Positions 1 through 64,000 of a stretch of DNA of 64,000 bases are shown here, one piece after another. The position numbers and the translations under genes were made by a program. A model generated the notes under the pieces. The model made no database searches, was not told where the DNA came from, and was given only the letters and a program-made list of their open reading frames with translations. The first letter of the stretch is position 1, and the number at the start of each line of letters is the position of its first letter. This DNA comes from an uncultured delta proteobacterium (GTDB lineage Bacteria; Desulfobacterota; Binatia; UBA9968): NCBI GenBank assembly GCA_963816145.1, contig CAWFJP010000031.1, positions 160,001 through 224,000 of the forward strand, read 5' to 3'.

Positions 1-344
1 CGGCGGTAATTCATCCAGCGGTCCCGACGGGCTTACGTCCACATCCCGTGAGGTCGTTGACGCCGGTCGCGCCGCCGGAGGCCACGCCTACATAGGATTC
101 CGTTGTGTATCCGACACGCAGTTGGTTTTGTAAAAATCGCCCAGCACGACCGCTCCAAAGCGGGAAAAAACTCGCGGTAAATTTTTCAACCGGTGAATTT
201 GTATGTCGCCACAGAGCGCCTGCCGCATCTCGCCGGCCATTATTTCGTTGACTGGAGACAGATACGGTCCAATGTTTGGGAAAGCGCACTGAACCAAAAA
301 AAGTGCAGAACTCTCGATTTCGAGAATCTCCAAACGCGCGACTG

Positions 345-962
345 CTAGCTGTTTACAGCGGCCCTCTTGAGATCGGCGGCCAGCTTGATGTTTTCGGACC
401 GGGTGACGCTGACGTTGAAATTGTAGGCGGGCGAGCGGAACTGGCTGAGCGCAAATTGCTGGCCCTCGGCTCGGCTGGCGTGGATGCAATTCTCCGGCAC
501 GTGGACGATGTAGTTTCTTATGTGAAACCCTATGACCGCGTGATAGACGCAATTGTTCGAGCCGATGCCGGTGACGACGATATGGTCCCGGCAAGGGCGG
601 AGATCGAATTTCCTCAGCTGCTCTTCCATGGACGTTTGATAGAAGCAGTCGTGGGAATACTTTTTTACGACCGGTTCGTTAGCAATGGGTTTAAGCTCCT
701 CGACAAACTCCACCGCTGGGCTGTCGTCGATGAGCGAGTACTCTTTACCGAAGAAGGTGAATTCGGGATGATCCTTCGTTCTCACCGATTGAACGTGGAT
801 GATGTTGCCATCGGCCTGGCGAAAGCGGTCCAACAAAGCCCTGATGTTGCGGATGACGGGTTTGAGTGTGGCGCCGTGCCGTTCACAGCCTTCAGCCTGC
901 ATGTCGACAATGATGAGAGCGGAACCTTGTGGAGAAAGCTCGATTGCCTGTTCAGCGTCCAT
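345..962 (-). CDS. Cysteine hydrolase (isochorismatase family)
   Basis: 205 aa; ALIIVDMQ, VVKKYSHDCF and VTGIGSNNCV give the D-K-C triad pattern; GAGG RBS upstream. Confidence 0.9.
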   Translation of the reverse strand: MDAEQAIELSPQGSALIIVDMQAEGCERHGATLKPVIRNIRALLDRFRQADGNIIHVQSVRTKDHPEFTFFGKEYSLIDDSPAVEFVEELKPIANEPVVKKYSHDCFYQTSMEEQLRKFDLRPCRDHIVVTGIGSNNCVYHAVIGFHIRNYIVHVPENCIHASRAEGQQFALSQFRSPAYNFNVSVTRSENIKLAADLKRAAVNS

Positions 963-994
963 GAGAACCTCCCGAAGAGTGCATCACATGTTCT

Positions 995-1165
995 TTACCG
1001 AGATCGGGCCGCGCGCGTCAAGTAAGTGTCGTCGAAATATTTCTGCGGCGGGTCCGAAATATCGATTTGTTTCAAAAGCACCGCGATGTTTTCCTTCTTG
1101 AGCCGGATATCCAGATCGGCCGCGTAATAATCCAACGCTTTTCTCTCGATGGCAATATCGCCGCG
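995..1165 (-). pseudogene. 3' fragment of a probable NitT/TauT-type solute-binding protein gene
   Basis: Manual translation GDIAIERKALDYYAADLDIRLKKENIAVLLKQIDISDPPQKYFDDTYLTRAARSR* with an in-frame stop just upstream; resembles SBP C-termini. Confidence 0.5.
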
Positions 1166-1334
1166 GAGCCCGGCTTAGTGGTCAAATCTTGCCTTGTGAT
1201 TTTCGCTGACCAAGGAGTTGCCGCTTGCCATCCAACATTCCGCCATGGTAGAGCGCAGCCATGGTTGCGAACCCGTGGAAGCTGATAGTTTTCACGATTT
1301 GGTTTATGTTCCTTGCCATGACCGCTGCGTGGGA

Positions 1335-1517
1335 AAATCTGGGGCCAGGCCTTTCAATCTTAACAATCATCCAGCCCCTTTCTCGCTCTCAATTTCATAA
1401 CCTCTTGCTCGCGATCGCCGCGCCTTCCGGCCGGCAGGACACGTAAGTTCGCCCACGCGGTCTGCGGGCGTCCTCGCCCGCCCAGGCCGCAGTCGGTGCC
1501 GGCGATGGCGTTTTCTC
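1335..1517 (-). repeat. MetE-II 3'-end repeat, copy 1, with terminal motif GGGGCCAGGCCTTTCAATCTTAACAATC
   Basis: Minus strand reads ENAIAGTDCGLGGRGRPQTAWANLRVL; aligns by eye with seven other copies. Confidence 0.85.
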
Positions 1518-1578
1518 ATGTTTAAGGAATAACCATCGGAACCGAGCGCGGGCACGTGTTTGCGCAACGGGCGGTGCC

Positions 1579-1884
1579 TTATGTTGAGCTACGTTCTTGC
1601 CAATAACGAGGACGCCGTTTTCCGTGGGCTACGGCGAGAACAACAACCTCTTCGCCGTGCAGCTCGTAGATAATCGAATAGGGGAATTTACGAACGATGA
1701 ATCGCCGCCGTTGGTTATCGAACTTCGGCCAGCGCAGCGGGCTCTGCGAGATGAGACGGACGCCGCGGTCTACTTCAGTTTCAAAGTTTGCAGCTAATGT
1801 GGCGCCGCGATCATGATACCACGAATAAGCTGCGGCATAGTCTTCGGAAGCGCCCGGATGAAACGTAACCTTAGCGAGAGCCAC
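1579..1884 (-). CDS. Type II toxin, RelE/ParE family
   Basis: 101 aa; RRFIVRKFPYSIIY and VLAVAHGKRRPRYW; overlaps the upstream antitoxin. Confidence 0.9.
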   Translation of the reverse strand: MALAKVTFHPGASEDYAAAYSWYHDRGATLAANFETEVDRGVRLISQSPLRWPKFDNQRRRFIVRKFPYSIIYELHGEEVVVLAVAHGKRRPRYWQERSST

Positions 1885-2110
1885 GAATCCGTTCTCTCGC
1901 TCGAGACTTTACAGCGGCCCAAGGTATGGGGCGGACGATTCCTTGTTTGACTTCATCGGAGCGGCGTTCGACTTCCGCACCCCAAGCTGCATCGACATCG
2001 TCGTCGCTCTGCGGATCTAGGCTCGCCAGTAGTTCCTCGACGATTTCGAGTCGATCGTTTTCGGGAAGTCGTTTGGCTGCGTTGACAATGTCTTTGGCAG
2101 GGCGTGTCAT
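1871..2110 (-). CDS. Putative addiction module antitoxin
   Basis: 79 aa acidic; LPENDRLEIVEELLASL, AAWGAEVERR and PIPW are typical of ParE-linked addiction module components. Confidence 0.85.
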   Translation of the reverse strand: MTRPAKDIVNAAKRLPENDRLEIVEELLASLDPQSDDDVDAAWGAEVERRSDEVKQGIVRPIPWAAVKSRARERIRGSR

Positions 2111-2203
2111 GGATCAAACCTCACAATTTCAGTCGGTACAGTAAAACCCCGCTCTTTTAGCCGGTTACCGAGCAGGACTTAAGTTTATTACCATTTCCAG
2201 AGG

Positions 2204-2250
2204 GGCGCCAGGGTCATAGGCGCCAGGGCCTGAGTATTGACTTGTTAGCT
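2204..2250. repeat. REP-like terminal motif (GGCCTGAGTATTGA) with a local duplication
   Basis: GGCGCCAGGG occurs twice; the motif recurs near 5037, 32168 and (reverse) 34225-34240. Confidence 0.55.
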
Positions 2251-2368
2251 ATCAGAATATTCTGTACCGCTCGACTTGAGTCCATTGAGGGGCTCTCGCT
2301 AAATGAAGAGGCGTCAATTGTTTGTATTGAACATCGTGAGCGTCAATGACGAATAACTATTCGTCATA

Positions 2369-2686
2369 TCACCCCGCTTTCAGTTCGCGTTCCAACCGTT
2401 CCGCGAGCCATATTCGGGCAAGGGTCGTCGCGTCCGTTGTTCGCTGGCGCGCAAGCTTGCTCAGCACGGCCTTCATGGCCGGCGGAAGACGCATATTGAG
2501 TTGGGCGGTATTGTCCTGGAAAATCGCTTCTCGAAGAACCTCGTCTAAATCGTTGTGATCCTCGACGACTTCAGATACGCCCGTTTCTAGCCGATCGAAT
2601 ACGTCATGGGATTTTGTCCAGCGGATAACCTCTTCATCCGTCGACTTGCTCGTCAGGCGGGAAGCTTTTCGATTTGTCTTTTTCAT
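2369..2686 (-). CDS. Putative antitoxin with C-terminal ribbon-helix-helix (CopG/BrnA-like)
   Basis: 105 aa; QLNMRLPPAMKAVLSKLARQR...LARIWLAERL; ATGA overlap with the upstream gene. Confidence 0.7.
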   Translation of the reverse strand: MKKTNRKASRLTSKSTDEEVIRWTKSHDVFDRLETGVSEVVEDHNDLDEVLREAIFQDNTAQLNMRLPPAMKAVLSKLARQRTTDATTLARIWLAERLERELKAG

Positions 2687-2940
2687 CTTCGGTGTCTCCG
2701 ATAACGCCTTTTTTGGGCTTCGGTCATGCCGTTCATATGAAAAACTCTTAGCCGATGGTCCGGTAAAACACGATAGACAACATGGAGGTATGATCCGCTT
2801 AAATTCCTTCCGAGCAATTCATAGACCTCGTCAAGCCCGCGTTGACTGCGAATCTTCAAGTAATCCGCCGCTAACAGTTCATAAAAGTCTTGTTTGGTGT
2901 AGCCGTGCCGAAACGCGGAGCTGGTGAATACGGCCTCCAT
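2683..2940 (-). CDS. Putative BrnT-like type II toxin
   Basis: YELLGRNLSGSYLHVVY and RVFHMNGMTEAQKRRYRR; toxin-first two-gene layout; ATG 2940 chosen over TTG 2958. Confidence 0.65.
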   Translation of the reverse strand: MEAVFTSSAFRHGYTKQDFYELLAADYLKIRSQRGLDEVYELLGRNLSGSYLHVVYRVLPDHRLRVFHMNGMTEAQKRRYRRHRR

Positions 2941-3014
2941 TGAGCGGGATTCTAGCAATTGCTATACGTCACCGCAAACCTCAATCGACTGTTCTCGCCG
3001 CAAGGGAATCAACT

Positions 3015-3165
3015 GGGGCCAGGCCTTTCAATCTTAACAATCTTCCGGCCGCTTTCTCGCCCTCATTTCCACAACTTTTTGCTCGCGATCGCCGCGCCGT
3101 CGCGCAGGACAGGTAACTTCGCCCACCCGATCTGCGGGTGTACTCGCCCGCGTAGGCGCCAGTCG
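3015..3165 (-). repeat. MetE-II 3'-end repeat, copy 2
   Basis: Reads DWRLRGRVHPQIGWAKLPVLRDGAAIASKKLWK* followed by the same terminal motif. Confidence 0.85.
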
Positions 3166-3220
3166 AGCGGGCGCCAAGGGGCCGTAGCCACGCACACTCG
3201 CCTCGGTGCCCGGCAGTGCT

Positions 3221-4777
3221 TTAACCTGCCGGCACTTTGGCCACGGGCTTGCCGCGGAGCCCTGCCTTAACAAGCTGCGCGAGAAATTCGGCGAACGGCG
3301 CAATGTTCTGCCGCACGCTCGCATCTTCAAGAGCAGCCATGTAGGCATGGCGCCGCTCCAAAGGCACCACTGTCCAGGGGTAACCGCCTGAAGCCAGCAT
3401 CACGTTCATCAGGAAGCGGCCGATACGGCCGTTGCCGTCCATATAGGGGTGGATATAGACGAAGATGAAATGCCCGAGCACGACCCGCACCGACGGCTCG
3501 GATTCCTGCGTCAGCATCTCGAAAAATACCGGCATGGCATCGCGCACCGCTTTGTAGTCGGGCGGAACGTGCATTGAGCGCCGGATATAGACGGGCGCGT
3601 TGCGATGCCCGGCAAGGTCTGCAGGCCGCAGCAAGCCAGCGGTGACGCTCGGTGCAAACATTTCCCGGTACCATGCTCCGTGATCCTCCTCGGCGACGTT
3701 GCCGGGATTCTCGCCGGCCAGCACCCGGCGCACGCTCTTCTGCACGGCCTGGAATGCCAGCCAGTAGCCTCTTGCCGCCAGAGCATTGCGGTGCTCGCGG
3801 TCCTGTTCGTTTGCATCAGGGTTCCAAGTGCCGCCGCGCACCCGCTCGATCAGCGCGGGGCTGACGCGGTAGCCTTCGATCGATAGCGAGTGATAGGCGT
3901 CGGTGACATAAACATCCTGCACATGCTTGAGATAGGTCTCGATATTCTTCGGCCGTCCCGGCGATTCAGGAAATTTTTCGATGACGGGGCCGCGCATCTG
4001 CTGCCACGTCAGGCGGATGCGGCCCGCGTAAGGAGACGCTTCGCGCCGGGGAAGCACGAGATTGATCCTGCCGGCGAACGGGTCTTGTTCACGCACGTCG
4101 TAACCGGCAGCGCGCATGGCGCTGACGATGTCATCCGCAATGCGGTCGCGGCCGATGTTGCGGAACGCTCCGGCAAGCCGTCCGGCAATCGTGCTGTGCC
4201 CGCCCTCCAGAAGGCGGTTTAGCACTTCGGAAGCATCGCGGATCGCCGCAAGCGCGGCGCGCGCGTCGGTAGGGTTGTTTTCGAAAAACGCGGGCGAGCT
4301 GGCAATGAGAGAAGCAAGCAGCGAAAACAGCCTCAGCCCTTCTTTCTCCTCGATATCTTTCTCATCCGGGATGGCGGTGCGAACATCCAGAAGCGATGTT
4401 CCGTAGGGAAGCGGTGTCGCGTTGTTGCCCCCTCGCGGCGAGCGCACCACGAGCTGGGGCGGCACCGTTCGGTTGCCGGTATGCAGAGAGAGGGAATGCT
4501 CCGGTGATAGACACCACGCGCGGCCAAAGCGCTCGCGCAGGTAGGCCGCGCAAAAGGCCCAGAACGAGGCGTACCAGGCTGTGCTTTCACCGGCGGCGTC
4601 ATCCGGGCGCGCGGCTATGTACCAGCCCTTGATGACCTCTTGCAGGAAGCCGTTCTTTAGCAGGCGCTCCCGGTGGGCACGGGAAAGATCGGCTGCCCGG
4701 ATCGCGGCAATGCCCTGGTCCTGAAGCGCCTTCAGGGCGTCAAGGGATTCAGCCAGTTTTTCCTGTGGCGATGGCAT
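3221..4777 (-). CDS. Fic family protein with long N-terminal extension
   Basis: 518 aa; HPYMDGNGRIGR Fic catalytic motif. Confidence 0.92.
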   Translation of the reverse strand: MPSPQEKLAESLDALKALQDQGIAAIRAADLSRAHRERLLKNGFLQEVIKGWYIAARPDDAAGESTAWYASFWAFCAAYLRERFGRAWCLSPEHSLSLHTGNRTVPPQLVVRSPRGGNNATPLPYGTSLLDVRTAIPDEKDIEEKEGLRLFSLLASLIASSPAFFENNPTDARAALAAIRDASEVLNRLLEGGHSTIAGRLAGAFRNIGRDRIADDIVSAMRAAGYDVREQDPFAGRINLVLPRREASPYAGRIRLTWQQMRGPVIEKFPESPGRPKNIETYLKHVQDVYVTDAYHSLSIEGYRVSPALIERVRGGTWNPDANEQDREHRNALAARGYWLAFQAVQKSVRRVLAGENPGNVAEEDHGAWYREMFAPSVTAGLLRPADLAGHRNAPVYIRRSMHVPPDYKAVRDAMPVFFEMLTQESEPSVRVVLGHFIFVYIHPYMDGNGRIGRFLMNVMLASGGYPWTVVPLERRHAYMAALEDASVRQNIAPFAEFLAQLVKAGLRGKPVAKVPAG

Positions 4778-4792
4778 CGGTACGTTCCATTA

Positions 4793-4912
4793 TTAGTTTT
4801 TGGTGCCGGATATATGTTAGTTTATTATGTTGTACTATTATTAGTTTATTATGCTGTAGCATTTTTAGTTTATTCTGTCGAGCGTCTTTTAGTCTCTTGT
4901 GCGGGTTGATTT
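4793..4912. repeat. Five phased 24-bp imperfect direct repeats upstream of fic
   Basis: TTAGT starts at 4793, 4817, 4841, 4865 and 4889; the central three share TTAGTTTATT. Confidence 0.85.
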
Positions 4913-4945
4913 TGAGCATATAAGCGAGTGCTAAAGTAAGGCTAA

Positions 4946-5062
4946 GCATAGAGAGCATAGAGCGATCGAGAGCATAGAGGGTCGCATCTTTACTTAAGGC
5001 GTTCGGCTGTCGATTACCCACGGGTTATCGGGCCGAGCCTGGGTATTGAGTTATTTTTTCCC
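4946..5062 (+). repeat. ~90-bp dispersed element, copy 1, preceded by CATAGAG stutter
   Basis: 4973-5062 is nearly identical to 32104-32193. Confidence 0.85.
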
Positions 5063-5281
5063 GACCGACGGGACCCTAGGTACAGGCTCCGGTCTTGAAT
5101 CAATGCAGACGAAAGACCAATGGGCGACCCGAACTCCGTCTTGAGTCGAGTTTGATTTTTGGAAAAGAACTTTGAAAGGCACCGGTGGCGTGCTGATAGC
5201 TGATGGCCGGCGGGCCGTAGACCGTGACTTGGTCCTCTTTTAGCCGGGCATAAATTTTATGCTCGTCATAGCGCTTACGCG

Positions 5282-6343
5282 CTAGCGCCTCTTTCCGTCG
5301 CCGAAAAGCTCCCCGACCAATTTTCGCACCGGCTCGATGTCCTCGTATTTCGCCAAACTCGTCAGCATGTACTTGCCGCCCTCTTTGGGGACCTGTAACT
5401 CCAGGAATTCGAGCATGTCCTTGGGAATATCCGTGCGAAATGAGTTTCTTCCGGTGTTCTTTTGCCAATTGAGTTGACCGTCGCGCGACAAAAACCAGTT
5501 GACGTAAAGCTGCGCCGCATTGGGATGGGGCCCGTCTTTGAACATGCTGATATGACCCGAGCCGCTGGCGATGGCGTCGCCTTCTTTGTCGCTGAAGATT
5601 TGCGCCACCGGCAAACCTTGCTTGCGCGCGCTTGCGGTATTTTCGATCTTCGCCAGCAAGTTGATTTGATATTTCCCCGCCGCCAGCCAATCCATCATCT
5701 GGCGCTCGTCCTGAGCGAAAACAACATCCATCTCGGCCACCAGCCGGCGCAGATATTTGGCCCCAAGATCGTCATCGTAATAGAGGAAGCGCCAACTGCC
5801 GACGTTGCCCAAGCCGCGCGGATCGTTCGACACGAACTTGCCCTTCCACTTGGGGTTGAGCAAATCCCACCAGGACTTGATCTCGCTCGCTTTCACCAAT
5901 CCGGTGTTGATCGCGCCGATCCCCGAGCCGGCATCGCCCTGCGACATGAACACATACCGGTTGTCGCTATCGGCATAAAAATGCTTCTTGCCCCACCACT
6001 TGGATAGATCGCGGACTTCGGGTGAAAGTAGAATCTCGGGCAGCGATTTGAGCGCGCCGGCTTTGTGGTAAAGGATCATCGGCGGACCGCCGCCGACCGC
6101 AACATCGACAAGATACTTGCCCGCGCGTCGCTCGGCGAAAACTTTCTTGGAAAGATCGCTGCCCTGGCCGCCGACGAAATTTATTTTGATTTTTGGATAC
6201 GCGTCGGCGAAGGCCTGAATCGACTTGGCGACGCCGGCCCGCGCCTGCCCATAAATCGTCACTTCGCTTTCCTTCTCGGCAGCGGCGACGAGTTTGTCCC
6301 AATCCGGTTGTGGCTGGGCGAAGACAGCGGGAAGAAAAATCAA
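5282..6343 (-). CDS. ABC transporter extracellular solute-binding protein (iron/thiamine-like cluster); possible frameshift in the signal peptide
   Basis: WDKLVAAAEKE, SWWDLLNPKWKGK, PHPNAAQLYVNWFLSRDGQ; a plausible MRVGSL start lies one base out of frame near 6383. Confidence 0.85.
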   Translation of the reverse strand: MIFLPAVFAQPQPDWDKLVAAAEKESEVTIYGQARAGVAKSIQAFADAYPKIKINFVGGQGSDLSKKVFAERRAGKYLVDVAVGGGPPMILYHKAGALKSLPEILLSPEVRDLSKWWGKKHFYADSDNRYVFMSQGDAGSGIGAINTGLVKASEIKSWWDLLNPKWKGKFVSNDPRGLGNVGSWRFLYYDDDLGAKYLRRLVAEMDVVFAQDERQMMDWLAAGKYQINLLAKIENTASARKQGLPVAQIFSDKEGDAIASGSGHISMFKDGPHPNAAQLYVNWFLSRDGQLNWQKNTGRNSFRTDIPKDMLEFLELQVPKEGGKYMLTSLAKYEDIEPVRKLVGELFGDGKRR

Positions 6344-6576
6344 ATTGACCAGCGAGATAGCAGATCAGGCTACCAACCCGCATCGCCAATACTTTCGCGC
6401 CGGCTGCCAACCCCATAGCGTCGAACCATAATCGAATACGTCCCCGGTTCGCAAACACAAGCGGCGGCCGATAGGGTGGCATCGAGCTAGTCCCGGGTTT
6501 GACGGACACCATGAAAGGGCTTAAAAATCCGGGAGAGGTTTTCGCTCGGAAAGCCGAAGCGATTTAGCGCTGAGTT

Positions 6577-6859
6577 TTAACCCTAGACCGACAATAAAAA
6601 TTCGCTTCGACTCGCCATCGTGATAGATGAACCATCCGCTCAGGGCTCTCTGCAATAAGATTTCCTTCCCCCGCCACGGGGGAAGGCAGGATGGGGGCCG
6701 TCCCTCGCTGCGATGGTTTGCCCCCACCTTCATCCTCCCCCGAAGCGGGGGAGGAAACAGAAAGTCACTGCCGGTTATGCTTCTGGCCCGCTGTGTACTT
6801 CAATTTTGTACTCTCGAATTCAAATAAAATGCGTTCAGATATTGTCGGTTTAGAGTTAA
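6577..6859. mobile_element. MITE family A, copy 1 (TTAA-bounded, ~20-bp TIR)
   Basis: TTAACCCTAGACCGACAATA ... TATTGTCGGTTTAGAGTTAA; internal GC hairpins; homologous to 7292-7577. Confidence 0.85.
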
Positions 6860-7037
6860 GTCGAATATTCCCCGCAGCTTGCTGCGGGCGCAAAATTGTT
6901 GGGGTTTCCAAAGGGGGTTGAACATCCCCTTTGGTCGCGATCGGGGTCCATACTCCGATCGCGAAATGCCGGGTTGATTGAGCGGCCGCGCGGCTGCTGA
7001 AAAGTTTATCGCTTAAGCAGAGATCGGAGGGGAGAAC

Positions 7038-7205
7038 ATGGAAGAGGGTGTGACGATTGCCAAGGTGCCGGACTGGATGACGCTCAAGCCCGAGATGATG
7101 GCGCATCTGATCCGGGAGCACGAGAAGTTGGGGCGCACCCTGAGCGAAGCAGAGACCGTCACATTGCTGCGCAGCTTGGGATTCGAAATCAGCGAGCCGA
7201 AGTGA
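7038..7205 (+). CDS. Small hypothetical protein (55 aa), below the ORF-track cutoff
   Basis: GGAGGGGAGAAC-ATG; MEEGVTIAKVPDWMTLKPEMMAHLIREHEKLGRTLSEAETVTLLRSLGFEISEPK*. Confidence 0.6.
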   Translation: MEEGVTIAKVPDWMTLKPEMMAHLIREHEKLGRTLSEAETVTLLRSLGFEISEPK

Positions 7206-7267
7206 TGCGGCATAGAGGGCCGCTTCGAGCAGAAATCCCAAGGTCATTCCTGCCTGGATGGCCCGAA

Positions 7268-7640
7268 AATCTGCGGCCAGGTCTTTCAGTTTTAACCCTA
7301 GACCGACAATAAAAATTCGCTTCCACTTGGCATCACGTGAAAGATGAACCATTCTCTCCGGGCTATCTGGAATAAGATTTCCTTCCCCCGTCTCGGGGGA
7401 AGGAAGGATGGGGGCCGTCTCCGGCTGCGACTGTTTGCCCCCACCTTCATCCTCCCCCGAGGCGGGGGAGGAAATAAAAAGTCACCGCCCGTTATGCTTC
7501 TTGGCCTCCGTGCACTCCGACTTTGTACTCTCAAACTCAAAAAGAATACGCTTCAGATATTGTCGGTTTAAGGTTAACAATCCTCCAGCCCGTTTCTCAC
7601 CCTCAACTCCACAGCTTCTCACTCGCCATCGCGGCGCCGC
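7268..7640 (-). repeat. MetE-II 3'-end repeat, copy 3 (short), split by MITE A copy 2
   Basis: Removing the MITE restores GGCCAGGTCTTTCAGTTTTAACAATCCTCCAGCCC; reads GAAMASEKLWS*. Confidence 0.8.
7292..7577. mobile_element. MITE family A, copy 2
   Basis: TTAACCCTAGACCGACAATA ... TATTGTCGGTTTAAGGTTAA; TTAA is duplicated relative to the empty site seen at 1360 and 3034. Confidence 0.88.
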
Positions 7641-7648
7641 AGCACCGG

Positions 7649-8386
7649 CTATTTCACACATTCGATGAAGCTGATCGGCGGATAATCCAAAAGGCTCGTC
7701 CAGTACTCCTGGTTCTTTTCCGCCAGCCCGGCCGGCGACAGTCTTGGCGCATGCCAGCGAACCTGGCGAAAGCCCGCCTGACGGAAGGCGTCTTCATGAG
7801 TCGCTACGCTCAGGTAATAGTTTTCGATGTCGAAGGGACCGTCTTCGAGATAAAACGTCCAGGTGATCGGCGCGCCCTCGCGCCAGTCGCCCACCACGGT
7901 AGTTTCGAAGCCGTACTTGCGGTACGAAGGCGCGGCGGGAAAATTCAAGGCCGGGTTGCAGTTCACCGTCAGGAAACGACCGCCTGGTCGCAGCGAGCGC
8001 GCGATGCCATCGCACATCGACTGCAGCTCGTCGCGATTGTGGGCGTAGTTGAGCAGATAAGCGGCCACCGCCAGGTCGAACGGCTCCATGCCGGATAATT
8101 GCCGCGCGTCGCCGACGATATAGTCGATGCCGAGCTGATGCTGGCTCTCCTGACGGCGGGCCAGCTCGATCATGCCCGCGGACAGATCGACGCCGGTCAC
8201 CCGCGCCGCGCCGTGCTGACGAATCATCCTGGTATAAAAACCTTCGCCGCAGGCGACGTCGAGCACCGCCAGGCCGCGCGGATCGGCCATCAACTCCATG
8301 AGCGTGTAGCACTCGATGAAGGTCCGCCAGGGTTGCTGCTTGGAACGCTGGTACTGCTCGGCAATGGGATCGTAGTTCGTGGTCAT
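7649..8386 (-). CDS. Class I SAM-dependent methyltransferase, ToxA-like
   Basis: 245 aa; VLDVACGEG, VTGVDLS, FDLAVAAYLLNYA, LRPGG. Confidence 0.88.
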   Translation of the reverse strand: MTTNYDPIAEQYQRSKQQPWRTFIECYTLMELMADPRGLAVLDVACGEGFYTRMIRQHGAARVTGVDLSAGMIELARRQESQHQLGIDYIVGDARQLSGMEPFDLAVAAYLLNYAHNRDELQSMCDGIARSLRPGGRFLTVNCNPALNFPAAPSYRKYGFETTVVGDWREGAPITWTFYLEDGPFDIENYYLSVATHEDAFRQAGFRQVRWHAPRLSPAGLAEKNQEYWTSLLDYPPISFIECVK

Positions 8387-8404
8387 CAGCGGCTCTACTC
8401 CGGT

Positions 8405-9112
8405 TTAAGCAGGTTGCCGATTCGCGCCGGGCGAGTTGGCCGGCGAATTTCTCAACTCGAATTCCGGCGGCGGCGGACACTGCGGATTCACCCACTGGAT
8501 GACCTCGGCCCAGCCGGCGCTGTCGGGGTCATGCTGCAGGTAGCCATGGATCGGTTTGACCGCCGTCCAGCCGTCTTTGATGTGGATGCTCAGCACCGGA
8601 TCGAAGAGTGTGGCGCTCAAAACTGCGGCGACGTAGTCCTCGATGGCCATCGTCGAGCAGTGTTTGCAGAAGCCGGGCAATCGGCTGGCGCCGACCAGAC
8701 GCCACAGTTTTTCGTCCTGCACGAGAAAGCGCGCCTGATCCGTCAAGGCGTGGGCGATGCCATGGTGTTGCTGGTCGGGGTGCACCATGATGTCGGCGCC
8801 GTAAAGCGTGTGTCCCTCGGGATTGTGATCGAGGAACGAACCGCCGGCGGTGAGGATATCCCACGGGTCGTCGATGTGAAAATCCATCAGGCGCAGTCGC
8901 AAAGTGAAATGGACGCCGGCCACGGCATTACGAGACTCTTCGATGGCCACGAACTGCCCCTGGGGAAAGACCTGGCGGTGGTCTTCGAGTTCTTCGGCCG
9001 TGTAGGGCTCCTCGCTGGGGTAGACCATTTTGCAGATCTCGATGATCGCGTCGTAGTCCGAGGGGGCGACCAGACGGATGCGGTAGTTGGGTGGAAGCAT
9101 GTCAGGCTGCAT
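8405..9112 (-). CDS. GNAT family N-acetyltransferase (YkwB-like)
   Basis: FPQGQFVA, GHTLYGADIMVHP, FDPVLSIHIKDGW; overlaps nothing and lies 18 bp upstream of the MTase. Confidence 0.85.
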   Translation of the reverse strand: MQPDMLPPNYRIRLVAPSDYDAIIEICKMVYPSEEPYTAEELEDHRQVFPQGQFVAIEESRNAVAGVHFTLRLRLMDFHIDDPWDILTAGGSFLDHNPEGHTLYGADIMVHPDQQHHGIAHALTDQARFLVQDEKLWRLVGASRLPGFCKHCSTMAIEDYVAAVLSATLFDPVLSIHIKDGWTAVKPIHGYLQHDPDSAGWAEVIQWVNPQCPPPPEFELRNSPANSPGANRQPA

Positions 9113-9267
9113 AGGTCGTAGCTGAAACCCCTTTCATCGTTACGGGTCGACGCTTGCGCCCCGTGCGCTCTGGCCGGAATGAGTCCTGTAATATGCAAGC
9201 GGGCCGTTGATCTGACGCGATGCTATATAGTCTGGCTCGCGGGCCGTCAAGCGAGTGACGCCGGCGT

Positions 9268-9834
9268 TCAGCCGCAGACGCCGCCGAGCAGGCCGCTCTT
9301 CAATCCGGGATTCGGCGTGTTGGCGCCGAGCCAGATCGAAAAGAACGCTTTGGCGAAATCGTCGCCCTTGATCGTGCCTTTGGCCGCGCCGTTGACATCC
9401 ACTTCGAGCCCCATGCCGGGTCGATATACGAAGGTCAGGCGTTGGCCGGTTTTCATATCCGCCATCCAGCCCTTGAGCGTCTCGAGATAATCCCTGAACG
9501 GCGCGAGCCGCTTGTCGAACCCTTCGTCCCAGGCTTTGTTGAGCTCGGCGGCGCTGACGTTGCGCAGGAACTGAAGGACCAGTCGTTTCGGGCTGCTCGA
9601 ACCGAGCAGCAGATTGGCGTCGGCGGAGGTCTTGGTCACGTAAAGCGCCGCGACATAGACGTTGACCTTCAACATCGTCGCCTGCCGGAGCCCCAAACCG
9701 TTGAGCGCGAGGGCGCGCCCGTCGACCTGGAGCTGATCCGGAAAACTGACGCCTTTGCATTCCTTTCCCTGTGCCGGCGCAACGGCCAACGCCATGATGA
9801 TGCCCAGTGAGACCAGCAATAAATTCCGTGTCAT
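9268..9834 (-). CDS. Chalcone isomerase-like exported protein
   Basis: Signal peptide; LALNGLGLR, VYVAALY, FFSIWLG...LKSGLLG. Confidence 0.88.
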   Translation of the reverse strand: MTRNLLLVSLGIIMALAVAPAQGKECKGVSFPDQLQVDGRALALNGLGLRQATMLKVNVYVAALYVTKTSADANLLLGSSSPKRLVLQFLRNVSAAELNKAWDEGFDKRLAPFRDYLETLKGWMADMKTGQRLTFVYRPGMGLEVDVNGAAKGTIKGDDFAKAFFSIWLGANTPNPGLKSGLLGGVCG

Positions 9835-10191
9835 CTTTGCTCCATGATGGTAAAATTTGCCGGTTGCCTGAGCGTTGGCGGCGATTGCTCGTCACCCAAC
9901 TAAACCTTGCGAGCAGCGAGAGACATCATAAGCGGTGAAGTCTTGTTTCTTGCTGTCAATCCCCGCGTAGGCTTTCACTGTTCCCATGCCAGGAAAGTCC
10001 TGACAATCACAGCTCGGCTCGCCGGCGTTCGAGAACGTAGGTCAAGAGTTTAGCGTCCGCCTTCGTTTGTCTGCTGGTGAAGTTTTCCTGACGCGAGCGC
10101 AGACCCAGATCAAGTAGAGAAACTCCGACCCTCTCGCTTGCCTGTCGCTCTCCCGGTGTATTTGTTTGCGCAAAAACGTTCGTCGAGCCGT

Positions 10192-11712
10192 TTAGCCTGT
10201 GATTTTCATTTCCGAGGCAAGAATCTTGCCGTCCGGTGAGCCCTTCCAGATAACGTTTCGCGCCACGCCGTAAAGTTCCGCCAGCGTATAGAGCGGCGCG
10301 AACGGCACGTCGTCCATGAGAATGCGGCCCGCCTGATGGAGAATCGCGATGCGCTTCTTGTGATCGCCGGTGCGTTGTTCCTCGTCGATGAGCTTGTCGA
10401 ATTCCGGATTGTTGTAGTTGATGCGCTTGGAACCGCCGGTGCGAAAATATTGTTCGAAATAGACATCGGCGTCGCTACCGTTGCTGCCGGCGTAGTAGAA
10501 CGGCAACTTGCCGCCGTTGACGCCGTCCTTGCCCCAGTAGATGGCGTACTCTTGCGGCACCAGCTCGACTTTGATGCCGGCCTTGCCCAACTGATCGGCG
10601 ATCACTTCGCAAACCTCTTTGCCTTTGAGGTGGCGGTCCGGGGCCAAATAGAGCTTGGTCTCGAGTCCGTTCGGATAACCGGCTTTGGCCAGCAGCTCGC
10701 GGGCTTTTTTCGGGTCGTAAGGATAACGCTTGATCTTCGGGTCGAAGCCCACCCAATTGGAGCCCAGCGGGCCGTTCACCACCGCGCCGTGGCCGTCGTA
10801 GATATGCTTCAACATGACGTGGGGATCGAGGGCGTAGTTGATCGCCTGGCGCAGGAGCTTGTTGTCGAAAGGTTTCATCTGCACGTTCATGCCGAGAAAA
10901 TACATGCGAAAGCCGACCACCTCCTGAAGCCGAACGCGCGGATGCTTGGCGATGCGGTCGACCTCTTCGATGGGCAGATTGCTGATCAGATCCGCCTGCC
11001 CCGCCGACAGCCCCGCCACGCGCGCCGATTCCTCCTTGACGCCTTTGATGATCACCTCGCGGATTTGCGGCTTGGCGCCCCAGTATTCGTCGTTGCGCCG
11101 CAGCACCAGGTTGCCGCCGCGCTGCCAGCTGACGTATTTGTACGGCCCGGTGCCGGCGGTGGCGTTGTCCAGATCGTCGCCGTATTCCTTCGACAGAATA
11201 AACCGCGTCTCCAGCCTGGTGAGCAAAAGCGCGTTGGGCGTCTTGGTCGTAAGAACGACGGTGTAATCGTCGGGTGTTTCGACCTCGACGCCTTGCACGT
11301 AGGCGCCCTGCAAGCTGCGCTTGTCGTTTTGCAATTTGTCGATGGAGAACGCCACGTCCTTGGAGGTAAACGGCGCGCCGTTGTGAAACCGCACACCTTT
11401 GCGCAAGTGAAAAATCCACTTGCGCCCCTGAAACTCCCACGACTGAGCCAGCACGCCGACATATTCGTTGCGGTCATAATCCATCTGGATCAGCGGCTCG
11501 ATGACGTGGCGCCAGATCCCCGTGATGCCGCCGCCGCTGTAGCCGTAGGGATGGAGCGAGTCGAGACTGACGCCCTGATAGATGACGATGCGATCTTTAG
11601 TTGCCGCCGCCGCCCGTGACGCCAAGGCCGGCGCCAAGAGGGTTCCCAATCCTAGAGCTGCGCTGTGGCGCAAGAATTGGCGCCGATCGAGCGCCGTGTC
11701 AGGTTTACGCAT
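10192..11712 (-). CDS. ABC transporter solute-binding protein, family 5 (peptide/nickel)
   Basis: Tat signal DRRQFL; LRKGVRFHNG, GTGPYK, LRQAINYALD. Confidence 0.92.
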   Translation of the reverse strand: MRKPDTALDRRQFLRHSAALGLGTLLAPALASRAAAATKDRIVIYQGVSLDSLHPYGYSGGGITGIWRHVIEPLIQMDYDRNEYVGVLAQSWEFQGRKWIFHLRKGVRFHNGAPFTSKDVAFSIDKLQNDKRSLQGAYVQGVEVETPDDYTVVLTTKTPNALLLTRLETRFILSKEYGDDLDNATAGTGPYKYVSWQRGGNLVLRRNDEYWGAKPQIREVIIKGVKEESARVAGLSAGQADLISNLPIEEVDRIAKHPRVRLQEVVGFRMYFLGMNVQMKPFDNKLLRQAINYALDPHVMLKHIYDGHGAVVNGPLGSNWVGFDPKIKRYPYDPKKARELLAKAGYPNGLETKLYLAPDRHLKGKEVCEVIADQLGKAGIKVELVPQEYAIYWGKDGVNGGKLPFYYAGSNGSDADVYFEQYFRTGGSKRINYNNPEFDKLIDEEQRTGDHKKRIAILHQAGRILMDDVPFAPLYTLAELYGVARNVIWKGSPDGKILASEMKITG

Positions 11713-11852
11713 TGGAGTTCTCCCGCGCTAAAGTGAGCCCGTTATATTCAGCCTGCCACGAACCTGTCAATAAAAATCTCCGCGGTATCAAGGATCATGG
11801 ATCAACTGTCGGATCATGCTTTCTTGCTATCCATCCTCCCCGATTCCCCCCG

Positions 11853-12031
11853 CCACTCCACAGCTTCTCACTAGCTATCGCCGCGCCATCGCGCGGGACA
11901 GGTAACTTCGCCCGCGCGATCTGCGGGTGTACGCGCCCGCCTACGCCGTAGTCGTCACGTTAACAAAAGCCGTTGGACAGGTGCGGCCGGTCTGTATTCG
12001 ATACGGCAAACTCGTTGAGGTGAGGAGTGCG
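11853..12031 (-). repeat. MetE-II 3'-end repeat, copy 4, with shared extension
   Basis: Reads DYGVGGRVHPQIARAKLPVPRDGAAIASEKLWS; extension GTTAACAAAAGCCGTTGGACAG is shared with the 34.4 kb copy. Confidence 0.85.
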
Positions 12032-12270
12032 TGTGAGTTGCGCGTCGAGCGGTGAATAACTATACACCACACTGAGAACAGTGTTAGAGTCTTAGTTGAG
12101 CACGAGAATAATCATCGGGTCCTGGCGAAGCTAAATTTGCATGAGTCTACACGATACGCACGATTCCTTTTCCCTGGAAGCCCGAGAGTGACGTAGAGCG
12201 ACCGAACTCCTGGTCGCGCGGCAAGAGGACTTGGTAAATGGTTTCATGATCGAATTGGAGGTAATGCGGA

Positions 12271-13263
12271 ATGTTGCGCTCATGGACCGCTCTCGTGATA
12301 ATTTTTTTCCCGTTCCTTCATCATTACAGTTGGGCAGCCGAACCTCTAACCAAATTAATCGCGGCTTATGGCACCATCACGTCGGGGTATTCCGTAATAT
12401 GGGTAGCCAAGGACGCGGGGATCTTTGCCCAGAACGGGCTCGACGTTGATGTGCTGTTAATCCAAAGCTCACCGATCTTGGCTGCGGCGATGCTATCGGG
12501 CAACGTCCCGGTGGCGATTATGGGCGGCGCTGCAGCCGTAACCAGCAATCTCTCCGGGAGCGATTTGGTCCTGATCGGCAGCCTGAGGAAGACTTCAAGC
12601 CTGTCTTTCCTGGTCACGACGAAGGAGATTTCCAGACCGGAGCAGTTGAAGGGGAAAATTCTCGGCATCGACCGCTATGGCGGCGCGGGCGATTTTATTT
12701 TGCGGCTGGTGTTGGAAAGACTCGGACTTAATCCCGACAAGGACGTGACGATCCGGCAAGTGGGGCAATCACCGCTGAGACTCGCCGCACTGCAAGCCGG
12801 ACTAATCCAGGGAACGACGCTCTCTGCCGAGGATAAGGTCGCCGCAGATAAGTTAGGTTTGCCCTTGCTGATCGATGTCAGAAAGCTCGGCGTGGAATTC
12901 TTGGGTGCGGATATTGTCGCGACGCGAAGGATGATCAAAACCGAGGAAGCCACGGTTCGCCGGTTTATGAAGGCGCTGGTCGAAGGAATCCGCTACTACA
13001 AAACTCACAAGGCCGAAACCATGCAAACGATGGCTCGCTACATGAAGGTTAAGGACCCGGCGCTGATCGAGGCCGGTTATGAATTCAACGTGCAGGAATA
13101 CCAGCGCAAGCCTTACCCCTCGGTGGGCGGCATTAAAGTATCGTTGGAGCAGATCGCCCAGACCAATCCAAAGGCCAAGACCGTCAACGTTGAGCGTTTT
13201 TTCGACGCGCGCTTCGTTCGCGAGCTTGATCAGAGCGGTTTCATCGATGGTCTATACAAGTAA
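12271..13263 (+). CDS. ABC transporter solute-binding protein, NitT/TauT family
   Basis: Signal peptide; WVAKDAGIFAQNGLDV, LGLNPDKDV, ELDQSGFIDGLY; GGAGG RBS. Confidence 0.92.
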   Translation: MLRSWTALVIIFFPFLHHYSWAAEPLTKLIAAYGTITSGYSVIWVAKDAGIFAQNGLDVDVLLIQSSPILAAAMLSGNVPVAIMGGAAAVTSNLSGSDLVLIGSLRKTSSLSFLVTTKEISRPEQLKGKILGIDRYGGAGDFILRLVLERLGLNPDKDVTIRQVGQSPLRLAALQAGLIQGTTLSAEDKVAADKLGLPLLIDVRKLGVEFLGADIVATRRMIKTEEATVRRFMKALVEGIRYYKTHKAETMQTMARYMKVKDPALIEAGYEFNVQEYQRKPYPSVGGIKVSLEQIAQTNPKAKTVNVERFFDARFVRELDQSGFIDGLYK

Positions 13264-13359
13264 CCTTGAAGGCGATTTGCCGGACCCGTGATTCGGACCG
13301 ACGAGTGAGCTCCAGGTTCTAAATTCATTCACAACGCTGTTCGAACGGAGGATTACGGA

Positions 13360-15021
13360 ATGAAGTTTGTCAGCGCCGCGGAAAAAATCCTTTGGGACGA
13401 CCAGTTCGACTTGATTTGTATCGGCTCGGGCCTTGGGGGAATGGCGGCAGCGGTAGCGGCGACCGAGCTCGGGATGCGTTCGCTGGTTATCGAGAAAGCG
13501 AATAAGATCGGCGGCACGACCAGCTGGTCGTCGGGTATTGTCTGGGTCGGCAACAGCCATCTCGCCCGCTCAAAAGGAGCGACGGACTCCGCCGCCGAAA
13601 GCCGCGCCTATCTCGACTATCTCGGGGGAGGACGCAACAATCCCGAGATCACCGGGTGCTTCATCGAACAGTCGCCCAGAGCGTTGCAGTTTTTCGAGCA
13701 GAGAGTCGGACTGCCTTTTTACGTTCTGGACGGCTTGGCTGATCATTACTATCCATTAGGTCAAGGATCTAAACCTTGGGGGAGAAGCCACCAGCTGCGT
13801 CCCTTTGATGCCGGCACTCTCGGCTCATGGCAGAGCAAACTCGATCGCACACCATTCGCCCACGGACGGATGACTTTTGAAGAGATGACCGCTGCGGGTG
13901 GTTGGGGCGGCTACCGTAATCTCGACGAGAAAGTCGTCAATGAACGTCAGGTGCAGGACATTCGAACGCTGGGGGGCGCGGTGGCGGGCCATTTTTTCAA
14001 AGCGGCACTCGATCGCGATATTTCCTTTCGTCTCGATACGGCGGCGAACCAATTTATTGTCCAAGATAACCGCGTGGTGGGAGTCGAGGTTTCTTGCGAC
14101 GGAAAGACTCTCGCCCTCAGCGCAAGGAATGGTGTGGTCTTGGCGACCGGAAAATACGATTCCAACTCGCAACTCATGGGCTGGTTCGATGAGTTCAACC
14201 CTTGGCCGCCCCATGGCTCGCCGAGAAATCGCGGCGATGGTTTGGTGATGGGCCTGGAGATCGGCGCAGCCTTCACCGTCATGCACTGGAACTTGAGCAT
14301 CAAACTCGGCCGCCACGTTAAAGGAGAAAGCGTCGACGGCCAACCGATTTTGCGCGTTGCTGGCACCCACGAGTTGGGCCATCCCCACGGCATCCTGGTG
14401 AACCGTGCAGGGAGCCGCTTCGCCGATGAGTCTTCGTTTGGAGACGTCGCCAGCAAACTGCGCCATTACGATGCCGGCAGCCATCAGTTGCTTAACGTTC
14501 CCTGCTATTTTGTTTGCGATGCGCAGTATCTACGCAAGTATGGCTTGCCGCCGGTACCGCCCGGTGCCGACCCTCCGGACTGGCTGCCGCGCGGCAACAC
14601 GCTTGCCGACCTCGGTAAAATTATCGGTGTGGACAGCGCCGGGTTGACCGCAGCGGTGGAGCGCTTCAACGGATTCGTCGAGAAGAGCGAGGACGCCGAC
14701 TTCCAACGCGGCCGCATGATCTGGTCACGACAAGCGGCCGGAGATTTGAACCAGAAAAATCCGAACCTCGGCGTAATTTCAGAACCTCCTTTCTTTGGCT
14801 TTGAGATGCAGCCGTTCGGCGGCAATTCCATCGGTTTGATCACCAGCCGGGATGCCCAAGTGCTTCATGTACGCGGCCGTCCGATTCCGGGTCTCTACGC
14901 CTGCGGTGACGTGGTTGCGCTCGAACATGTCGGAGTTGGATTTCAAGCGGGGCTGCCGCTCGCGGGCGGAATGACTTTTGGCTGGCTCGCGGCCCAGCAC
15001 GCCGCGCAGAAATTTTTCTGA
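13360..15021 (+). CDS. FAD-dependent oxidoreductase, 3-ketosteroid delta1-dehydrogenase-like
   Basis: IGSGLGG, IGGTTSWSSG, ILVNRAGSRFADE, PIPGLYACG. Confidence 0.8.
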   Translation: MKFVSAAEKILWDDQFDLICIGSGLGGMAAAVAATELGMRSLVIEKANKIGGTTSWSSGIVWVGNSHLARSKGATDSAAESRAYLDYLGGGRNNPEITGCFIEQSPRALQFFEQRVGLPFYVLDGLADHYYPLGQGSKPWGRSHQLRPFDAGTLGSWQSKLDRTPFAHGRMTFEEMTAAGGWGGYRNLDEKVVNERQVQDIRTLGGAVAGHFFKAALDRDISFRLDTAANQFIVQDNRVVGVEVSCDGKTLALSARNGVVLATGKYDSNSQLMGWFDEFNPWPPHGSPRNRGDGLVMGLEIGAAFTVMHWNLSIKLGRHVKGESVDGQPILRVAGTHELGHPHGILVNRAGSRFADESSFGDVASKLRHYDAGSHQLLNVPCYFVCDAQYLRKYGLPPVPPGADPPDWLPRGNTLADLGKIIGVDSAGLTAAVERFNGFVEKSEDADFQRGRMIWSRQAAGDLNQKNPNLGVISEPPFFGFEMQPFGGNSIGLITSRDAQVLHVRGRPIPGLYACGDVVALEHVGVGFQAGLPLAGGMTFGWLAAQHAAQKFF

Positions 15022-15092
15022 GCGGGAGTAGCGATAAATCGGGGAATACGACTGTGTCTCGATCCTTCCGTCAAATCGCGCAGGAGGTTGCC

Positions 15093-16148
15093 GTGAAAAA
15101 ACTGGCCGTCATGATCTTCTTGTCCATGCTGGCGGGCCTGGGGATTCCCGGACAGGGATTCTCTCAGGCGAACTTCTATCAGGGCAAAACCATCAACGTC
15201 GTCTATGGCGGCGGTCCGGGAGGCACGGTGGATCTGCGCTTCAGAGCTACCGCTTCTATTCTCCGCAAACACATACCGGGAAGACCGACCTTCGTCATCG
15301 AGTACATGCCGGGCGGCGGATCGCGCAAGGCCGGCAACTATATCTACAGGGCCCGAGCGGACGGGCTGACCATGGGCGTCATGCTCTCTAGCTTTGTCCC
15401 TCTGGCCGTGCTCGGCTCGAGCGGGGTCCTCTATGACATCGACAAGCTAAACTATCTTGGCTCTCCCACCAGCGGCGAACCTTACATTTTTTTGAGCCGT
15501 AAGGAGGCGCGGCTGGATAGCATCGACAAGCTCCGCAGCGCCTCAGGCGTGCGCATCGGCGCTCAGTCCGTCGGCCACAACCTCTATAACATCGGCCGCA
15601 TTCTCGCGTATGTACTCGGCATGAAGGAGCCAAAGTTTGTTACCGGGTTCGCCCAAGGCGCCGAGGTCAATCTGGCCATGATGCAAGGCGAGCTCGACGC
15701 CAGATGGACCATCCAGGCTACGCTAGTGCGGGAAGCGCCTGACTGGATCGACAAGAAGTTGATGGATTTTCACGTCGTCAACGAGGTTCCGAAAGGGCGC
15801 AGACACCCTCATCCGGTCTTTGCCCAGCTGCCCGATATCGAACGACTGACGAAATCGGAAAAGGAGCGCAAGCTTCTGGCCATGCAAAGGGCCTTTGTCA
15901 GCGCGGGAACTCCATTCCTCTTTCCTCCGGGAACACCTCCCGACAAGGTGCAGATGCTGCGGCAGGCGATGCGCAAGACTTTTGCCGACCCCGAATTCCA
16001 CGCGGAATTCAAAAAATTGGTCGGCGAGGAGCCCACGCCGTTGCCGCCGGAGGAACTCGAAAAGGCGATTCGCGAGCTGCCGCGGGAGCGAGAAATCGTC
16101 GATTTGTTCAATAAGCTCTCCGGCGCCGACGCCATGCCGCTGCCCTAG
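15093..16148 (+). CDS. Bug/TctC-family tripartite tricarboxylate transporter binding protein
   Basis: FYQGKTINVVYGGGPGG, EYMPGGGS, PPGTPPDKV; GTG start after AGGAGG. Confidence 0.88.
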   Translation: MKKLAVMIFLSMLAGLGIPGQGFSQANFYQGKTINVVYGGGPGGTVDLRFRATASILRKHIPGRPTFVIEYMPGGGSRKAGNYIYRARADGLTMGVMLSSFVPLAVLGSSGVLYDIDKLNYLGSPTSGEPYIFLSRKEARLDSIDKLRSASGVRIGAQSVGHNLYNIGRILAYVLGMKEPKFVTGFAQGAEVNLAMMQGELDARWTIQATLVREAPDWIDKKLMDFHVVNEVPKGRRHPHPVFAQLPDIERLTKSEKERKLLAMQRAFVSAGTPFLFPPGTPPDKVQMLRQAMRKTFADPEFHAEFKKLVGEEPTPLPPEELEKAIRELPREREIVDLFNKLSGADAMPLP

Positions 16149-16351
16149 GCTGGGTCACCGACAGCATCATCACTGCTTTCTCGTAAGCGCGCGGCTGCTT
16201 GGCGCTCGGGCTCTTTCACCTGGGGAAATGTGTGATTGCCAGACCTGGCCGCAGGTTCGTGACTGCTGACAAGAATTAATTTTCAAAATGTCGAAATCCG
16301 GGTCGGCCAAACGATTATGGGTGTAGGACAACAAAATCAAAGGAGAGTGAC

Positions 16352-16729
16352 ATGCAATTCATGATGCTGATGATTCCCGCCGTCTACCAAGGCGGCAAGA
16401 AAGTCGACCCGGGATTTGTCCCTGATCCGAAAAAAGTCGAACAAATGATGCGCTTTAACGAGGAATTGGGCCAGGTCTTCAAGATTCTGTCATTGAACGG
16501 CCTGCATCCAGTGAACACGGGCGCCCGCGTGTCGTTCAGCAACGGGAAAACGACGGTAACCGACGGTCCCTTCATCGAAACCAAAGAAGTGCTCGGCGGT
16601 TATTGGTTGATCGAGGCGCCATCGAAAGCGGAAGTGGTGCAGTGGACGCAGCGTTGCCCGGCCGAGGAGGGCGACGTCATCGAGATCCGGCAGGTTTTCG
16701 ACGAAGCGGATTTCGCGATCAAAAAATAG
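16352..16729 (+). CDS. YciI/DGPF family protein
   Basis: VTDGPFIETKEVLGGYW; AGGAG RBS. Confidence 0.9.
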   Translation: MQFMMLMIPAVYQGGKKVDPGFVPDPKKVEQMMRFNEELGQVFKILSLNGLHPVNTGARVSFSNGKTTVTDGPFIETKEVLGGYWLIEAPSKAEVVQWTQRCPAEEGDVIEIRQVFDEADFAIKK

Positions 16730-16884
16730 CCGGCCCCGGCGCGCGGGGCGGGATTGCGGTCGGTGCGCTGAGCAAATGCCGCGTCGAGCTTCCCGCCGCT
16801 TTTTCCTTCCCGGCTGCCTAGCGCCATTGAAAAAAGATTCTCTCGAATCTCGCCGCAGCTGTTCAGCTGGAAGACCGCTCGCGA

Positions 16885-16950
16885 ATTTCAACGGATCTGA
16901 AAGATTTTCTTGCAAATTTTCTCGTAGTTCGGACCTCTCTCCCGTCGTCG
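16885..16950 (-). repeat. Degenerate duplicate of the 3' end of the SBP gene ending at 21154
   Basis: ATTTCAACGGATCTGAAAGATTT.CTT.CA..TTTTCTCGTA.TTCGGA matches 21151-21217; NYEKICKKIFQIR* versus KYEKTWKEIFQIR*. Confidence 0.85.
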
Positions 16951-17517
16951 CCGATGCACGCGCGAACACAGCGCGCATAACTGATGCACCGGTGGTGAGT
17001 CCGAGATAGCGCGATTGGTTGAACGATAGGAACCGATAGAGGATCCGACACGGTCAAGCTGAGCTGATCCGGATTGCATCATGGCAAATCATTTTCACTT
17101 GGCTCTGCTGCACCTCGGCTCGATTTGAGCGCCTGCGTTCGACAACGAGTACCACCGAGATAAGAAATAAAAATATTAAATGGCTTTTTTATCCGCTCTT
17201 TTCTTATCCTGTCATTGTTTTTCTCCCGGCCGCGTTGGTTCTTCGATTGCAGGGATTGCATTAGGTTGCTCATGGGAATAAATCAAAGTCCATCTAAGAG
17301 CTCATGGCTAAAATAAAACGCACAAGGCCGGCTCGTCATCGCGGCGGCCAGTCTGGATCAAAGACCGGCAAATGGATTTGCGCTGCGGATCATAAGTAAG
17401 CCACATTATGCATTCTTCCTTATCGTCCGATACGGAGCAGGAAACAGCAAAAATACTATCACAGGTTATTCGGCTATTATCGCGAAATGTGGCGCCGAGA
17501 ATCGTTGAGCCGGCAAT

Positions 17518-20500
17518 ATGACCCAAGACAACCTCAACACTCCAAACGAGACGCGTCTGCTGAGCCGTGAAATCGTATTGGCACACCAGCAGCAATCTTT
17601 TCACGCGCTGCTGCGGCACGTGTGGCAAAGCTCGTCATTTTACCGCGACCTTTATTCCGCTTCAGGTATCGGGCAGGCCGAATTAGCAGAGGTGACTCCG
17701 TCCGATCTACCGATTATCAATAAAAAGCTGCTGATGGAAAATTTTGCCGGCGCGGTTACCGATCCTCGATTGAAAAAAAACGATTTGGAACGCTGGCTTC
17801 ACGAAAATCGCAATCCGGCGGCCAACTATTGCGATGACTTCATTGTCGTTCATTCATCGGGATCCTCGGGTAATCCCGCGATATTTGTTTGCAGCCGGGC
17901 CGATTGGCAGCTGGCCGCTAGCGCCATGGCCGGCCGTTTGCCGCCGCCGGCAAACTACCCGGCGGGAAAGACCCGGGTCGCGTTTCACCTCGCCACTCAT
18001 GGCAACTTCGGCGGAGTCGCGGTAGCGGCGCGTCTGTCTCGACGGATCTACGAAACGTTGATTTTATCCGTGCACGATTCCCATCAAGAGGTGGCAAGGA
18101 AGCTCAACGATTTCCAGCCGCATCAACTGCACGGCTATGCCAGCGGGGTGCACGATCTGTCCCTCCTGGCAATGACAGGGGAATTGAGGATTTCCCCCAA
18201 ACGGATCGTTGTCGGCGGCGACAAGCTCACAGCGAGCGTGGAAAGAGATATCCGCCGGGTATGGAATGTCCCGGTTTATGATTTTTATAGCGCTTCGGAG
18301 TCCAATTATATCGCGCTAAGGCAGTGCGGCGATGATGAGATGACGGTTATCGAGGACTTAAATATCCTCGAAGTTTTGGATGACGCGGATCGACCGGTGC
18401 CGGAAAATCAAGAGGGAAGAGTCGTGGTGACCAACCTCTACAACCGCACTCTGCCGATCATTCGCTACGAACTGGGCGATTATGTCTCGTTAGGGAAGGA
18501 AAACCCTGGTCGACTCTATGCCACGATAAAAGATATCAGGGGCCGCGCGATAGATGCATTGCCGATAACGCTGCACGACGGTCGCAAAGATAGGTTAAAC
18601 TCGCATGTATTGAGTGCGATTTATGTTCCCGCACTTGAAAAGTTCCAATATATTTCCCAGCGAGCGGATTACTTCGAGATTTTATACGTCAGCGCAGAGA
18701 ATCTCGACGCTGTGATCCGGACTCAGTTCCAACGCATCCTTGATTTAAAAGGCGCGGCAAAAACGACTTTCCAGGTCCGGCGAGTGGCACGGATCGCCAG
18801 CGATCCGCATACCGGTAAATACAATCTCGTCAAAATACACCATCAGCCGAGAACGGACGGCCTCGGCGTGATCGGCGAATTGAACCGGTTTCGCGAGAGC
18901 GCGGCCGATGAGCGCACTTTGACCGGCGCTTTTGGTGAACCGGTTGAGTCGATGGCGCGGCAATGTCCGGACGAGTTGAGCCGGAACACTGACAGCCATG
19001 CGACGCAGTCGGAAACAATCGAACCGAATCGCGTCCCGGTTAAAGCGCAATCGTCCATCGATGCCGAGGCGCGGCGCCTCGCTCGATCGGAGTCACGCCG
19101 GGGTCAAGGAGAATATCGCACGAGCCGCCTAAACCGACGCCTCACGAACCCGCCGCCGGAGCAGCAGGTGATACAAGCAAAGTCTTTTCACCCGTCCGGG
19201 ACTTTCGTTGAGTTCATGAAAGAAGAGATCGAGCGCTCCATCCCTGAGCGATTCGAGAAAATCGTCAGCCTGCACTGCCATCGAATCGCGGTCAAAACGG
19301 CGGATCGGGCGGTTACCTACGCGGAGCTCAACGCGATCGCCAATCGTTTGGCCCGGGAAATTATCGCCGGGGCGGGGACCACCCAGGAACCCGTCGCGCT
19401 TCTATTTGATAACGGCGCGGCGCTATTCGCGGCCATGCTCGGAGTATTGAAGGCGGGGAGATTCTTCGTTGCCGTGGACCCCTCGTTGCCGAAGGCGCGG
19501 ATCGCGGTCCTATTGGAAGACTCTCAGGCGACGCTGGTGGTCACCGATGGTCAATACCTTGCATTGGCCGGCCAAGTGGCAAGTACCCGCTGTCGACTAC
19601 TCGATCTCGAATCAATCGATCAGAGCATTCCTGCAACCAATCTCGGTTTGCCAGTGTCGGCAGACGCGCTGGCTCTGATATTTTACACCTCGGGTTCCAG
19701 TGGTGCGGCGAAGGCCTTGCTGTGGAGTCATCGGGTTCTGCTCCATCACCTAATGCTCACAACCAATGCTTTCCATGGCTGCGCGGAGGACAGGATAAGT
19801 CTTTTGGCATCCGGAACTTCGGGCGCTGTCACCAATGGCTTATTCGCTCTGCTCATCGGAGCGGCTCTGCTGCCGTTCGATGTTCGAAAAGAAGGCATCG
19901 CGCGCCTACCGTCCTGGCTGTCGGAGGAGCGGATCTCGATCTGCTGGTTTAGCCCCCAGCTGTTTCGCAACCTTCGCGAAGCTTTGGGAGGCAGGGAACA
20001 ATTTACCGATCTTCGTCTGATTCGCTTGGCGGGTGAGGCGGTTTACCGCAGCGACATTGACTTATACAAACAACATTTCCCCGGCAATTGTCTTCTCGTC
20101 AATGCGTTATCTTCCAGTGAAGCGGGGTTCCTGAGCATCTGCTACGTCGATCACAACTGCGACATTTCCGGGAATGAAGTGCCGGTGGGTTATCCTGTGG
20201 CGGATAAGCAAATTTTCTTACTGGACGAGGAAGGTAACGACGTTGGCTTCAACCAAGTCGGCGAGATCGTCGTGCGCAGCCGCTATCTTTCCCTAGGCTA
20301 TTGGCGCCGGCCGGATCTCACCGACGCTAAGTTTCGCGCCGATGGTCCCGGAGACCGCGACGAACGTCTTTATTTCACCGGGGACATGGGTCTCATGCGC
20401 CCCGACGGGTGTCTTATCTACAAAGGGCGCAAGGACTTTCGTGTCAAGATCCGCGGCTACGGAGTCGAGTTTGCGGAGGTGGAGAAGGTATTGCTTGAGC

Positions 20501-21120
20501 ATACCGGCATCAGGGAGGCAGTTGTGGCGGCGCCGGAGAATGAATCGGGTGAGGCTCGTTTAGTTGCCTACGTCACTTGCACTAGCCAACCCAGCCCCAG
20601 CGTCACGGAGCTTCGCGGCTTTGCTAAGCAGAACCTGCCGGACTACATGATCCCATCAGCGTTCGTGATACTCGATGAAATGCCCTTAACGCCCAATGGC
20701 AAAGTCGACCGTCGAGCGCTTCCTGACCTGGATCACGCCAGGCCACAGCTGAACACCCCATTCGTTTCACCGGGAACTTCCATCGAGAAACAGCTAGCCG
20801 ACATCTGGGCCGAAGCCCTGGACCTCGCCGAGGTTGGGATTCATGACAATTTCTTTGACTTGGGCGGGCACTCGCTCGCCGCCTTCCAGGTGATTTCGCG
20901 GGTCAACAATCGCTTTCAGTTGGAGCTGCCTGCTCACTCGTTGTTCCGGTCGCAGACAGTCGCTGAGATGGCTTTGCTCATCACGCAGAGCCAGGCGCAC
21001 ACTTTGAATCAGGAAGATCTGGATCGCATTCTGACTGATTTGGAGTCGGTTTCGGACCTGCAGGCGCAAGCATGCGTCGCTCGAGAGAACGCCGAAAACG
21101 TCGGAGTCAAAGGCAAGTGA
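17518..21120 (+). CDS. NRPS-like fusion: phenylacetate-CoA ligase-like domain + adenylation domain + carrier domain
   Basis: HSSGSSGNP and TNLYNRTLPIIRYELGD in the N-terminal part; FYTSGSSG, LYFTGD, GRKDFRVKIRG, NGKVDR; FFDLGGHSL. Confidence 0.88.
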   Translation: MTQDNLNTPNETRLLSREIVLAHQQQSFHALLRHVWQSSSFYRDLYSASGIGQAELAEVTPSDLPIINKKLLMENFAGAVTDPRLKKNDLERWLHENRNPAANYCDDFIVVHSSGSSGNPAIFVCSRADWQLAASAMAGRLPPPANYPAGKTRVAFHLATHGNFGGVAVAARLSRRIYETLILSVHDSHQEVARKLNDFQPHQLHGYASGVHDLSLLAMTGELRISPKRIVVGGDKLTASVERDIRRVWNVPVYDFYSASESNYIALRQCGDDEMTVIEDLNILEVLDDADRPVPENQEGRVVVTNLYNRTLPIIRYELGDYVSLGKENPGRLYATIKDIRGRAIDALPITLHDGRKDRLNSHVLSAIYVPALEKFQYISQRADYFEILYVSAENLDAVIRTQFQRILDLKGAAKTTFQVRRVARIASDPHTGKYNLVKIHHQPRTDGLGVIGELNRFRESAADERTLTGAFGEPVESMARQCPDELSRNTDSHATQSETIEPNRVPVKAQSSIDAEARRLARSESRRGQGEYRTSRLNRRLTNPPPEQQVIQAKSFHPSGTFVEFMKEEIERSIPERFEKIVSLHCHRIAVKTADRAVTYAELNAIANRLAREIIAGAGTTQEPVALLFDNGAALFAAMLGVLKAGRFFVAVDPSLPKARIAVLLEDSQATLVVTDGQYLALAGQVASTRCRLLDLESIDQSIPATNLGLPVSADALALIFYTSGSSGAAKALLWSHRVLLHHLMLTTNAFHGCAEDRISLLASGTSGAVTNGLFALLIGAALLPFDVRKEGIARLPSWLSEERISICWFSPQLFRNLREALGGREQFTDLRLIRLAGEAVYRSDIDLYKQHFPGNCLLVNALSSSEAGFLSICYVDHNCDISGNEVPVGYPVADKQIFLLDEEGNDVGFNQVGEIVVRSRYLSLGYWRRPDLTDAKFRADGPGDRDERLYFTGDMGLMRPDGCLIYKGRKDFRVKIRGYGVEFAEVEKVLLEHTGIREAVVAAPENESGEARLVAYVTCTSQPSPSVTELRGFAKQNLPDYMIPSAFVILDEMPLTPNGKVDRRALPDLDHARPQLNTPFVSPGTSIEKQLADIWAEALDLAEVGIHDNFFDLGGHSLAAFQVISRVNNRFQLELPAHSLFRSQTVAEMALLITQSQAHTLNQEDLDRILTDLESVSDLQAQACVARENAENVGVKGK

Positions 21121-21153
21121 GTTCGGCGCACTCGATCATCCGCTAATTTCATT

Positions 21154-22206
21154 TCAACGGATCTGAAAGATTTCCTTCCAGGTTTTCTCGTACTTCGGAA
21201 ACTCTCTCACGTCGTCGATGGTCAGCATGTAGGGCGTCGCCGGGCGGACTTTTTCCATGGGCTCCACTTTGGGATGAGCCGGAGTTTCGCCCGCTTGAGC
21301 ATAGACTTTCTGTCCTTCTTCACTGACGGCCCAGCGAACCCAGAGTTGCGCGGCATTGGGATGCGGCGCGCCCTTCATGACCATCACCGAGCCGCCGACT
21401 TCACCCACGCCTTCGGTCATCAGCGGTTGAATCGGGGCGCCTTTTTTCATGCGCCCGGGAAAATGGTGCGAGTAGCAAGTAAAACAAATGGCGCGCTGAC
21501 CGGCCATGAGAAACTCGGTCAACTGCGAATGGCCGCGATGAAACTCCGGTTGATTGGCGGCGATTTTCTTGAACAGGTCGATGGCCTTGTCATCGCTATT
21601 GTATTTTCGTTTGGCAAAGCCGACGAGCATTTGATAATCGCGCGGCTCGCCCATGATGTTGTCTTTCCATTTAGGGTTGGCGAGCTCCTCGTAATTTTTC
21701 GGCTCTTCGCCTTTCTTGACCAGATTGGTGTTCCAGCCGGCGATGTAGAATTGCATATCGGTCGCGACCCAAAGGTCGCCTTTCAACTGGGCCGGATACG
21801 CCGCGGCCTCGGGTATGGCGACGTGCTCGACGATTTTCAGGTCCAAGATTTGCGGCAAATAGGTCAGCGCCCCGCTTATGACGTCGGCAATGACGCGTCC
21901 TCCCTTCTGCTCGGAGAGCACCCGCGCGATCAGCTTATCGCTGGTGGCGTCGATATGATCGACGGTCACGCCGGGAAAGCGCTTCATGAACGCAGGCGGA
22001 ACCACCGACATCGTCTGCGGCGATAACGGCGCATAAAGCGTAATCTTTCCTTCCTTTTTTGCTTTCTCATAAAGTTGATCGAGGGAATCCGCTGCAGCCG
22101 CGAACAGCTTGCCGGCCGAAGCAGCGCAGATTATGAGCGCCAAGACGAGCGTCGAGACAAAGGTTGCGGGTCGGATTGAACTCGATAATTTTCTCTTTTG
22201 ATTCAT
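21154..22206 (-). CDS. ABC transporter extracellular solute-binding protein
   Basis: Signal peptide; KAKKEGKITLY, APHPNAAQLWVRW. Confidence 0.9.
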   Translation of the reverse strand: MNQKRKLSSSIRPATFVSTLVLALIICAASAGKLFAAAADSLDQLYEKAKKEGKITLYAPLSPQTMSVVPPAFMKRFPGVTVDHIDATSDKLIARVLSEQKGGRVIADVISGALTYLPQILDLKIVEHVAIPEAAAYPAQLKGDLWVATDMQFYIAGWNTNLVKKGEEPKNYEELANPKWKDNIMGEPRDYQMLVGFAKRKYNSDDKAIDLFKKIAANQPEFHRGHSQLTEFLMAGQRAICFTCYSHHFPGRMKKGAPIQPLMTEGVGEVGGSVMVMKGAPHPNAAQLWVRWAVSEEGQKVYAQAGETPAHPKVEPMEKVRPATPYMLTIDDVREFPKYEKTWKEIFQIR

Positions 22207-22636
22207 CTTTCTTCTCCGTAAGCCTCGTTCCATGATTCTGAAACAATATCCGGGAAAACTCTCCTTGGTTGCGGGCGCCGATGTAAATGCGTCTCTGCAA
22301 CTCCTCCATGGAGGAAAACAGCGAAGATGTCAAACCTTTGGGCCGGGAACCGAAACGGTATCGCACCTTGTCCCAGGCGACGACGAAGAACATCGCGCGC
22401 CCATTCTGAGCGCATGTTTGCGCGGTGCGAACCCCGATTCGAGCGTTACCGGCCAAGTGAGTCGGTCGTGCGAATGATCGAGTTCGTCCAGCTAGTCAAT
22501 AACCTCCGCTTTGCTTTACCCTTGTCGTCCCTCTTCACCTGGCAGCTCGCCCAGTCGAAGCCTCCCAAGCGATTGTAATTCGACAATTCGAGCCATTATT
22601 GATATTTGTATGGCTCTTCATTGCCAATCTGGGTTT

Positions 22637-23650
22637 ATGTCGAAAAATTCTCGATCCAAAATAAGGCGTGAATTGTCTGCTCAAAGGTCTTCTCCGAATC
22701 AGTTCGAAGGCATGCTCGGAGTTAGCTTGCCGATGCTCGAAGTATTCCAGCGCGTTATCGATGCCGCGTCCGCAGATATTCCCGTCTTGATCACGGGTGA
22801 AACAGGAACTGGGAAAGACCTCGTTGCCAGCGCGATTCACAATCGAAGCAGAAGAAAAGACAAGCCCTTTGTAGCTGTTAACACGGGCGCGATGGCTACG
22901 GAACTGATCGCCAGTGAGCTATTCGGCCATGAAAAGGGCGCCTACACAGGCGCCAGCGCCGTGCGCAAAGGCAGTTTCGAATTGGCCGACGGCGGGACAA
23001 TCTTTCTCGACGAGATCAGCACCATGGATGAGAAATGCCAGGTGTTTTTGCTCAGAGTCCTAGAATCAAAATCCTTCCGTCGGGTGGGCGGTGAGAAGGA
23101 CATCCGCGTCGATGTTCGGGTCATTGGTGCGACTAATGAAAACCTAGAGATGGCGGTCACAAAAAAACAATTTCGTGAAGATCTCTACTTTAGATTTGAT
23201 GTCTTTCGCATCAATCTGCCGCCGCTTCGGGATAGACCGGGTGGGCTACAGGTTCTCTCGCAAAACTTCTTGGAGCAATTTAATCATATGTATAACAAGC
23301 AGCTGCGGAGCGTTTCCGCAGAAGCACTCCGCTACCTCGAAAGTTATTCCTGGCCCGGCAATGTGCGTGAACTCAAGAATGTTATCCAGCGCGCGGTCCT
23401 TGTTGCAAAAGGTATTGAGCTGACGCCTGATCTGCTGCCAGCGAGAATCAAAGATGTCGGAGAGTCGGCTCGTAATTCATTCTTGGCAAACTTGCCGATC
23501 CATGTCGGCATGACTCTGGAAGCTGCAGAGAGAGAATTTCTCGCCATGACTCTCGGGTCTGTAGCAGGGAATAAGACGCGAGCCGCGTCGATCCTGGGGA
23601 TTAGTCGCCGCACTCTTTACGACAAACTCAAGCGACACCGCCTGGCGTAA
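22637..23650 (+). CDS. Sigma-54-dependent transcriptional activator lacking an N-terminal sensor domain
   Basis: GETGTGKD, ELFGHEKGAYTGA, FLDEI, WPGNVRELKN, Fis-type HTH; start uncertain. Confidence 0.9.
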   Translation: MSKNSRSKIRRELSAQRSSPNQFEGMLGVSLPMLEVFQRVIDAASADIPVLITGETGTGKDLVASAIHNRSRRKDKPFVAVNTGAMATELIASELFGHEKGAYTGASAVRKGSFELADGGTIFLDEISTMDEKCQVFLLRVLESKSFRRVGGEKDIRVDVRVIGATNENLEMAVTKKQFREDLYFRFDVFRINLPPLRDRPGGLQVLSQNFLEQFNHMYNKQLRSVSAEALRYLESYSWPGNVRELKNVIQRAVLVAKGIELTPDLLPARIKDVGESARNSFLANLPIHVGMTLEAAEREFLAMTLGSVAGNKTRAASILGISRRTLYDKLKRHRLA

Positions 23651-23826
23651 AGCGCCAGAAAAGTTTTTGCCCGCAAGGCGAAAGATTCTCGCGGCGTAAG
23701 AATCTCGCTCACCTTTCATCGATCAGTTAGCTCACAGCGTATAGAATCCGCACACTTTCCCCACGGTCACGGAACCGCTATTCCAAGCCCGTCGTAACCT
23801 ATTGAATTCCTTTCGGACCAATAGCT

Positions 23827-23842
23827 TGGCATTTCTCTTGCT
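23827..23842 (+). promoter_or_regulatory. Sigma-54 -24/-12 promoter
   Basis: TGGCATTTCTCTTGCT has canonical GG-N10-GC spacing, directly downstream of the activator gene. Confidence 0.7.
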
Positions 23843-23983
23843 GTAGATTTTTGCTGATTCGGAATTTTATCACAACGTTGAGACGCGGAATCGGTAACGT
23901 TTATTAACGATGATTCTCTCGCAATGAAAAAGCGCGTTTCCTCTCCGAGTTATTAGAGGCGCTCTTCGACTGGTCGGTTTTCT

Positions 23984-24337
23984 GTGAGACTTGAGAAAAT
24001 CATGGTCATCGGTGCGGAAATTCCGCGGTCCTTGAATGCAATATTTCAAGCAGCGAATTCTCACATCACAAAAGTCCCGAGCGGGAAAGTGGCAGTGGCG
24101 CGCGCGCAACGTGAGATGTTCGATGCGGCAATCTTACTGTCCACAGGTAAAGACATGGATTTAACGGAGACCGTGCTTAACCTCAACGACATTAGCGGCT
24201 CTATGGAACTGATTATTTTATCTGACCACACGGATACGATTCAAAGTGCGGTGCCCCAAAAGACTCTGGTGAAATTTGTTTCGAGCGTGACCGTTATGAC
24301 GACGCGAGAATTGGAAAAGCATCTAAACTGGTTCTAG
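23984..24337 (+). CDS. Hypothetical protein, degenerate receiver-like domain
   Basis: KIMVIG..., FDAAILL, ELIILS follow a CheY-like beta/alpha pattern without the phosphoacceptor motif. Confidence 0.5.
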   Translation: MRLEKIMVIGAEIPRSLNAIFQAANSHITKVPSGKVAVARAQREMFDAAILLSTGKDMDLTETVLNLNDISGSMELIILSDHTDTIQSAVPQKTLVKFVSSVTVMTTRELEKHLNWF

Positions 24338-24354
24338 AAGAAGAAAGCGTCACA

Positions 24355-24942
24355 ATGAGCGATCATCGGCATATCGAGTCTAGCGTGGCTGGCAGGAGTG
24401 TTCTCATCGCCTTGCTGCTTCTGACCTTGGCGGCTTGTTCCACCACATCCCCCGCGAAACCGCCCGAGACCACGACGATTCAACCGCAACAACCAATGGC
24501 GGCTAGCCCGAGACAAACCAAGACGGCGCCTTCTAAATCGGGCTCAAGCTTGGACGCACTTCGCGAGGGCGTCCCGCCAGCCTCAGGGCCATTAAAGGAT
24601 ATCTATTTTGATTTTGACCAATATAACTTAAGCGCGGACGCCCGGGAGATGCTCAAGTCTCACCCAGGATGGCTGAAGAACAATGCATCGGCTCAGGTGG
24701 AAGTCGAGGGGCATTGCGATGAACGCGGTACTGGCGAATACAATTTGGCGCTCGGGGCGAAGCGCGCCCAGGCCGCCAAAGACTACTTGGTCGCGTTGGG
24801 AGTTCCAGCGGAACGGTTAACGACGGTCACCTATGGAAAAGAGCTTCCGGTCTGCGGCGAACACACTGAGGAGTGCTGGCAAAAAAATCGCCACGACCGG
24901 TTTGTCGTGAAAAATGTTCGCCAATCGGCGGATACTTTTTAA
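24355..24942 (+). CDS. pal: Peptidoglycan-associated lipoprotein
   Basis: Lipobox LAAC; IYFDFD, EGHCDERGTGEYNLALGAKRA, YGKELP. Confidence 0.9.
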   Translation: MSDHRHIESSVAGRSVLIALLLLTLAACSTTSPAKPPETTTIQPQQPMAASPRQTKTAPSKSGSSLDALREGVPPASGPLKDIYFDFDQYNLSADAREMLKSHPGWLKNNASAQVEVEGHCDERGTGEYNLALGAKRAQAAKDYLVALGVPAERLTTVTYGKELPVCGEHTEECWQKNRHDRFVVKNVRQSADTF

Positions 24943-25001
24943 CCCGATTAATTTCCGCGATCAAAGACGGAAGGCTTCACCAAGAGTTATGGAGGTCTGC
25001 T

Positions 25002-25877
25002 ATGGCCAACGAAAAACTAGCCGCGCAAGAAGTGCTTCTGGATGTGAGCGTCGCCGAGGCGTCGAAACTCTACAAGTTCTACCTCAATCAGGAGAGCAAG
25101 ATCTTGGGGGCCGCCGCAGTCATCGTCTTCCTCCTGCTGTGGGAGTTTATGGGCGGCGCCTTGAGCGTTTACAATCCCATCCCAATTCTGCGCATCAACC
25201 CCATGTTCATGAGCGCGCCGTCGCTCATTTTCAAGGCGGCGGTCGGCCTATTCTCGTCGGGCGAGATTTATAATGACCTCAAGGTTAGCGGCATCGAGTT
25301 TTTTGGCGGCTATATCCTGTCGGTCGTTGTCGCTATTCCCTTCGGCATTCTGACCGGTTGGTACAAGAGGGCTAGTTACGTCTTTGATCCTTTCGTCAAT
25401 GCCATGAACGCTACCCCGCGTGTGGCTCTTCTGCCGCTGGTGATCATTTGGCTGGGCATCGGCATTCCTTCCAAGGTCGGAATTATCTTTCTCGGCGCGG
25501 TTTTCCCGATGTTGATCAACGCGCGGGACGGCGTAAAAACGACCCCGCTCAATTTAATCAACGCGGCGAGGAGTTTCGGCGCGTCCGAATGGCAAGTATT
25601 TAAGAGTGTCGTCTTCCCCTCGACCCTGCCGTTTCTGCTGACCGGTCTGAGAATCGCCGTCGGGCGCGCACTGGTTGGCGTATTGGTTGGCGAGCTCTAC
25701 GCGGCGACAGCGGGGATCGGTTTCATGATCACCGTGGCCGGCGCAACGTTCCAGACAGATAAAGTATTTGTTGGTGTATCGATCTTTGCATTCTCCGGGA
25801 TCGTACTTACCGAAATTCTCGATCGAATCGAGCACCGGTTCGATAAATGGCGTCCCAAAGTGGGATCAGGCGCATAG
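25002..25877 (+). CDS. ABC transporter permease, NitT/TauT family
   Basis: PRVALLPL, LINAARSFGAS, LVGVLVGE; ATG after GGAGG. Confidence 0.9.
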   Translation: MANEKLAAQEVLLDVSVAEASKLYKFYLNQESKILGAAAVIVFLLLWEFMGGALSVYNPIPILRINPMFMSAPSLIFKAAVGLFSSGEIYNDLKVSGIEFFGGYILSVVVAIPFGILTGWYKRASYVFDPFVNAMNATPRVALLPLVIIWLGIGIPSKVGIIFLGAVFPMLINARDGVKTTPLNLINAARSFGASEWQVFKSVVFPSTLPFLLTGLRIAVGRALVGVLVGELYAATAGIGFMITVAGATFQTDKVFVGVSIFAFSGIVLTEILDRIEHRFDKWRPKVGSGA

Positions 25878-26319
25878 CCATCATTGTTGCTTATTAAGGC
25901 GATGAAAATGTCGTTCCAACTCTTCATATTGAAGGTGCCGAAAAAGTACACACGAGGCTGGAAATGGATTTTGTTTATAATTGCCTCCTCTCATTCCATC
26001 TCGCGGGTGTGGAGAATAACACTTCCGTTGCCGCAGTGGTTTATGCGCAAGCACACCTATTCGAATTCATTTGATTCCTAGAAAAAGACCATCTCGGTAC
26101 AATTCGTCATCGCCGCGGGATTAGCTGAGAGCGACTTCTGAAAACAATATATTCATCGAGCCGCTCGCCCAAGCTGCTTCGAAGGCCGCGGGAAAATTCC
26201 CTTATACGTCATTGCAAAATACACCATGAGCGCAGCAAACAGGTCTTGACCGGGATCTAGACGCCGAAAAACAGCGTTCGTAAGGATTTCGGGTAATTGC
26301 AAACGGAGTATGAAGCTAA

Positions 26320-28059
26320 ATGACTGAGAGCGTTGAAGCGCAAATTGAAACGGTAACAAAGAGGACTGTAAATAATAAGTGGAGCGAGTATCGCCTGCTT
26401 TTTTATTCGGCCTTGATCGGGGTTGCGGGCGGACTTGGAGCCCAGATATTCGTCTGGATTTTGAATTTCACCGAACACCTGCTGCTAGTGGGAGTCGCCG
26501 GTTACCAGCCGCCCGAACCGGGAAGTTTGAATCCTCAGCCCATTATTGGCCCTTGGGGGTTGTGGCTGATTCCACTGGTAACCACCCTCGGCGGACTTCT
26601 CTCGGGAATATTGGTCTACACCTTCGCTCCTGAGGCGGAAGGTCATGGCACCGACGCTGCTGTGGAAGCATTTCACTTCAAAGGCGGTAGAGTCAGGCCG
26701 ATTGTTCCATTAATTAAGGTGTTCGCGTCCGCCATCACGATCGGATCCGGCGGAGCGGCAGGACGCGAAGGACCAACCGCGCAAATCAGCGTCGGTTTCG
26801 GTTCGATGCTCGCGGACCTGTTGCACCTGCCTGATGACGAGCGGCGCATCCTGGTGCTGGCGGGAATGGCTGCCGGCCTCGCCGCGATCTTCCGATCCCC
26901 ACTAGGGATGGCGATCTTTTCAGTGGAAATTCTCTATTCGGGCATGGCCTTCGAAACCGAAGCTCTTATCTATACGGTAGTCGCGTCGGTCGTCGCATAC
27001 GCGGTGAACGGCTTGTTTGTCGGCTGGTCGCCGATTTTTCTGTTTCCTCAAAACGTTCATTTTACGCAGCCCATTGCGCTCATCGGTTATGCGATTCTCG
27101 GGGTGGTCGCCGGCGTGATCGGTGCCATTGAACCAGCGATCTTTTATGGGATTAGGGATATATTTCGCGCCATAAAAATTCCCAATCACGTAAAGCCCGC
27201 GATTGGCGGTCTCTTGATGGGATTGATTGCCGTCGTGGTTCCCGAAACGATCTCCACCGGATATGGCTGGGTTCAGAAAGCGATGACCGGCGATTACATC
27301 GGCTGGTCACTGATCTTTCTAGCCCTCGCAAAAATTGTGGCGATGTCTTTGACGATATCGTCGGGCGGCTCGGGCGGGGTATTCGGCCCCAACGTGTACA
27401 TCGGCGGTATGGTCGGCGCATGGGTCGCCTTTGTCGCAGACCGTTTCATCCCGGGCGCCGGTTTTAACACCGCCGCCTTCGCGGTCGTTGGCATGGCCGC
27501 AGTTTTCGCAGGCACCGCGCGGGTTCCAATCGCGACGTTGATCATGGTCGCCGAAATGACTGGCGGCTACGGGCTTATCGTTCCATCGATGCTGGCGACG
27601 ATAATCGCTTTTGTCGTGGAACGAACCGTATCGGCCGGGTTTAAATATCCTCGGCTATACGAGGCACAAGTAGAGTTGCGGTCCGATTCCCCAACGCATT
27701 TGGAAAGCATGCTCCAAGCAACCTTTTCGGTACTTGAACGCGGCCCGCTCGTGGATCTGCGCAACGTTACTTTGCCCCATTTAGCTTCTCTGCTGCGCCA
27801 TGGCACGCCGATTCCCATTCACGGAGGTCAAGGCAACTTATCGAATATAACTTTGCCACAAAATTCGCTGCTGGCGGGTCGGACTATAGCAGAATTGTTC
27901 GAGCCGTTTCCCGAGCTACTCGCTGTAGCGATTATCCGCGATCAGCAGATCCATATGCCACGCGGATCCACCCTAATCCATGGCGGAGACCAAGTGTTGA
28001 TTGCGGCAAACCAAGCGGCAAGTCTACAAGCTTTCAAAGAATTGGCCGGCAGCACTTAA
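26320..28059 (+). CDS. ClC chloride channel / H+:Cl- antiporter with C-terminal TrkA-C domain
   Basis: GHGTD, GREGP, GGSGGVFGP; C-terminal NSLLAGRTIAEL...PRGSTLIHGGD. Confidence 0.92.
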   Translation: MTESVEAQIETVTKRTVNNKWSEYRLLFYSALIGVAGGLGAQIFVWILNFTEHLLLVGVAGYQPPEPGSLNPQPIIGPWGLWLIPLVTTLGGLLSGILVYTFAPEAEGHGTDAAVEAFHFKGGRVRPIVPLIKVFASAITIGSGGAAGREGPTAQISVGFGSMLADLLHLPDDERRILVLAGMAAGLAAIFRSPLGMAIFSVEILYSGMAFETEALIYTVVASVVAYAVNGLFVGWSPIFLFPQNVHFTQPIALIGYAILGVVAGVIGAIEPAIFYGIRDIFRAIKIPNHVKPAIGGLLMGLIAVVVPETISTGYGWVQKAMTGDYIGWSLIFLALAKIVAMSLTISSGGSGGVFGPNVYIGGMVGAWVAFVADRFIPGAGFNTAAFAVVGMAAVFAGTARVPIATLIMVAEMTGGYGLIVPSMLATIIAFVVERTVSAGFKYPRLYEAQVELRSDSPTHLESMLQATFSVLERGPLVDLRNVTLPHLASLLRHGTPIPIHGGQGNLSNITLPQNSLLAGRTIAELFEPFPELLAVAIIRDQQIHMPRGSTLIHGGDQVLIAANQAASLQAFKELAGST

Positions 28060-28175
28060 CAAGGCATCATTGGGATGGTTTGAAAGACGCACTAAACTGC
28101 TCTTGGATGGATTGTACTTGCCATGAGCTGGTACTAAATTCGCACTAGGTCAATCAAACCAATGAGGAGACGTCA

Positions 28176-28821
28176 ATGGAAATCGTTCTTTACTACGCCC
28201 CCAACACCTGCGCGCTCGCTCCCTATGTCACGCTGGCCGAGGCCGGCGCCGATTTCGAGGTCCGGCCGCTCGATTTCCGCAAGCGGCAGAATTTCTCGCC
28301 CGAGTACCTGAAGATAAACCCCAAACACAAGGTGCCCGCGCTGGTGATCGACGGCAAGATCCTGACCGAGAACGTCGCCATCCATCAATGGGTCCATCGA
28401 ACCTTTCCCGGCAGCGAAGATCCTGCCCGCCGATCCGTGGGAGCAGTTGCAGGCGATCTCGCTGCATGGCTGGTGTGCCAGCGGCATCCACCCCTATCTG
28501 AGCCGGATCAACAACCCGCCCAAAGTCTGCGACGCCAACGGCGCGTCCGATAGCGTGATCAAGTTTGCCACCGAAGCGCTCTTCGAGAACTTCAAAATCG
28601 GTGATGATTTGCTCGCCGGGCGCGAATACTTCTTCGACCATTTCACCGCCCCGGACGCGCATTTCTTTTGGTGTTGCCGGCGCGCCACCCAATTGAAAGT
28701 GGACATCTCAGGCTTCGCCAACGTCGCGGCGCATTTCAAGCGCATGCAGAAGCGCCCGAGCGTCAAGAAGCTCGTCGCCTATGAGAAAGAAGTGAATGAA
28801 GGGTTTGCCAAGACGGCCTAG
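28176..28821 (+). pseudogene. Glutathione S-transferase, +1 frameshift near 28410 (cassette copy A)
   Basis: Near-identical to the intact copy at 60335-60979; extra G in ACCTTTCCCGGCAGCG. Confidence 0.85.
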
Positions 28822-28988
28822 GAACCACTCGAGTTGCGCAGACACACGCAGTTGCCGAGCATCGCGCGGCGCCTTACGAGGCATCAGCGAGACGGACACC
28901 AAAATTTTTCGAACTGTGATTAAGATCAACGCCGAAAATAGCAAAGTCAAGATTCAGGACTCTGCCCTGAATCGTTCTCGGGAGTAAT

Positions 28989-29960
28989 ATGCCACGAACC
29001 GCAGCCGTGATCGGCCGATCAGGTTTTCGCATTCCAGCCCTTCTGCTGATCGCCGTCATGGCGCTTGCGGTCGGCTGGGCTCGCCGCTTTCCGAAGCCTG
29101 AAGTCACGACGATTAAAGTCCCCAACCCCGCCGAGCTCCAGCGATATATACTGTCGCGCAAGCCCGACGTAGCGCAATTCAAGTTACGTGGACCCTTTGC
29201 CGTCACCGAGCGCAAAGACCTGGAAATCCCGCTGGCTTCCGGTCTCACAGTGACAGCGGACTTGTACCTGTGCGCAGTGGCCCAAAAAGCCCCTTTGGTC
29301 ATCGTGTTGCACGGTTACGACAATTCCAAGAGGGACCATGCCTTCCAAGCGATGCATTTGGCCTCCTGGGGCATGCATGCCATGGCCATCGACTTGCCCA
29401 ATCACGGTCCGTGGATTGCCAACGGCAGAACTCTTGCCAGGCTGGTCGACGCGATTCATCGGAGGCCGCAGCTCGTCGACGAGCGCATCGACGCGGACAA
29501 GATCATTCTGATGGGCCACTCATTCGGCGCGACCGCCATCGCCACCGCGTTGGGGGAAAAAGCCCCCGCGTTGGGTGGCGTGCTTCTCGATCCCGCCGGC
29601 ATCGGCCGGGAATTGCCGAAGTTGCTGCAGCGGATCACCCGTCCGGTGATGGTGATCGGTGCGGACGAGGACATCTGGCCTACTCGCAACCGCGGGCAAT
29701 TTTACCGCTTCATTCCGCGCGCGGTCGGCGAGATCTCGATACGGGACACGCTCCACGAAGATGCACAGTATCCGAACGAGCACACGCTGCGCGCATTCGA
29801 GGACAAGCCCGATGACACCGAGGAAGCGCAGATCGCTTTCGTCAGCGCGCTGACCGCTTCCGCCTTCGGCCTTGCGGCCACCGGCGGCATAGACTATGGC
29901 TGGAACAGCTTTGACCAGGCCATTAAGAACGGCACTTTTTTCAACGCGAGGAGAAAATAA
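28989..29960 (+). CDS. Exported or membrane-anchored alpha/beta hydrolase (cassette copy A)
   Basis: N-terminal hydrophobic segment; VLHGY, GHSFG nucleophile elbow, GADED, LHEDAQ; TAATG coupling to the next gene. Confidence 0.88.
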   Translation: MPRTAAVIGRSGFRIPALLLIAVMALAVGWARRFPKPEVTTIKVPNPAELQRYILSRKPDVAQFKLRGPFAVTERKDLEIPLASGLTVTADLYLCAVAQKAPLVIVLHGYDNSKRDHAFQAMHLASWGMHAMAIDLPNHGPWIANGRTLARLVDAIHRRPQLVDERIDADKIILMGHSFGATAIATALGEKAPALGGVLLDPAGIGRELPKLLQRITRPVMVIGADEDIWPTRNRGQFYRFIPRAVGEISIRDTLHEDAQYPNEHTLRAFEDKPDDTEEAQIAFVSALTASAFGLAATGGIDYGWNSFDQAIKNGTFFNARRK

Positions 29961-30874
29961 TGGTCATCCCTTCAGTCCTATCGTCGGTGCAAGGATGGAA
30001 CACTGCGGCAGCGCGCCTGACCGTTTTGATCATCATCGTGCAGGCGCTTGGGCTTCGAGCTGTCTGGCCACAGGAACCCAATGAAGCGCGGCTCGACGAG
30101 GAAATCTCCAAGCAGGACAAAATCTACCAAAGGCGGGGCGCCGATATTCCCCGTGGCTACGTCACCAACCGAGGGCTCACGAACTACGCGGAGCTTCTTC
30201 CCGCGGGTTTCTGCGCCGCTCTCGGCAAGCTTGGCAGCTCGGATCGCTGGCTCGATATCGGCGCAGGCTCCGGACAAGCGATACTGGACTACTATGTGCC
30301 CGAAGCCGGTGCGGCGTCCGGCGAAAATTGCGTCGGGCCCGGCGCCAAGGCTCGCGCTGTCGCGATGTCCATAGAGGAACGGCAAACCGACAAGTGGCGA
30401 GAGCAAGCCGCGAGTCTCGGCGGCGACCGTATGCGCTACCTCAGCGGCAAGCGTCTGCGCCAATATTCGCCCGAGGAGTTGGGGAAATTTCAGCTCATTA
30501 CCGACGTGTTCGGCGGTTTCTCCTATACCGAGGACTTGTCCCAGTTCGTTGACAAGGTGCTGAGCTTGCTGGAGGTCGGCGGCGCCTTCTACACCCTGCT
30601 GCCAGGCGTGCACTTAGAGAATGACCAGGATAAACTCGGCATCTTGTATTTGACCGAGCTGGAGGGGGCTGCCGGCCGCCCCGAGAAAGTGTGCTCCTGG
30701 TTGAAGAAGACCACCTGCGCGAAAGTCGGCTGCGAGTCCAAGAGCGACTGGAAAAGGCCCACCGAGCTGATAAAAGTCGAGAAGGTCTGCAGCGATGTCT
30801 CTGTCCCGCGCATGAAATTATTGGAGTTCGAGGCGGGATATCCTCCCGGCCGGCGCTTCCAATTGGAGCAGTAG
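29960..30874 (+). CDS. Secreted SAM-methyltransferase-fold protein, paralog 1
   Basis: Signal-like N-terminus; WLDIGAGSG, FQLITDVFGG, LEVGGAFY; six Cys. Confidence 0.85.
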   Translation: MVIPSVLSSVQGWNTAAARLTVLIIIVQALGLRAVWPQEPNEARLDEEISKQDKIYQRRGADIPRGYVTNRGLTNYAELLPAGFCAALGKLGSSDRWLDIGAGSGQAILDYYVPEAGAASGENCVGPGAKARAVAMSIEERQTDKWREQAASLGGDRMRYLSGKRLRQYSPEELGKFQLITDVFGGFSYTEDLSQFVDKVLSLLEVGGAFYTLLPGVHLENDQDKLGILYLTELEGAAGRPEKVCSWLKKTTCAKVGCESKSDWKRPTELIKVEKVCSDVSVPRMKLLEFEAGYPPGRRFQLEQ

Positions 30875-30969
30875 GGGTGGTGGAGTTGAATTCACAGCGC
30901 CGGTGCGCGATGAACAAAACGAAAAGCTGGAAAGTCTGGAGGTAAAAATCTTAACGTTCATTGCCCGTG

Positions 30970-31153
30970 TGAATCGTTCTCAGGATTAACCTGCCGGGAA
31001 CCGCGGCCGCGATCGACCAATCAGATTCCAGCCCTGCTGATCGTCCTCATGGCGGCTTCGGTCTTCCGGCCACCGGCGGTGTAAATTATGGCTGGAACAG
31101 CTTTGAGAAGGCTATCAACAACAGCCGCCTTTCCAACACGAGGAGGAAGTAAT
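30970..31153 (+). pseudogene. Internally deleted remnant of the alpha/beta hydrolase (5' end fused to 3' end)
   Basis: TGAATCGTTCTC..GAACCGC matches ~28968-29060; GCCACCGGCGG..TATGGCTGGAACAGCTTTGA matches ~29876-29960. Confidence 0.8.
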
Positions 31154-31157
31154 CGTC

Positions 31158-32039
31158 GTGCGTTCAGTTATATCGTCAGTGAAAAAATCGAGGACCGCGG
31201 GAACGCTCCTCGCCGTTGTGATCTTCCTGCAAGCGATTAGCGCTAGCGCTGGCTGGCCACAGGAATCCGCTCCACCGCGGATCGACGAAGAATTCACCAA
31301 GCAGGAAACAATCTACCGCGGCCGGGGCGCCGACGGTACGAGAGGCTATATTACCAGCCGAGGGCTTTCGGACTATGTGGCACTACTTCCCTCCGGCTTC
31401 TGCAACACGCTCGCCAAGCTCGGCAGCGCGGACCGATGGCTGGATATCGGAGCGGGCGCCGGACTGGCGATATTGGACTACTACAATCTCGCAAAGTGCG
31501 CTCGGCGTGGCGTCAAGGCGCGTGCGGTGGCGATGTCGATCGAGGATCGCCGGAGCGATGCATGGAAAAAGCAGGCGGCGAGCCTCGACGCCAACCGGCT
31601 ACGCTATCTCACCGGCAAGCGTCTGCGGCATTATTCACCCGAGGAGCTGGGGAAATTCCAGATGATTACCGATGTCTACGGCGGCTTCTCCTACACCGAA
31701 GACTTGTCCCAGTTCGTAGAGAAGGTGCTTAGCCTCCTGGAGGCCAAGGGTGTCTTCTACACGATGTTGCAAGGCGTGCGTTTAGAGAATGGCAAGGACC
31801 AACCCGATACGGCTTATCAAACCGAGCTGCTGGACCCGGCCAGTGGCAACGTGAAAGTTTGCTCCTGGCTGAAGAAGATAAGCTGCGTGAAGGTTGGCTG
31901 TGAGTCGAGCAGTGAATGGGCACCCACCGAGCGGATCAATATCCGGAAGGTCTGCAGCGATGTATCCGTTCCGCGCTTGAAATTATTGGAATACCAGTCT
32001 GGGGCTCCTCCCGGCAGGCGATTCCAATTGGCGCCATAG
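31158..32039 (+). CDS. Secreted SAM-methyltransferase-fold protein, paralog 2
   Basis: WLDIGAGAG; six conserved Cys; PPGRRFQL C-terminus. Confidence 0.85.
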   Translation: MRSVISSVKKSRTAGTLLAVVIFLQAISASAGWPQESAPPRIDEEFTKQETIYRGRGADGTRGYITSRGLSDYVALLPSGFCNTLAKLGSADRWLDIGAGAGLAILDYYNLAKCARRGVKARAVAMSIEDRRSDAWKKQAASLDANRLRYLTGKRLRHYSPEELGKFQMITDVYGGFSYTEDLSQFVEKVLSLLEAKGVFYTMLQGVRLENGKDQPDTAYQTELLDPASGNVKVCSWLKKISCVKVGCESSSEWAPTERINIRKVCSDVSVPRLKLLEYQSGAPPGRRFQLAP

Positions 32040-32088
32040 GGCTGGTGGAATTGCATTCATGCGTGCCGGTGCGCGATGAATAAAAAGC

Positions 32089-32193
32089 GACATAGAGGGT
32101 CGACATAGAGGGTCGCATCTTTACTTAAGGCGTTCGACTGTCGATTACCCACGGGTTATCGGGCCGGGCCTGGGTATTGAGTTATTTTTTCCC
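32089..32193 (+). repeat. ~90-bp dispersed element, copy 2
   Basis: Matches 4973-5062; GACATAGAGGGTC is tandemly duplicated at the left edge. Confidence 0.85.
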
Positions 32194-32415
32194 GCGGCCG
32201 TCGGTAGAGGTGCGCTTGGTCAGCGTCTTGGAGAATGCCATGACTAACGAAGGGCAGATCAGTTATCTGAAAGCCTACCACCGCCTCGGCGGCTGGTTCC
32301 CGCGCGCGGCCAAGGACTCAGCGAGCGTCCGCTGAGAGGACCGCGCTCTCGCATCGACCGCGCGTGGTGCGACCGACGAAAATCCGAAATCTCAAAATAC
32401 AAGACTTGACACCGA

Positions 32416-32716
32416 TGCGGTCTTGTCGAGAGAGCCGAAGAATGGCAGTGGTCTAGTCTTTGTCGGAGTGCTCGACACGACGGGAAGTTTGCCGACTTTT
32501 TGAGTCCGTGGCCGATGGGGCGACCGCAAAACTGAATTGAATGGATCAACGAGCCGGATAAAGCGTCGGAGTTGGATGACCCACGATCAAGCGCGCAGCG
32601 AGGCCGGCCTTTCGGTAGCGAAGAGTGAATGATCAACATCGCCAAGAAACTTGGGCTTGAAGCGACCATGCATTCGCGCGGCCGTCCAAAGCGAAAGTAA
32701 AAGACTCCCGACCCCC
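32416..32716 (+). pseudogene. 3' half of a REP-associated tyrosine transposase (RAYT) with flanking REP-like motif
   Basis: GLVERAEEWQWSSL...QRGRPFGSEE*...LGLEATMHSRGRPKRK* with two internal stops; followed by AAAGACTCCCGACCCC. Confidence 0.8.
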
Positions 32717-32731
32717 TTTTCGCTTGCCACA

Positions 32732-33088
32732 CTAGTCAAGCCCTTTCGCTCCTTTGGACTTCAAGTAATCTCTGGTCGAAGGCGTCAGTCCCGTGGCGCC
32801 CTCGAAGGAGGCGCCATCTGCGACCACGTTCGTAAGATCGGCACCCGCCAATTTTGCTCCGTCGAAACTTGCATGGGTTAATTTGGCGTTTCTCAGGTTT
32901 GCGCCGGTCAGGTCGCAGCTGTTCAGGCGCGCGTGATTTAAGCAACAACCTTCCAAATCCGCCCTCCGCAACTCTAAGCTGGAAAAATCCATGAAGGATA
33001 GAAAGAGGTTGCGCAGATCAACCCCGACCAAACTTTCATGGTTGTAAACCCGCTTCAGGATATGTTTTAAATCTCTTCCGTTCGGCAT
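32732..33088 (-). CDS. Pentapeptide repeat protein
   Basis: ADLEG-CCLNH-ARLNS-CDLTG-ANLRN-AKLTH repeats; GGAGG RBS. Confidence 0.9.
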   Translation of the reverse strand: MPNGRDLKHILKRVYNHESLVGVDLRNLFLSFMDFSSLELRRADLEGCCLNHARLNSCDLTGANLRNAKLTHASFDGAKLAGADLTNVVADGASFEGATGLTPSTRDYLKSKGAKGLD

Positions 33089-33100
33089 TTTTCAGCCTCC

Positions 33101-33526
33101 TCAATTGTTTGTCGTCGAGGGCTGCGGATTTTCGAGCATGGCTCTGGCGGATTCCGGCGTCAACGAATCCGCGACCACGGCCGCGGCGCCGCGCGGCAAA
33201 GCATTCAGAAGAGCCCGGCTTATGTGCGCAGAGGCCGCCAAAACGATCGGAACACCTCCTGCCAACGCCCGACATTCGTGCACGTCGGATAGCGCTGCTC
33301 CATCGGATTTGTGAATGCTGAGGATAATAAGATGCGGTCGCTGCGGGTAAACCAAATGCCATGCGTTTTGAACACAGTCGCAACGAACGACATGATGTCC
33401 TTCCCGCCCGAGAGCAGTTGCAAGCGCGCTATTTGTTTCATTGTCGATCAGCAGAATTTTCTTTATTTCTACTCTTCGTGGCCTTTTATCGATGCTCTTC
33501 TTGACGAGGGTATGTAAGGTTTCCAT
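33101..33526 (-). CDS. Atypical single receiver-domain protein
   Basis: KILLIDNE, GHHV, RPHLIILS (Ser at the phosphoacceptor position), VPIVLA; AAGGAG RBS. Confidence 0.7.
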   Translation of the reverse strand: METLHTLVKKSIDKRPRRVEIKKILLIDNETNSALATALGREGHHVVRCDCVQNAWHLVYPQRPHLIILSIHKSDGAALSDVHECRALAGGVPIVLAASAHISRALLNALPRGAAAVVADSLTPESARAMLENPQPSTTNN

Positions 33527-33672
33527 CTTTGAATCTCCTTTGGTGCGCCGAAACATCCTTTTTTCTGTCCGCCCCATGCCATTTGAACGCGCATGGAGAA
33601 CTCAAAACCGTGACGGCTGCATGCGCAGCGTCGGGGTTTCCCGGGTTTCGAACAAACGAGATGTCGAAGCGA

Positions 33673-34017
33673 TCAGAGATTCAGCGCGGACTCGAGAAGA
33701 TAGAGAGAGGGTCGGGCGGCGGGATCGCCTTGAAACCGGAGATGACCCAACGGGTAACCGGGCAGAATTGGCGGATCCGTTTTGATTTCGATAACGTGTC
33801 GCGGCACGTGTGGGAGGTCGGTAACACCTTCGTTCGGTAGCGCTAGCAGGAACGCTCTTCCGTCGGCGCGAGACGGTGTCGCGTTGTCGACCGGCAGGTG
33901 AAAGCTAACGTTTTGATTAATCCGCAGTGTAAACTGTCGCAACGATAGAATTCTGTTGGACAGAATGCCAAGGCCAAGGAGACAGAGAATGAGAGGAGTG
34001 ATTAGTCGTTTACTCAA
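33673..34017 (-). CDS. Hypothetical protein with N-terminal hydrophobic segment
   Basis: 114 aa; LITPLILCLLGLGIL; co-oriented with the two downstream genes; no family recognised. Confidence 0.35.
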   Translation of the reverse strand: MSKRLITPLILCLLGLGILSNRILSLRQFTLRINQNVSFHLPVDNATPSRADGRAFLLALPNEGVTDLPHVPRHVIEIKTDPPILPGYPLGHLRFQGDPAARPSLYLLESALNL

Positions 34018-34070
34018 TTTCGCTACGACTAATTAAATCATTTGTGCCGAAAAACTCAATAGCACGGATT

Positions 34071-34240
34071 TATCTGTCGCGGGAGTGGAGCGGGCTGAGG
34101 ACCAAGGAGTTGGGGCGGCGGCTGCATCGGGACGCGTCGATGATTAGCCGGTTGTACGGTTGGTACCACGGACCATCGGGATAAGCCAACGGAGGAGAGG
34201 CTAGCCCGTAGATCTGGCAAAATAATCAATACTCAGGCCT
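34071..34240 (+). pseudogene. 3' remnant of a RAYT-type transposase with C-terminal HTH
   Basis: YLSREWSGLRTKELGRRLHRDASMISRLYGWY then frameshifts; ends in TCAATACTCAGGCC. Confidence 0.6.
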
Positions 34241-34324
34241 AAGCACTAGCTGACCCTAAGCAACTGAGCAAACTAAGCAACTGAGCAATCCCCTTCTTCT
34301 TGCCGGCGCTGACTTTTTGGCTCC

Positions 34325-34522
34325 CAGCCCCATTCTCGCCCTTAGCTCTACAACTTCTTGTTTGCCATCGCGGCGGCTTCCCGCAAAAGACGCAACTTCG
34401 CCCCGGCGGACGGGCGCTGGACTCGCCTGCCTAGGCCGCAGTCGTCGCGTTAACAAAAGCCGTTGGACAGCTACGCCCCGTCTGTTTTCGCCACGGCAAT
34501 CTCGTTGAAGTAGGGGAGTGCG
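34325..34522 (-). repeat. MetE-II 3'-end repeat, copy 5, with shared extension
   Basis: Reads DCGLGRRVQRPSAGAKLRLLREAAAMANKKL*; extension shared with the 11.9 kb copy. Confidence 0.8.
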
Positions 34523-34695
34523 CTTGAGAGGCGAGAGCGTTAAGCAACTAAGCAACCCGTGACCCCGGCGCACTGCTCGGAGCCGGCTCGCTTGCGAGTT
34601 GACACAACGCAGCCCATGCGGCTAAGTTCCAGCGCAAATGGCCGGCGGCGACCGTGCGCGGTTTCTGGCTCAGCCAGACAAAAAAAGGAAATTAT

Positions 34696-35886
34696 ATGAA
34701 GCACAGCACGCAAAGAATTCTCACGACTCACGTGGGCAGCCTGGCGCGAACCGACGGCCTGTTGCCGCTGCTTCGACTCAAGGAACAAGGTCAGCCCTAC
34801 GCCCGCGAAGAGCTTGCGCGGCAGGTGCGTGAGGCGGTCGCTTACGTGGTGCAAAAGCAGGTCGAAGCGGGCGTCGATATCGTCACCGACGGCGAGCAGG
34901 GCAAATCGGGCTTCTTCACCTACGTCATCGAACGATTCAACGGCTTCGAGCGCAAGCCGCCCGCTCCGGGCAAAGAGATGAGACCGCGCTCGGCGGGCCG
35001 GGAGTATCTGGCTTTTCCCGACTACTACGCCTGGTCCGAGCGCATCGCCGCGCCGTTCGGCGGGCGCAGCGGGCGCGGCGGCAGCGACGCCGACATCTGC
35101 ACCGGCCCCGTCAGCTATAAAGGCCAGGCGGCGGTCCAGGCCGATATCGCCAACCTCAAAGCGGCGGTTGCCGGCCGCGCCCATGAGGACGTTTTTGTGC
35201 CGGCGATCGCTTCTTCCTACGTCGCGTCTACGTTTGCCAACGAATACTACCGCACCCTCGAGGAGTACGAGCAGGCGGTGTCCGACGCGCTGCGCGAAGA
35301 ATACCAAGCGATTGTCGACGCCGGATTTATTCTCCAGATCGACGATCCGCGCCTGGTCACCTATTACATGATGCACCCGGAGTTAACCGTCGAAGACTGC
35401 CGGAAGTGGGCGGAAAAGCGTGTCGACGCGATCAACTACTCGCTGCGCGGCATCGCCCCCGAGAAGGTCCGCTTTCACACCTGCTACTCGATCGATGTCG
35501 GTCCGCGGATTCACGAAATGGACTTGAAGGACATCGTCGACATCCTTCTGAAAATCAACGCCGGCGCCTATTCGTTCGAAGCGGCCAACCCACGGCACGA
35601 ACATGAATACCATGTCTTCGAGCGGGTCAAGCTGCCCGCCGGAAAAATTCTCATACCCGGTGTGATCAGCCACACGACAAATTTAGTCGAACACCCGGAA
35701 TTGGTCGCTGAACGGATCGTGCGCTTTGCAAAATTAGTCGGGCGCGAAAACGTCATCGCCGGCGCCGACTGCGGCTTTGCCGCTTCGGCCCTGAGGTTCA
35801 ACGATACCCATCCGAGCGTCGCCTGGCTAAAGTTTGCCGCCTTGGCGGAGGGCGCCCGACTGGCGACCGAACACTTGTGGAATTGA
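34696..35886 (+). CDS. Cobalamin-independent methionine synthase II family protein
   Basis: RILTTHVGSL, FHTCY, FEAANPRHEHE, VEHPELVAERI, AGADCGF. Confidence 0.92.
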   Translation: MKHSTQRILTTHVGSLARTDGLLPLLRLKEQGQPYAREELARQVREAVAYVVQKQVEAGVDIVTDGEQGKSGFFTYVIERFNGFERKPPAPGKEMRPRSAGREYLAFPDYYAWSERIAAPFGGRSGRGGSDADICTGPVSYKGQAAVQADIANLKAAVAGRAHEDVFVPAIASSYVASTFANEYYRTLEEYEQAVSDALREEYQAIVDAGFILQIDDPRLVTYYMMHPELTVEDCRKWAEKRVDAINYSLRGIAPEKVRFHTCYSIDVGPRIHEMDLKDIVDILLKINAGAYSFEAANPRHEHEYHVFERVKLPAGKILIPGVISHTTNLVEHPELVAERIVRFAKLVGRENVIAGADCGFAASALRFNDTHPSVAWLKFAALAEGARLATEHLWN

Positions 35887-35967
35887 GCTAAAGGATCGCG
35901 CCGCACTCAAGTATTGTAGCGTCCTGTCCCTGAAGTTCGCTGTATAACTCCGTGGTCATTCCGTCCG

Positions 35968-36058
35968 AAAATCTCCCCTTCCCCTCTTTTCCAAAGAGGG
36001 GTTAACATCCCACGGAGAAGATTCTCCCTTTGAAAAAGGGGGGACAAAGGGGGATTTG
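35968..36058. repeat. REP-like compound hairpin between convergent genes
   Basis: CCCCTCTTTT..AAAGAGGGG and CCCTTT..AAAGGG; related to 45616-45714. Confidence 0.65.
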
Positions 36059-36141
36059 AGTTCGACTTGAGCCGCGGTCACCGTTTGGACTTTTTCAACG
36101 AATTTCAGATACACCACACGAGACATCGCGGCTTTGTTCCT

Positions 36142-37140
36142 TCACCGATAGAGTGCATCGATAAATCCGGATTTGTCCATCTCTTCGAGTAAACTTACGT
36201 CGATAAAATCCCTCGGGTTCGCTGTCTTGGCCGCGGGAATCCGCTCGCTGGCATCTTTAATGATGGTCCTAAAGCCTTCGATCGACGGATAGGGCTTGGG
36301 TTTGACGATCTCGCGCAGCGCTTGGTAGGCGTCGTCGATGCGCTTGTCGTCTTTGGTTTGCCGGTATTTGGCAAAGGCCTTTCTGGAAATATCGGGATTG
36401 GTCTTCACCAGGTGGATCGCCTCGACGTAGGACTTGAGAAAACGCCGGACGAGATCGCGCTTGCGCGCCAGCACCCGCTGGGTCGTGACCAGCCCGCTGC
36501 CTTGAAACGCAATGTTCAAATCGCGCAGATTGAGCAAGATCTTCATGCCGGCGCGCAGCGCTTCCAGATGGTCTGGAGGCGAGATCAGAGTGGCGTCGAT
36601 GGCACCGCCGGATATCGCCATCAGCCGTTCCGGACTATCGCCGACCTGGAGCAGCGTGACGTCCCGCTCGCTCAAGCCGTAGCGCGGCAGCACGTAGATC
36701 AAACGCAAATGCGAGGCTGCGCCGAAGCGGAAAACGCCGATCCGTTTTCCCCTGAGATCTTCCATGGATTTGATATTGGGACGCGCCACCAGCCGGTCGT
36801 CGAGGGTGTCTTGCACGCCGGCAATCATCACCGGATCGGCTCCTTGCAGCCTGGCGGAGGACATGAGGGAGCCCGTCATCTGGCCGAAATCAACCTCGCC
36901 CGCCACCAAAGTTTCGATCGCCGCGCGGGTGTAAACGATTTCCGCGCTGATGCCGTTCTTGGGTAAAAGCCCGCTGACTTCGGCAACCCACAACACCCCT
37001 TGGCTCGGCGAAACCGCCGAGAACGCCACTCTGACTTTATCCGCGGCAAAACTTGGCGGGGCAAGAACAATCACCAGCAGAATGCTGAATCCAAGAACCG
37101 GCAATTTGTTGCTGCCGGATAGGGATCGCGGGCAGAACAT
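36142..37140 (-). CDS. ABC transporter solute-binding protein, NitT/TauT family
   Basis: Signal peptide; DLRGKRIGV, KPYPSIEG, EMDKSGFIDALY. Confidence 0.92.
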   Translation of the reverse strand: MFCPRSLSGSNKLPVLGFSILLVIVLAPPSFAADKVRVAFSAVSPSQGVLWVAEVSGLLPKNGISAEIVYTRAAIETLVAGEVDFGQMTGSLMSSARLQGADPVMIAGVQDTLDDRLVARPNIKSMEDLRGKRIGVFRFGAASHLRLIYVLPRYGLSERDVTLLQVGDSPERLMAISGGAIDATLISPPDHLEALRAGMKILLNLRDLNIAFQGSGLVTTQRVLARKRDLVRRFLKSYVEAIHLVKTNPDISRKAFAKYRQTKDDKRIDDAYQALREIVKPKPYPSIEGFRTIIKDASERIPAAKTANPRDFIDVSLLEEMDKSGFIDALYR

Positions 37141-37163
37141 GATGGACCCCCGGTAGGTTTTTT

Positions 37164-37299
37164 GGGTAGTGGTTCAGTCAGATAGAGATCTCTCACTTCG
37201 TTCGAGATGACATGGCGAGTATTCTGCTGTCATTTCGAGCGAAGCGAGAAATCTTTCTCAGGCTGAAAACGTCCGCCCGACTCAAACTGAACCGCTAGC
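37164..37299. mobile_element. MITE family B, copy 1
   Basis: GGTAGTGGTTCAGT...ACTGAACCGCTA TIR; 7-bp flanking direct repeat GTTTTTT; internal GTCATTTCGAGCGAAGCGAGAAATCT inverted pair. Confidence 0.8.
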
Positions 37300-37446
37300 G
37301 TTTTTTTTGCGCACGCCGCAGGTGCCGAAACCTTCCACAGCTGCGTTTGGTCGGACGATAGTCGAGTCATTGCGCAGCGTCAAGCACAATCAACGTCAGC
37401 ACTTGGGGTTAAATCGTTGCCTTTGATATCGCTGCAGATTCTGGAA

Positions 37447-37605
37447 AAATCTGGGCTTAGGCCTTTCAATCTTAACAATCGTCCAGCCCCTTCCTTGAAC
37501 AACCCTACTGCCCCCGCGAGCAGACCTGTGATGAACCCACTCTGATCGAGTTCGCCGACGCAATCTTCCGGCTTTGCGTTCTGCGCTTTGGGATGTTTTT
37601 TTGAC
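37447..37605 (-). pseudogene. 3' fragment of a NitT/TauT SBP gene joined to the same terminal motif as the MetE-II repeats
   Basis: KKHPKAQNAKPEDCVGELDQSGFITGL followed by GGGGCTGGACGATTGTTAAGATTGAAAGGCC. Confidence 0.7.
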
Positions 37606-37930
37606 CGAAGTAGCGGGGGAATTCCGGCGAGCCGAGGCGCCGAATTGACCGCGCTTTTGATCACCGCATCCTAGGACTCTTCGAGCACAGCGCGATCTCC
37701 GATGCGAAAGTATTTGCCATGGTTTTCATAGGAAACCTGGCAGGGCAGGAGGGCAGGCAAAAGTTATTGACCGAAGATACGGAAAGTGTATCTAGGACCT
37801 CAGTACGAAGCGAAGGACTCGAGGCAAGAACGGGATCACGCCCCGCGGGCATTTCCGGGACGACCCGCAGACAAGGAGCAAGTCCACGTCACGTCTTAAA
37901 GAACGGAAGTTTTATCAGCGCGAGGAAAAT

Positions 37931-38833
37931 ATGATCGCCAAGAGTTCAGTCAAATGGTCGGCGAAAGCATGGAATGCTACGGCGGCGCGCGTGGCCGTTG
38001 TGATCGTCATGGCGGTGCAGTCGCTTGGAACTGGCTGGACTCAGGAGCCTGTGCAACCGCGGCTCGACGAGGAATTCGCAAAGCAGGAAAAAATTTACCG
38101 CAGACGGGATGCCGGGAGCTACACTGCGAACCGCGGGCTGTCGAACTACGCGGAGGTTCTTCCCACCGGCTTCTGCGACGCCCTCGGCAGGCTCGGCAGC
38201 TCGGACCGATGGCTGGATATCGGCGCGGGCGAGGGGCACGCCATACTCGACTACTACGCACCGCAAGGCGATGCGGCTGCTGAAAAGTGCGGCGGATCCG
38301 GTCCCAGGGCGCGCGTGGTCGCGATCTCCATCGAGAATCGCCGGACGGCCAAATGGGAAGAGCGGGCCGCGAGCCTCGGCGCTGACCGCATACGGTATCT
38401 CTCCGGCAGACGTCTGAGCCAGTATTCGCCCGAGGAACTTGGCAAATTCAAGATCATCACCGATGTGTACGGCGGCTTCACTTACACGGAGAATTTGTCC
38501 CGATTCATCGAGAAGGCGCTGAGCTTGCTGGAGATCGGCGGCGCCGTCTACACGGTGTTGCCGGCCGTGCACTTGGAGGATGGCGCGGACAAACTCGGCG
38601 CCTGGTATAAGACCGAGCTGGTGGATGCAGCCAGCCGCCCGGTAAAAGTTTGCTCCTGGCTTAAGCAGACAAGCTGCACAAAAATCACCTGCGAGTCGAA
38701 GACCGACTGGGACGAACCCACGCAGTTGATAGAGATTCGCAAGGTTTGCAGCGGCGTTTCGGTCCCGCGCACGAACCTTGTGGAGTACATAGCGGGGGCT
38801 CCTCCCGGCAGGCGATTTCAATTGGAACCGTAG
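37931..38833 (+). CDS. Secreted SAM-methyltransferase-fold protein, paralog 3
   Basis: WLDIGAGEG; six Cys; preceded by a remnant of the hydrolase stop region (KNGSFISARK). Confidence 0.85.
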   Translation: MIAKSSVKWSAKAWNATAARVAVVIVMAVQSLGTGWTQEPVQPRLDEEFAKQEKIYRRRDAGSYTANRGLSNYAEVLPTGFCDALGRLGSSDRWLDIGAGEGHAILDYYAPQGDAAAEKCGGSGPRARVVAISIENRRTAKWEERAASLGADRIRYLSGRRLSQYSPEELGKFKIITDVYGGFTYTENLSRFIEKALSLLEIGGAVYTVLPAVHLEDGADKLGAWYKTELVDAASRPVKVCSWLKQTSCTKITCESKTDWDEPTQLIEIRKVCSGVSVPRTNLVEYIAGAPPGRRFQLEP

Positions 38834-38844
38834 CCGGATATCAC

Positions 38845-38915
38845 CTGCGCGCAGCTTGGGCCAGGCGATTTGCGGATGGACGCGGCCGCCTAGCCGCTGT
38901 CGCAACGTTAATCAC
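38845..38915 (-). repeat. MetE-II 3'-end repeat, copy 6 (partial)
   Basis: Reads LGGRVHPQIAWPKLRA. Confidence 0.75.
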
Positions 38916-39016
38916 GAGGGTTAACTCGGTGACATTGCTCCATGTGCTGGAGCTCAGCGCGGCCACAGACTTTCACTTCTCGGCAACTGCGCGGGTCTGC
39001 GAAACTCGCTAGTTGT

Positions 39017-39120
39017 CTAGACCGTCTTGGCAAACGCTTTATTCTTTTCCTTCTCGTAGGCGAGCAGCTACTTGAAGCTCGGACATTCCTCGATCCCGCG
39101 AAATGCGCCGCGACGTTGAA
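39017..39120 (-). pseudogene. Decayed 3' end of the cassette GST gene
   Basis: AACGTCGCGGCGCATTTC...CTCGCCTACGAGAAGGAA...TTTGCCAAGACGGTCTAG matches the GST tail. Confidence 0.8.
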
Positions 39121-39284
39121 AAACGTGAAACCTCAGCTAGCCAACCGCGTACCTGAGAACGTTGCCGGCAATTCGCTGAGTTCTCCCCGACAAAGCCGCC
39201 GGTTTGACACAGGGCTGAGTTCGCGGCTACAAAGTTTGCTGTCCTGTCGCTGGGTGGACGCCGTAAAAGGTTAGGACTTCGCCT

Positions 39285-39524
39285 GTGCCGAAGTCGAAAC
39301 GAAGTTATTTCGGTGCGGATCTGCACATGAGTGTGAACGAACGCATAAGCACCTACGACTCGGCGTTCAGAATCGCTGAATTCATGCTCAACCTGCTGCC
39401 GATGCAGGATCCGCCGACCCGGAATCGCCTGGAGGAATATGTGCGCAAGCATTTGTCCGAGGGCGCAGGCGGGTTTCGCTGCTCTTGCGATCAGGATTTT
39501 CTCACGATCCGCCCGCGCGCATGA
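39285..39524 (+). pseudogene. Probable C-terminal gene fragment of unknown family
   Basis: Protein-like FRIAEFMLNLLPMQDPPTR...CSCDQDFLTIRPRA* with no convincing start. Confidence 0.35.
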
Positions 39525-39646
39525 TACGCCCGCAGCCTGAGTATCGCACCGTTCGCTCCGACAAACTCAGGTCGTCCGCGCGGTGAGCGCCGGCTTGCGG
39601 CGAATCGGTCACGCGTAGCTTATGATCCTATGTACGCTTTGCTAAG

Positions 39647-40831
39647 ATGTCGCAGACCATGGAAAGCTTTGACCAGATCGTTGTCGGCTTGGGCGCTATG
39701 GGCAGCGCCAGTGTCTATCAATTGGCAAAGCGGCACAATCGAGTTCTCGGCATTGACCAATTCTCCGTGCCCCATGACCGCGGTTCAACCCATGGCGAGA
39801 GCCGCATCATTCGCCAAGCGATCGGCGAAGGCGAACAGTATGTGCCGCTGGTGCTTCGTTCCTACGAATTGTGGCGCGAGCTCGAAAAAGAAATAGGCCA
39901 GACAGTTCTGACAATCACCGGCGGCCTGATCTTGGAACCGGCGAAAAGCGCGGTCCTCGCTCAGGGGCGCCATAATTTTTTGGCGCAAACCATCGGCTGC
40001 GCAAAGAAGTTCAACATCCGTCACAGCATTCTCGAAACCAAAGAGATCAGAAAGCGCTTCCCTCAATTCGTCCTGACGGATGAGGTCGGCTACTACGAAT
40101 ACGAAACCGGCTATTTACGGCCCGAGCTGTGCGTGCGGGCGCAGCTGCAGCTTGCCAAAAACTACGGCGCAATCCTTCGGCTGAATGAAAAGGTTATCTC
40201 CATTAGCCCGCATGGCAACTCTGCCATCACCGTCGTGACCGACCGCTCAACCTATACGGCGGAAAAACTGGTCCTATCGGCAGGGGCGTGGTTAGCCGGT
40301 TTCTTGCCGCCTGAGCACGGCGAGATTTTCAAGATTTATCGGCAGGTCATGCATTGGTTCCGAATCGAAGACGGCTTGCAAGAAGCATTCGCACCGGAGC
40401 GATTTCCTATCTTCATTTGGATTTTCGACAAAGGCGGAGATTTTGCTTTTTACGGGTTCCCAAGCCTCGACGGCGTGACGCTAAAGATAGCCGGTGAACA
40501 ATACCGCGAATCCACCTCGGCGCAGCGCGTTGAACGAACCATCAGCGCGGCAGAAAACGGTTTCGCCTACTCGAGCTATGTGCGCGATCGGTTTCACGGG
40601 CTTACTGCCGTATGCGACCGCGCCGCCACTTGTCTTTACACGACAACGCCGGATTCGCATTTCGTGATCGATTTCTACCCTGGCAACGATCGAATCCTCA
40701 TCGTATCGCCTTGCTCCGGCCACGGCTTCAAGCATTCGGCGGCGATCGGCGAGGTGGTTTGTGAACTGGTCACGCTCGGTAAAAGCAAAATCGCAATCGA
40801 TGGATTTCGTCTGGATCGCATCGTCAACTGA
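39647..40831 (+). CDS. solA: N-methyl-L-tryptophan oxidase / monomeric sarcosine oxidase
   Basis: VVGLGAMGS, GSTHGESRIIR, CLYTTTPD, CSGHGFK. Confidence 0.9.
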   Translation: MSQTMESFDQIVVGLGAMGSASVYQLAKRHNRVLGIDQFSVPHDRGSTHGESRIIRQAIGEGEQYVPLVLRSYELWRELEKEIGQTVLTITGGLILEPAKSAVLAQGRHNFLAQTIGCAKKFNIRHSILETKEIRKRFPQFVLTDEVGYYEYETGYLRPELCVRAQLQLAKNYGAILRLNEKVISISPHGNSAITVVTDRSTYTAEKLVLSAGAWLAGFLPPEHGEIFKIYRQVMHWFRIEDGLQEAFAPERFPIFIWIFDKGGDFAFYGFPSLDGVTLKIAGEQYRESTSAQRVERTISAAENGFAYSSYVRDRFHGLTAVCDRAATCLYTTTPDSHFVIDFYPGNDRILIVSPCSGHGFKHSAAIGEVVCELVTLGKSKIAIDGFRLDRIVN

Positions 40832-40930
40832 AGCGGAACCCTCGAAGCGATTGCAGTGGCGGGATCAGGTCATGCGATGGCACATTCCGGTCGTTTGCCC
40901 CACGATTGTTAGAAAAGCTTCAAAATCTTG

Positions 40931-41090
40931 GTTTAGGCCCTTCAATCTTAACAATCGTTCAGGTTCTCGGTTCCACAACATCTTGCCGGCGATGGCCGCG
41001 CCCTCGCGCAGCACCCATAACTTCGCCCAAGCAATCTGCGGCTGTACGCGCCCGCCGAGGCCGCAGTCGTCAGGTTAACACAAGCCGTCT
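40931..41090 (-). repeat. MetE-II 3'-end repeat, copy 7
   Basis: Reads DCGLGGRVQPQIAWAKLWVLREGAAIAGKMLWN plus the TTCAATCTTAACAATC terminal motif. Confidence 0.85.
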
Positions 41091-41658
41091 CGGTGCCGGG
41101 CTTGCGTCATGACAGGTCTCCAGGGAGTGAAGGTCGTGTTGTGAGAGCACGGCTTCCGACCGCGATGGCGAGCGCGACGACGATCAGAATCGCCGCGAGT
41201 GCGAACGTAGTCCGCAGAAAGTAAAAGATTCCCGCCCCTTTTTTGCGACCTCTCCGGTTTAGCCGGACCGGATCGCGAGTTACACCGAGACGAACGGTTC
41301 TCGTGTGGTGGGGTGATTCGGTTTTTCCGTGTCATGATTGTAGTTCTCGCATTCAGTCGGTCTTCACATTTCGAATAACCGCTAGATGCGCAATTGCAGT
41401 GCCAGCCGTTAGACTGAACGCAATCGCTACGTGTGAAGCCGTTGACGCACCCGTCGACATTCTAGTGAGGCATTTTGGCGTGCGCTTTGACCGCTTCGCT
41501 ACAACCCACCGTCCGGTTTCATGGCAATCCGGGGTCGTTGTTGCGGGCTTTTGCGGCAGAGTCTGAGTTGGCGTGAATTTTGTAACGGCTATGCTTGTTC
41601 GCAAACGATCGGGAGGTTGTATCGAAAGGAGCGCCGATTACCGGGCGGAAGTGCCAAG

Positions 41659-42171
41659 ATGGATAAGAAAAACCGCCAAGGACTGTGGAGCCGAAGAGAT
41701 TTTTTCACGCGCATCGGGTGGGGAAGTTTTGGGCTATTTGGCTTTATGGCGCTGGTTGGCTTTATTCGCGCCGCTTTCCCGAGAGTGCTTTTCCAGCCGC
41801 CGTCATTGTTCAAGGCTGGGTTTCCCGCAGAATACGCGGTCGGCGAAGTGAACGACAAATATATACAAGAACAACGAGTGTGGATTATTCGCGAGGACGA
41901 GGGGATTTACGCACTGTTCGCGAAGTGCACCCATTTAGGCTGCACGCCGCGTTGGCTGGCCGTGGAAGATAAATTCAAGTGTCCTTGCCACGGCAGCGGC
42001 TTTTATCGATCGGGCATGAATTTCGAGGGACCGGCGCCGCGACCGTTGGACCGCTTCAGAATCTCCATCGGCGAGGATGGCCAGCTAGTGGTGGATAAGA
42101 GCAAGGTGTTCAAGATGGCGGCCGGTATCGACCCCGAAGATCAGTATCCTGACAGCGTGCTGAAGGCTTGA
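41659..42171 (+). CDS. Rieske 2Fe-2S protein, cytochrome bc/b6f iron-sulfur subunit type
   Basis: Tat SRRDFF plus TM helix; CTHLGC, CPCHGS, GPAPRPL. Confidence 0.9.
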   Translation: MDKKNRQGLWSRRDFFTRIGWGSFGLFGFMALVGFIRAAFPRVLFQPPSLFKAGFPAEYAVGEVNDKYIQEQRVWIIREDEGIYALFAKCTHLGCTPRWLAVEDKFKCPCHGSGFYRSGMNFEGPAPRPLDRFRISIGEDGQLVVDKSKVFKMAAGIDPEDQYPDSVLKA

Positions 42172-42199
42172 GCCATGCTCCTCCGATGCGGTCTATCGT

Positions 42200-42272
42200 C
42201 AGAAACTTGGGCGTGAAGCGACAATGCATTCGCGCGGTCGTCCAAAGCGAAAGTAACAAGACTCCCGACCGC
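42200..42272 (+). pseudogene. Short RAYT 3'-end remnant
   Basis: AGAAACTTGGGC.TGAAGCGAC.ATGCATTCGCGCGG.CGTCCAAAGCGAAAGTAA.AAGACTCCCGACC matches 32645-32713. Confidence 0.8.
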
Positions 42273-42300
42273 TTTTTCGACCCCCCGAGTTTCATTCGTT

Positions 42301-42866
42301 TCATCGGATTGGTTGCCATCCTGCCGCTTTTAGCTGCGCATAGTTTCGTCTCGTGATGCTGTAATCGAACAACGCCGAAAAATTAGGACGATCGGCGGCT
42401 GCGACTTTCGTCGGCTCGGCGCGAGTCGCGACTTCGTCTTTCAAAACGTCATCGGGCAGCGACCCGTCTTCGGTCATGCTCGCTTTGGTAACTTCGTAAT
42501 CGATCTTGAGGGCTGCTAGAGGCGAAGGATCGCGCTTACCATGACGACCTTCACCGGGTCGCCGCGCACCGCGGCACTCACCGCCGAACTTGCCGAACTG
42601 CTGAATTGAAACTGTCCCGACAATAGACCCGGAGTCGCCACGCCGCCGGGAGCGCGGATAACTTCGATATTGAGCCCTTCTTCGCGAAAGTAACCTTTGT
42701 CCATTGCGCAAATATGATCCATATAAGCGGCGCTGAGCGTCGCATAAGATACTCGAATGTTGTCGGTTGCGCGCGCAACTGATGTAGTTGATATGCTCGT
42801 CAGGAAAATCGCAAGGCAGGCCCATCTTTGGGTTGGAGAAATTGCATGGAACAAAAATACCTTCAT
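42301..42866 (-). pseudogene. NitT/TauT SBP gene with large internal deletion and frameshift
   Basis: N-terminus (DKGYFREEGLNIEV) joined out of frame near 42515 to a C-terminus (LFDYSITRR...GWQPIR). Confidence 0.75.
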
Positions 42867-42932
42867 TCGATACCAACAGGGTTACGGCGCGTGGATCGCT
42901 ACCTGCTCAGGCGAACGAATACTATGGTTCTT

Positions 42933-43970
42933 TCACTTTGGCAGGAAATCGTTGGTCGCGATGTCCGTGAGGGTCGGTCGCTTTTTCAAGATCCCCGCCA
43001 CCTCCATGACGTCGGCGACGGCTTTCAACGCCCGTTCCGTCATCCGCCCATCGCGGCTGTAGGCCGGCACCGTTGCCTTGATCCCGGTCATGAGTGCGTC
43101 GCGCGGGATCGCGCCCATCGAGGGCTGGAGGGCGTCGGCGATCTCCTCGGGTTTCGCGGCGAGAGCCCACTGGTTGGCGCGGACTAGCGCCCGCACCAGC
43201 TTGCGCACAAGCTCGGGATCCTTCTGGATCACGTCGGGCCGGGTGACAAAGACCTGCTGAAGGTACTCCGCGAGCGCCGGGTCCTCGCCCCGCGCGTTGT
43301 CAATCAGCAGAATGGCGTAGCCACGCGCCACCGCCGTGTCGGGCAGCGGCGGCGACATGAGCGCGACGTCCACTTTGCGTTGCTCGAGGGCCGCGAGCCA
43401 GGTTAACCCGCTGCCAACCGCAATGACATTGGCGTCCTGCTGCGGCACCAGCCCAGCCTTGCGCAGGGTGTATGCGGCGAGGTTGGCGGTCAGCGAGCCG
43501 GGTTGCGTACTGCCGATCGTAAGCCCGCGGAGCGCTTTCAGCTTGTCGGCGAGTGGTGATTTCTCGGTGATCCCCTTGGCCTGCGCCACGTCTTTATGCA
43601 TCGCCCAGTTGATCAGAGCGCGGGGAATCACGCCCATCACCATGACGAGGCGCCGACCTTCCTGCCAGGGAAGGATGACCTGATCGCTTGCCGTGTAGGT
43701 GAAATCCACGTCCCCGGCGATCAGCGCCTTTATGTCCGGTCCGCCGCCGCTGGTCACATTCAGTTCCACGCTGAGGCCTTCCTGGGCAAAATAGCCCTTG
43801 GCCTCGGCGAGATACACCGGCGCCGTCGTCAGCGCCACCACCGGCAAGGTCATCTTCACCTTGCGCGGCGCCTGGGCGTGGGCGGGCGCGGAGATCAGCA
43901 AGATGAGAATGACGAGCGTGACGAACGCAACGAGCACGCAGGATCGGCTGTTATAAGAAGAAGGTGTCAT
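42933..43970 (-). CDS. ABC transporter solute-binding protein, NitT/TauT family
   Basis: Signal AHA-Q; YLAEAKGYFAQEGLSVEL, ATNDFLPK. Confidence 0.9.
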   Translation of the reverse strand: MTPSSYNSRSCVLVAFVTLVILILLISAPAHAQAPRKVKMTLPVVALTTAPVYLAEAKGYFAQEGLSVELNVTSGGGPDIKALIAGDVDFTYTASDQVILPWQEGRRLVMVMGVIPRALINWAMHKDVAQAKGITEKSPLADKLKALRGLTIGSTQPGSLTANLAAYTLRKAGLVPQQDANVIAVGSGLTWLAALEQRKVDVALMSPPLPDTAVARGYAILLIDNARGEDPALAEYLQQVFVTRPDVIQKDPELVRKLVRALVRANQWALAAKPEEIADALQPSMGAIPRDALMTGIKATVPAYSRDGRMTERALKAVADVMEVAGILKKRPTLTDIATNDFLPK

Positions 43971-44092
43971 AAAAGTATTCTCCAACTGTAATGTTACGAC
44001 GCGGATGAAGCGGCCAGCTCTTTCCGACTCCAACCTCTTGCATAACTCCATTCTTCCATGGCACGCGGATGCTACTGCGCGGATGAAGAGGC

Positions 44093-44325
44093 TGTCAACG
44101 GTATTTTTACGGCCTGTTGTAGCAAAGTGAATCTGACAGGGTCTAATAGCAACGTAATTATGTCAGGGTGGAAGGATGACAACCCTGACGATGAAAGACG
44201 AGAAACGACTGGACGTAATTCAACGAGTGTATCGCAGCGAGCTGACTGTTGAGGCAAGCCCACGATACTGGACTCAGCGAACGGCATTGTTACCGGGTCA
44301 AAGCGCGGGTGAACAAGGTGACATG
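44093..44325 (+). mobile_element. Left end and N-terminal transposase remnant, IS1202/IS481-like
   Basis: TGTCAA terminus; MTTLTMKDEKRLDVIQRVYRSELTV then shifted LGLSERHCYRVKARV HTH. Confidence 0.7.
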
Positions 44326-44406
44326 GGATCACTTTTACATCCAGACTTTCCAGCTTTTAGTTTTGTTCATCCCGCACGGGCGCTTTTGCATTCAACGCCA
44401 ACGCCA

Positions 44407-44543
44407 CTACGGTTCCAATCGGAATCGCCTCCCGGGAGGATACCCGCTTCGAACTTCAATAGTTTTGGGCGCGGGACAGAGACATCGCTGCCGACCTTCT
44501 GGATGTTGATCAGCTCGGTGGGCGTGTCCCAGTCGCTCTTCGA
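44407..44543 (-). pseudogene. 3' fragment of a sixth secreted MTase paralog
   Basis: SKSDWDTPTELINIQKVGSDVSVPRPKLLKFEAG plus the conserved downstream 70 bp (44340-44405). Confidence 0.85.
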
Positions 44544-44650
44544 ATGGCCTAGTATCAGGCTTTGCTTCTTTGACAACACTGTCGTGTATCCAACCTTATC
44601 CCGGTGAGGCGGATGTCCATAAGTTGCCAGCCCCCTTGAGTGCATATGCT

Positions 44651-45475
44651 TCAGTCGCAGTTCTTAAGCTTGGATTCCTGACAGCGGCGTGCCATCTCCT
44701 GCGCGGTTTCAATCTGCTCGGCGGTCATTTTTGACGCGATTCCATCTCGATTCTTTGCCGCCGTATCTCCAGAATCGCCGCCCAATGCTGCGGCAGCGAG
44801 GTTAAACCACATATACGCGCGCACAAAGTCCAGCCGCACGCCTGTGCCATGGGTATACATCACACCCAGATTAACCTGGGCAAATTCGTTTCCCTGCGCA
44901 GCGGCGAGGCGATACCACTTCACGGCTTCCGGAAAATCCTGCGGCACGCCCTGGCCTTTTTCATACGCCACACCCAGACTGTACTCTGCCGGTGCGTATC
45001 CCTGAGCCGCCGCGAGGCGATACCACTTTACAGCCTCGTGAAAATCCTGCGGCACGCCTTGCCCCTCAGCATATATCGAACCCAGCCTCGTCTGCGCCCA
45101 TTCGTCTTCCCGCCCCGCTGCGATGCGATACCACTTCACGGCTTCCTGAAAATCCTGCGGCACGCCTTGCCCTTTCTCATACGCCAGACCGAGGCTGTAC
45201 TGCGCCGGGACATTTCCCTGCGCTGCCGCGAGGCGAAACCACTTTACAGCCTCCTGAAAATCCTGCGGCACGCCTTTCCCCTCTGCATAGATCAAACCGA
45301 GCCGCCGCTGCGCCCATTGGTGTCCCTGCTCGGCAAGCTGGCGAAAGAGTTTCATCGCCTGAACATAGTCGCCGCGCTCGTACGCAACGCTTGCGTCATC
45401 AAAAGGGTTTGCTGCGGCAAAACTACAGCTGCCGAGCAGATAAAGAATGGCGAGCAAATACAGGTTGGTTTTCAT
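44651..45475 (-). CDS. Sel1-like repeat exported protein
   Basis: Signal peptide; five 36-aa repeats G.GVPQDF.EAVKWYRLAA.QG. Confidence 0.92.
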   Translation of the reverse strand: MKTNLYLLAILYLLGSCSFAAANPFDDASVAYERGDYVQAMKLFRQLAEQGHQWAQRRLGLIYAEGKGVPQDFQEAVKWFRLAAAQGNVPAQYSLGLAYEKGQGVPQDFQEAVKWYRIAAGREDEWAQTRLGSIYAEGQGVPQDFHEAVKWYRLAAAQGYAPAEYSLGVAYEKGQGVPQDFPEAVKWYRLAAAQGNEFAQVNLGVMYTHGTGVRLDFVRAYMWFNLAAAALGGDSGDTAAKNRDGIASKMTAEQIETAQEMARRCQESKLKNCD

Positions 45476-45615
45476 GGCGATCCCCATGCCGTTACCGACT
45501 GTGGCTTGCCTGACCGCGACTGTCACACGAATACGCTGTTGACGTCATGAATCCTGGGTCATCGCGTAATCGAGTGGGCACTGACTTAATGGCAAATTAC
45601 TCTCCCATGGCCGGT

Positions 45616-45714
45616 TCCTCCCTTTCGCAAAGGGAGGTTAGGAGGGATTTTTCATGGCTTGAAAGATCGTCTTCTGCACAAAATCCCCCCAACCCCCCTT
45701 TTCTAAAGGGGGGT
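45616..45714. repeat. REP-like compound hairpin
   Basis: CTCCCTTT..AAAGGGAG and CCCCCTTT..AAAGGGGG with AGGGATTT/AAATCCCC arms. Confidence 0.65.
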
Positions 45715-45832
45715 GAAACCTACAAGAACAGCATTTCTCAACAAATTTTACCCACTCGATTACGCGAAGAGCCTGAATCTTAATATTGCTAATTTTTCGG
45801 CTTGCTCTTTATCCGTCCCGGCACGGCGTTGC

Positions 45833-45871
45833 GCATGCGCTTGAAATGCGCCGCGACGTTGGCGAAGCCTG
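45833..45871 (-). pseudogene. Short remnant of the cassette GST near its 3' end
   Basis: GCATGCGCTTGAAATGCGCCGCGACGTTGGCGAAGCCTG is identical to 60409-60447. Confidence 0.8.
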
Positions 45872-45932
45872 CGATTCAACCCCCAAATGCGTGGCGCGGC
45901 CCTGATCCAACTGCGAGCCATGTTGCATTACC

Positions 45933-46844
45933 CTACGGGTCCAATTGGAAGCGCCGCGCGGGAGGATATCCCGCCTCGAACTCCCATAGTTTCAGGTGCG
46001 GGACCGAAACGTTGCTGCAAACCTTCCGAATATTTATCAGCTCGGTGGGCCTTTTCCAGTCGCTCTTCGACTCACAGGTAACTTGCGCGCAGGCGGTCCG
46101 CTTCAGCCAGGAGCAAACTTTCTCGGGGCGGCCGGCGGCATCCTCCAGCTCGGTCAGATACAAGATGCCGAGTTTGTCCTTGCCATCCTCTAAATGCACG
46201 CCTGGCACCAGCGTGTAGAAGGCGCCGCCGATCTCCAGCAACCTCAGCACTCTCTCGACAAACCCGGACAAGTCCTCGGTATAGGAGAAGCCGCCGAACA
46301 CGTCGGTAATGATCTGGAATTTTCCAAGCTCCTCGGGCGAATACTGGCGCAGACGTTTGCCGGAGAGATATCGTACACGGTCATCGCCGAAGCTCGCGGC
46401 CTGGTCTCGCCACCTGTCGGTCCGGCGGTCCTCGATGGACATCGCGACCGCGCGCGCCTTCTCCACGGACCGGCCGCATTTTTGAGCCGGCGCCGCGTCG
46501 ACTGCGGACGCATGGTAGTCCAGTAGGGCCTCGCCGGCGCCCGCTCCGATATCCAGCCATCGGTCGGAGCTGCCAAGCCTGCCGAGCGCGTCGCAGAAGC
46601 CGGAGGGAAGAAGCTCCGCGTAGTCCGAGAGCCCTCGGTTGGTGACGTAGCCGCTAGGCACTTCGGCGCCCCGGCTGCGGTAGATCTTTTCCTGCTTGGT
46701 GAATTCCTCGTCGAGCCGCGGTTGAGCGGGTTCTTGCGGCCAGCCAACTTCCAGCCCAAGCGCCGGCACGACGATGGCGATCACAACGGCCAGGCGCGCT
46801 GCCGCAGCCTTCCATCCTTTCCCCGACGATGTGACTGAACCCAT
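45933..46844 (-). CDS. Secreted SAM-methyltransferase-fold protein, paralog 4
   Basis: WLDIGAGAG; six Cys; preceded by TTTTTCAACGCGAGGAG, the hydrolase 3'-end remnant. Confidence 0.85.
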   Translation of the reverse strand: MGSVTSSGKGWKAAAARLAVVIAIVVPALGLEVGWPQEPAQPRLDEEFTKQEKIYRSRGAEVPSGYVTNRGLSDYAELLPSGFCDALGRLGSSDRWLDIGAGAGEALLDYHASAVDAAPAQKCGRSVEKARAVAMSIEDRRTDRWRDQAASFGDDRVRYLSGKRLRQYSPEELGKFQIITDVFGGFSYTEDLSGFVERVLRLLEIGGAFYTLVPGVHLEDGKDKLGILYLTELEDAAGRPEKVCSWLKRTACAQVTCESKSDWKRPTELINIRKVCSNVSVPHLKLWEFEAGYPPARRFQLDP

Positions 46845-47002
46845 GACGATTACTTACTCCTCGCGTTGAAAAACGTCGATAACGAAACGTTGTTGACGAA
46901 GTGGACTAGCGCTGTTCAGCGGCCATTTCCCGGTCGCAGGTCAACGGTGGCGGAATTTGTCCCGTTGGTCAACAATGCAACCTTCCACGCGCACAATCTC
47001 CG

Positions 47003-47075
47003 ATCTTTGCGGCCTTTGCGTCTTTGCGGGAGATACTCCGAAATTCGCTTGCGCGTCTGTCGCGCCGGTTTGTTG
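47003..47075. repeat. CTTTGCG-rich intergenic repeat, inverted relative of 62572-62640
   Basis: CTTTGCGGCCTTTGCGTCTTTGCGGGAGATACTCCGAAATTCGCTTGCG. Confidence 0.75.
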
Positions 47076-47160
47076 CGTCGCCGCGGTGAAACAGAAATTT
47101 GCGATTACCCCGCGATAGGGTGTTCACGTTCCACGTTTACGACTCGCGTTTTCTCACCGC

Positions 47161-48839
47161 TTACTTTGGCGCAGCCGCTTTGCGCCGGCCGATGGCGGCC
47201 TCGGCTCGCGGGCTGATCGCGCGCTCCACCGCGACGTTCAGCAGCGCCGGCTTGTTGGCGGCGAGCGCGCGCTCCAACGACGGCTTTAGATCGTCGGGAC
47301 GCTCGACAAACTCGCCGTAACCGCCAAGGCCTTGCACCACCTGATCGTAACGGCTTTGACGCAGATCGGTGGCGACGGCGCGACCGTAGAGACCGAGCTG
47401 GATTTGCCGGTCGATGCCCCACGCCGAATCGTTGCCGATGATCGCGACGATATTCAGTCCATGGCGCACGGCGGTGTCGAATTCCATGCCGTTAAAGCCA
47501 AAAGCGCCGTCGCCGGTGAGCATGAAGACGCGCGAATTCGGATAAGCGACCTTGGCCGCCAGCGCGGTGGGCAACGAGGATCCCAACATGCCGAGGCTGG
47601 AAACGTTGAACCAGCGCTTCGGTTTGACCGCCGGGAGATAAGACCTGCCGAAATGACAAAAATCGCCGCCATCGAACACCAGACAGTCGTCGGGGCGGAG
47701 TATGGATTTTAGCGTCTTGTGGACGAAGAGCGCGTGCATCGGCGTGTTGGGCTGCGCGAGCTTTTCCGCCCACTCGGCCTGGGCCGCCGCGCGGCGCGCA
47801 GTTCCTCCAGCCACGGGAGATCCTTCCACTGGTAGTTGGCCGCCTCCTGGGTCATCTGCTCCAGGATGCTCGTGACATCGCCTGCCATGCCGACATCGAC
47901 GCCGCGATTGCGGCCGATCTCCAGCGGCGAAGGATCGATCTGAATAATCTTCGCGTTCGCCGCGACATGCGGCGGGCGGCAATAACCGATGATGAAGTCT
48001 TGCTTGCGGCCGAGCAGCACGACCACGTCGGCGTCGCGGACTTTGGCCGCCGCGCGATTCAGGCCGCGCTCGAAGTAGCCGAAGACGTAGGGGTGATCGT
48101 CAGGAACCAGACCGCGCGACTGCTCTTCGGTCACGATCGGCAGGCGCGTCGTTTCGATGAAGCGTTGCATCGCTTCGCCCGAGAGCGTGTAGCCGGCGGC
48201 GCTGCCGGCGATCAGCAGCGGCCGCTGCGCTTGGCGCAAGAGCGCGACCGCCTGCCGCACTTGTTTGGGATCGCCGAGCACGGCGGCATTGGGCCGGTAG
48301 GCATCAGGAGCTATCAACGTCACGTCGTTTTCCTCGACGCTTTGCTCTTGCACGTCGATGGGAATCGTCAAATGCACCGGCCCGCGCCGCCCGCTGAACG
48401 CCAGGCGCATGGCGCGGGCGATGTATTCAGGAATCCTGCGCGCATCCGGAACCATGAACGAACCCTTGCACATGGGTTCGGCCATGCCAACTTGATTGAT
48501 TTCTTGTTGGGCGCCGCGGCCTAAATCATGGGTGTCTGCGCAACCGGCGATGGAAATCACCGGGCCCTCGGTGTGCATCGCATTGGTGAGGCCGGGAATT
48601 GCGTTGGCGAATCCCGGCGTGGTGTACATGCAGACGCCGGGCTGCTCGGTGATGCGGCTCCAGGCATCCGCCATGTGGACGGCGGCTTGCTCATGACGGG
48701 TGTCGAGGACGCGAAAGTCCTGATCCGCCATCACGTCCAATACCGGCAGTATGTGATCGCCCGCCAGAGCGAAGATATTTCTGACGCCTTCGAGCTTGAG
48801 CGCTTTGCAGATCAGATGACTTCCCGTGAGTCGGGCCAT
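47161..48839 (-). pseudogene. Thiamine pyrophosphate-dependent enzyme (acetolactate synthase / 2-hydroxyacyl-CoA lyase-like), frameshift near 47790
   Basis: TRHEQAAVHMAD and GPVHLTIP in one frame; GDGAFGF...GNDSAWG in another; may be a sequencing indel. Confidence 0.85.
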
Positions 48840-48881
48840 GTTCGCCTCCTATTGGTCAAAATCCAGCGCTGACGCCTCGAT

Positions 48882-49014
48882 GGGTAATGGTTCAGTTTGA
48901 GTCGGGCGCAAATCTTCATGAGACAGATTTCTCGCTGTGCTCGAAATGACAGCAGAATAGTCGCATTGTCATCTCGAACGAAGTGAGAGATCTCGGTCTA
49001 ACTAAACCACTACG
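48882..49014. mobile_element. MITE family B, copy 2 (inverted)
   Basis: GGTAATGGTTCAGTT...AACTAAACCACTAC; 7-bp flanking direct repeat CCTCGAT. Confidence 0.8.
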
Positions 49015-49123
49015 CCTCGATCCCATCACGCGCAAAAGGCTTTGTGAGACGTCCCGCGTGATTTCGTTTAATACAGCGCCGCAGTGCCAGTCAATGGATG
49101 ATTGTAGCAGCGCGGCCGAAATC

Positions 49124-50536
49124 TCATGTCCGCTCGACGCCGCAGCTCTCGACGAGATCCGCGAGATCTTCGACGGTGGCGAGGCGATTACAGAGGTCGA
49201 GCAATCGCCGTGGCCTGAGCAAGGTCGCCTGGGGTTGCAGAAGCCAGGTCATTTTGTCGAGCAAATCGGCGTCGCTCAGCGGCGCGTCCGGATGACCCTT
49301 CGGTTGATGCACGATGATTTCTTCGGTCCGCCCATCGTTCAGTTCGGCCACCAGCCGCACACCGAGAATACCCTCGGTGTCAAAAGCGCTGTCTCTTGCC
49401 GGGTCGATTACCAACTCTATTTTTGCCATCGCCGACTTCACCTCGGCGGATTCCCAAGGTGATGCTTCATATTCGCAGGGCGTCAAGCGGCCGCGCAGGA
49501 GCGCCATCGCCATCACGTAAGGCGTGCTATGGTCCGCCGCCTCCCGGCTTGACGGCGCAAAGGCTTGGGGCGAGCCCTGCACGCCGCCGCAGACATTGCG
49601 GTGGCCATGGAGGATGAGTTTTCGCACTTGCTCGGCGCGGATGCCGTTTCGATAGAGGCCAAGGGTCGCCTCGATGGCCGCCTGTGTGTTGATCTGCGCC
49701 GGATAAAGTTTCAGCATATTTCGCGTCATGGTCCAGCGTCGACCGAGTTGTTGGACCGGTCGCGGATCGAAACGAGAGCGGCGAGGCGATTTTAAATGCG
49801 CCAGAACGATCTCCAACGCATCGTCGGTGGCGGTCACGCCGAGGGCGGCCAACTCGGCCGACTCCACCGCGCGCTCCAGAGCCAAGCCGACCGCAACGCT
49901 CTTGATCACTGGAATGGTCTCTGCCGGTCTGATCCAGGTATTGAGCACGGTGCCGGTCGCTGTCGAGAGACCGCAGGCGTGCACCGCTTCAGCAGCCGTT
50001 GCGCCGACCAGACGGGCGGCGACGATCGGCGCGACCCAGGCGACGTTGGTCACTGGGTGAAGGCCGCGCTCCCAGAAATTGAGCGATTCGGCCAAGGCGC
50101 CTTGCAGCTCGTAGGACGCGACGATGCAAGTGAGCAATTCCTCGCCGCTGCGCCGATAACGCTCGGCGAGAGCGAGGAGCGCTGCCGTGGCGTCGCTGAA
50201 GTGGCCGGAGGCGCCGCCGCGACGCAAGACGAAGATGTCATTGGCGTCGAGAAATCGAACCATGGTGCCATTAACCAGCGCGGCGAGTCCGGCGGGAACT
50301 TTTTCCGTCGTGCCGATGATCGTCGCGTCGGCGCGACCGCCCTGGGCGATCGCATGTTTTCGCAGGGCTAGGACGGTCGCCGCTGCGCGCGCGCCGAGAG
50401 CGCAGGCGAGGGTGTCGGCCAAGTGCCGTCGCGCCGCGGCTTTAACTTCCGGTGGGATGGCATCGTAGCGCAGCGCAAAGGTAAATTCAGCCATCGTCTG
50501 CGCCAAGGTCTTCAACGTCGTTTTTTCGCTCGCCAT
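49124..50536 (-). CDS. MmgE/PrpD family protein
   Basis: NGTMVRFLDAND, SREAADHSTPY, PKGHP. Confidence 0.92.
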   Translation of the reverse strand: MASEKTTLKTLAQTMAEFTFALRYDAIPPEVKAAARRHLADTLACALGARAAATVLALRKHAIAQGGRADATIIGTTEKVPAGLAALVNGTMVRFLDANDIFVLRRGGASGHFSDATAALLALAERYRRSGEELLTCIVASYELQGALAESLNFWERGLHPVTNVAWVAPIVAARLVGATAAEAVHACGLSTATGTVLNTWIRPAETIPVIKSVAVGLALERAVESAELAALGVTATDDALEIVLAHLKSPRRSRFDPRPVQQLGRRWTMTRNMLKLYPAQINTQAAIEATLGLYRNGIRAEQVRKLILHGHRNVCGGVQGSPQAFAPSSREAADHSTPYVMAMALLRGRLTPCEYEASPWESAEVKSAMAKIELVIDPARDSAFDTEGILGVRLVAELNDGRTEEIIVHQPKGHPDAPLSDADLLDKMTWLLQPQATLLRPRRLLDLCNRLATVEDLADLVESCGVERT

Positions 50537-50778
50537 CGTGTTCGCTTTATCTGATCATGCTTTATATGGCGGACTCGCTGTCGTCCCCTGAACTGCGCCC
50601 TCCGAAATGCACGCGCCTGATATTGTTCGAGCGCATTGAGGTTATTATCTCGTAATTACCGCTTCGGGCAATAAGCACATCGGTCAGGAGCTTTAACGAC
50701 CGGGGGGCGCGAATCTTTCGTTCTTGACTGAAGAGAGCCAAGACAGTATGGCAGAGGAAACGTTTTGAAGGGGGTGCC

Positions 50779-51879
50779 ATGAAAAAGTTCCGCTTCAACA
50801 CCAAACGATCGATCGGTCGATGGCTCATTTTCTCTGCGCTGTCGTTGGCGTTCGCCGGCCCGGCGACCGGCGCAGTCCCTTATTATGAAGGGAAGACTAT
50901 CGAAGTCGTCATCCCGTTCGGGGTTGCCGGCGGCTCGGATGTCTGGATTCGCACGATAGCGCCGTATCTCGAGAAAAATATTGCCGGCAATCCCAAATTC
51001 ACCTTTCGCAACATCGCTGGCGGAAGGGCAATCCCCGGCATGATGGAATTTGCGCAGAAGGCTAAGTCCGATGGGCTCATGGTTTTGGTCAGTTCGGCGA
51101 CCAATTATTTTCCAGTCCTTTTGGGTGACAAGGCCGCCAAGTACGACTTCAAACAGTGGAAGCCGCTGCTGGTAAATCCTGTTGGCGGCGTCATGTACGT
51201 TTCTCCCAGCTCGGGTGTCAAACGGATCGAGGATCTGGCGAGAGCTAAGAATCTGATCTATGGCGGGATCAGCGCCATCGGGCTCGATATGATACCGCTG
51301 ATCACTTTCGAGCTCTTGGAGCTGGATGCCAGGGGCGTGCTCGGTTTCAAGGGCAGGGGAGACGCGCGGATCGCGTTTGAACGGGGTGAAATCAATATCG
51401 ATTATCAGACGACGCCGGCCTACAACGCCACCGTGGTGCCGCTAATCAAGGAAGGCAAAGCGATCCCGCTGATGAGCTTCGGCCAGCTCGACGAAAAGGG
51501 CGACATCATCCGCGACCCGGCCGTGCCTGATCTACCGACGGTTCCGGAGGTCTATGAAAAGCTCAAGGGCAAGAAGCCTTCGGGCAAGTTCTGGGAGACC
51601 TACAAAATTTTCATGCCCTCCGCATTTGCCGTGCAGAAAATTCTTTGGGTCAAGGGTGATGCCCCAGCGGCAGCGTCGCAGGCTTTCTATGCGGCCGCCG
51701 ACCGGCTCGATAAAGACAAAGAATTTCACGTCAAGACCGAAAAAATATTGGGCGGCTATCCTTTACTGCGTGGTGATCGCCTGGAAAAAACCATCCAGCA
51801 AGCTTTCCAGATCGACGCGGAAACCCAACGATTCGTCAAGGAATGGACGGGCAAGAAGTACCGGGTGAAGTTCGATTAG
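50779..51879 (+). CDS. tctC: Tripartite tricarboxylate transporter binding protein
   Basis: YYEGKTIEVVIPFGVAGGSD, AFERGEINIDYQT; upstream of tctA. Confidence 0.85.
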   Translation: MKKFRFNTKRSIGRWLIFSALSLAFAGPATGAVPYYEGKTIEVVIPFGVAGGSDVWIRTIAPYLEKNIAGNPKFTFRNIAGGRAIPGMMEFAQKAKSDGLMVLVSSATNYFPVLLGDKAAKYDFKQWKPLLVNPVGGVMYVSPSSGVKRIEDLARAKNLIYGGISAIGLDMIPLITFELLELDARGVLGFKGRGDARIAFERGEINIDYQTTPAYNATVVPLIKEGKAIPLMSFGQLDEKGDIIRDPAVPDLPTVPEVYEKLKGKKPSGKFWETYKIFMPSAFAVQKILWVKGDAPAAASQAFYAAADRLDKDKEFHVKTEKILGGYPLLRGDRLEKTIQQAFQIDAETQRFVKEWTGKKYRVKFD

Positions 51880-51898
51880 CCTGATGATCGACAACTGC

Positions 51899-51998
51899 AG
51901 TAATGGAGTGATGGAGTATTGGAGTGGCGGAATAGCGGAATGATGCTGGTGAAAACCAGCACTCTGCCATTCCAGTACACCAATACCCCAATCCCCCC
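51899..51998. repeat. Inverted array of 8-bp units (TGGAGTRW / complementary CCA-rich units)
   Basis: AATGGAGT GATGGAGT ATTGGAGT ... CCATTCCA GTACACCA ATACCCCA between tctC and tctA. Confidence 0.6.
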
Positions 51999-52003
51999 CT
52001 CGC

Positions 52004-53935
52004 ATGTGGGACGCCGCCCTAATTGCTCTTGAGAGGTTCGCCGATCCTCTTCATCTAGGCATGCTGCTGGCCGGCGTGCTGGCCGGCACGGTCATCGGCA
52101 TCCTCCCCGGCCTGGGAGGTATCGCCTGCGTCGCCATCCTGCTGCCTTTCATCTATACGCTCGACGTGCACACCGCGATGATCCTGCTGGTCGGATCGCT
52201 GGCGGTGGTTCACACTTCCGATACCATCACCTCGGTGCTGATCGGCACACCAGGTTCCGCCGCGGCCGCCGTGACAATTCTGGATGGTCATCCACTGGCC
52301 AAGCAGGGCCAGGCTGCGCGGGCATTGAGCGCGGCGTTTTTGTCGTCGATGATCGGCGGCCTGATCGGCACGGTTTTTTTGACTCTCTCCCTGCCCATCG
52401 CGCGGCCTCTGGTGCTGCTCTTCGGCTCTCCCGAGTTGTTGATGCTCTGCGTTCTTGGCCTCTCCTTCGCCGGATTTCTCACCGGCGGTGCGCCGCTTAA
52501 AGGCGGGTTGGCCGCTTGCCTGGGGCTGTTGCTGGGCAGCGTCGGCTCCGCTCCCGCGGATGCCGTCGATCGCTATACCTTCGGCCAACTCTATCTGCTT
52601 GACGGCATTCCTCTGGTCGGAGTGGCCTTGGGAATCTTTGGCATCGCGGAGATTGTCGATCTGTTGGCCAAAGGGGGGCAGATAGCCGAGCGAATCCCTT
52701 TGGGACAAGGCTGGCTCCAGGGGGCCAAAGATGTGTGGCAACATTGGGGCATCGTGGTGCGCGGCTCGCTTATCGGCGTGTGGGCGGGCATTCTCCCCGG
52801 CATCGGCGCTACGGCGGGATCCTGGATGGCCTATGGGCACGTGGTCGCCATGGCCCGCGATCGCGAAAAATTTGGCAAGGGCGATATTCGCGGCGTTATT
52901 GGCCCGGAAAGCGCCAACAATTCCGTCGAGGCCGGGGATTTCATCCCGACGCTGCTGTTCAGCGTTCCGGGCGGCGCTCCGTCCGCGATCCTGCTGGGCG
53001 CGTTGTTTTTCTACGGCATTCAGCCCGGCCCGCGCATGGTGCAGGAAAATCTCGATCTGATTTTTACCATCATCTGGAGTTTTGCCATCGCCAATACGAT
53101 CGGCGCCGGGCTGTGTTTTCTCTTGAGCCCGGCGCTGGCGCGGCTCACCTGGATTCCCTTCGCTCGGCTGGCTCCGGCCGTCGTCGTGACGATTTTTTTT
53201 GGCGCCTTTCAAAGCTCCGAGCAGTTCGGCGATATCTACGCTATGATCGGGTTGGGATTGCTCGGCTGGCTCATGAAACAGTTGGGATGGCCACGCGCGC
53301 CTTTTCTCGTCGGCTTCGTCTTGACCAAGCCGACCGAACAGTATCTATGGCTATCGATTGAACGCTATGGCTTCGATTGGCTGTGGCGCCCGGGAGTCAT
53401 AGTTCTTGGTATGTTGTTACTCGCCTCGATAATTTGGATCGTTCGCCAAAAACGCGATGGTAAAGACAGCTCGGCCGAGGAATCCGACGGGGAGGCGGTT
53501 CTCTTGGGAAAACTGCCGTCGGTTGTTTTCACAATTCTAGTTTTGCTTGTCGTGGCGGCAGCGCTTTATGAAGCGCAAAACTTTCCCTACCTGGGCGCGA
53601 TATTTCCAATGGCGGCGACGATTCCGGCGATTTTCATGGCGGCAGCCCAGATCGTTCTTGAAGTGCGCGCCACCCGGGAATCGCCGGGGATCGAGACACG
53701 GAAGAAAACTAAATTGGCCCTCGGTTATATTCTTTCGCTCGTCGCGTATCTCTTGCTGATCTTGTTTTTCGGCTTCGGCATCGCCACCGCGCTTTTCACC
53801 TTCGGTTTTCTTTACGGCTGGGTCCGCGCGGGCTGGTTTACTGCCGCTATCTACACCGGTGTTTTGGTCGGTCTGACCTCGGTCATGAGCTGGCTGCTCG
53901 GCATGCACTGGCCGGGAGGTATCCTGCTCGGATAA
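52004..53935 (+). CDS. tctA: Tripartite tricarboxylate transporter permease TctA with fused C-terminal TctB-like region
   Basis: GILPGLG, LDGHPLAKQG, GPESANN; ~150 extra residues with four TM helices ending WPGGILLG. Confidence 0.88.
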   Translation: MWDAALIALERFADPLHLGMLLAGVLAGTVIGILPGLGGIACVAILLPFIYTLDVHTAMILLVGSLAVVHTSDTITSVLIGTPGSAAAAVTILDGHPLAKQGQAARALSAAFLSSMIGGLIGTVFLTLSLPIARPLVLLFGSPELLMLCVLGLSFAGFLTGGAPLKGGLAACLGLLLGSVGSAPADAVDRYTFGQLYLLDGIPLVGVALGIFGIAEIVDLLAKGGQIAERIPLGQGWLQGAKDVWQHWGIVVRGSLIGVWAGILPGIGATAGSWMAYGHVVAMARDREKFGKGDIRGVIGPESANNSVEAGDFIPTLLFSVPGGAPSAILLGALFFYGIQPGPRMVQENLDLIFTIIWSFAIANTIGAGLCFLLSPALARLTWIPFARLAPAVVVTIFFGAFQSSEQFGDIYAMIGLGLLGWLMKQLGWPRAPFLVGFVLTKPTEQYLWLSIERYGFDWLWRPGVIVLGMLLLASIIWIVRQKRDGKDSSAEESDGEAVLLGKLPSVVFTILVLLVVAAALYEAQNFPYLGAIFPMAATIPAIFMAAAQIVLEVRATRESPGIETRKKTKLALGYILSLVAYLLLILFFGFGIATALFTFGFLYGWVRAGWFTAAIYTGVLVGLTSVMSWLLGMHWPGGILLG

Positions 53936-55332
53936 TGGTAAATTCTCGCACACCCGTCGACGTTTTAGTGATCGGCGGCGGCAACGCGGCGCTGTGCGCA
54001 GCGATCACGGCGCGGCGCCGCGGCGCGCGCGTGCTCTTGCTCGAAAGCGCGACGAAAGATTTTCGCGGCGGCAATAGCCGGCACACGCGCGATATCCGCT
54101 ATATGCACCGGGCGGCCACCGATTATGTCACGGATGCCTACGGTGAAGAGGAGTTCTGGCAGGATCTTCGAGGAGTGACCGGCGGCGCGACCAACGAGCG
54201 GCTCGCTCGCTTGACCATTCGCGAGTCCGAAACCCTGGGCGATTGGATGCCGGCCAACGGCGTGCGCTGGCAAAAGCCGCTGCGCGGCACGCTCCATCTG
54301 ACGCGCAGCAATCTCTTCATGCTCGGCGGCGGCAAGGCGATGATGAACGCCTACTATGACACGGCGGTGAAACTCGGTGTGGAGATCGCCTACGAAACCG
54401 AGGTGCGTGAATTGAAAATGATCGACGGTCGATTTGCCTCCGCCGTGGCGAGTCGCAACGGCTCGTCGAAGGAATTCACGGCGAAGGCCCTCGTCGTCGC
54501 GTCCGGCGGCTTTGAAGCGAACATTCCCTGGTTGAAGGAATACTGGGGCGACGCCGCCGAAAATTTCATCATCCGCGGCACGCCGCACAATCAGGGCGGC
54601 ATGCTGAAAGAGCTGCTCAGACACGGCGCTAAGCCGGAGGGGGACCCGCGCGGCTGCCACGCCGTGGCGCTCGACGCCCGCGCACCGAAATTCGACGGCG
54701 GCATCGTCACCCGCTTGGACAGCGTGCCGTTCGGCATCGTCGTCAATAAAGCGGCGAAGCGCTTTTACGACGAGGGCGAAGATTTCTGGCCGAAGCGTTA
54801 CGCGATCTGGGGAAAACTCATCGCCGAGCAGCCCGAGCAGATCGCTTATTCCATCATCGATGCCAAAGGACTGCCGCACTTCATGCCGTCGGTGTTTCCA
54901 CCGGTGGAAGCGGGCTCGATCGCCGAGCTGGCCGCGGCTTGGGAACTCGATCCGCGCGCGCTCGAGGCGGTCGTCGATGGATACAACCGCTCCGCGCGCG
55001 GCGGGCGATTCGATCCCGGCAGCCTGGACGACTGCCATACGGACGGCTTGGTTCCGCCGAAGAGCCATTGGGCGCGGCCCATCGACACGCCGCCATATTA
55101 TGGTTATCCGCTCAGGCCGGGCATTACGTTTACTTACCTCGGCGTCACCGTCAACGAACAGGCGCAAGTGATCATGCAAGACGACGCGCCGGCAAAAAAT
55201 GTCTTTGCCGCGGGCGAAGTGATGGCCGGCAACATTCTCGGCCGCGGTTATCTCGCGGGCTTTGGCTTGACGATCGGTTCGGTGTTTGGCCGGATCGCCG
55301 GCCAGGAGGCGGCGCGCTGTGCCGGATTTTGA
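53935..55332 (+). CDS. tcuA: FAD-dependent tricarballylate dehydrogenase
   Basis: IGGGNAALCAA, RGGNSRHTR, DARAPKFDGGIVTRLD, PGITFTYLG. Confidence 0.92.
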   Translation: MVNSRTPVDVLVIGGGNAALCAAITARRRGARVLLLESATKDFRGGNSRHTRDIRYMHRAATDYVTDAYGEEEFWQDLRGVTGGATNERLARLTIRESETLGDWMPANGVRWQKPLRGTLHLTRSNLFMLGGGKAMMNAYYDTAVKLGVEIAYETEVRELKMIDGRFASAVASRNGSSKEFTAKALVVASGGFEANIPWLKEYWGDAAENFIIRGTPHNQGGMLKELLRHGAKPEGDPRGCHAVALDARAPKFDGGIVTRLDSVPFGIVVNKAAKRFYDEGEDFWPKRYAIWGKLIAEQPEQIAYSIIDAKGLPHFMPSVFPPVEAGSIAELAAAWELDPRALEAVVDGYNRSARGGRFDPGSLDDCHTDGLVPPKSHWARPIDTPPYYGYPLRPGITFTYLGVTVNEQAQVIMQDDAPAKNVFAAGEVMAGNILGRGYLAGFGLTIGSVFGRIAGQEAARCAGF

Positions 55333-56431
55333 TCTCGTCAAAGACGGCGCGCGGCAGATGACGATCTGCAACGCCTGCCGCTACTGCGAAGGGTACTGCG
55401 CGGTGTTTCCGGCGATGGAGCAGCGCCGGGTTTTCACCAAAGCCGATCTCACCTATCTCGCCAATCTTTGCTTCGATTGCCGCGACTGTTATTACGCCTG
55501 CCAGTACGCGCCGCCCCATGAGTTCGGCGTCAATATTCCCAAGTTGATGTCCGAATTGCGCGCCGATACCTATCGCGAGTTCACCTGGCCGGTGATTTTG
55601 TCGGGTCTGTTCAAGCGCAACCTGCTGGCGGTAAGCGGGATCACCGCCGCGTCGATTATGATCATTTTCGGTCTCGTGCTCGGGTTTCAAGGCTCGGAGG
55701 TTTTGCTCGGTACCCACCTCGGCGAAGGAGCTTTTTACCGCGTGGTGCCGTTTGTCGCCATGACCGTGCCGCCGTCGCTCATCGCGCTCTACGGTTTTAT
55801 AGTTTTCATCATCGGCGCGGCGCGCTTTTGGCGCGAGACTCAGGGACCGATTTCCGCGTTGGTCGATTTGCCCGCGCTGTGGCGCGCGACCAAAGACGCT
55901 TTCGGTCTCGCCTATATGAAAGGCGGCGGCGCCGGCTGCAACTATCCCGGCGAGAGTTTTTCGCGCTTAAGAATGTGGCTGCACCATTTGGTTTTTTATG
56001 GTTTTCTTCTCGACCTGGCCGCCACGACCGTCGCAGCTTTCTACGACCACTTTCTCGGTTGGCAGGCGCCTTATCCCTATTTCAGCGCGCCGGTGGTGCT
56101 CGGCACCGCCGGCGGCGTGGGTTTGATCATCGGCACCGCGGGTCTGCTTTGCTTGAAATGGAAAAGCGATCGCGCGCCCGCGGACGCAAGCATGTTCAAC
56201 ATGGACGCGGCGTTTCTCTTGCTGTTATTTCTAACCGCCGTTACCGGTCTTATATTGCTCGCGTTCCGCGAAACCGCGGCGATGGGAACGCTGCTGGTCA
56301 TCCATTTGGGCGCGGTCGCGGGACTGTTCATTACGTTGCCTTATGGAAAGTTTGCCCACGTGGTCTATCGTTACGCCGCATTGGTGCGCTACGCGATCGA
56401 GCAGAGGCGAGTCGAAACACACTCTTCATAA
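55319..56431 (+). CDS. tcuB: Tricarballylate utilisation 4Fe-4S membrane protein
   Basis: CNACRYCEGYCAVFP, CYYACQYAPPHEF, PYGKFAH. Confidence 0.92.
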   Translation: MPDFDLVKDGARQMTICNACRYCEGYCAVFPAMEQRRVFTKADLTYLANLCFDCRDCYYACQYAPPHEFGVNIPKLMSELRADTYREFTWPVILSGLFKRNLLAVSGITAASIMIIFGLVLGFQGSEVLLGTHLGEGAFYRVVPFVAMTVPPSLIALYGFIVFIIGAARFWRETQGPISALVDLPALWRATKDAFGLAYMKGGGAGCNYPGESFSRLRMWLHHLVFYGFLLDLAATTVAAFYDHFLGWQAPYPYFSAPVVLGTAGGVGLIIGTAGLLCLKWKSDRAPADASMFNMDAAFLLLLFLTAVTGLILLAFRETAAMGTLLVIHLGAVAGLFITLPYGKFAHVVYRYAALVRYAIEQRRVETHSS

Positions 56432-56491
56432 AGTCCCCTTGTGAGTGATACGCAGTATGTGGGGATAAGGGGGCTTTGTTGACTAAGTGGA

Positions 56492-57862
56492 CTAGTTCGT
56501 GTCCCAGCGCAACGCGGCGCGCACCGCCGCAGCGTCATGAGCCTCGTCGACACGACGCGAGCGGCTTTCGTAAGCTTGCCAAGTCGCTGCGTCCCAAATG
56601 CGCGTGCTCAGGCGAGCCTTGAGCAGCTGACGCACGCGAGGTAAATCGCCTAGCTGCAAGGCAGCCATGACCATGATCTGGTCGTAGAGGTCTTGTTGGA
56701 CGTGGCTCGCACCGAGTTCCCCGTGGCGCTGGCGCACGGCCAGCATCCGCTCAAGCGCTTCGCGGGGCTTGTCCTGGTAAAAAGCCGCCGCGGCCTGGGC
56801 GAGCTCGTGCGCCAGCGCCGCCTGTGTGGAGCTCGTCCCGGCAGAGCGCAGGTATTCGATCGCTGACTGCACCGCCGATAGCCGCCCGCTGCGCATCAGT
56901 GCCATGACGTGATGCATGGAGGTAAACCATACCGTGCTTTGCGTAGCGTTGAGCAAAGAGGCTTGCGCCAGGCGCTCCCAACGCGCCAGCCCGACGTCAA
57001 CACCCTGGAATTCCAGGCGCGCCAGCAACGAGGCGCCATTTTGAACGTCAATGTAAAAGGTCGACGACTTCGGATAAACCTCGCGGTCAAACAGATCGAG
57101 AACCTCGTCGAAACGGCCCTGCAAAAACTTAAACAAGCTCAAATGCCACCACAGGTGGCCGCGAAACAGGTTATAGTCGTTGAGAAACCGCGCCGCATCG
57201 CTGAGCAGTTCGATGCCCTCCCGGACACGGCTTTGCATCTCGAACACATGGACCAGGCCATGCAAGGCCCAGAGATCCTGCGGCTGCAAAGCCAGCGCCT
57301 CGCGGGCGCAACGCTCGGCCACTTCGTACTGGCCAACCTCTTCCATCGCGAAGGCATGAGCCGAAAGAAAGTGCCCATAACCGGGCGTCCGGGGGCCCCA
57401 ATGGCCGGCGACTCCCGCGCTCACTTCGGCTTGATGTCGTTTGTCACCGGTCCAGAAAAGCGTGCCTGTGTGTTGACGCAAAGCCAGCAAATCCAATGGC
57501 CACTCGACCAGGATTTGCTCCCAGGCCGCCGCACGGGCGGAAAGATCCTGCGCAATCCAGGCACGCAAGGCTTCTTGGTGCAAACGCTCCCGGGGATTGG
57601 CGGGCAAAGCCTCCGCCTGCCGCAGGTGTGCCCGTGCCCTGGGCTGGGCGTCGAGCGTATATTCGGTCATGAGAGAGTAGCCCTTGAGTACATGAGCAAG
57701 GACAAACTCCGGAAACTCCTGCAACAGTGCGTCCAGGCGATCCCCTGTCCCCAGACGGTAGTAGTAGATGTCGTCAATCAGGGCGTCGAAACGCTCAACA
57801 GCTGCGGAGCTGGCCGCAGTGAGCGAAAGGCCACGAATATCCATGATGTCAACGTGGGTCAT
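56492..57862 (-). CDS. Tetratricopeptide repeat protein 38 (TTC38)-like protein
   Basis: AFAMEE.G.Y..AE, DLWALH, HLWWHLSL, GASHVQQDL. Confidence 0.8.
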   Translation of the reverse strand: MTHVDIMDIRGLSLTAASSAAVERFDALIDDIYYYRLGTGDRLDALLQEFPEFVLAHVLKGYSLMTEYTLDAQPRARAHLRQAEALPANPRERLHQEALRAWIAQDLSARAAAWEQILVEWPLDLLALRQHTGTLFWTGDKRHQAEVSAGVAGHWGPRTPGYGHFLSAHAFAMEEVGQYEVAERCAREALALQPQDLWALHGLVHVFEMQSRVREGIELLSDAARFLNDYNLFRGHLWWHLSLFKFLQGRFDEVLDLFDREVYPKSSTFYIDVQNGASLLARLEFQGVDVGLARWERLAQASLLNATQSTVWFTSMHHVMALMRSGRLSAVQSAIEYLRSAGTSSTQAALAHELAQAAAAFYQDKPREALERMLAVRQRHGELGASHVQQDLYDQIMVMAALQLGDLPRVRQLLKARLSTRIWDAATWQAYESRSRRVDEAHDAAAVRAALRWDTN

Positions 57863-58057
57863 AAATTCTGTAGAGGAAATTCAAACCGACTTTTTATCCT
57901 GACCGAGCAGTATAGCCGGACCCGGCAGTTGTCAATCGCGTTTCTGTTTGATGAAATTCGCGACTTTGCTTCGGTCGGATAATGGAATAGCGGGCAGCTA
58001 TTCCTTCTAAACTTTCTTCCTTCCTGTTTGGTTCATCCCGCACAGGCACTCTTGAAT

Positions 58058-58148
58058 TCAACTCCACAACTTCGTGCTCGCTATCGCCGCGCCTGCGCGC
58101 AGGACGCGCAACTTGGCCCAGGCGATTTGCGCAGGACGCGGCGCCCGT
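58058..58148 (-). repeat. MetE-II 3'-end repeat, copy 8
   Basis: Reads QIAWAKLRVLRAGAAIASTKLWS*. Confidence 0.85.
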
Positions 58149-58222
58149 TGAGGTGTGCTTGATTTTTTTATGAGTGACCATGATCTTCGCGGTTCCCGGA
58201 CTGCGAAGCATATTCCATCGGC

Positions 58223-59134
58223 CTACGGCTCCAACTGGAATCGCCTTCCGGGGGGATTCCCCGCCTCGTACTTCAGTAATTTCATGCGCGGGACGGAGAC
58301 GTCGCTGCAAACCTTGCGGATGTTGATCAACTCGGTGGGCGCGTTCCAGTCGGTCTTCGACTCGCAGGCGACTTTTGCGCAGGTGGTCTGCTTCAGCCAG
58401 GAGCACACTTTTACGTCACGGCCGGCTGCATCCACCAGCTCGGTCTGATACGAGTTGTCGGGTTTGTCCTTGCCATCCTCTAAATGCACGCCTTGCACCA
58501 GCGTGTAGAAGACGCCGCCGGTCTCCAGCAAGCTCAGCACCTTCTCCAGGAACTGGGACAAGTCTTCGGTATAGGAGAAGCCGCCGTACACGTCGGTAAT
58601 GATCTGGAATTTTCCAAGGTCCTCGCGCGAATAGTGCCGCAGGCCTTTGCCGAAAAGATAGCTAATACGGTCATCGCCGAGACTCGCGGCTTGCTGTTGC
58701 CACTTGTCCGTCCGGCGGTCCTCTATGGACATCGCGACCGAGCGCGCCCTGCCGGCCAACTGGGCGCACTTTCCAGCCGGGACCGCGTCGTCTACGGGTG
58801 CATAGTAGTCGAGTATCGCCTGCCCTTCGCCCGTTCCGACATCAAGCCATCGGTCCGAGCTGCCCAGGCTGCCGAGCGCGTCACAGAACCCGGAGGGAAG
58901 AAGTTGCGCATAGTCCGAGAGCCCTCGGTTGGTGACGTAGCCGCTGGGAACTTCGGCGCCCCGGCTGCGGTAGATTTTTTCCTGCTTGGCGAATTCCTCG
59001 TCGATCCGCGGTTGAGCGGGTTCCTGTGACCAGCCAGTTCCCAGCCCAAGCGCCTCTAGGACGATGACGATCAGAACGGCCAGGGGCGCTGCCGCAGTGT
59101 TCCATCCTTGCACCGACGATCTGACTGAAGCCAT
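58223..59134 (-). CDS. Secreted SAM-methyltransferase-fold protein, paralog 5 (cassette copy B)
   Basis: WLDVGTGEG; six Cys; PPGRRFQLEP. Confidence 0.85.
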   Translation of the reverse strand: MASVRSSVQGWNTAAAPLAVLIVIVLEALGLGTGWSQEPAQPRIDEEFAKQEKIYRSRGAEVPSGYVTNRGLSDYAQLLPSGFCDALGSLGSSDRWLDVGTGEGQAILDYYAPVDDAVPAGKCAQLAGRARSVAMSIEDRRTDKWQQQAASLGDDRISYLFGKGLRHYSREDLGKFQIITDVYGGFSYTEDLSQFLEKVLSLLETGGVFYTLVQGVHLEDGKDKPDNSYQTELVDAAGRDVKVCSWLKQTTCAKVACESKTDWNAPTELINIRKVCSDVSVPRMKLLKYEAGNPPGRRFQLEP

Positions 59135-59139
59135 GACAA

Positions 59140-60113
59140 TTATTTTCTCCTCGCGTTGAAAAAAGTGCCGTTCTTAATGGCCTGGTCAAAGCTGTTCCAG
59201 CCATAGTCTATGCCGCCGGTGGCCGCAAGGCTGAAGGCGGAGGCGGTCAGCGCGCTGACGAAAGCGATCTGCGCTTCTTCGGTGTCATCGGGTTCGTCTT
59301 CGAATGCGCGCAGCGTGTGCTCGTTCGGATACTGCGCATCTTGGTGGACCGTGTCCCGTATCGAGATCTCGCCGACCGCGCGCGGAATGAAGCGGTAAAA
59401 TTGCCCGCGGTTGCGGGTGGGCCAGATGTCCTCGTCCGCACCGATCACCATCACTGGAGCGGTGATCCGCTGCAGCAACTGCCGCAATTCCCGGCCGATC
59501 CCGGCAGGATCGAGGAGCACGCCACCGAACGCGGGGGCTTTTTCCCCCAACGCGGTGGCGACGGCGGTCGCGCCGAATGAGTGGCCCACCAGAATGATCT
59601 TGTCCGCGTCGATGCGCTCGTCGACGAGCTGCGGCGTCCGATGAATCGCGTCGACCAGCCTGGCAAGGGTTCTGCCGTTGGCGATCCACGGGCCACGTTT
59701 GGGCAAGTCGAGGGCCAGGCTATGCATGCCCCAGGAGGCCAAGTGCTTCGCTTGGAAGGCATGATCCTCCTTCGAATTGTCGAGACCGTGCAACACGATC
59801 ACCAGGGGAGCCTTGCGGGCCGCCGCGCACAGGTACAAGTCCGCTGTCCGCCGTGAGACCGGAAGCCAGGGAGATTTCCAGGTCTTTGCGCTCGCTGACG
59901 GCAAAGGGCCCGCGCAACCTGAATTGTGCGACGTCGGGTTTGCGGGATAGTAGATATCGTTGGAGCTCGGCGGGGTTATCGGTCTTTATCGTCGTGACTT
60001 CAAGGCCCGGAAACCGGCGAGCACAGCCGACCGAATGCGCCATGAGCGCGATCAGCAGCAAGGGCTGAAATGCGAAAACCTGATCGGCCGATCACGGCTG
60101 CGGTTCCTGGCAT
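59140..60113 (-). pseudogene. Alpha/beta hydrolase with two +1 frameshifts (cassette copy B)
   Basis: Colinear with 28989-29960; extra bases near 60060 and 59848; lipobox-like SVGC where copy A has AVGW. Confidence 0.85.
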
Positions 60114-60334
60114 ATTACTCCCGAGAACGATTCAAGGCAGAGTCTTGAATCTTGACTTTGCTATTTTCGGTTTTGCTCTTAATAACACTTCGAAAATTTT
60201 GCTGTCCGTCTTGAAATGGAAATGGGCGGCGCGATTTCTCCCCTCTCGCTGATGCCCCTTCTCGTCCTCGAAAGGCACACCGAGCTACTTCTACTTCTCG
60301 GCAACTGCGTGTGTCTGCGCAACTCGAGTGGTTC

Positions 60335-60979
60335 CTAGGCCGTCTTGGCAAACCCTTCATTCACTTCTTTCTCGTAGGCGACGAGCTTCTTGACGCTCGG
60401 GCGCTCCTGCATGCGCTTGAAATGCGCCGCGACGTTGGCGAAGCCTGAGATGTCCACTTTCAATTGGGTGGCGCGCCGGCAACACCAAAAGAAATGCGCG
60501 TCCGGGGCGGTGAAATGGTCGAAGAAGTATTCGCGCCCGGCGAGCAAATCATCACCGATTTTGAAGTTCTCGAAGAGCGCTTCGGTGGCGAACTTGATCA
60601 CGCTATCGGACGCGCCGTTGGCGTCGCAGACTTTGGGCGGGTTGTTGATCCGGCTCAGATAGGGGTGGATGCCGCTGGCACACCAGCCATGCAGCGAGAT
60701 CGCCTGCAACTGCTCCCACGGATCGGCGGGCAGGAGCTTCGCTGCGGGGAAGGTTCGATGGACCCATTGATGGATGGCGACGTTCTCGGTCAGGATCTTG
60801 CCGTCGACCACCAGCGCGGGCACCTTGTGTTTCGGGTTGATCTTCAGGTACTCGGGCGAGAAATTCTGCCGCTTGCGGAAATCGAGCGGCCGGACCTCGA
60901 AATCGGCGCCGGCCTCGGCCAGCGTGACATAGGGAGCGAGCGCGCAGGTGTTGGGGGCGTAGTAAAGAACGATTTCCAT
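60335..60979 (-). CDS. Glutathione S-transferase family protein (cassette copy B)
   Basis: LYYAPNTCA, YLKINPKHKVPAL, LTENVAI, FTAPD; GAGGAG RBS. Confidence 0.92.
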   Translation of the reverse strand: MEIVLYYAPNTCALAPYVTLAEAGADFEVRPLDFRKRQNFSPEYLKINPKHKVPALVVDGKILTENVAIHQWVHRTFPAAKLLPADPWEQLQAISLHGWCASGIHPYLSRINNPPKVCDANGASDSVIKFATEALFENFKIGDDLLAGREYFFDHFTAPDAHFFWCCRRATQLKVDISGFANVAAHFKRMQERPSVKKLVAYEKEVNEGFAKTA

Positions 60980-61173
60980 TGATGTCTCCTCATTAGTCTG
61001 ATTCCCGATAATTCCCGCCTCTTGAGTCGGGCACAAATTTGCTGGGCTTTCCGAAGCGTTCGGACATCCCCTTTTGGTCGTGCGCGGGGTTCAAACTCGA
61101 CTCACGAAGTTCGCTTGACCGACCGATTGCGAACTTGGTTCTCCGGGCACCGTCTGGATGGCCATCGACTTCT

Positions 61174-62535
61174 TCACTTCACGAGCAGGGGTATTAATTC
61201 GGCGGCTTTTTCGCAAGTCTCCAATCGGTCCACTGCTTCGATCACTTTGTCGACGCGCTCTTCGGTCAGCACCGCGCGGGCCAGTTTGCGAAACTTAGCT
61301 CGCAGCACATCCCGGCCCACCATGTTGTGCGGCGAGCCGGGCGGGTAGGGCTCAAACGCCTTGTGAATTTTGCCGTTGGTCAGCTTCACTTCCATCGTCG
61401 TGTTGTAATTCTGATCTTTTTTCGCATTCGGGTCTGCGTAACTCTTCACCTTTCTGGCCAGCGCGAGCACCTTCGGGTCGGTCCAGAGTTTCGGGTCCAT
61501 GTAGAAACTCAGATCGTTGTCATTTTTCAGCAAACGAATTGCCAAGGAAAATGGCAGGCTGAATTGCGCGCTTGCCGTGTCATGGGGCTCATAAATCGCC
61601 CCGCCGTGTGTCACCGAGGTTTCGGATATGCCGACGCGGATCTCATCGATGTCGTCCGCGCCAAAGCGATGCTCCTCGATCAGTTTGGCGAGCGTGTAAA
61701 TGACTCCCTGCACTGTAGCGACGCAGGGATAGAGCTTGAACCAGATACGCATGATCTTGAAGTCGCTGCCGAGAGCGCGAGTGATTTCTTCAGGCTCCGA
61801 CTGATCGGCGAAGACTTTTAGAAAGCCGCGCTTGCCTTCGATAATCGTCGGCGGGCCGGTGAGGCCGAGCTGCGCCAGCAGCGCGGATTGAATACCGCCG
61901 CGGGCGGCGACGCCGGCGATCACGCGCTTCACCTCGCCTCCGGTTTGATCGTATTCCATGGTGCCGCTGGAATGCATGCCGGCGATGCCGAAGGCATGGA
62001 GAATTTGCCCTTCAGTCAAGCCGAGCAGTCTTGCCGCTGTCGCCATCGCGCCGAAGGGCGCGCCGATGCCGTGGCTGTGGAAGCCGCGCTTGCCGGCTGA
62101 AGGCCGCACCGCCAGCAGTATACGATACATGATGTCCCATCCGACGACGACGGCGGCAAGGAAATCTTTGCCGGTGCATGGGTATTTTTCACAGAGCGCA
62201 AGCGCTACGGGAACCGTGGCGGCACCCGGGTGGCCGCCGGCTGCGAAGCCGACGTCGTCGAGCTCGCAGCCTTGACCGAACGTGGCGTTCACGAATGCCG
62301 CGTCCAGGGTCGGAACTTTGGCGCCGTAGTTGACCACGGTGCTTTCGCCGCGGCCGCCCATTTCGACAACGTATCGATAGGCAATCTTGTTCCACTCCAG
62401 AGTCGAGCCGATCAGCTCGACGCCGATCTGATCGAGGATGCAGTCTTTGGCCTTTTCAATCGCCTCGCGCGGAATATCTTCAAAACGCAGCCGCGCGGTG
62501 TGGAGCGCCAGTTGTTCAGTGATACCGGTTGTCAT
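61174..62535 (-). CDS. MmgE/PrpD family protein
   Basis: ELDD...GHPGA, RGFHS, KLYPC, AQFSLPF. Confidence 0.92.
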   Translation of the reverse strand: MTTGITEQLALHTARLRFEDIPREAIEKAKDCILDQIGVELIGSTLEWNKIAYRYVVEMGGRGESTVVNYGAKVPTLDAAFVNATFGQGCELDDVGFAAGGHPGAATVPVALALCEKYPCTGKDFLAAVVVGWDIMYRILLAVRPSAGKRGFHSHGIGAPFGAMATAARLLGLTEGQILHAFGIAGMHSSGTMEYDQTGGEVKRVIAGVAARGGIQSALLAQLGLTGPPTIIEGKRGFLKVFADQSEPEEITRALGSDFKIMRIWFKLYPCVATVQGVIYTLAKLIEEHRFGADDIDEIRVGISETSVTHGGAIYEPHDTASAQFSLPFSLAIRLLKNDNDLSFYMDPKLWTDPKVLALARKVKSYADPNAKKDQNYNTTMEVKLTNGKIHKAFEPYPPGSPHNMVGRDVLRAKFRKLARAVLTEERVDKVIEAVDRLETCEKAAELIPLLVK

Positions 62536-62571
62536 GTTTAATTTCCTTTCGAGTTGACTTACCACGAAGTT

Positions 62572-62722
62572 CCCAGCGCGGCAGAGCCGCAAGCGAAATT
62601 CGGAATATCTCTCGCAAAGACGCAAAGGCCGCAAAGTTTGGAAAATAGTTTTGAAAAACGTTCCTCAGTATAATTTATATTTTTTCTCCGAACTTGGCGT
62701 GCTTTGCGCCTTTGCGGGAGGC
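62572..62722. repeat. CGCAAAG/CTTTGCG inverted intergenic repeat
   Basis: CTCGCAAAGACGCAAAG ... CTTTGCGCCTTTGCGGGAG arms around an AT-rich spacer. Confidence 0.75.
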
Positions 62723-62770
62723 AATTCCCATGAACGAGTCCTTGCACCGCGTCTCGACGATTGGGCCGCT

Positions 62771-64000
62771 CTATGCGCGGTTCGCCTTGGCAAAGTCGGC
62801 CGCATGGGTTCCCGCCAAGCGGCCGAAGACCGCGCCCTTCATCAGACCCGATCCGCCGGGATAATTATTGAAAAACGATCCGCCGGTGATTTCTCCCGCG
62901 GCAAAGAGTCCGCTGATCAAATTGCCGCTGGTGTCTTTGACCTCACATTTCTCCGTAATGCCGACGCCGCCGAAGGTAAAGGTGATGCCGCAGGTTACGG
63001 GAAAGGCGTAAAACGGCGGCATGTCCAGGCGCTGCGCCCAGTTCGACTTCGCCGGGCTGATCCCGCGAGTGCATTTGCCGTCGTGCTTCGATGGATCGAA
63101 CGGCGCGTCGTTCACGCCGGCATTGAATTCATTCACTGTCGTAACCACGTTCGCCCAGTCTAAGCCAGGCAATTTTTTTGCCAAGGCCTCGATGCTGTCG
63201 GCGCTGACATGAAAACCGCGGTTATACTCCGAGCGCAGCAGCGGACGCGTCTTGTTGTCGAAAATTTGATACGCGGTCCGCCAAGGCAAACGCAGCACCT
63301 CGCGGCCGCATTTCGCGTAGGTGTAGGTAAAGAAGTCCTCGCCTTCATCGACGAATCGCTTGCCGTCGATATCGACCATGATCCCGTAAGGATAGGAGTA
63401 GCGATGTTCGTAGGCGCACTCGACATCGGGAGCTGCCGAGTCTACTAGGACGGCATGGCAGCCGCTCCAATGGCCGACCGGCTGCGCGCCGAAAGCCAAG
63501 GCAAAATTCAAAACCTCGCCGGAGTTGTAGCGCGAGCCGCGAACTTTGACCAAGTCCCAGCCCGGTCCGAGATAGCGGGCGCGCATTTCCGGATTGGCTT
63601 CGAAGCCGCCGGCGGCCAGAATGACCGCGCGGCCGTGGAAGTCGGCTGTTCCTTCGCTGGTTTGCACGCGTACACCGGCGAGTTTGCCTTTGTCATCGAC
63701 GATCAACCCTTGAGCTCTAGCTTCGTAAAGAATTTCGACGCCTTTGTTCTCCGCAGTCGGAAAAAGCATCTCGATCAGTCCGAGGCCGCCGTCGTTGACG
63801 GAGATAACCCGCCCGGGCGGGAATTTGATTCTCCCTCCCGTTTTAACCGCGTGGGTGCTCGTCGCAAGAATCCACTTGACGTTCATCTCGGTGAGCCATC
63901 GCGCCGTTGGATAGGATTGGTCGACGAGGATGTTGGTGAGTTTCTTATCAGCGGCATACTCGGTCACCTGCATGACATCTTCGAAGAATTCCGCGTTGGT
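62771..64000 (-). CDS. FAD-dependent oxidoreductase, TcuA-like (5' end outside the window)
   Basis: AAGGFEANPEMR, GKRFVDEGEDF, GITFTFGG, NYPGGSGL. Confidence 0.85.
   Translation of the reverse strand, partial: TNAEFFEDVMQVTEYAADKKLTNILVDQSYPTARWLTEMNVKWILATSTHAVKTGGRIKFPPGRVISVNDGGLGLIEMLFPTAENKGVEILYEARAQGLIVDDKGKLAGVRVQTSEGTADFHGRAVILAAGGFEANPEMRARYLGPGWDLVKVRGSRYNSGEVLNFALAFGAQPVGHWSGCHAVLVDSAAPDVECAYEHRYSYPYGIMVDIDGKRFVDEGEDFFTYTYAKCGREVLRLPWRTAYQIFDNKTRPLLRSEYNRGFHVSADSIEALAKKLPGLDWANVVTTVNEFNAGVNDAPFDPSKHDGKCTRGISPAKSNWAQRLDMPPFYAFPVTCGITFTFGGVGITEKCEVKDTSGNLISGLFAAGEITGGSFFNNYPGGSGLMKGAVFGRLAGTHAADFAKANRA

Follow-up and report, generated by a model that had tools for sequence, protein, structure and literature searches.

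The dispersed repeats analysed here are best read as old 3' ends of a single MetE-like gene that serial 3'-end displacement has moved away from it. They are fossils, dead copies of the gene's last 35 codons scattered among accessory genes, in and around a stretch of DNA of 64,000 nt (the window). Patterns of this kind are known, but the present one is unusually large and lacks an integrase.

Co-oriented gene ends lie behind an intact donor

The host is an uncultured bacterium of soil and wetland, whose array stands behind one enzyme gene and spans 72 kb of accessory genes. A repeat search sorted the window's repeats into the direct-repeat families D3, D7, D9, D13 and D15. The eight copies of the preliminary description all exist and all lie on the minus strand, as the repeat families and both profile and blastn searches agree, and minus-strand reading yields the peptide variants quoted there. 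A tail profile was built from these eight copies and run against both strands of the whole 7.82-Mb genome (G000). With the end of the intact gene included, the tail family has 10 members, every one of them on the minus strand of C31:154,293-224,499 (E 1e-4 to 2.5e-26). Eight of the 10 fall inside the window, where the profile matches cover 1393-1497, 3067-3166, 7607-7666, 11855-11958, 34346-34447, 38848-38903, 40971-41072 and 58061-58141. The C31 copies match the profile by construction, and an independent blastn search gave identical places. Beyond the array the profile matched a 36-nt scrap (C29:6266-6301) and the ends of paralogous genes (C31:500156 and C9:111837); the remaining genome-wide matches outside the array were three, each with an E-value of at least 0.15.

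The donor had been placed outside the window, and it is, by just 395 nt. It is an intact 401-aa MetE-like (Meth_synt_2) gene at G000:C31:224395-225600 (-), equivalent to L010:395-1600(-), which starts past the right edge of the window on the fossils' strand and stands at the head of the array. All nine C31 fossils lie 3' of it and are co-oriented with it (9/9). The repeat had been taken for the tail of methionine synthase II. Its identification as a MetE-like C-terminal segment stands: Pfam PF01717 (Meth_synt_2) matches donor residues 197-392 (E 3e-13; 50.2 bits, cut-off 21), and the donor tail aligned with the C-terminus of PDB 3rpd (E 4e-8). The enzyme name is not certified, since the donor falls below the curated equivalog level for methionine synthase (best NCBIfam model NF003317, 71.7 bits versus a cut-off of 406). 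On these profile scores the donor is best named MetE-like and not a certified methionine synthase. The intact paralogue within the window is counted as cargo and not as the donor (Table 1).

Cassettes reach 22 kb and are multigene. They carry ordinary genes for transport and metabolism, on both strands, and toxin-antitoxin pairs occur too. A glutathione-transferase/hydrolase/methyltransferase-like block is found at 58181-61004 of the window and again, inverted, at 28154-30875, and arm-plus-tail units (see below) recur in the array. A second local family occupies C31:115-150 kb and consists of partial ends of HigA-like genes.

Table 1. Fossil tails, associated modules and neighbouring genes, in window coordinates
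Feature	Position	Strand	Remarks
Fossil tail, type II, longest in window	1389..1517	-	gene-profile positions 1082-1206; 4-nt insertion
Flank module A ('m2', contains GATTGTTAAGATTGAAAGGCC)	1328..1394	-	directly after fossil stop codon
Fossil tail, type II	3064..3165	-	profile positions 1104-1205
Flank module A	3003..3068	-	
Short tail fragment	7607..7666	-	tail-profile positions 40-104; abuts stop codon of methyltransferase gene
Flank module A, variant, 3'-truncated	7561..7608	-	
Flank module A without tail	7258..7318	-	
Fossil tail, type II	11855..11954	-	profile positions 1104-1203; SBP_bac_5 gene (10192-11712) comes after
Arm, non-gene sequence (~100 nt) adjoining the tail's 5' edge	11950..12049	-	common to two other copies with different neighbours
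Fossil tail, type II, most decayed	34343..34445	-	orthologous copy in G003 (L017:13138)
Arm, second copy	34440..34538	-	
Intact donor paralogue, 46% identity	34654..35886	+ (opposite strand)	cargo, not donor
Flank module A without tail (37.4 kb)	37440..37502	-	
Fossil tail, type I, 3' end cut	38847..38903	-	profile positions 1103-1160
Fossil tail, type II	40971..41069	-	~25 nt of arm precedes
Flank module A	40916..40977	-	
Flank module B remnant, ~5 nt of tail left	44332..44400	-	repeat family D19
Fossil tail, type I, youngest-looking	58058..58142	-	profile positions 1121-1206; 85-87% identical to intact tails
Flank module B, begins TTGAATTCAA	57998..58060	-	repeat family D19; same module behind intact gene in G000
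First cargo gene, FAD_binding_2	62771..64000	-	directly behind intact donor

Nearly all fossils run to the gene's end and about half begin in a hot zone

A full-gene profile of 1206 positions was used to place the ends of 33 fossils. All but one (32/33) reach position 1190 or beyond, at most 16 positions from the gene's 3' end; the sole 5' piece is a weak partial match (L016:13956, E 7e-4). The 5' ends are not constant and range over positions 936-1140. Sixteen of the 33 fall at 1088-1104 (17 nt), where about 2.7 would be expected if ends were spread evenly over 936-1140, although the copies are not independent; the other 17 lie outside, and the hot zone itself is about 20 nt wide, not one nucleotide. 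At least nine different upstream sequences abut the tail at this zone. In an alignment of 105 sequences, the hot zone falls just inside the conserved block of the gene family (positions 1076-1153, mean column identity 0.78-0.94 in 13 six-column bins), which is preceded by a dip to 0.64 at 1070-1075; the gene-wide mean is 0.76. The tail is the beginning of the most conserved DNA stretch in the 3' part of the family. The Cys codon just after the CGACTGCGG edge is that of the zinc ligand of the family.

Two tail types can be told apart. Identity to the 10 intact tails is 0.84-0.90 for type I fossils and 0.73-0.78 for type II fossils, and the latter are 0.78-0.84 identical among themselves. Both encode the same peptide and differ in codon usage alone. 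Third codon positions account for 57-62% of the sites at which the five clearest type II copies of C31 depart from the resident tail, an excess partly expected anyway because the intact gene kept changing synonymously after each split. The fossil at L015:15693 is a type I-II-I mosaic, which indicates exchange between tails by a route that the mosaic does not give. Fossils are often frameshifted or truncated. The orthologous fossils C31:194346 and L017:13138 are roughly 70% identical (aligned rows, by eye) within an 89%-identical block, suggesting that such fossils evolve about as fast as silent DNA.

Short modules border the tails on both sides. Three tails (1.3, 3.0 and 40.9 kb) have the GATTGTTAAGATTGAAAGGCC motif after them and a fourth (7.6 kb) has a variant form of it, so the shared end motif previously assigned to four copies holds for three and, as a variant, for one. 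Module A, which carries the motif, also occurs without a tail at two places, and the tail at 58 kb has a different 3' flank, module B, of which there is a further remnant (Table 1). As a motif, module A is linear and conserved; it contains an internal direct repeat, has no fold and could be a protein-binding site; no consensus fold was found among 19 flank copies. On the 5' side, three G000 tails, each with a different neighbouring gene, have the same arm of about 100 nt before them, an arrangement suggestive of a conserved element end; the arm is also present in copies from G003, G019 and L137. The fossil at 38847..38903 forms a tail-to-tail joint with the end of a methyltransferase-like gene, and the same arrangement is seen in G017 and G018.

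The same geometry recurs across the genus

Six contigs from six genomes carry the intact gene together with fossils, and 19/19 of these fossils lie downstream of the gene, 18/19 on its strand. Differences between species in the flank behind the intact gene do not track gene identity: G019, G003, G002 and G022 have module A there, G000, G017, G014 and G006 have module B, and L055 has a third form. In G017 the intact gene has behind it an SBP_bac_5 gene that in G000 comes after the window's fossil at 11855 (92.7% identity). Over 7.3 kb, metagenome contig L137 matches C31:154157-161481 at 99.1% identity; beyond that it changes to an arm-tail-flank unit whose cargo is different, indicating that the array still varies between close strains.

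Proposed serial displacement and its possible agents

Under serial displacement, accessory DNA would have entered repeatedly between the gene body and the gene's last ~100 nt. Each incoming piece would bring its own tail copy and a short 3' flank, so that the gene was kept intact, and the incumbent tail with everything behind it would be pushed downstream to decay. Repeated rounds, followed by segmental duplication, inversion and deletion within the pile, would give the 72-kb array. Only insertions that restore the gene would survive, and therefore only old tails would accumulate, as the 32 of 33 fossils that are 3' ends suggest.

The geometry, its recurrence across the genus and the absence of a recombinase in cis are shown by the data. 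The agent is something we infer, and we tentatively favour recombination through tail homology, of the Rhs type and with no dedicated integrase, over an integrase that was lost or acts in trans. The tail itself would most likely be the recombination substrate, in ordinary homologous recombination on circular or linear intermediates carrying tail and cargo; in short Logan contigs we saw neither a circular form nor a tail-to-tail deletion joint. The passages on rhs 'dissociated tips' in Jackson et al. 2009 (PMC2935791) describe an intact gene followed by co-oriented 3' fragments with extra genes after each; the fragments keep variable lengths of conserved sequence, no integrase figures in the account, and the route proposed there is homologous recombination via circular intermediates that shunts the old end downstream. 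The MetE-like array is alike in that 3' fragments of the intact gene, co-oriented and of variable lengths, come after it with no integrase, and we counted the variable 5' ends for an rhs-like model. Also counted in its favour were the two tail lineages, the mosaic tail, the flank that differs between species, the SBP_bac_5 gene that stands behind the intact gene in one genome and behind a fossil in another, the position of the hot zone just inside the conserved block, and the divergence of L137. It differs in three respects. As those passages describe them, rhs tips are variable toxin domains with immunity genes, whereas the displaced MetE-like tail is a conserved part encoding the same residues; what varies here is the cargo, up to 22 kb of unrelated genes for metabolism, transport and toxin-antitoxin pairs; and the donor, a MetE homologue, is enzyme-like and no polymorphic toxin. 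Several observations count against tail homology as the agent. A pure form of it predicts junctions that are inherited but scattered, which leaves the cluster at 1088-1104 unexplained; the arm precedes three different neighbours; the conserved module A could bind a protein; and the tails, now only 70-90% alike, are too diverged for efficient RecA exchange today.

The next candidate, possible but doubtful, is site-specific tandem accretion, in which an attP would carry the gene's last ~105 nt and flank with its core near CGACTGCGG, and the integrases would have been lost (CIME-like decay) or would act in trans. The clustered 5' ends with their many upstream contexts, the arm conserved before different neighbours and the conserved flank modules A and B all argue for it, as does a tyrosine recombinase ~480 nt upstream of the second, 82%-identical copy of the gene that G014 carries. 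The part of Guedon et al. 2017 (PMC5704250) on tandem accretion and CIMEs describes integrase-less decayed islands stacked at a target gene's 3' end, with direct repeats of that end bounding successive blocks, the newest block adjoining the intact gene, and blocks that may lack integration genes. Each block of the MetE-like array is likewise bounded by direct repeats copying the target gene's 3' end, but none of the arrays examined contained an integrase, the repeat edges do not look constant and there are no transfer or phage genes. Two or three stacked integrative elements are usual; here there are 10 repeats over 72 kb. A recombinase in cis is absent: all 12 PF00589 (tyrosine recombinase) matches of G000 are on contigs other than C31, serine recombinases have no match anywhere in G000, and the array contigs of G019, G003, G017 and G018 have no integrase match. 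Among the 150 recombinase matches listed, of 256 in 31 genomes, only G021:C6:24132 lies behind a gene copy, 36 kb away. No mobility, phage, conjugation or transposition gene was found among 50 ORFs scanned, whose cargo is of the ordinary kind, and the boundaries form a zone plus a wide spread instead of a single nucleotide. Of the insertion-scar (att-like) model in the preliminary description, then, the geometry survives, with the donor at the head and co-oriented fossils downstream of it, in relatives too, while the part that invoked islands and an integrase finds no support.

Duplication and decay is unlikely to account for the array. Many tandem copies of the gene, or of fossil-bearing blocks, would have lost their 5' sides by deletion and left tails. 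Co-oriented tandem pairs of the gene family are indeed common in other taxa (e.g. L093, L105, L106, L125, L129 and L132), segmental duplication is evident in the inverted block and the recurring arm-plus-tail units, and the HigA-like family offers a local parallel. Random decay, however, should leave heads and middles as well as 3' ends. A blastx search of the 900 nt 5' of 31 fossils, with the donor protein and five paralogues, found no whole gene body, and the longest upstream gene extension was about 90 nt. Duplication and decay also leaves the species-to-species difference in the flank behind the intact gene unaccounted for.

Quite improbable is a sequence-specific nuclease that breaks one site in the gene, after which the left end would be repaired from a cargo-bearing homologue and the right end nibbled and joined without homology. 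It would make an integrase unnecessary and suits a hot zone that is not a point, in a region rich in GC-rich palindromes (GCCGGC, CCTAGG and GCGGCCGC), but no candidate nuclease was identified and the reading is pure inference.

Very improbable, too, is that tail and flank together function as non-coding DNA, as a promoter, 5' leader or terminator that was exapted from the end of the gene and retained before cargo. A functional edge could account for the pile-up of 5' ends, and co-oriented ORFs start 45-330 nt downstream at 10-11 of 15 units (ORF map, by eye). Against this stand the near-silent divergence of orthologous fossils and their frequent frameshifts and truncations. In window 1-12200 no promoter-like or terminator-like site coincides with a tail-flank unit, and totals are at shuffle level (promoter-like 8 versus 5.0 +/- 2.3; terminator-like 14 versus 13.8 +/- 4.2). 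The units have no Rfam match, and the flanks no consensus fold.

The attC sites of integrons are imperfect hairpins with paired RYYYAAC and GTTRRRY cores. An integron-type array without integrase (CALIN), served by the two full-length IntI genes at C15:184057-185001 and 202187-203131 (468 and 466 bits, cut-off 265), would resemble ours in its co-oriented repeats between accessory genes and its toxin-antitoxin cassettes, but both this and a REP/RAYT-amplified element are scarcely credible, since the repeat is demonstrably a gene end; three units folded on both strands gave z of -2.0 to +0.4 with no long imperfect hairpin and no end-to-end pairing (a fold test only, not an attC covariance model); the cassettes are long, multigene and on both strands; the repeats by the IntI genes are 9-nt periodic GTTCAA/GTTCCA palindromes, unrelated to the tails and missing from the array; and the REP/RAYT model put forward earlier fails on a C31 without Y1 transposase (nine Y1_Tnp matches in the genome, all elsewhere), on 469 REP-like pattern matches genome-wide of which none falls in C31:134,697-272,048, which spans the whole array, and on the lack of a conserved fold.

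A possible portable attachment site

A further reading, which we consider fairly unlikely, is that the last ~120 nt of the MetE-like gene and its short flank are the portable attachment site of a gene-capture system. If so, this would be an attachment-site system confined to the genus, with no integrase in cis, an integron-like accumulator in which a conserved coding tail replaces attC. It would be driven by a so far unrecognised enzyme, a recombinase or nuclease that acts at the CGACTGCGG edge, or by host recombination alone, and the cassettes could be excised, shuffled and exchanged between strains via their tails.

The tails form a local repeat behind an intact MetE-like gene

The preliminary description had listed eight minus-strand segments related to the end of a methionine synthase II gene, and all eight places were confirmed by repeat finding, direct reading and blastn. 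When five copies were compared with the whole 7.82-Mb source genome (G000), blastn matched 19 places, 14 of which lie on contig CAWFJP010000031.1 (C31) between 152,220 and 224,508, every one on the minus strand. A tail profile built from the eight copies and run against G000 recovered ten members on C31:154,293-224,499, all on the minus strand and eight of them inside the window (C31:160001-224000); elsewhere in G000 it found only a 36-nt scrap (C29:6266-6301), paralogous gene ends and three hits with E >= 0.15. Its confinement to one stretch and its uniform orientation far exceed what chance would give.

An intact 401-aa ORF, terminating ...ENVIAGTDCGLGGRVHPQIAWAKLRALREGAAIASKKLWS, ends with the copy at C31:224,398. 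This donor gene starts 395 nt past the right edge of the window, which bears out the expectation that it lay outside. All nine fossils on C31, the decayed copies of its 3' tail, are situated 3' of the donor and on the same strand. The donor matches Pfam Meth_synt_2 (50 bits) and the B12-independent methionine-synthase-like structure 3rpd, the latter in an alignment running through the tail, but reaches only 71.7 bits on the best NCBIfam methionine-synthase model, whose cut-off is 406. We therefore call it MetE-like and assign no specific substrate; the earlier reading of the tails as methionine synthase II C-termini stands as to the MetE-like match and misses the NCBIfam methionine-synthase cut-off. 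The cysteine of GTDCG, which we take to be a zinc ligand in MetE, is predicted to be one in the donor. The paralogue at 35.8 kb (46% identity to the donor) is cargo, not the donor.

Each unit consists of the last ~100 nt of the gene and a ~60-nt 3' flank. Flank module A, which contains GATTGTTAAGATTGAAAGGCC, occurs eight times on C31, in three cases with no tail, and is the flank of the intact gene in genomes G019, G003, G002 and G022. Module B, which starts TTGAATTCAA, takes that place in G000, G017, G014 and G006, and locus L055 has a third flank form. Each of modules A and B natively flanks the intact gene in some of the species, and the form found there does not track gene identity across species. 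In three G000 copies with differing neighbour genes, ~100 nt of non-gene sequence, the arm, precedes the tail; it also precedes tail copies in G003, G019 and metagenome contig L137. For annotation, the fossils yield spurious ORFs.

Features of the array and its surroundings (window positions unless a contig or locus is named)
Feature	Position	Strand	Remarks
Donor, intact MetE-like gene	C31:224395-225600 (L010:395-1600)	-	module B behind it
Type I tails	38.8, 58.1 kb	-	module B behind the 58-kb fossil; also most fossils of G017, G044, G045
Type II tails	1.4, 3.1, 11.9, 41.0 kb; C31:154293	-	also L017:13138 and L137
More decayed type II tails	34.3 kb; L011:6115		0.71 and 0.68 identical to intact tails
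Module B remnant	44.3 kb
Spurious ORFs (examples)	3034-3348; 34256-34573	-
MetE-like paralogue	34654-35886	+	cargo
~300-aa paralogues	29960-30874; 31158-32039; 37931-38833	+
~300-aa paralogues	45933-46844; 58223-59134	-
PrpD-like/TctA/TctB/TcuB cluster	49124-56431
Inverted segmental duplication	28154-30875; 58181-61004
91-nt direct repeat, family D17	4973-5063; 32104-32194		also L136:968-1058
Synteny breaks at units	C31:171802, 194324, 198903, 218181
HigA-like gene, intact	C31, ~115.2-115.5 kb
HigA-like partial copies	C31, 140.2, 144.3, 148.0, 149.6 kb	+
~23-nt motif	C31:139845, 140352, 144541, 147227, 148275, 149651	+
~23-nt motif	C31:154158	-
~23-nt motif	C17:73832, 80816, 82614; C28:12306
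Repeats beside the two IntI genes	C15:185444-185970, 203293-204600
Recombinase, second gene copy and paralogue	G014:C2:521380-525500 (L028)

The tails belong to two lineages

Measured against 10 intact orthologous tails, type I fossils are 0.84-0.90 identical to the intact tails, and type II fossils are 0.73-0.78 identical to them and 0.78-0.84 among themselves; the two types agree in the residues they encode. Of the differences between the type II copies on C31 and the resident tail, 57-62% are at third codon positions (45% in the 34.3-kb copy), compared with 78-100% in intact orthologues, and part of such an excess is to be expected from continued synonymous change in the intact gene. Type II tails are no closer to a second gene subfamily (0.72-0.75), and a search for an intact gene ending in a type II tail was negative among 10 orthologues and six copies of that subfamily (~80% identical). 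Metagenomes scanned for a 22-nt type II pattern yielded four contigs: L134 and L135 hold intact family members that are otherwise unrelated, and L136 and L137 come from close strains of G000 and carry fossils themselves. Neither the relatives nor these matches include an intact type II gene. Fossil L015:15693 has a type II middle between two type I ends, a mosaic that shows exchange between tails.

Only 3' ends survive, downstream of the gene, across the genus

Gene-family matches at E <= 1e-20 were found in 37 of 41 genomes, and donor orthologues in genomes of the same genus, publicly labelled 'uncultured delta proteobacterium', 'Syntrophobacter sp. SbD2' or 'Candidatus Binatia bacterium', show 85-93% identity. 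The tail-plus-flank query matched 21 of the genus's 31 genomes, with matches to intact tails counted. The unpublished genome G005 enters these two tallies and the genus-wide PF00589 tally, and nowhere else. We scanned 43 loci from relatives with the tail profile and a full-gene profile. Six contigs (from G000, G003, G017, G019, G043 and G045) hold the intact gene together with fossils, and on these all 19 fossils are downstream of the gene and 18 are on its strand, the exception being L021:17660. In the set of 33 fossils, which leaves out hits cut by contig ends and paralogous genes, 32 extend to profile position 1190 or beyond (of 1206) and one is cut at its 3' end; 5' pieces amount to a single weak hit (L016:13956, E 7e-4). 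The 70 loci from beyond the genus (L064-L133) contained intact genes and tandem paralogues only, with no flank A and no arm.

Since the surviving pieces are only 3' ends, always downstream, on the gene's strand and with native flanks, the array most probably reflects serial displacement of the gene's 3' end. Newer insertions would then lie nearer the gene, and the stacked tails would give a readable order of events. In the proposed comparison of empty with filled sites, no fossil was found behind the gene within 80 kb in G014, 15 kb in G021 or 18 kb in G008, but at the species level there is no clean filled-versus-empty pair, because every relative has lost synteny to either side of the gene.

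Junctions cluster at the edge of a conserved block

Fossil 5' ends range over profile positions 936 to 1140, and 16 of 33 fall at 1088-1104, where ~2.7 would be expected if they were evenly spread (binomial p ~1e-9, a value that overstates the clustering because the fossil copies are related). At least nine different upstream sequences abut the tail there. Many junctions retain a few extra decayed gene bases, so that the hot zone is ~20 nt wide and not a point. Among 105 aligned family members, column identity is 0.78-0.94 at positions 1076-1153 (13 six-column bins), dips to 0.64 at 1070-1075 and is 0.76 gene-wide; the hot zone thus sits just inside the conserved block of the family. For 31 fossils, the 900 nt upstream were compared by blastx with the donor protein and its five paralogues; no gene body was found, the longest extra stretch being ~90 nt. 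At L020:894 (G017), L041:1228 (G012) and L048:1591 (G020), the end of another gene and the tail form an in-frame fusion at a shared GTD; these fusions read ...GENTLMIGTD, a related motif from another gene, and at least one has an internal stop codon. Judged by their sequences, they are apparent chimeric gene ends. The hot zone is the main fact that stands without explanation.

The cargo is ordinary and no recombinase lies nearby

Of the 50 array ORFs scanned against Pfam, 17 were without a match; recombinase, transposase, phage and transfer families were not represented. The cargo identified by Pfam includes solute-binding proteins (SBP_bac_1/5/8, NMT1 and TctC types), FAD oxidoreductases, two PrpD-like proteins, TctA, an adenylation-carrier (NRPS-like) protein of 1200 aa, a chloride channel, a sigma-54 activator, a Schlafen-type helicase, a ParE/antitoxin pair and a Fic protein; a TcuB equivalog and a thiamine-pyrophosphate enzyme are also present. 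One cluster, which combines a PrpD-like protein, a TctA/TctB fusion and the TcuB equivalog (427 bits, cut-off 247), looks like tricarboxylate use. Five paralogues of a secreted ~300-aa protein carry an N-terminal hydrophobic segment and a methyltransferase-like glycine motif, both read in the sequences; 58223-59134, the only copy scanned, matched nothing in Pfam or NCBIfam. These paralogues often directly adjoin a tail remnant.

The integrase or RAYT that earlier insertion models led us to seek nearby did not appear: C31 has no tyrosine recombinase (12 matches elsewhere in G000) and no Y1 transposase (nine elsewhere), and the genome-wide family search found no serine recombinase anywhere in G000. 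PF00589 was searched in five relatives and is absent from the array contigs of G019, G003, G017 and G018. Genus-wide, among the 150 PF00589 matches listed of 256, only G021:C6:24132 is behind that genome's gene, 36 kb off. In G014, a tyrosine recombinase lies ~480 nt upstream of a second, 82%-identical gene copy, followed by a 48%-identical paralogue, and may together with that copy form a mobile unit carrying the gene.

The array differs between close strains

Blocks common to the G000 array and relatives are mostly single genes of 85-94% identity, reordered; an SBP_bac_5 gene stands behind the intact gene in G017 and behind the 11.9-kb fossil in G000 (92.7% identity). Several synteny breaks coincide with units, though single-gene blocks end intergenically anyway. 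L136 is collinear with C31:161321-166029 at 99.0% identity. L137 is 99.1% identical to C31:154157-161481, beyond which it carries an arm-tail-flank unit and cargo absent from G000; the array therefore differs between strains only ~1% apart. Window 1-10000, or part of it, is present in 20 public runs from 19 studies. For window 1-20000, four public runs gave short contigs, whose loose ends at tails are cross-matches from other tails or the intact gene, and few joints, with short sides or low depth.

Both copies of an inverted segmental duplication, which carries a glutathione transferase, an alpha/beta hydrolase and a methyltransferase-like gene, are 87-91% identical to a single copy directly behind the G019 gene. 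The D17 repeat, at 98% identity the most alike pair in the array, recurs in the close-strain contig L136 and could represent either recent copying or a small mobile element.

Left of the window, C31:115172-149677 holds a second local family of co-oriented partial gene ends, with an intact HigA-like antitoxin gene and partial copies that are internally deleted or tail-only and have a common ~100-nt 3' flank. These copies point towards the minus-strand MetE-like array, which ends at ~152 kb. Past a ~23-nt motif with the core CTAGACCTGACCC, preceded by TGCTACGAC, similarity stops in 11 of 11 copies, and the copy at C31:154158 is ~20 nt before the point at which L137 diverges from G000. The motif may be a junction or regulatory site.

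Explanations of the array

The array is like rhs C-terminal displacement in that a 3' end is displaced, but here the displaced end is conserved and not variable; the pattern of stacked units behind a gene is like tandem accretion at gene 3' ends. Williams reportedly addressed tRNA sublocation in 2002. What is distinctive here is the combination of 10 copies over 72 kb, genus-wide spread, a conserved displaced end and a junction hot zone. A literature search on genomic islands or integrases of Binatia/Binatota found nothing relevant among the 10 records listed, and we make no claim that the locus is unpublished.

As to the agent, homology-driven insertion is the most likely of the explanations considered, though somewhat less likely than not. 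In its favour are the variation in fragment length, the mosaic tail, the swapping of flanks, the ordinary cargo, the lack of any recombinase nearby and the position of the hot zone at the conserved block's edge; such insertion has been proposed for rhs loci in PMC2935791. A site-specific enzyme acting at the CGACTGCGG edge, its genes lost or trans-acting, is possible but rather unlikely; the junction cluster with its many upstream contexts, the conserved arm and a conserved linear flank motif argue for it, and CIME accretion, as treated in PMC5704250, is a model for such lost or trans-acting genes. Duplication and decay evidently contributes, as interior blocks are visibly duplicated, but it cannot account for the absence of 5' pieces and is improbable as the full account. 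A site-specific break followed by end joining is more doubtful still. That the units are an exapted functional element is very improbable, since the promoter/terminator scan of window 1-12200 found nothing on units and totals at shuffle level.

An integron or REP element is scarcely credible. G000 has two integron integrases, both on C15. Three units folded as ssDNA on both strands gave z-scores of -2.0 to +0.4, no better than shuffles, and no end-to-end (attC-like) hairpin; 19 flank-A copies have no consensus fold, Rfam at gathering thresholds returned no match in the window and both flanks, and the tRNA and tmRNA scan was empty. The repeats beside both IntI genes belong to an abundant REP-like repeat of 9-nt periodic GTTCAA/GTTCCA palindromes, often in inverted pairs, for which a loose pattern has 469 hits in G000 and none on C31 between 134,697 and 272,048. 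We rejected both readings because the three folded units show no hairpin, the flank-A copies have no consensus fold, and the IntI-adjacent repeats differ and are absent from the array; with no Y1 transposase on C31 either, the REP/RAYT model of the preliminary description finds no support. The same GTTCCA/GTTCAA-type words occur behind the 82%-identical gene copy next to the integrase in G014 (L028, ~12670).

Serial displacement of the gene's 3' end would show how a large uncultured soil/wetland bacterium builds a hypervariable accessory region of at least 70 kb without visible mobile-element machinery. That the process was long-running, and that close strains differ in the array to this day, is shown by the mosaic tail, both tail lineages and the strain variant at 99% identity. 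Should a specific enzyme lie behind the clustered junctions, the system would count as a new site-specific one; otherwise, the locus would be a large, clean case of rhs-type 3'-end displacement also shaping ordinary enzyme genes.

Follow-up and report, generated by a model that had tools for sequence, protein, structure and literature searches.

In a 64,000-nucleotide stretch of DNA from an uncultured bacterium of the Binatia (hereafter the window), we found an expanded family of proteins with a predicted methyltransferase fold (MT) that keep a pocket of the S-adenosylmethionine (SAM) type and bear sequence marks of export, into a periplasm that is regarded as SAM-free. Judged from gene neighbourhoods, the true conserved partner of these proteins is a predicted cutinase-like lipoprotein esterase. 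The pairing appears to be undescribed: neither Pfam nor NCBIfam was found to have a model for the MT family, no paper on it came to light, and our literature searches returned no paper on a periplasmic or exported bacterial methyltransferase, so that the suggestion of novelty made in an earlier note on this DNA stands within the databases and literature searched. That an active extracytoplasmic methyltransferase works with the esterase is the explanation we prefer, at a little under an even chance. The family is represented in the window by the following features.

29960-30874, plus strand: MT1, putatively exported methyltransferase-fold paralog, its ATG start overlapping the stop of the hydrolase gene (ATAATG)
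31158-32039, plus strand: MT2, paralog with a GTG start
37931-38833, plus strand: MT3, paralog
45933-46844, minus strand: MT4, paralog
58223-59134, minus strand: MT5, paralog
44333-44543, minus strand: MT fragment (the family's last ~45 codons, 44407-44543) with downstream stretch
30875-30947, plus strand: conserved stretch 3' of the MT gene, recurring after MT2 and beside the MT fragment
44115-44320, plus strand: what is left of the N-terminal HTH region of a probable insertion-sequence transposase, next to the MT fragment

The five open reading frames encode 293-304 aa, in agreement with the earlier description of five intact paralogs of ~300 aa plus a fragment. The fragment is real, and the 44333-44406 segment beside it matches the stretch downstream of MT1. 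The copies match one another at E-values of 1e-118 to 1e-207, which excludes chance similarity; identity to MT1 is 64-74% among the paralogs, and mean column identity is 79%. The features that had been read as common to the copies are indeed invariant in all five, namely W36, Q38 and E39 of the W[PTS]QE motif at the end of a signal-like N-terminus, the motif I sequence RWLD[IV]G[AT]GxG, and six cysteines (C85, C124, C245, C253, C258 and C277 in MT1 numbering). A sixth intact copy, overlooked by the earlier note, lies on another contig (C16) of the same genome, where it adjoins a decayed hydrolase. The position of the fragment is held by an intact MT gene in L003, L004, L013 and L056. Copies of the abutting 44115-44320 element occur elsewhere in the genome at 77-87% identity, and the open reading frame of one of them reads as what we take to be a transposase N-terminus. 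The proposed comparison of substitution rates among the five window paralogs gave dN/dS values of 0.34-0.46, all five being therefore under purifying selection; by segment the values range from 0.16 to 0.64, and positive selection was not seen outside the signal region. In a tree of the family, MT1, MT3, MT4, MT5 and the C16 copy each pair with a sequence from another genome and not with a window copy, while MT2 has no supported partner.

Assignment to the methyltransferase fold, also advanced beforehand, is supported by a match between the family profile and Bacillus subtilis YcgJ (PDB 1xxl; E 2.2e-5) over profile positions 72-235, covering motifs I to III, and by the residues expected to line the pocket. 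All 219 members examined carry R70, Y75, D98, G100, G102 and D181, and E138, Y188 and R297 are kept in 212, 217 and 217 of them. D98, G100 and G102 belong to the glycine-rich loop of motif I (D/E-x-G-x-G-x-G); E138 takes the place of the acidic, ribose-holding residue at the end of strand 2 and aligns with the corresponding segment of YcgJ. Across the family, down to ~25% identity, the pocket residues expected in a SAM enzyme are conserved. The window copies score 12-19 bits in Pfam (for example 18.7 against 27), where gathering cut-offs are 27-30, and five Pfam methyltransferase families were matched by 2 to 11 of 32 members (best E 1.9e-6); an NCBIfam scan of the window copies gave no match. 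We also considered a lipase-specific foldase (Lif) and rejected it, no Lif family being found among the Pfam matches of the MT copies, all of them weak methyltransferase or chance matches.

A hydrophobic N-terminal segment following a positive start is present in 5/5 window paralogs, in 119/119 close homologues and in 36/43 full-length representatives of 50% clusters (160/167 overall), and no second hydrophobic stretch was found (maximum 19-mer hydropathy 1.73). As a control, the same crude test flagged 11 of 33 other long open reading frames of the window, mostly solute-binding or membrane proteins, and none of its GST, TPP, PrpD or DAO enzymes. The segment ends in small-x-small sites in the Burkholderiales-type members (SHS/Q and AHA/Q, for instance). 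In the Binatia-type copies it ends GW-PQE, with a possible ALG site farther upstream; as G-W-P-Q-E is a poor signal-peptidase site, these copies may be uncleaved membrane anchors. The median net charge ahead of the hydrophobic helix is ~+3, and by the positive-inside rule a positive start puts the following domain outside. The cysteines are gained and lost in pairs. Among 219 distinct members, both cysteines of the pair 84 and 123 are present in 170, neither in 28 and a single one in 1; the corresponding figures are 194, 19 and 0 for 244 and 257, and 198, 17 and 3 for 252 and 276, and alternative pairings leave 9-12 singles. Such a pattern suggests three disulfides. The N-terminal signals and paired cysteines, with the Sel1 fusions and the partner lipobox described below, all argue that the MT proteins work outside the cytoplasm, in line with the export claimed in the earlier note.

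The neighbours of the MT genes in the window, intact or decayed, are as follows.

28176-28821, plus strand: GST1, cytoplasmic-type glutathione transferase, in two frames with one extra base near 28410
60335-60979, minus strand: GST2, intact
28989-29960, plus strand: HYD1, 323-aa alpha/beta hydrolase resembling cutinases, signal or anchor at the N-terminus, lipobox Cys changed to Trp (AVGW)
59140-60113, minus strand: HYD2, hydrolase copy with lipobox SVGC, in three frames with extra bases near 60059 and 59849
30970-31157, plus strand: remains of a deleted hydrolase upstream of MT2, its 5' end (30970-31063) joined to a 3' tail with AGGAG (31053-31157)
37899-37930, plus strand: scrap of hydrolase tail providing the ribosome site of MT3
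46845-46876, minus strand: scrap of hydrolase tail bearing the MT4 ribosome site
38969-39118, minus strand: GST 3' scrap, convergent with MT3, matching 60287-60437 and 28719-28859
45833-45898, minus strand: GST scrap downstream of MT4
44651-45475, minus strand: Sel1-repeat protein with five Sel1 repeats and its own lipoprotein-type signal (MKTNLYLLAILYLLGSC, LLGSC)

HYD1 scores 43.7 bits against Abhydrolase_6 (cut-off 26.3) and 26.4 against PETase (cut-off 28), and matches cutinases and PET hydrolases in the PDB (E 1.5e-8 to 1e-4). Its cutinase-like character is borne out by the GHSFG elbow and by the catalytic triad S178, D226 and H256, invariant in 26 of 26 hydrolases. Nineteen of the 20 hydrolase rows that cover residue 30 have a lipobox Cys there (LVGC, AGC, GGC), the exception being HYD1, the one hydrolase here whose frame is open; the motif was scored by eye against the consensus [LVI][ASTVI][GAS]C, and both the hydrolase and the Sel1 partners have it at the end of their signal. 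In 57 loci from Binatia-type and Burkholderiales MAGs, a full hydrolase gene adjoins a full MT gene 37 times (32 upstream on the same strand, 5 divergent), a count that includes many close relatives and loci partly sharing contigs and so overstates independence; two further pairs, in microbial-mat contigs, are convergent. This survey of neighbourhoods upheld the proposed link to an exported alpha/beta hydrolase, whose stop codon overlaps the MT start codon. Distant members (23-39% identical) have no hydrolase in any of the 6 loci that offer 3.9 kb of context or more, nor do these loci share another neighbour.

The glutathione transferase, which had been put forward as a linked partner, fared less well, as it lies at full length beside MT in 7 of the 57 loci and is limited to certain lineages. 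The Sel1 gene, not remarked on before, adjoins MT in 20 of the 57 (Binatia), and in 12 protein clusters the C-terminus of MT runs on into Sel1 repeats; the Sel1-repeat lipoprotein (E 2.9e-58 for the window product against Pfam Sel1) is better supported than the GST as a member of the gene cluster. GST2 matches NCBIfam GstA over residues 24-221 (E 6.6e-29), as befits a protein with the N- and C-terminal GST domains, and since its 100.9 bits fall under the equivalog cut-off of 198 it is a generic GST; both halves of GST1 match GstA-like models of NCBIfam.

The two cassettes of the window resemble each other, 28152-30875 matching 61003-58222 at 87.8% over 2786 nt, but the claim that both are full does not hold for the assembly as it stands, in which GST1 and HYD2 are frameshifted. 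GST1 and GST2 are 97-100% identical in nucleotides with one indel, and contigs from 4/4 metagenome runs lack one base at 28404-28413, although these contigs may derive from the GST2 copy. Indel errors do exist in the assembly (at 32711, 4/4 metagenome runs lack one base), and the estimated contamination of the genome is 6.72%. Between the cassettes, nucleotide identity is 84-97% along the hydrolase gene and 75-88% in MT, the MT proteins being 69% identical. At the other three MT genes the hydrolase has decayed, and the idea that its tail supplies their ribosome-binding sites was confirmed, AGGAG-bearing tails standing upstream of MT2, MT3 and MT4; just ~30-35 nt of tail plus AGGAG are left at the latter two. 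The GST scraps at MT3 and MT4 had escaped the earlier note. Besides this window, an intact MT gene stands behind hydrolase-tail scraps in 13 of the 57 loci.

The same imbalance is seen across genomes. The family is present in 15/30 genomes of the genus, 1/6 in the family's other genera, 0/24 in the order's other families and 1/150 across the phylum. A full hydrolase was found in 10 of 61 related genomes, just one in each, against 28 full MT copies in the same genomes (up to 6 per genome, with fragments too), so that the MT gene does outlast its partner, as had been proposed. Five of the six copies here, and those of genomes G152, G156 and G165, are without any intact hydrolase, so that neither activity depends strictly on the other. 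Tandem arrays occur elsewhere, with three MT genes on a 458-kb contig in L009 and three within 4 kb in G167. Public data hold more than 2100 homologues, with members in Binatia-type and Burkholderiales lineages; 16 metagenome runs contain at least half of the sampled words, and many soil and wetland metagenomes are represented.

The genes, their linkage, their conservation patterns and their export signals suggest an explanation in which localisation, disulfides, SAM use, substrate class and division of labour are deduced from them. The genes would form an accessory cluster, varying in copy number, in Binatia-type bacteria of soils and wetlands, common also to some Burkholderiales. Its esterase would be a lipoprotein serine enzyme of the cutinase/lipase kind and MT a Sec-exported class I fold with three disulfides and a fully conserved SAM-type pocket, to which Binatia would add the Sel1-repeat lipoprotein, at times fused to MT. 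The target of MT is probably an anionic group (carboxylate or phosphate) of a substrate that is either envelope-bound or external. The esterase probably shares this substrate, from which it would take off the methyl ester or on which it would free the group for methylation, and the paralogs would be old specificity variants sharing one esterase. We know of no carrier of SAM into the bacterial periplasm and of no SAM supply there, which would leave a SAM enzyme without its donor and counts against this best explanation. One might speculate, though we consider it doubtful, that periplasmic methyl transfer of the SAM type does take place, with SAM or another methyl donor leaving the cytoplasm by a new route, the exported, disulfide-bonded MT writing a mark on a molecule of the envelope or the surroundings and the lipoprotein esterase erasing it or being blocked by it. 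In its boldest form this would be an envelope restriction-modification, a behaviour by which MT genes would survive hydrolase decay and accumulate as orphans. If MT is active, it would bring a new methyl chemistry on the bacterial envelope and a new donor supply; if inactive, it would show plainly how an enzyme fold can become a periplasmic binder of an esterase.

The latter case, in which a non-catalytic MT-fold protein binds the periplasmic esterase as inhibitor, immunity-like guard or folding helper, with orphans kept as protection, as orphan immunity genes are in arrays that follow toxin-gene remnants, would agree with the stop-start overlap of hydrolase and MT genes, which suggests equal dosage, with the intact MT genes left behind hydrolase-tail scraps here and elsewhere, with the patchy distribution and with the fairly high dN/dS. 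The Sel1 protein of the cluster fits as well, as the immunity protein PA5088 uses Sel1-like repeats to bind the phospholipase PldB (PMC13736854). We nevertheless judge a binder unlikely, as a SAM-enzyme pocket invariant in every member down to ~25% identity is unexpected for a mere binder, the hydrolase lipobox has the look of a resident envelope enzyme and not of a delivered toxin, no secretion-apparatus Pfam match was found among the open reading frames scanned in the window or the loci, and the cassettes differ less in hydrolase than in MT. This missing apparatus, the lack of any secretion or delivery Pfam family among the open reading frames scanned nearby, also weighs on the possibility that the proteins leave the periplasm as diversifying methyltransferase effectors and act inside prey, competitor or host cells that contain SAM. 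Such a fate would remove the missing-methyl-donor problem and accords with the export signals, with the family's expansion, with the variable copy number and the pseudogene fragments seen in relatives, and with the spread over the unrelated Binatia-type and Burkholderiales lineages; it is quite improbable, given that lipoproteins remain in the envelope and the partners are of this kind, and that no positive selection was seen outside the signal region.

The donor would likewise be at hand for an ordinary small-molecule methyltransferase, SAM being cytoplasmic, if the N-terminal helix were an anchor, the catalytic domain faced the cytoplasm and the cysteines were metal-binding or incidental; the Binatia-type segment without a good cleavage site and the cytoplasmic GST neighbour are compatible with this. 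The positive charge before the helix (domain outside by the positive-inside rule), the classical cleavable signals of relatives, the paired gain and loss of cysteines, the fusion of the MT domain to a Sel1 module that, as a free protein, bears a lipoprotein signal itself, and a hydrolase partner that is a lipoprotein make it very unlikely. Finally, an assembly artefact that joined variants of a strain or contaminating contigs, which the contamination estimate and indel errors such as that at 32711 might bring to mind, is scarcely credible: checked against this objection, the copies differ by 26-36% in protein, far more than strains would, sequences of other genomes are the tree partners of five of the six, and similar arrays are found on long contigs of other MAGs (those of L009 and G167).

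YcgJ of B. subtilis (PDB 1xxl/2glu), a cytoplasmic protein of unknown function, is the nearest solved structure, with motif I (LDxGAGxG), the acidic residue past strand 2 and motifs II and III aligning. The window family, which falls under every Pfam gathering score, adds a predicted signal peptide, a conserved N-terminal region of ~50 aa with the invariant R70 and Y75, a C-terminal region in which two of the Cys pairs lie, and a tail with an invariant PPxR. The PldB system, a lipolytic type VI effector with tandem genes for periplasmic immunity proteins (PA5086-PA5088), resembles the cluster in its lipolytic enzyme beside partner genes and its Sel1-like binding module (PMC13736854). Unlike PldB, with its phospholipase D fold, the hydrolase of this cluster bears a lipobox and is cutinase-like in fold, and the multiplied partner keeps an enzyme pocket. 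A type VI lipase effector/immunity pair (Tle/Tli), in which the effector lacks a signal peptide and its gene adjoins vgrG/PAAR or further type VI genes, was rejected as an identity for the cluster, as the hydrolase has a signal and lipobox and 0/30 scanned window open reading frames match type VI families. LipA/Lif operons also have an exported alpha/beta-hydrolase gene followed by a translationally coupled gene for an N-terminally anchored periplasmic protein, whereas in the window the partner is of the methyltransferase fold and persists where the hydrolase is gone. Eukaryotic METTL9 is called the first secreted methyltransferase in a preprint, so that an extracytosolic location is unusual. 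Like the one proposed here, this methyltransferase has a signal peptide and acts outside the cytosol, but it is of another family. The orphan methyltransferases of restriction-modification systems also outlive a decaying hydrolytic partner, an analogy that does not imply homology, as they act on DNA in the cytoplasm. Methyl-ester writer/eraser pairs include CheR/CheB, LCMT-1 with the alpha/beta-hydrolase PME-1, and the plant Golgi pectin methyltransferase/methylesterase. We found no sequence relationship between these pairs and the window proteins, and the bacterial examples are cytoplasmic, yet they likewise combine a class I methyltransferase with an esterase, and the plant pectin pair also works in a compartment other than the cytosol, its membrane anchoring being of type II.

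The five methyltransferase-fold (MT) paralogs and the fragment described in the earlier note were recovered as five ORFs of 293-304 aa (64-74% identity to MT1) and the last ~45 codons of a further copy. All five carry the features then listed: the N-terminus is hydrophobic and ends W-[PTS]-Q-E, RWLD[IV]G[AT]GxG is present, and six Cys are invariant. A sixth intact MT, 47% identical, lies on contig C16 of the same 7.8 Mb genome (31 contigs). We tentatively read these proteins, at somewhat short of an even chance, as extracytoplasmic methyltransferases that would work with a lipoprotein esterase, the paralogs being specificity variants. The genes and remnants concerned are as follows.

MT genes, their partners and remnants in the window
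28176-28821, plus strand: GST1
28989-29960, plus strand: hydrolase 1, cutinase-like, with Trp in place of the lipobox Cys
29960-30874, plus strand: MT1, paralog ORF
between MT1 and MT2: hydrolase scraps, the first ~95 nt and last ~105 nt of the gene
31158-32039, plus strand: MT2, paralog ORF
upstream of MT3 and of MT4: hydrolase scraps, 30-35 nt left
37931-38833, plus strand: MT3, paralog ORF
38969-39118 and 45833-45898: GST scraps
44407-44543, minus strand: MT fragment, last ~45 codons of a further family copy
44651-45475, minus strand: Sel1-repeat lipoprotein gene
45933-46844, minus strand: MT4, paralog ORF
58223-59134, minus strand: MT5, paralog ORF
59140-60113, minus strand: hydrolase 2
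60335-60979, minus strand: GST2, intact

Several sequence features argue for export of the family. A hydrophobic 11-mer behind a positively charged start, our export test, is present in 5/5 window copies, 119/119 close homologues and 36/43 cluster representatives of full length, and no second hydrophobic stretch was found in the MT proteins. The same test was positive for 11 of the 33 other long ORFs of the window; most of these encode binding proteins or transporters, and no clearly cytoplasmic enzyme is among them. The Burkholderiales-type and distant members have textbook signals ending small-x-small; the hydrophobic segment of the Binatia-type copies ends GW-PQE, a poor cleavage site, and these proteins may stay anchored. 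The Cys form three co-occurring pairs across 219 distinct members, many of which are close kin, so that few independent events are represented: 84 and 123 (both in 170, neither in 28, one alone in 1), 244 and 257 (194, 19 and 0) and 252 and 276 (198, 17 and 3). Alternative pairings leave 9-12 singles, and inside the six-Cys clade single sequences miss one whole pair, a pattern that disulfides would predict. In twelve clusters of ~550-aa proteins the MT C-terminus is fused to Sel1 repeats; the separate Sel1 protein of the window has a module ~85% alike to the fused one and its own lipoprotein-type signal, LLGSC. The location outside the cytoplasm is thus argued from the signals, the Cys pairs, this fusion partner and the lipoprotein neighbours.

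That the MTs are working enzymes is argued from the conservation of the pocket. The family profile matches the solved class I methyltransferase YcgJ through motifs I-III (E 2.2e-5), and members match five Pfam methyltransferase models, all below threshold. D98, G100, G102, D181, R70 and Y75 are invariant (219/219); 212 members have E138, 217 have Y188 and 215-217 have the PPxR of the C-terminus. An anionic substrate may be suggested by a pair of invariant Arg and a pair of invariant Tyr that lie outside the SAM motifs. Variation among the Binatia-type copies falls mostly in the signal and in the 111-130 and 221-230 loops. A likeness of the C-terminus to enterotoxin B chains was rejected as chance-level (Pfam E 0.012; PDB E 0.7-1.0).

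A survey of the neighbourhood, as proposed in the earlier note, upheld the hydrolase as a partner, with only a weak link to the GST: at 37 of 57 loci a full MT has a full hydrolase no more than 400 nt away (upstream and same-strand at 32, divergent at 5), and a full-length GST was found at only 7/57. On two mat-metagenome contigs the hydrolase is convergent with the MT. The hydrolase keeps Ser178-Asp226-His256 in 26/26 rows, and of the 20 rows that reach the lipobox 19 have its Cys; among solved structures it is closest to secreted cutinases, PET hydrolases and lipases (E 1.5e-8). The sole open-frame copy, hydrolase 1, has Trp in place of that Cys (29076-29078), and may be a non-lipidated protein or carry a base miscall. 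A Sel1 gene flanks the MT at 20/57 loci, all Binatia-type, and the window's order of MT, GST scrap, Sel1, hydrolase tail and MT recurs at two other loci (L003, L004), where an intact MT stands at the position of the window's fragment. Abutting that fragment is what remains of the N-terminal part of an insertion-sequence transposase (44115-44320); it also occurs at locus L060 (1238-1645), and the genome has about five more partial copies, each apparently truncated.

Other candidate partners were dismissed. TctC, solute-binding proteins, a TPP enzyme, PrpD, a MetE-like protein and DUF3500, which recur in Binatia loci, each occur at no more than 11 of 57 loci and were taken as local synteny, and a 632-aa ORF at L023, taken for a hydrolase-MT fusion, is a wrong-frame read-through. 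Among the six loci of distant family members with enough context, none has a hydrolase nearby and no neighbour is shared; PepSY_TM, MMPL/LolA-like, ABC, Hjc and HEAT proteins occur once each and were rejected. At L070 (1326-6371) a distant member of 529 aa immediately follows a 1088-aa MMPL transporter with a LolA-like domain, an isolated hint that the context may be lipid-related. PADLOC gave no match for MT4, hydrolase 1 or GST2.

The two GST-hydrolase-MT cassettes (28152-30875 and 61003-58222) match at 87.8% as a mosaic: nucleotide identity is 97-100% over the GST, 84-85% over the first half of the hydrolase, 93-97% over its second half and 75-88% over the MT. Synonymous divergence follows the same pattern (GST 0.055, hydrolase tail 0.10, hydrolase front 0.36-0.48, MT1/MT5 0.39), which points to gene conversion across the hydrolase tail and the GST. 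Contrary to what had been claimed, neither cassette is full as assembled: near 28410 GST1 carries one base too many, and hydrolase 2 carries two extra bases, near 60059 and 59849. Metagenome contigs from 4/4 runs have one base fewer at 28404-28413, but the near-identical GST2 is a possible source of these contigs; they also have one base fewer at 32711, so the assembly does contain indel errors and the frameshifts are probably, at least in part, artefacts. The hydrolase adjoining the C16 copy is truly decayed, with a stop codon and loss of the stretch with the GHSFG nucleophile. The scraps before MT3 and MT4 encode the conserved hydrolase end FFNARRK, whose Arg codons form an AGGAG ribosome site, in line with the tail-supplied RBS of the earlier note.

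At E <= 1e-3 the MT family matches more than 2148 proteins, all of which lack a precomputed Pfam domain and are named by their sources only as 'SAM-dependent methyltransferase'. Clustering at 50% leaves 563 matching representatives, of which 52 reach E <= 1e-30. Copies of 63-87% identity come from MAGs labelled Candidatus Binatia, 'delta proteobacterium' or Thermodesulfobacteriota, and copies of 44-59% from those labelled Burkholderiales or Betaproteobacteria. A handful of further labels may be noise from binning. Copies in MAGs titled Verrucomicrobiia (L024), Nitrospiraceae (L007), Chloroflexota (L026), Streptomyces (L034) and Klebsiella (L054) reflect mis-binning or gene transfer; in the protein tree L007 and L024 fall among the Binatia-type sequences. 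Across species genomes the distribution is patchy, with a match in 15/30 genomes of the same genus, 1/6 of other genera of the family, 0/24 of two other families of the order and 1/150 of the rest of the phylum.

A tree built from 62 proteins pairs five of the six genome copies with a sequence of another genome rather than with each other (MT1 with L001, MT3 with L021, MT4 with L009_5971, MT5 with L009_3627, and the C16 copy with L044 and L047 within the Burkholderiales-type clade); for MT2 it gives no supported partner. The foreign locus L009 carries MT5-, MT3- and MT4-type genes in tandem behind one hydrolase. From this pairing and this tandem, the duplications predate these species, and the lineages are maintained. 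The dN/dS comparison that had been proposed gave 0.34-0.46 overall and >1 in the signal region only. A full hydrolase occurs in 10 of the 61 related genomes, always as a single copy, and together the 61 carry 28 full stop-free MT copies, up to six per genome; the seeded loci hold 71 full MTs and 39 full hydrolases, a biased count since the loci were found with the MT. The claim that the MT is retained while its partners decay therefore holds in that MT copies outnumber full hydrolases, but not always, as relatives G169 and G175 have broken, stop-bearing MTs.

The methyl donor is a problem for the extracytoplasmic methyltransferase reading. The main rival, in which the MT would bind or guard the esterase without catalysis, agrees with the orphan MT arrays, the patchy distribution and the Sel1 module (PA5088 binds the lipase PldB through Sel1-like repeats; PMC13736854). 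It fits poorly with the invariant pocket, and we consider it unlikely. Less probable again is an effector acting in other cells, and an anchored enzyme facing the cytoplasm, which would have to be set against the signals, Cys pairs and lipoprotein neighbours, seems more doubtful still. That the copies are an assembly artefact is highly improbable.

In the window as a whole, no Rfam match and no tRNA were found, and no RNA dataset is listed as containing the stretch. An intergenic repeat of ~150-200 nt, 72-85% alike and with no Rfam match, is dispersed over six or more sites (1339-1495, 3013-3165, 11856-12037, 34346-34528, 40935-41069, 58063-58131), and shorter repeats are 86-94% identical (4956-5063 and 32091-32194; 32645-32722 and 42201-42279; 6573-6859 and 7288-7577). 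Summed contig depth in four metagenomes reaches 115-169 at 36671-37337 vs ~10 elsewhere, with many loose contig ends at 37163-37297; a repeat there (37166-37293) recurs at 48889-49013 in the opposite orientation, and the region resembles a mobile sequence or a repeat of wide occurrence. Depth is also high (18-250) at 45342-46008. Between Sel1 and MT4 the spacer varies from population to population, with 226 nt (45547-45774) missing from the contigs of two runs and a 3-nt deletion at 45893. A thiamine-pyrophosphate enzyme (47161-48839, minus strand) is split into two overlapping ORFs, with an extra T at 47786 in one run, probably an indel error or strain difference. The pentapeptide-repeat ORFs 32259-32732 and 32732-33088 (minus strand) span site 32711 and may be one gene split by assembly error.

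Neither Pfam nor, for MT1, NCBIfam has a curated model for the family, and we found no paper on a periplasmic, exported or extracellular methyltransferase in a literature scope without most subscription journals; within it, the suggestion of an undescribed system stands. Eukaryotic METTL9 is, according to a 2025 preprint, the first secreted methyltransferase. The fold of the MT family is already known; its proposed location, partnership and expansion are, within the literature searched, new.
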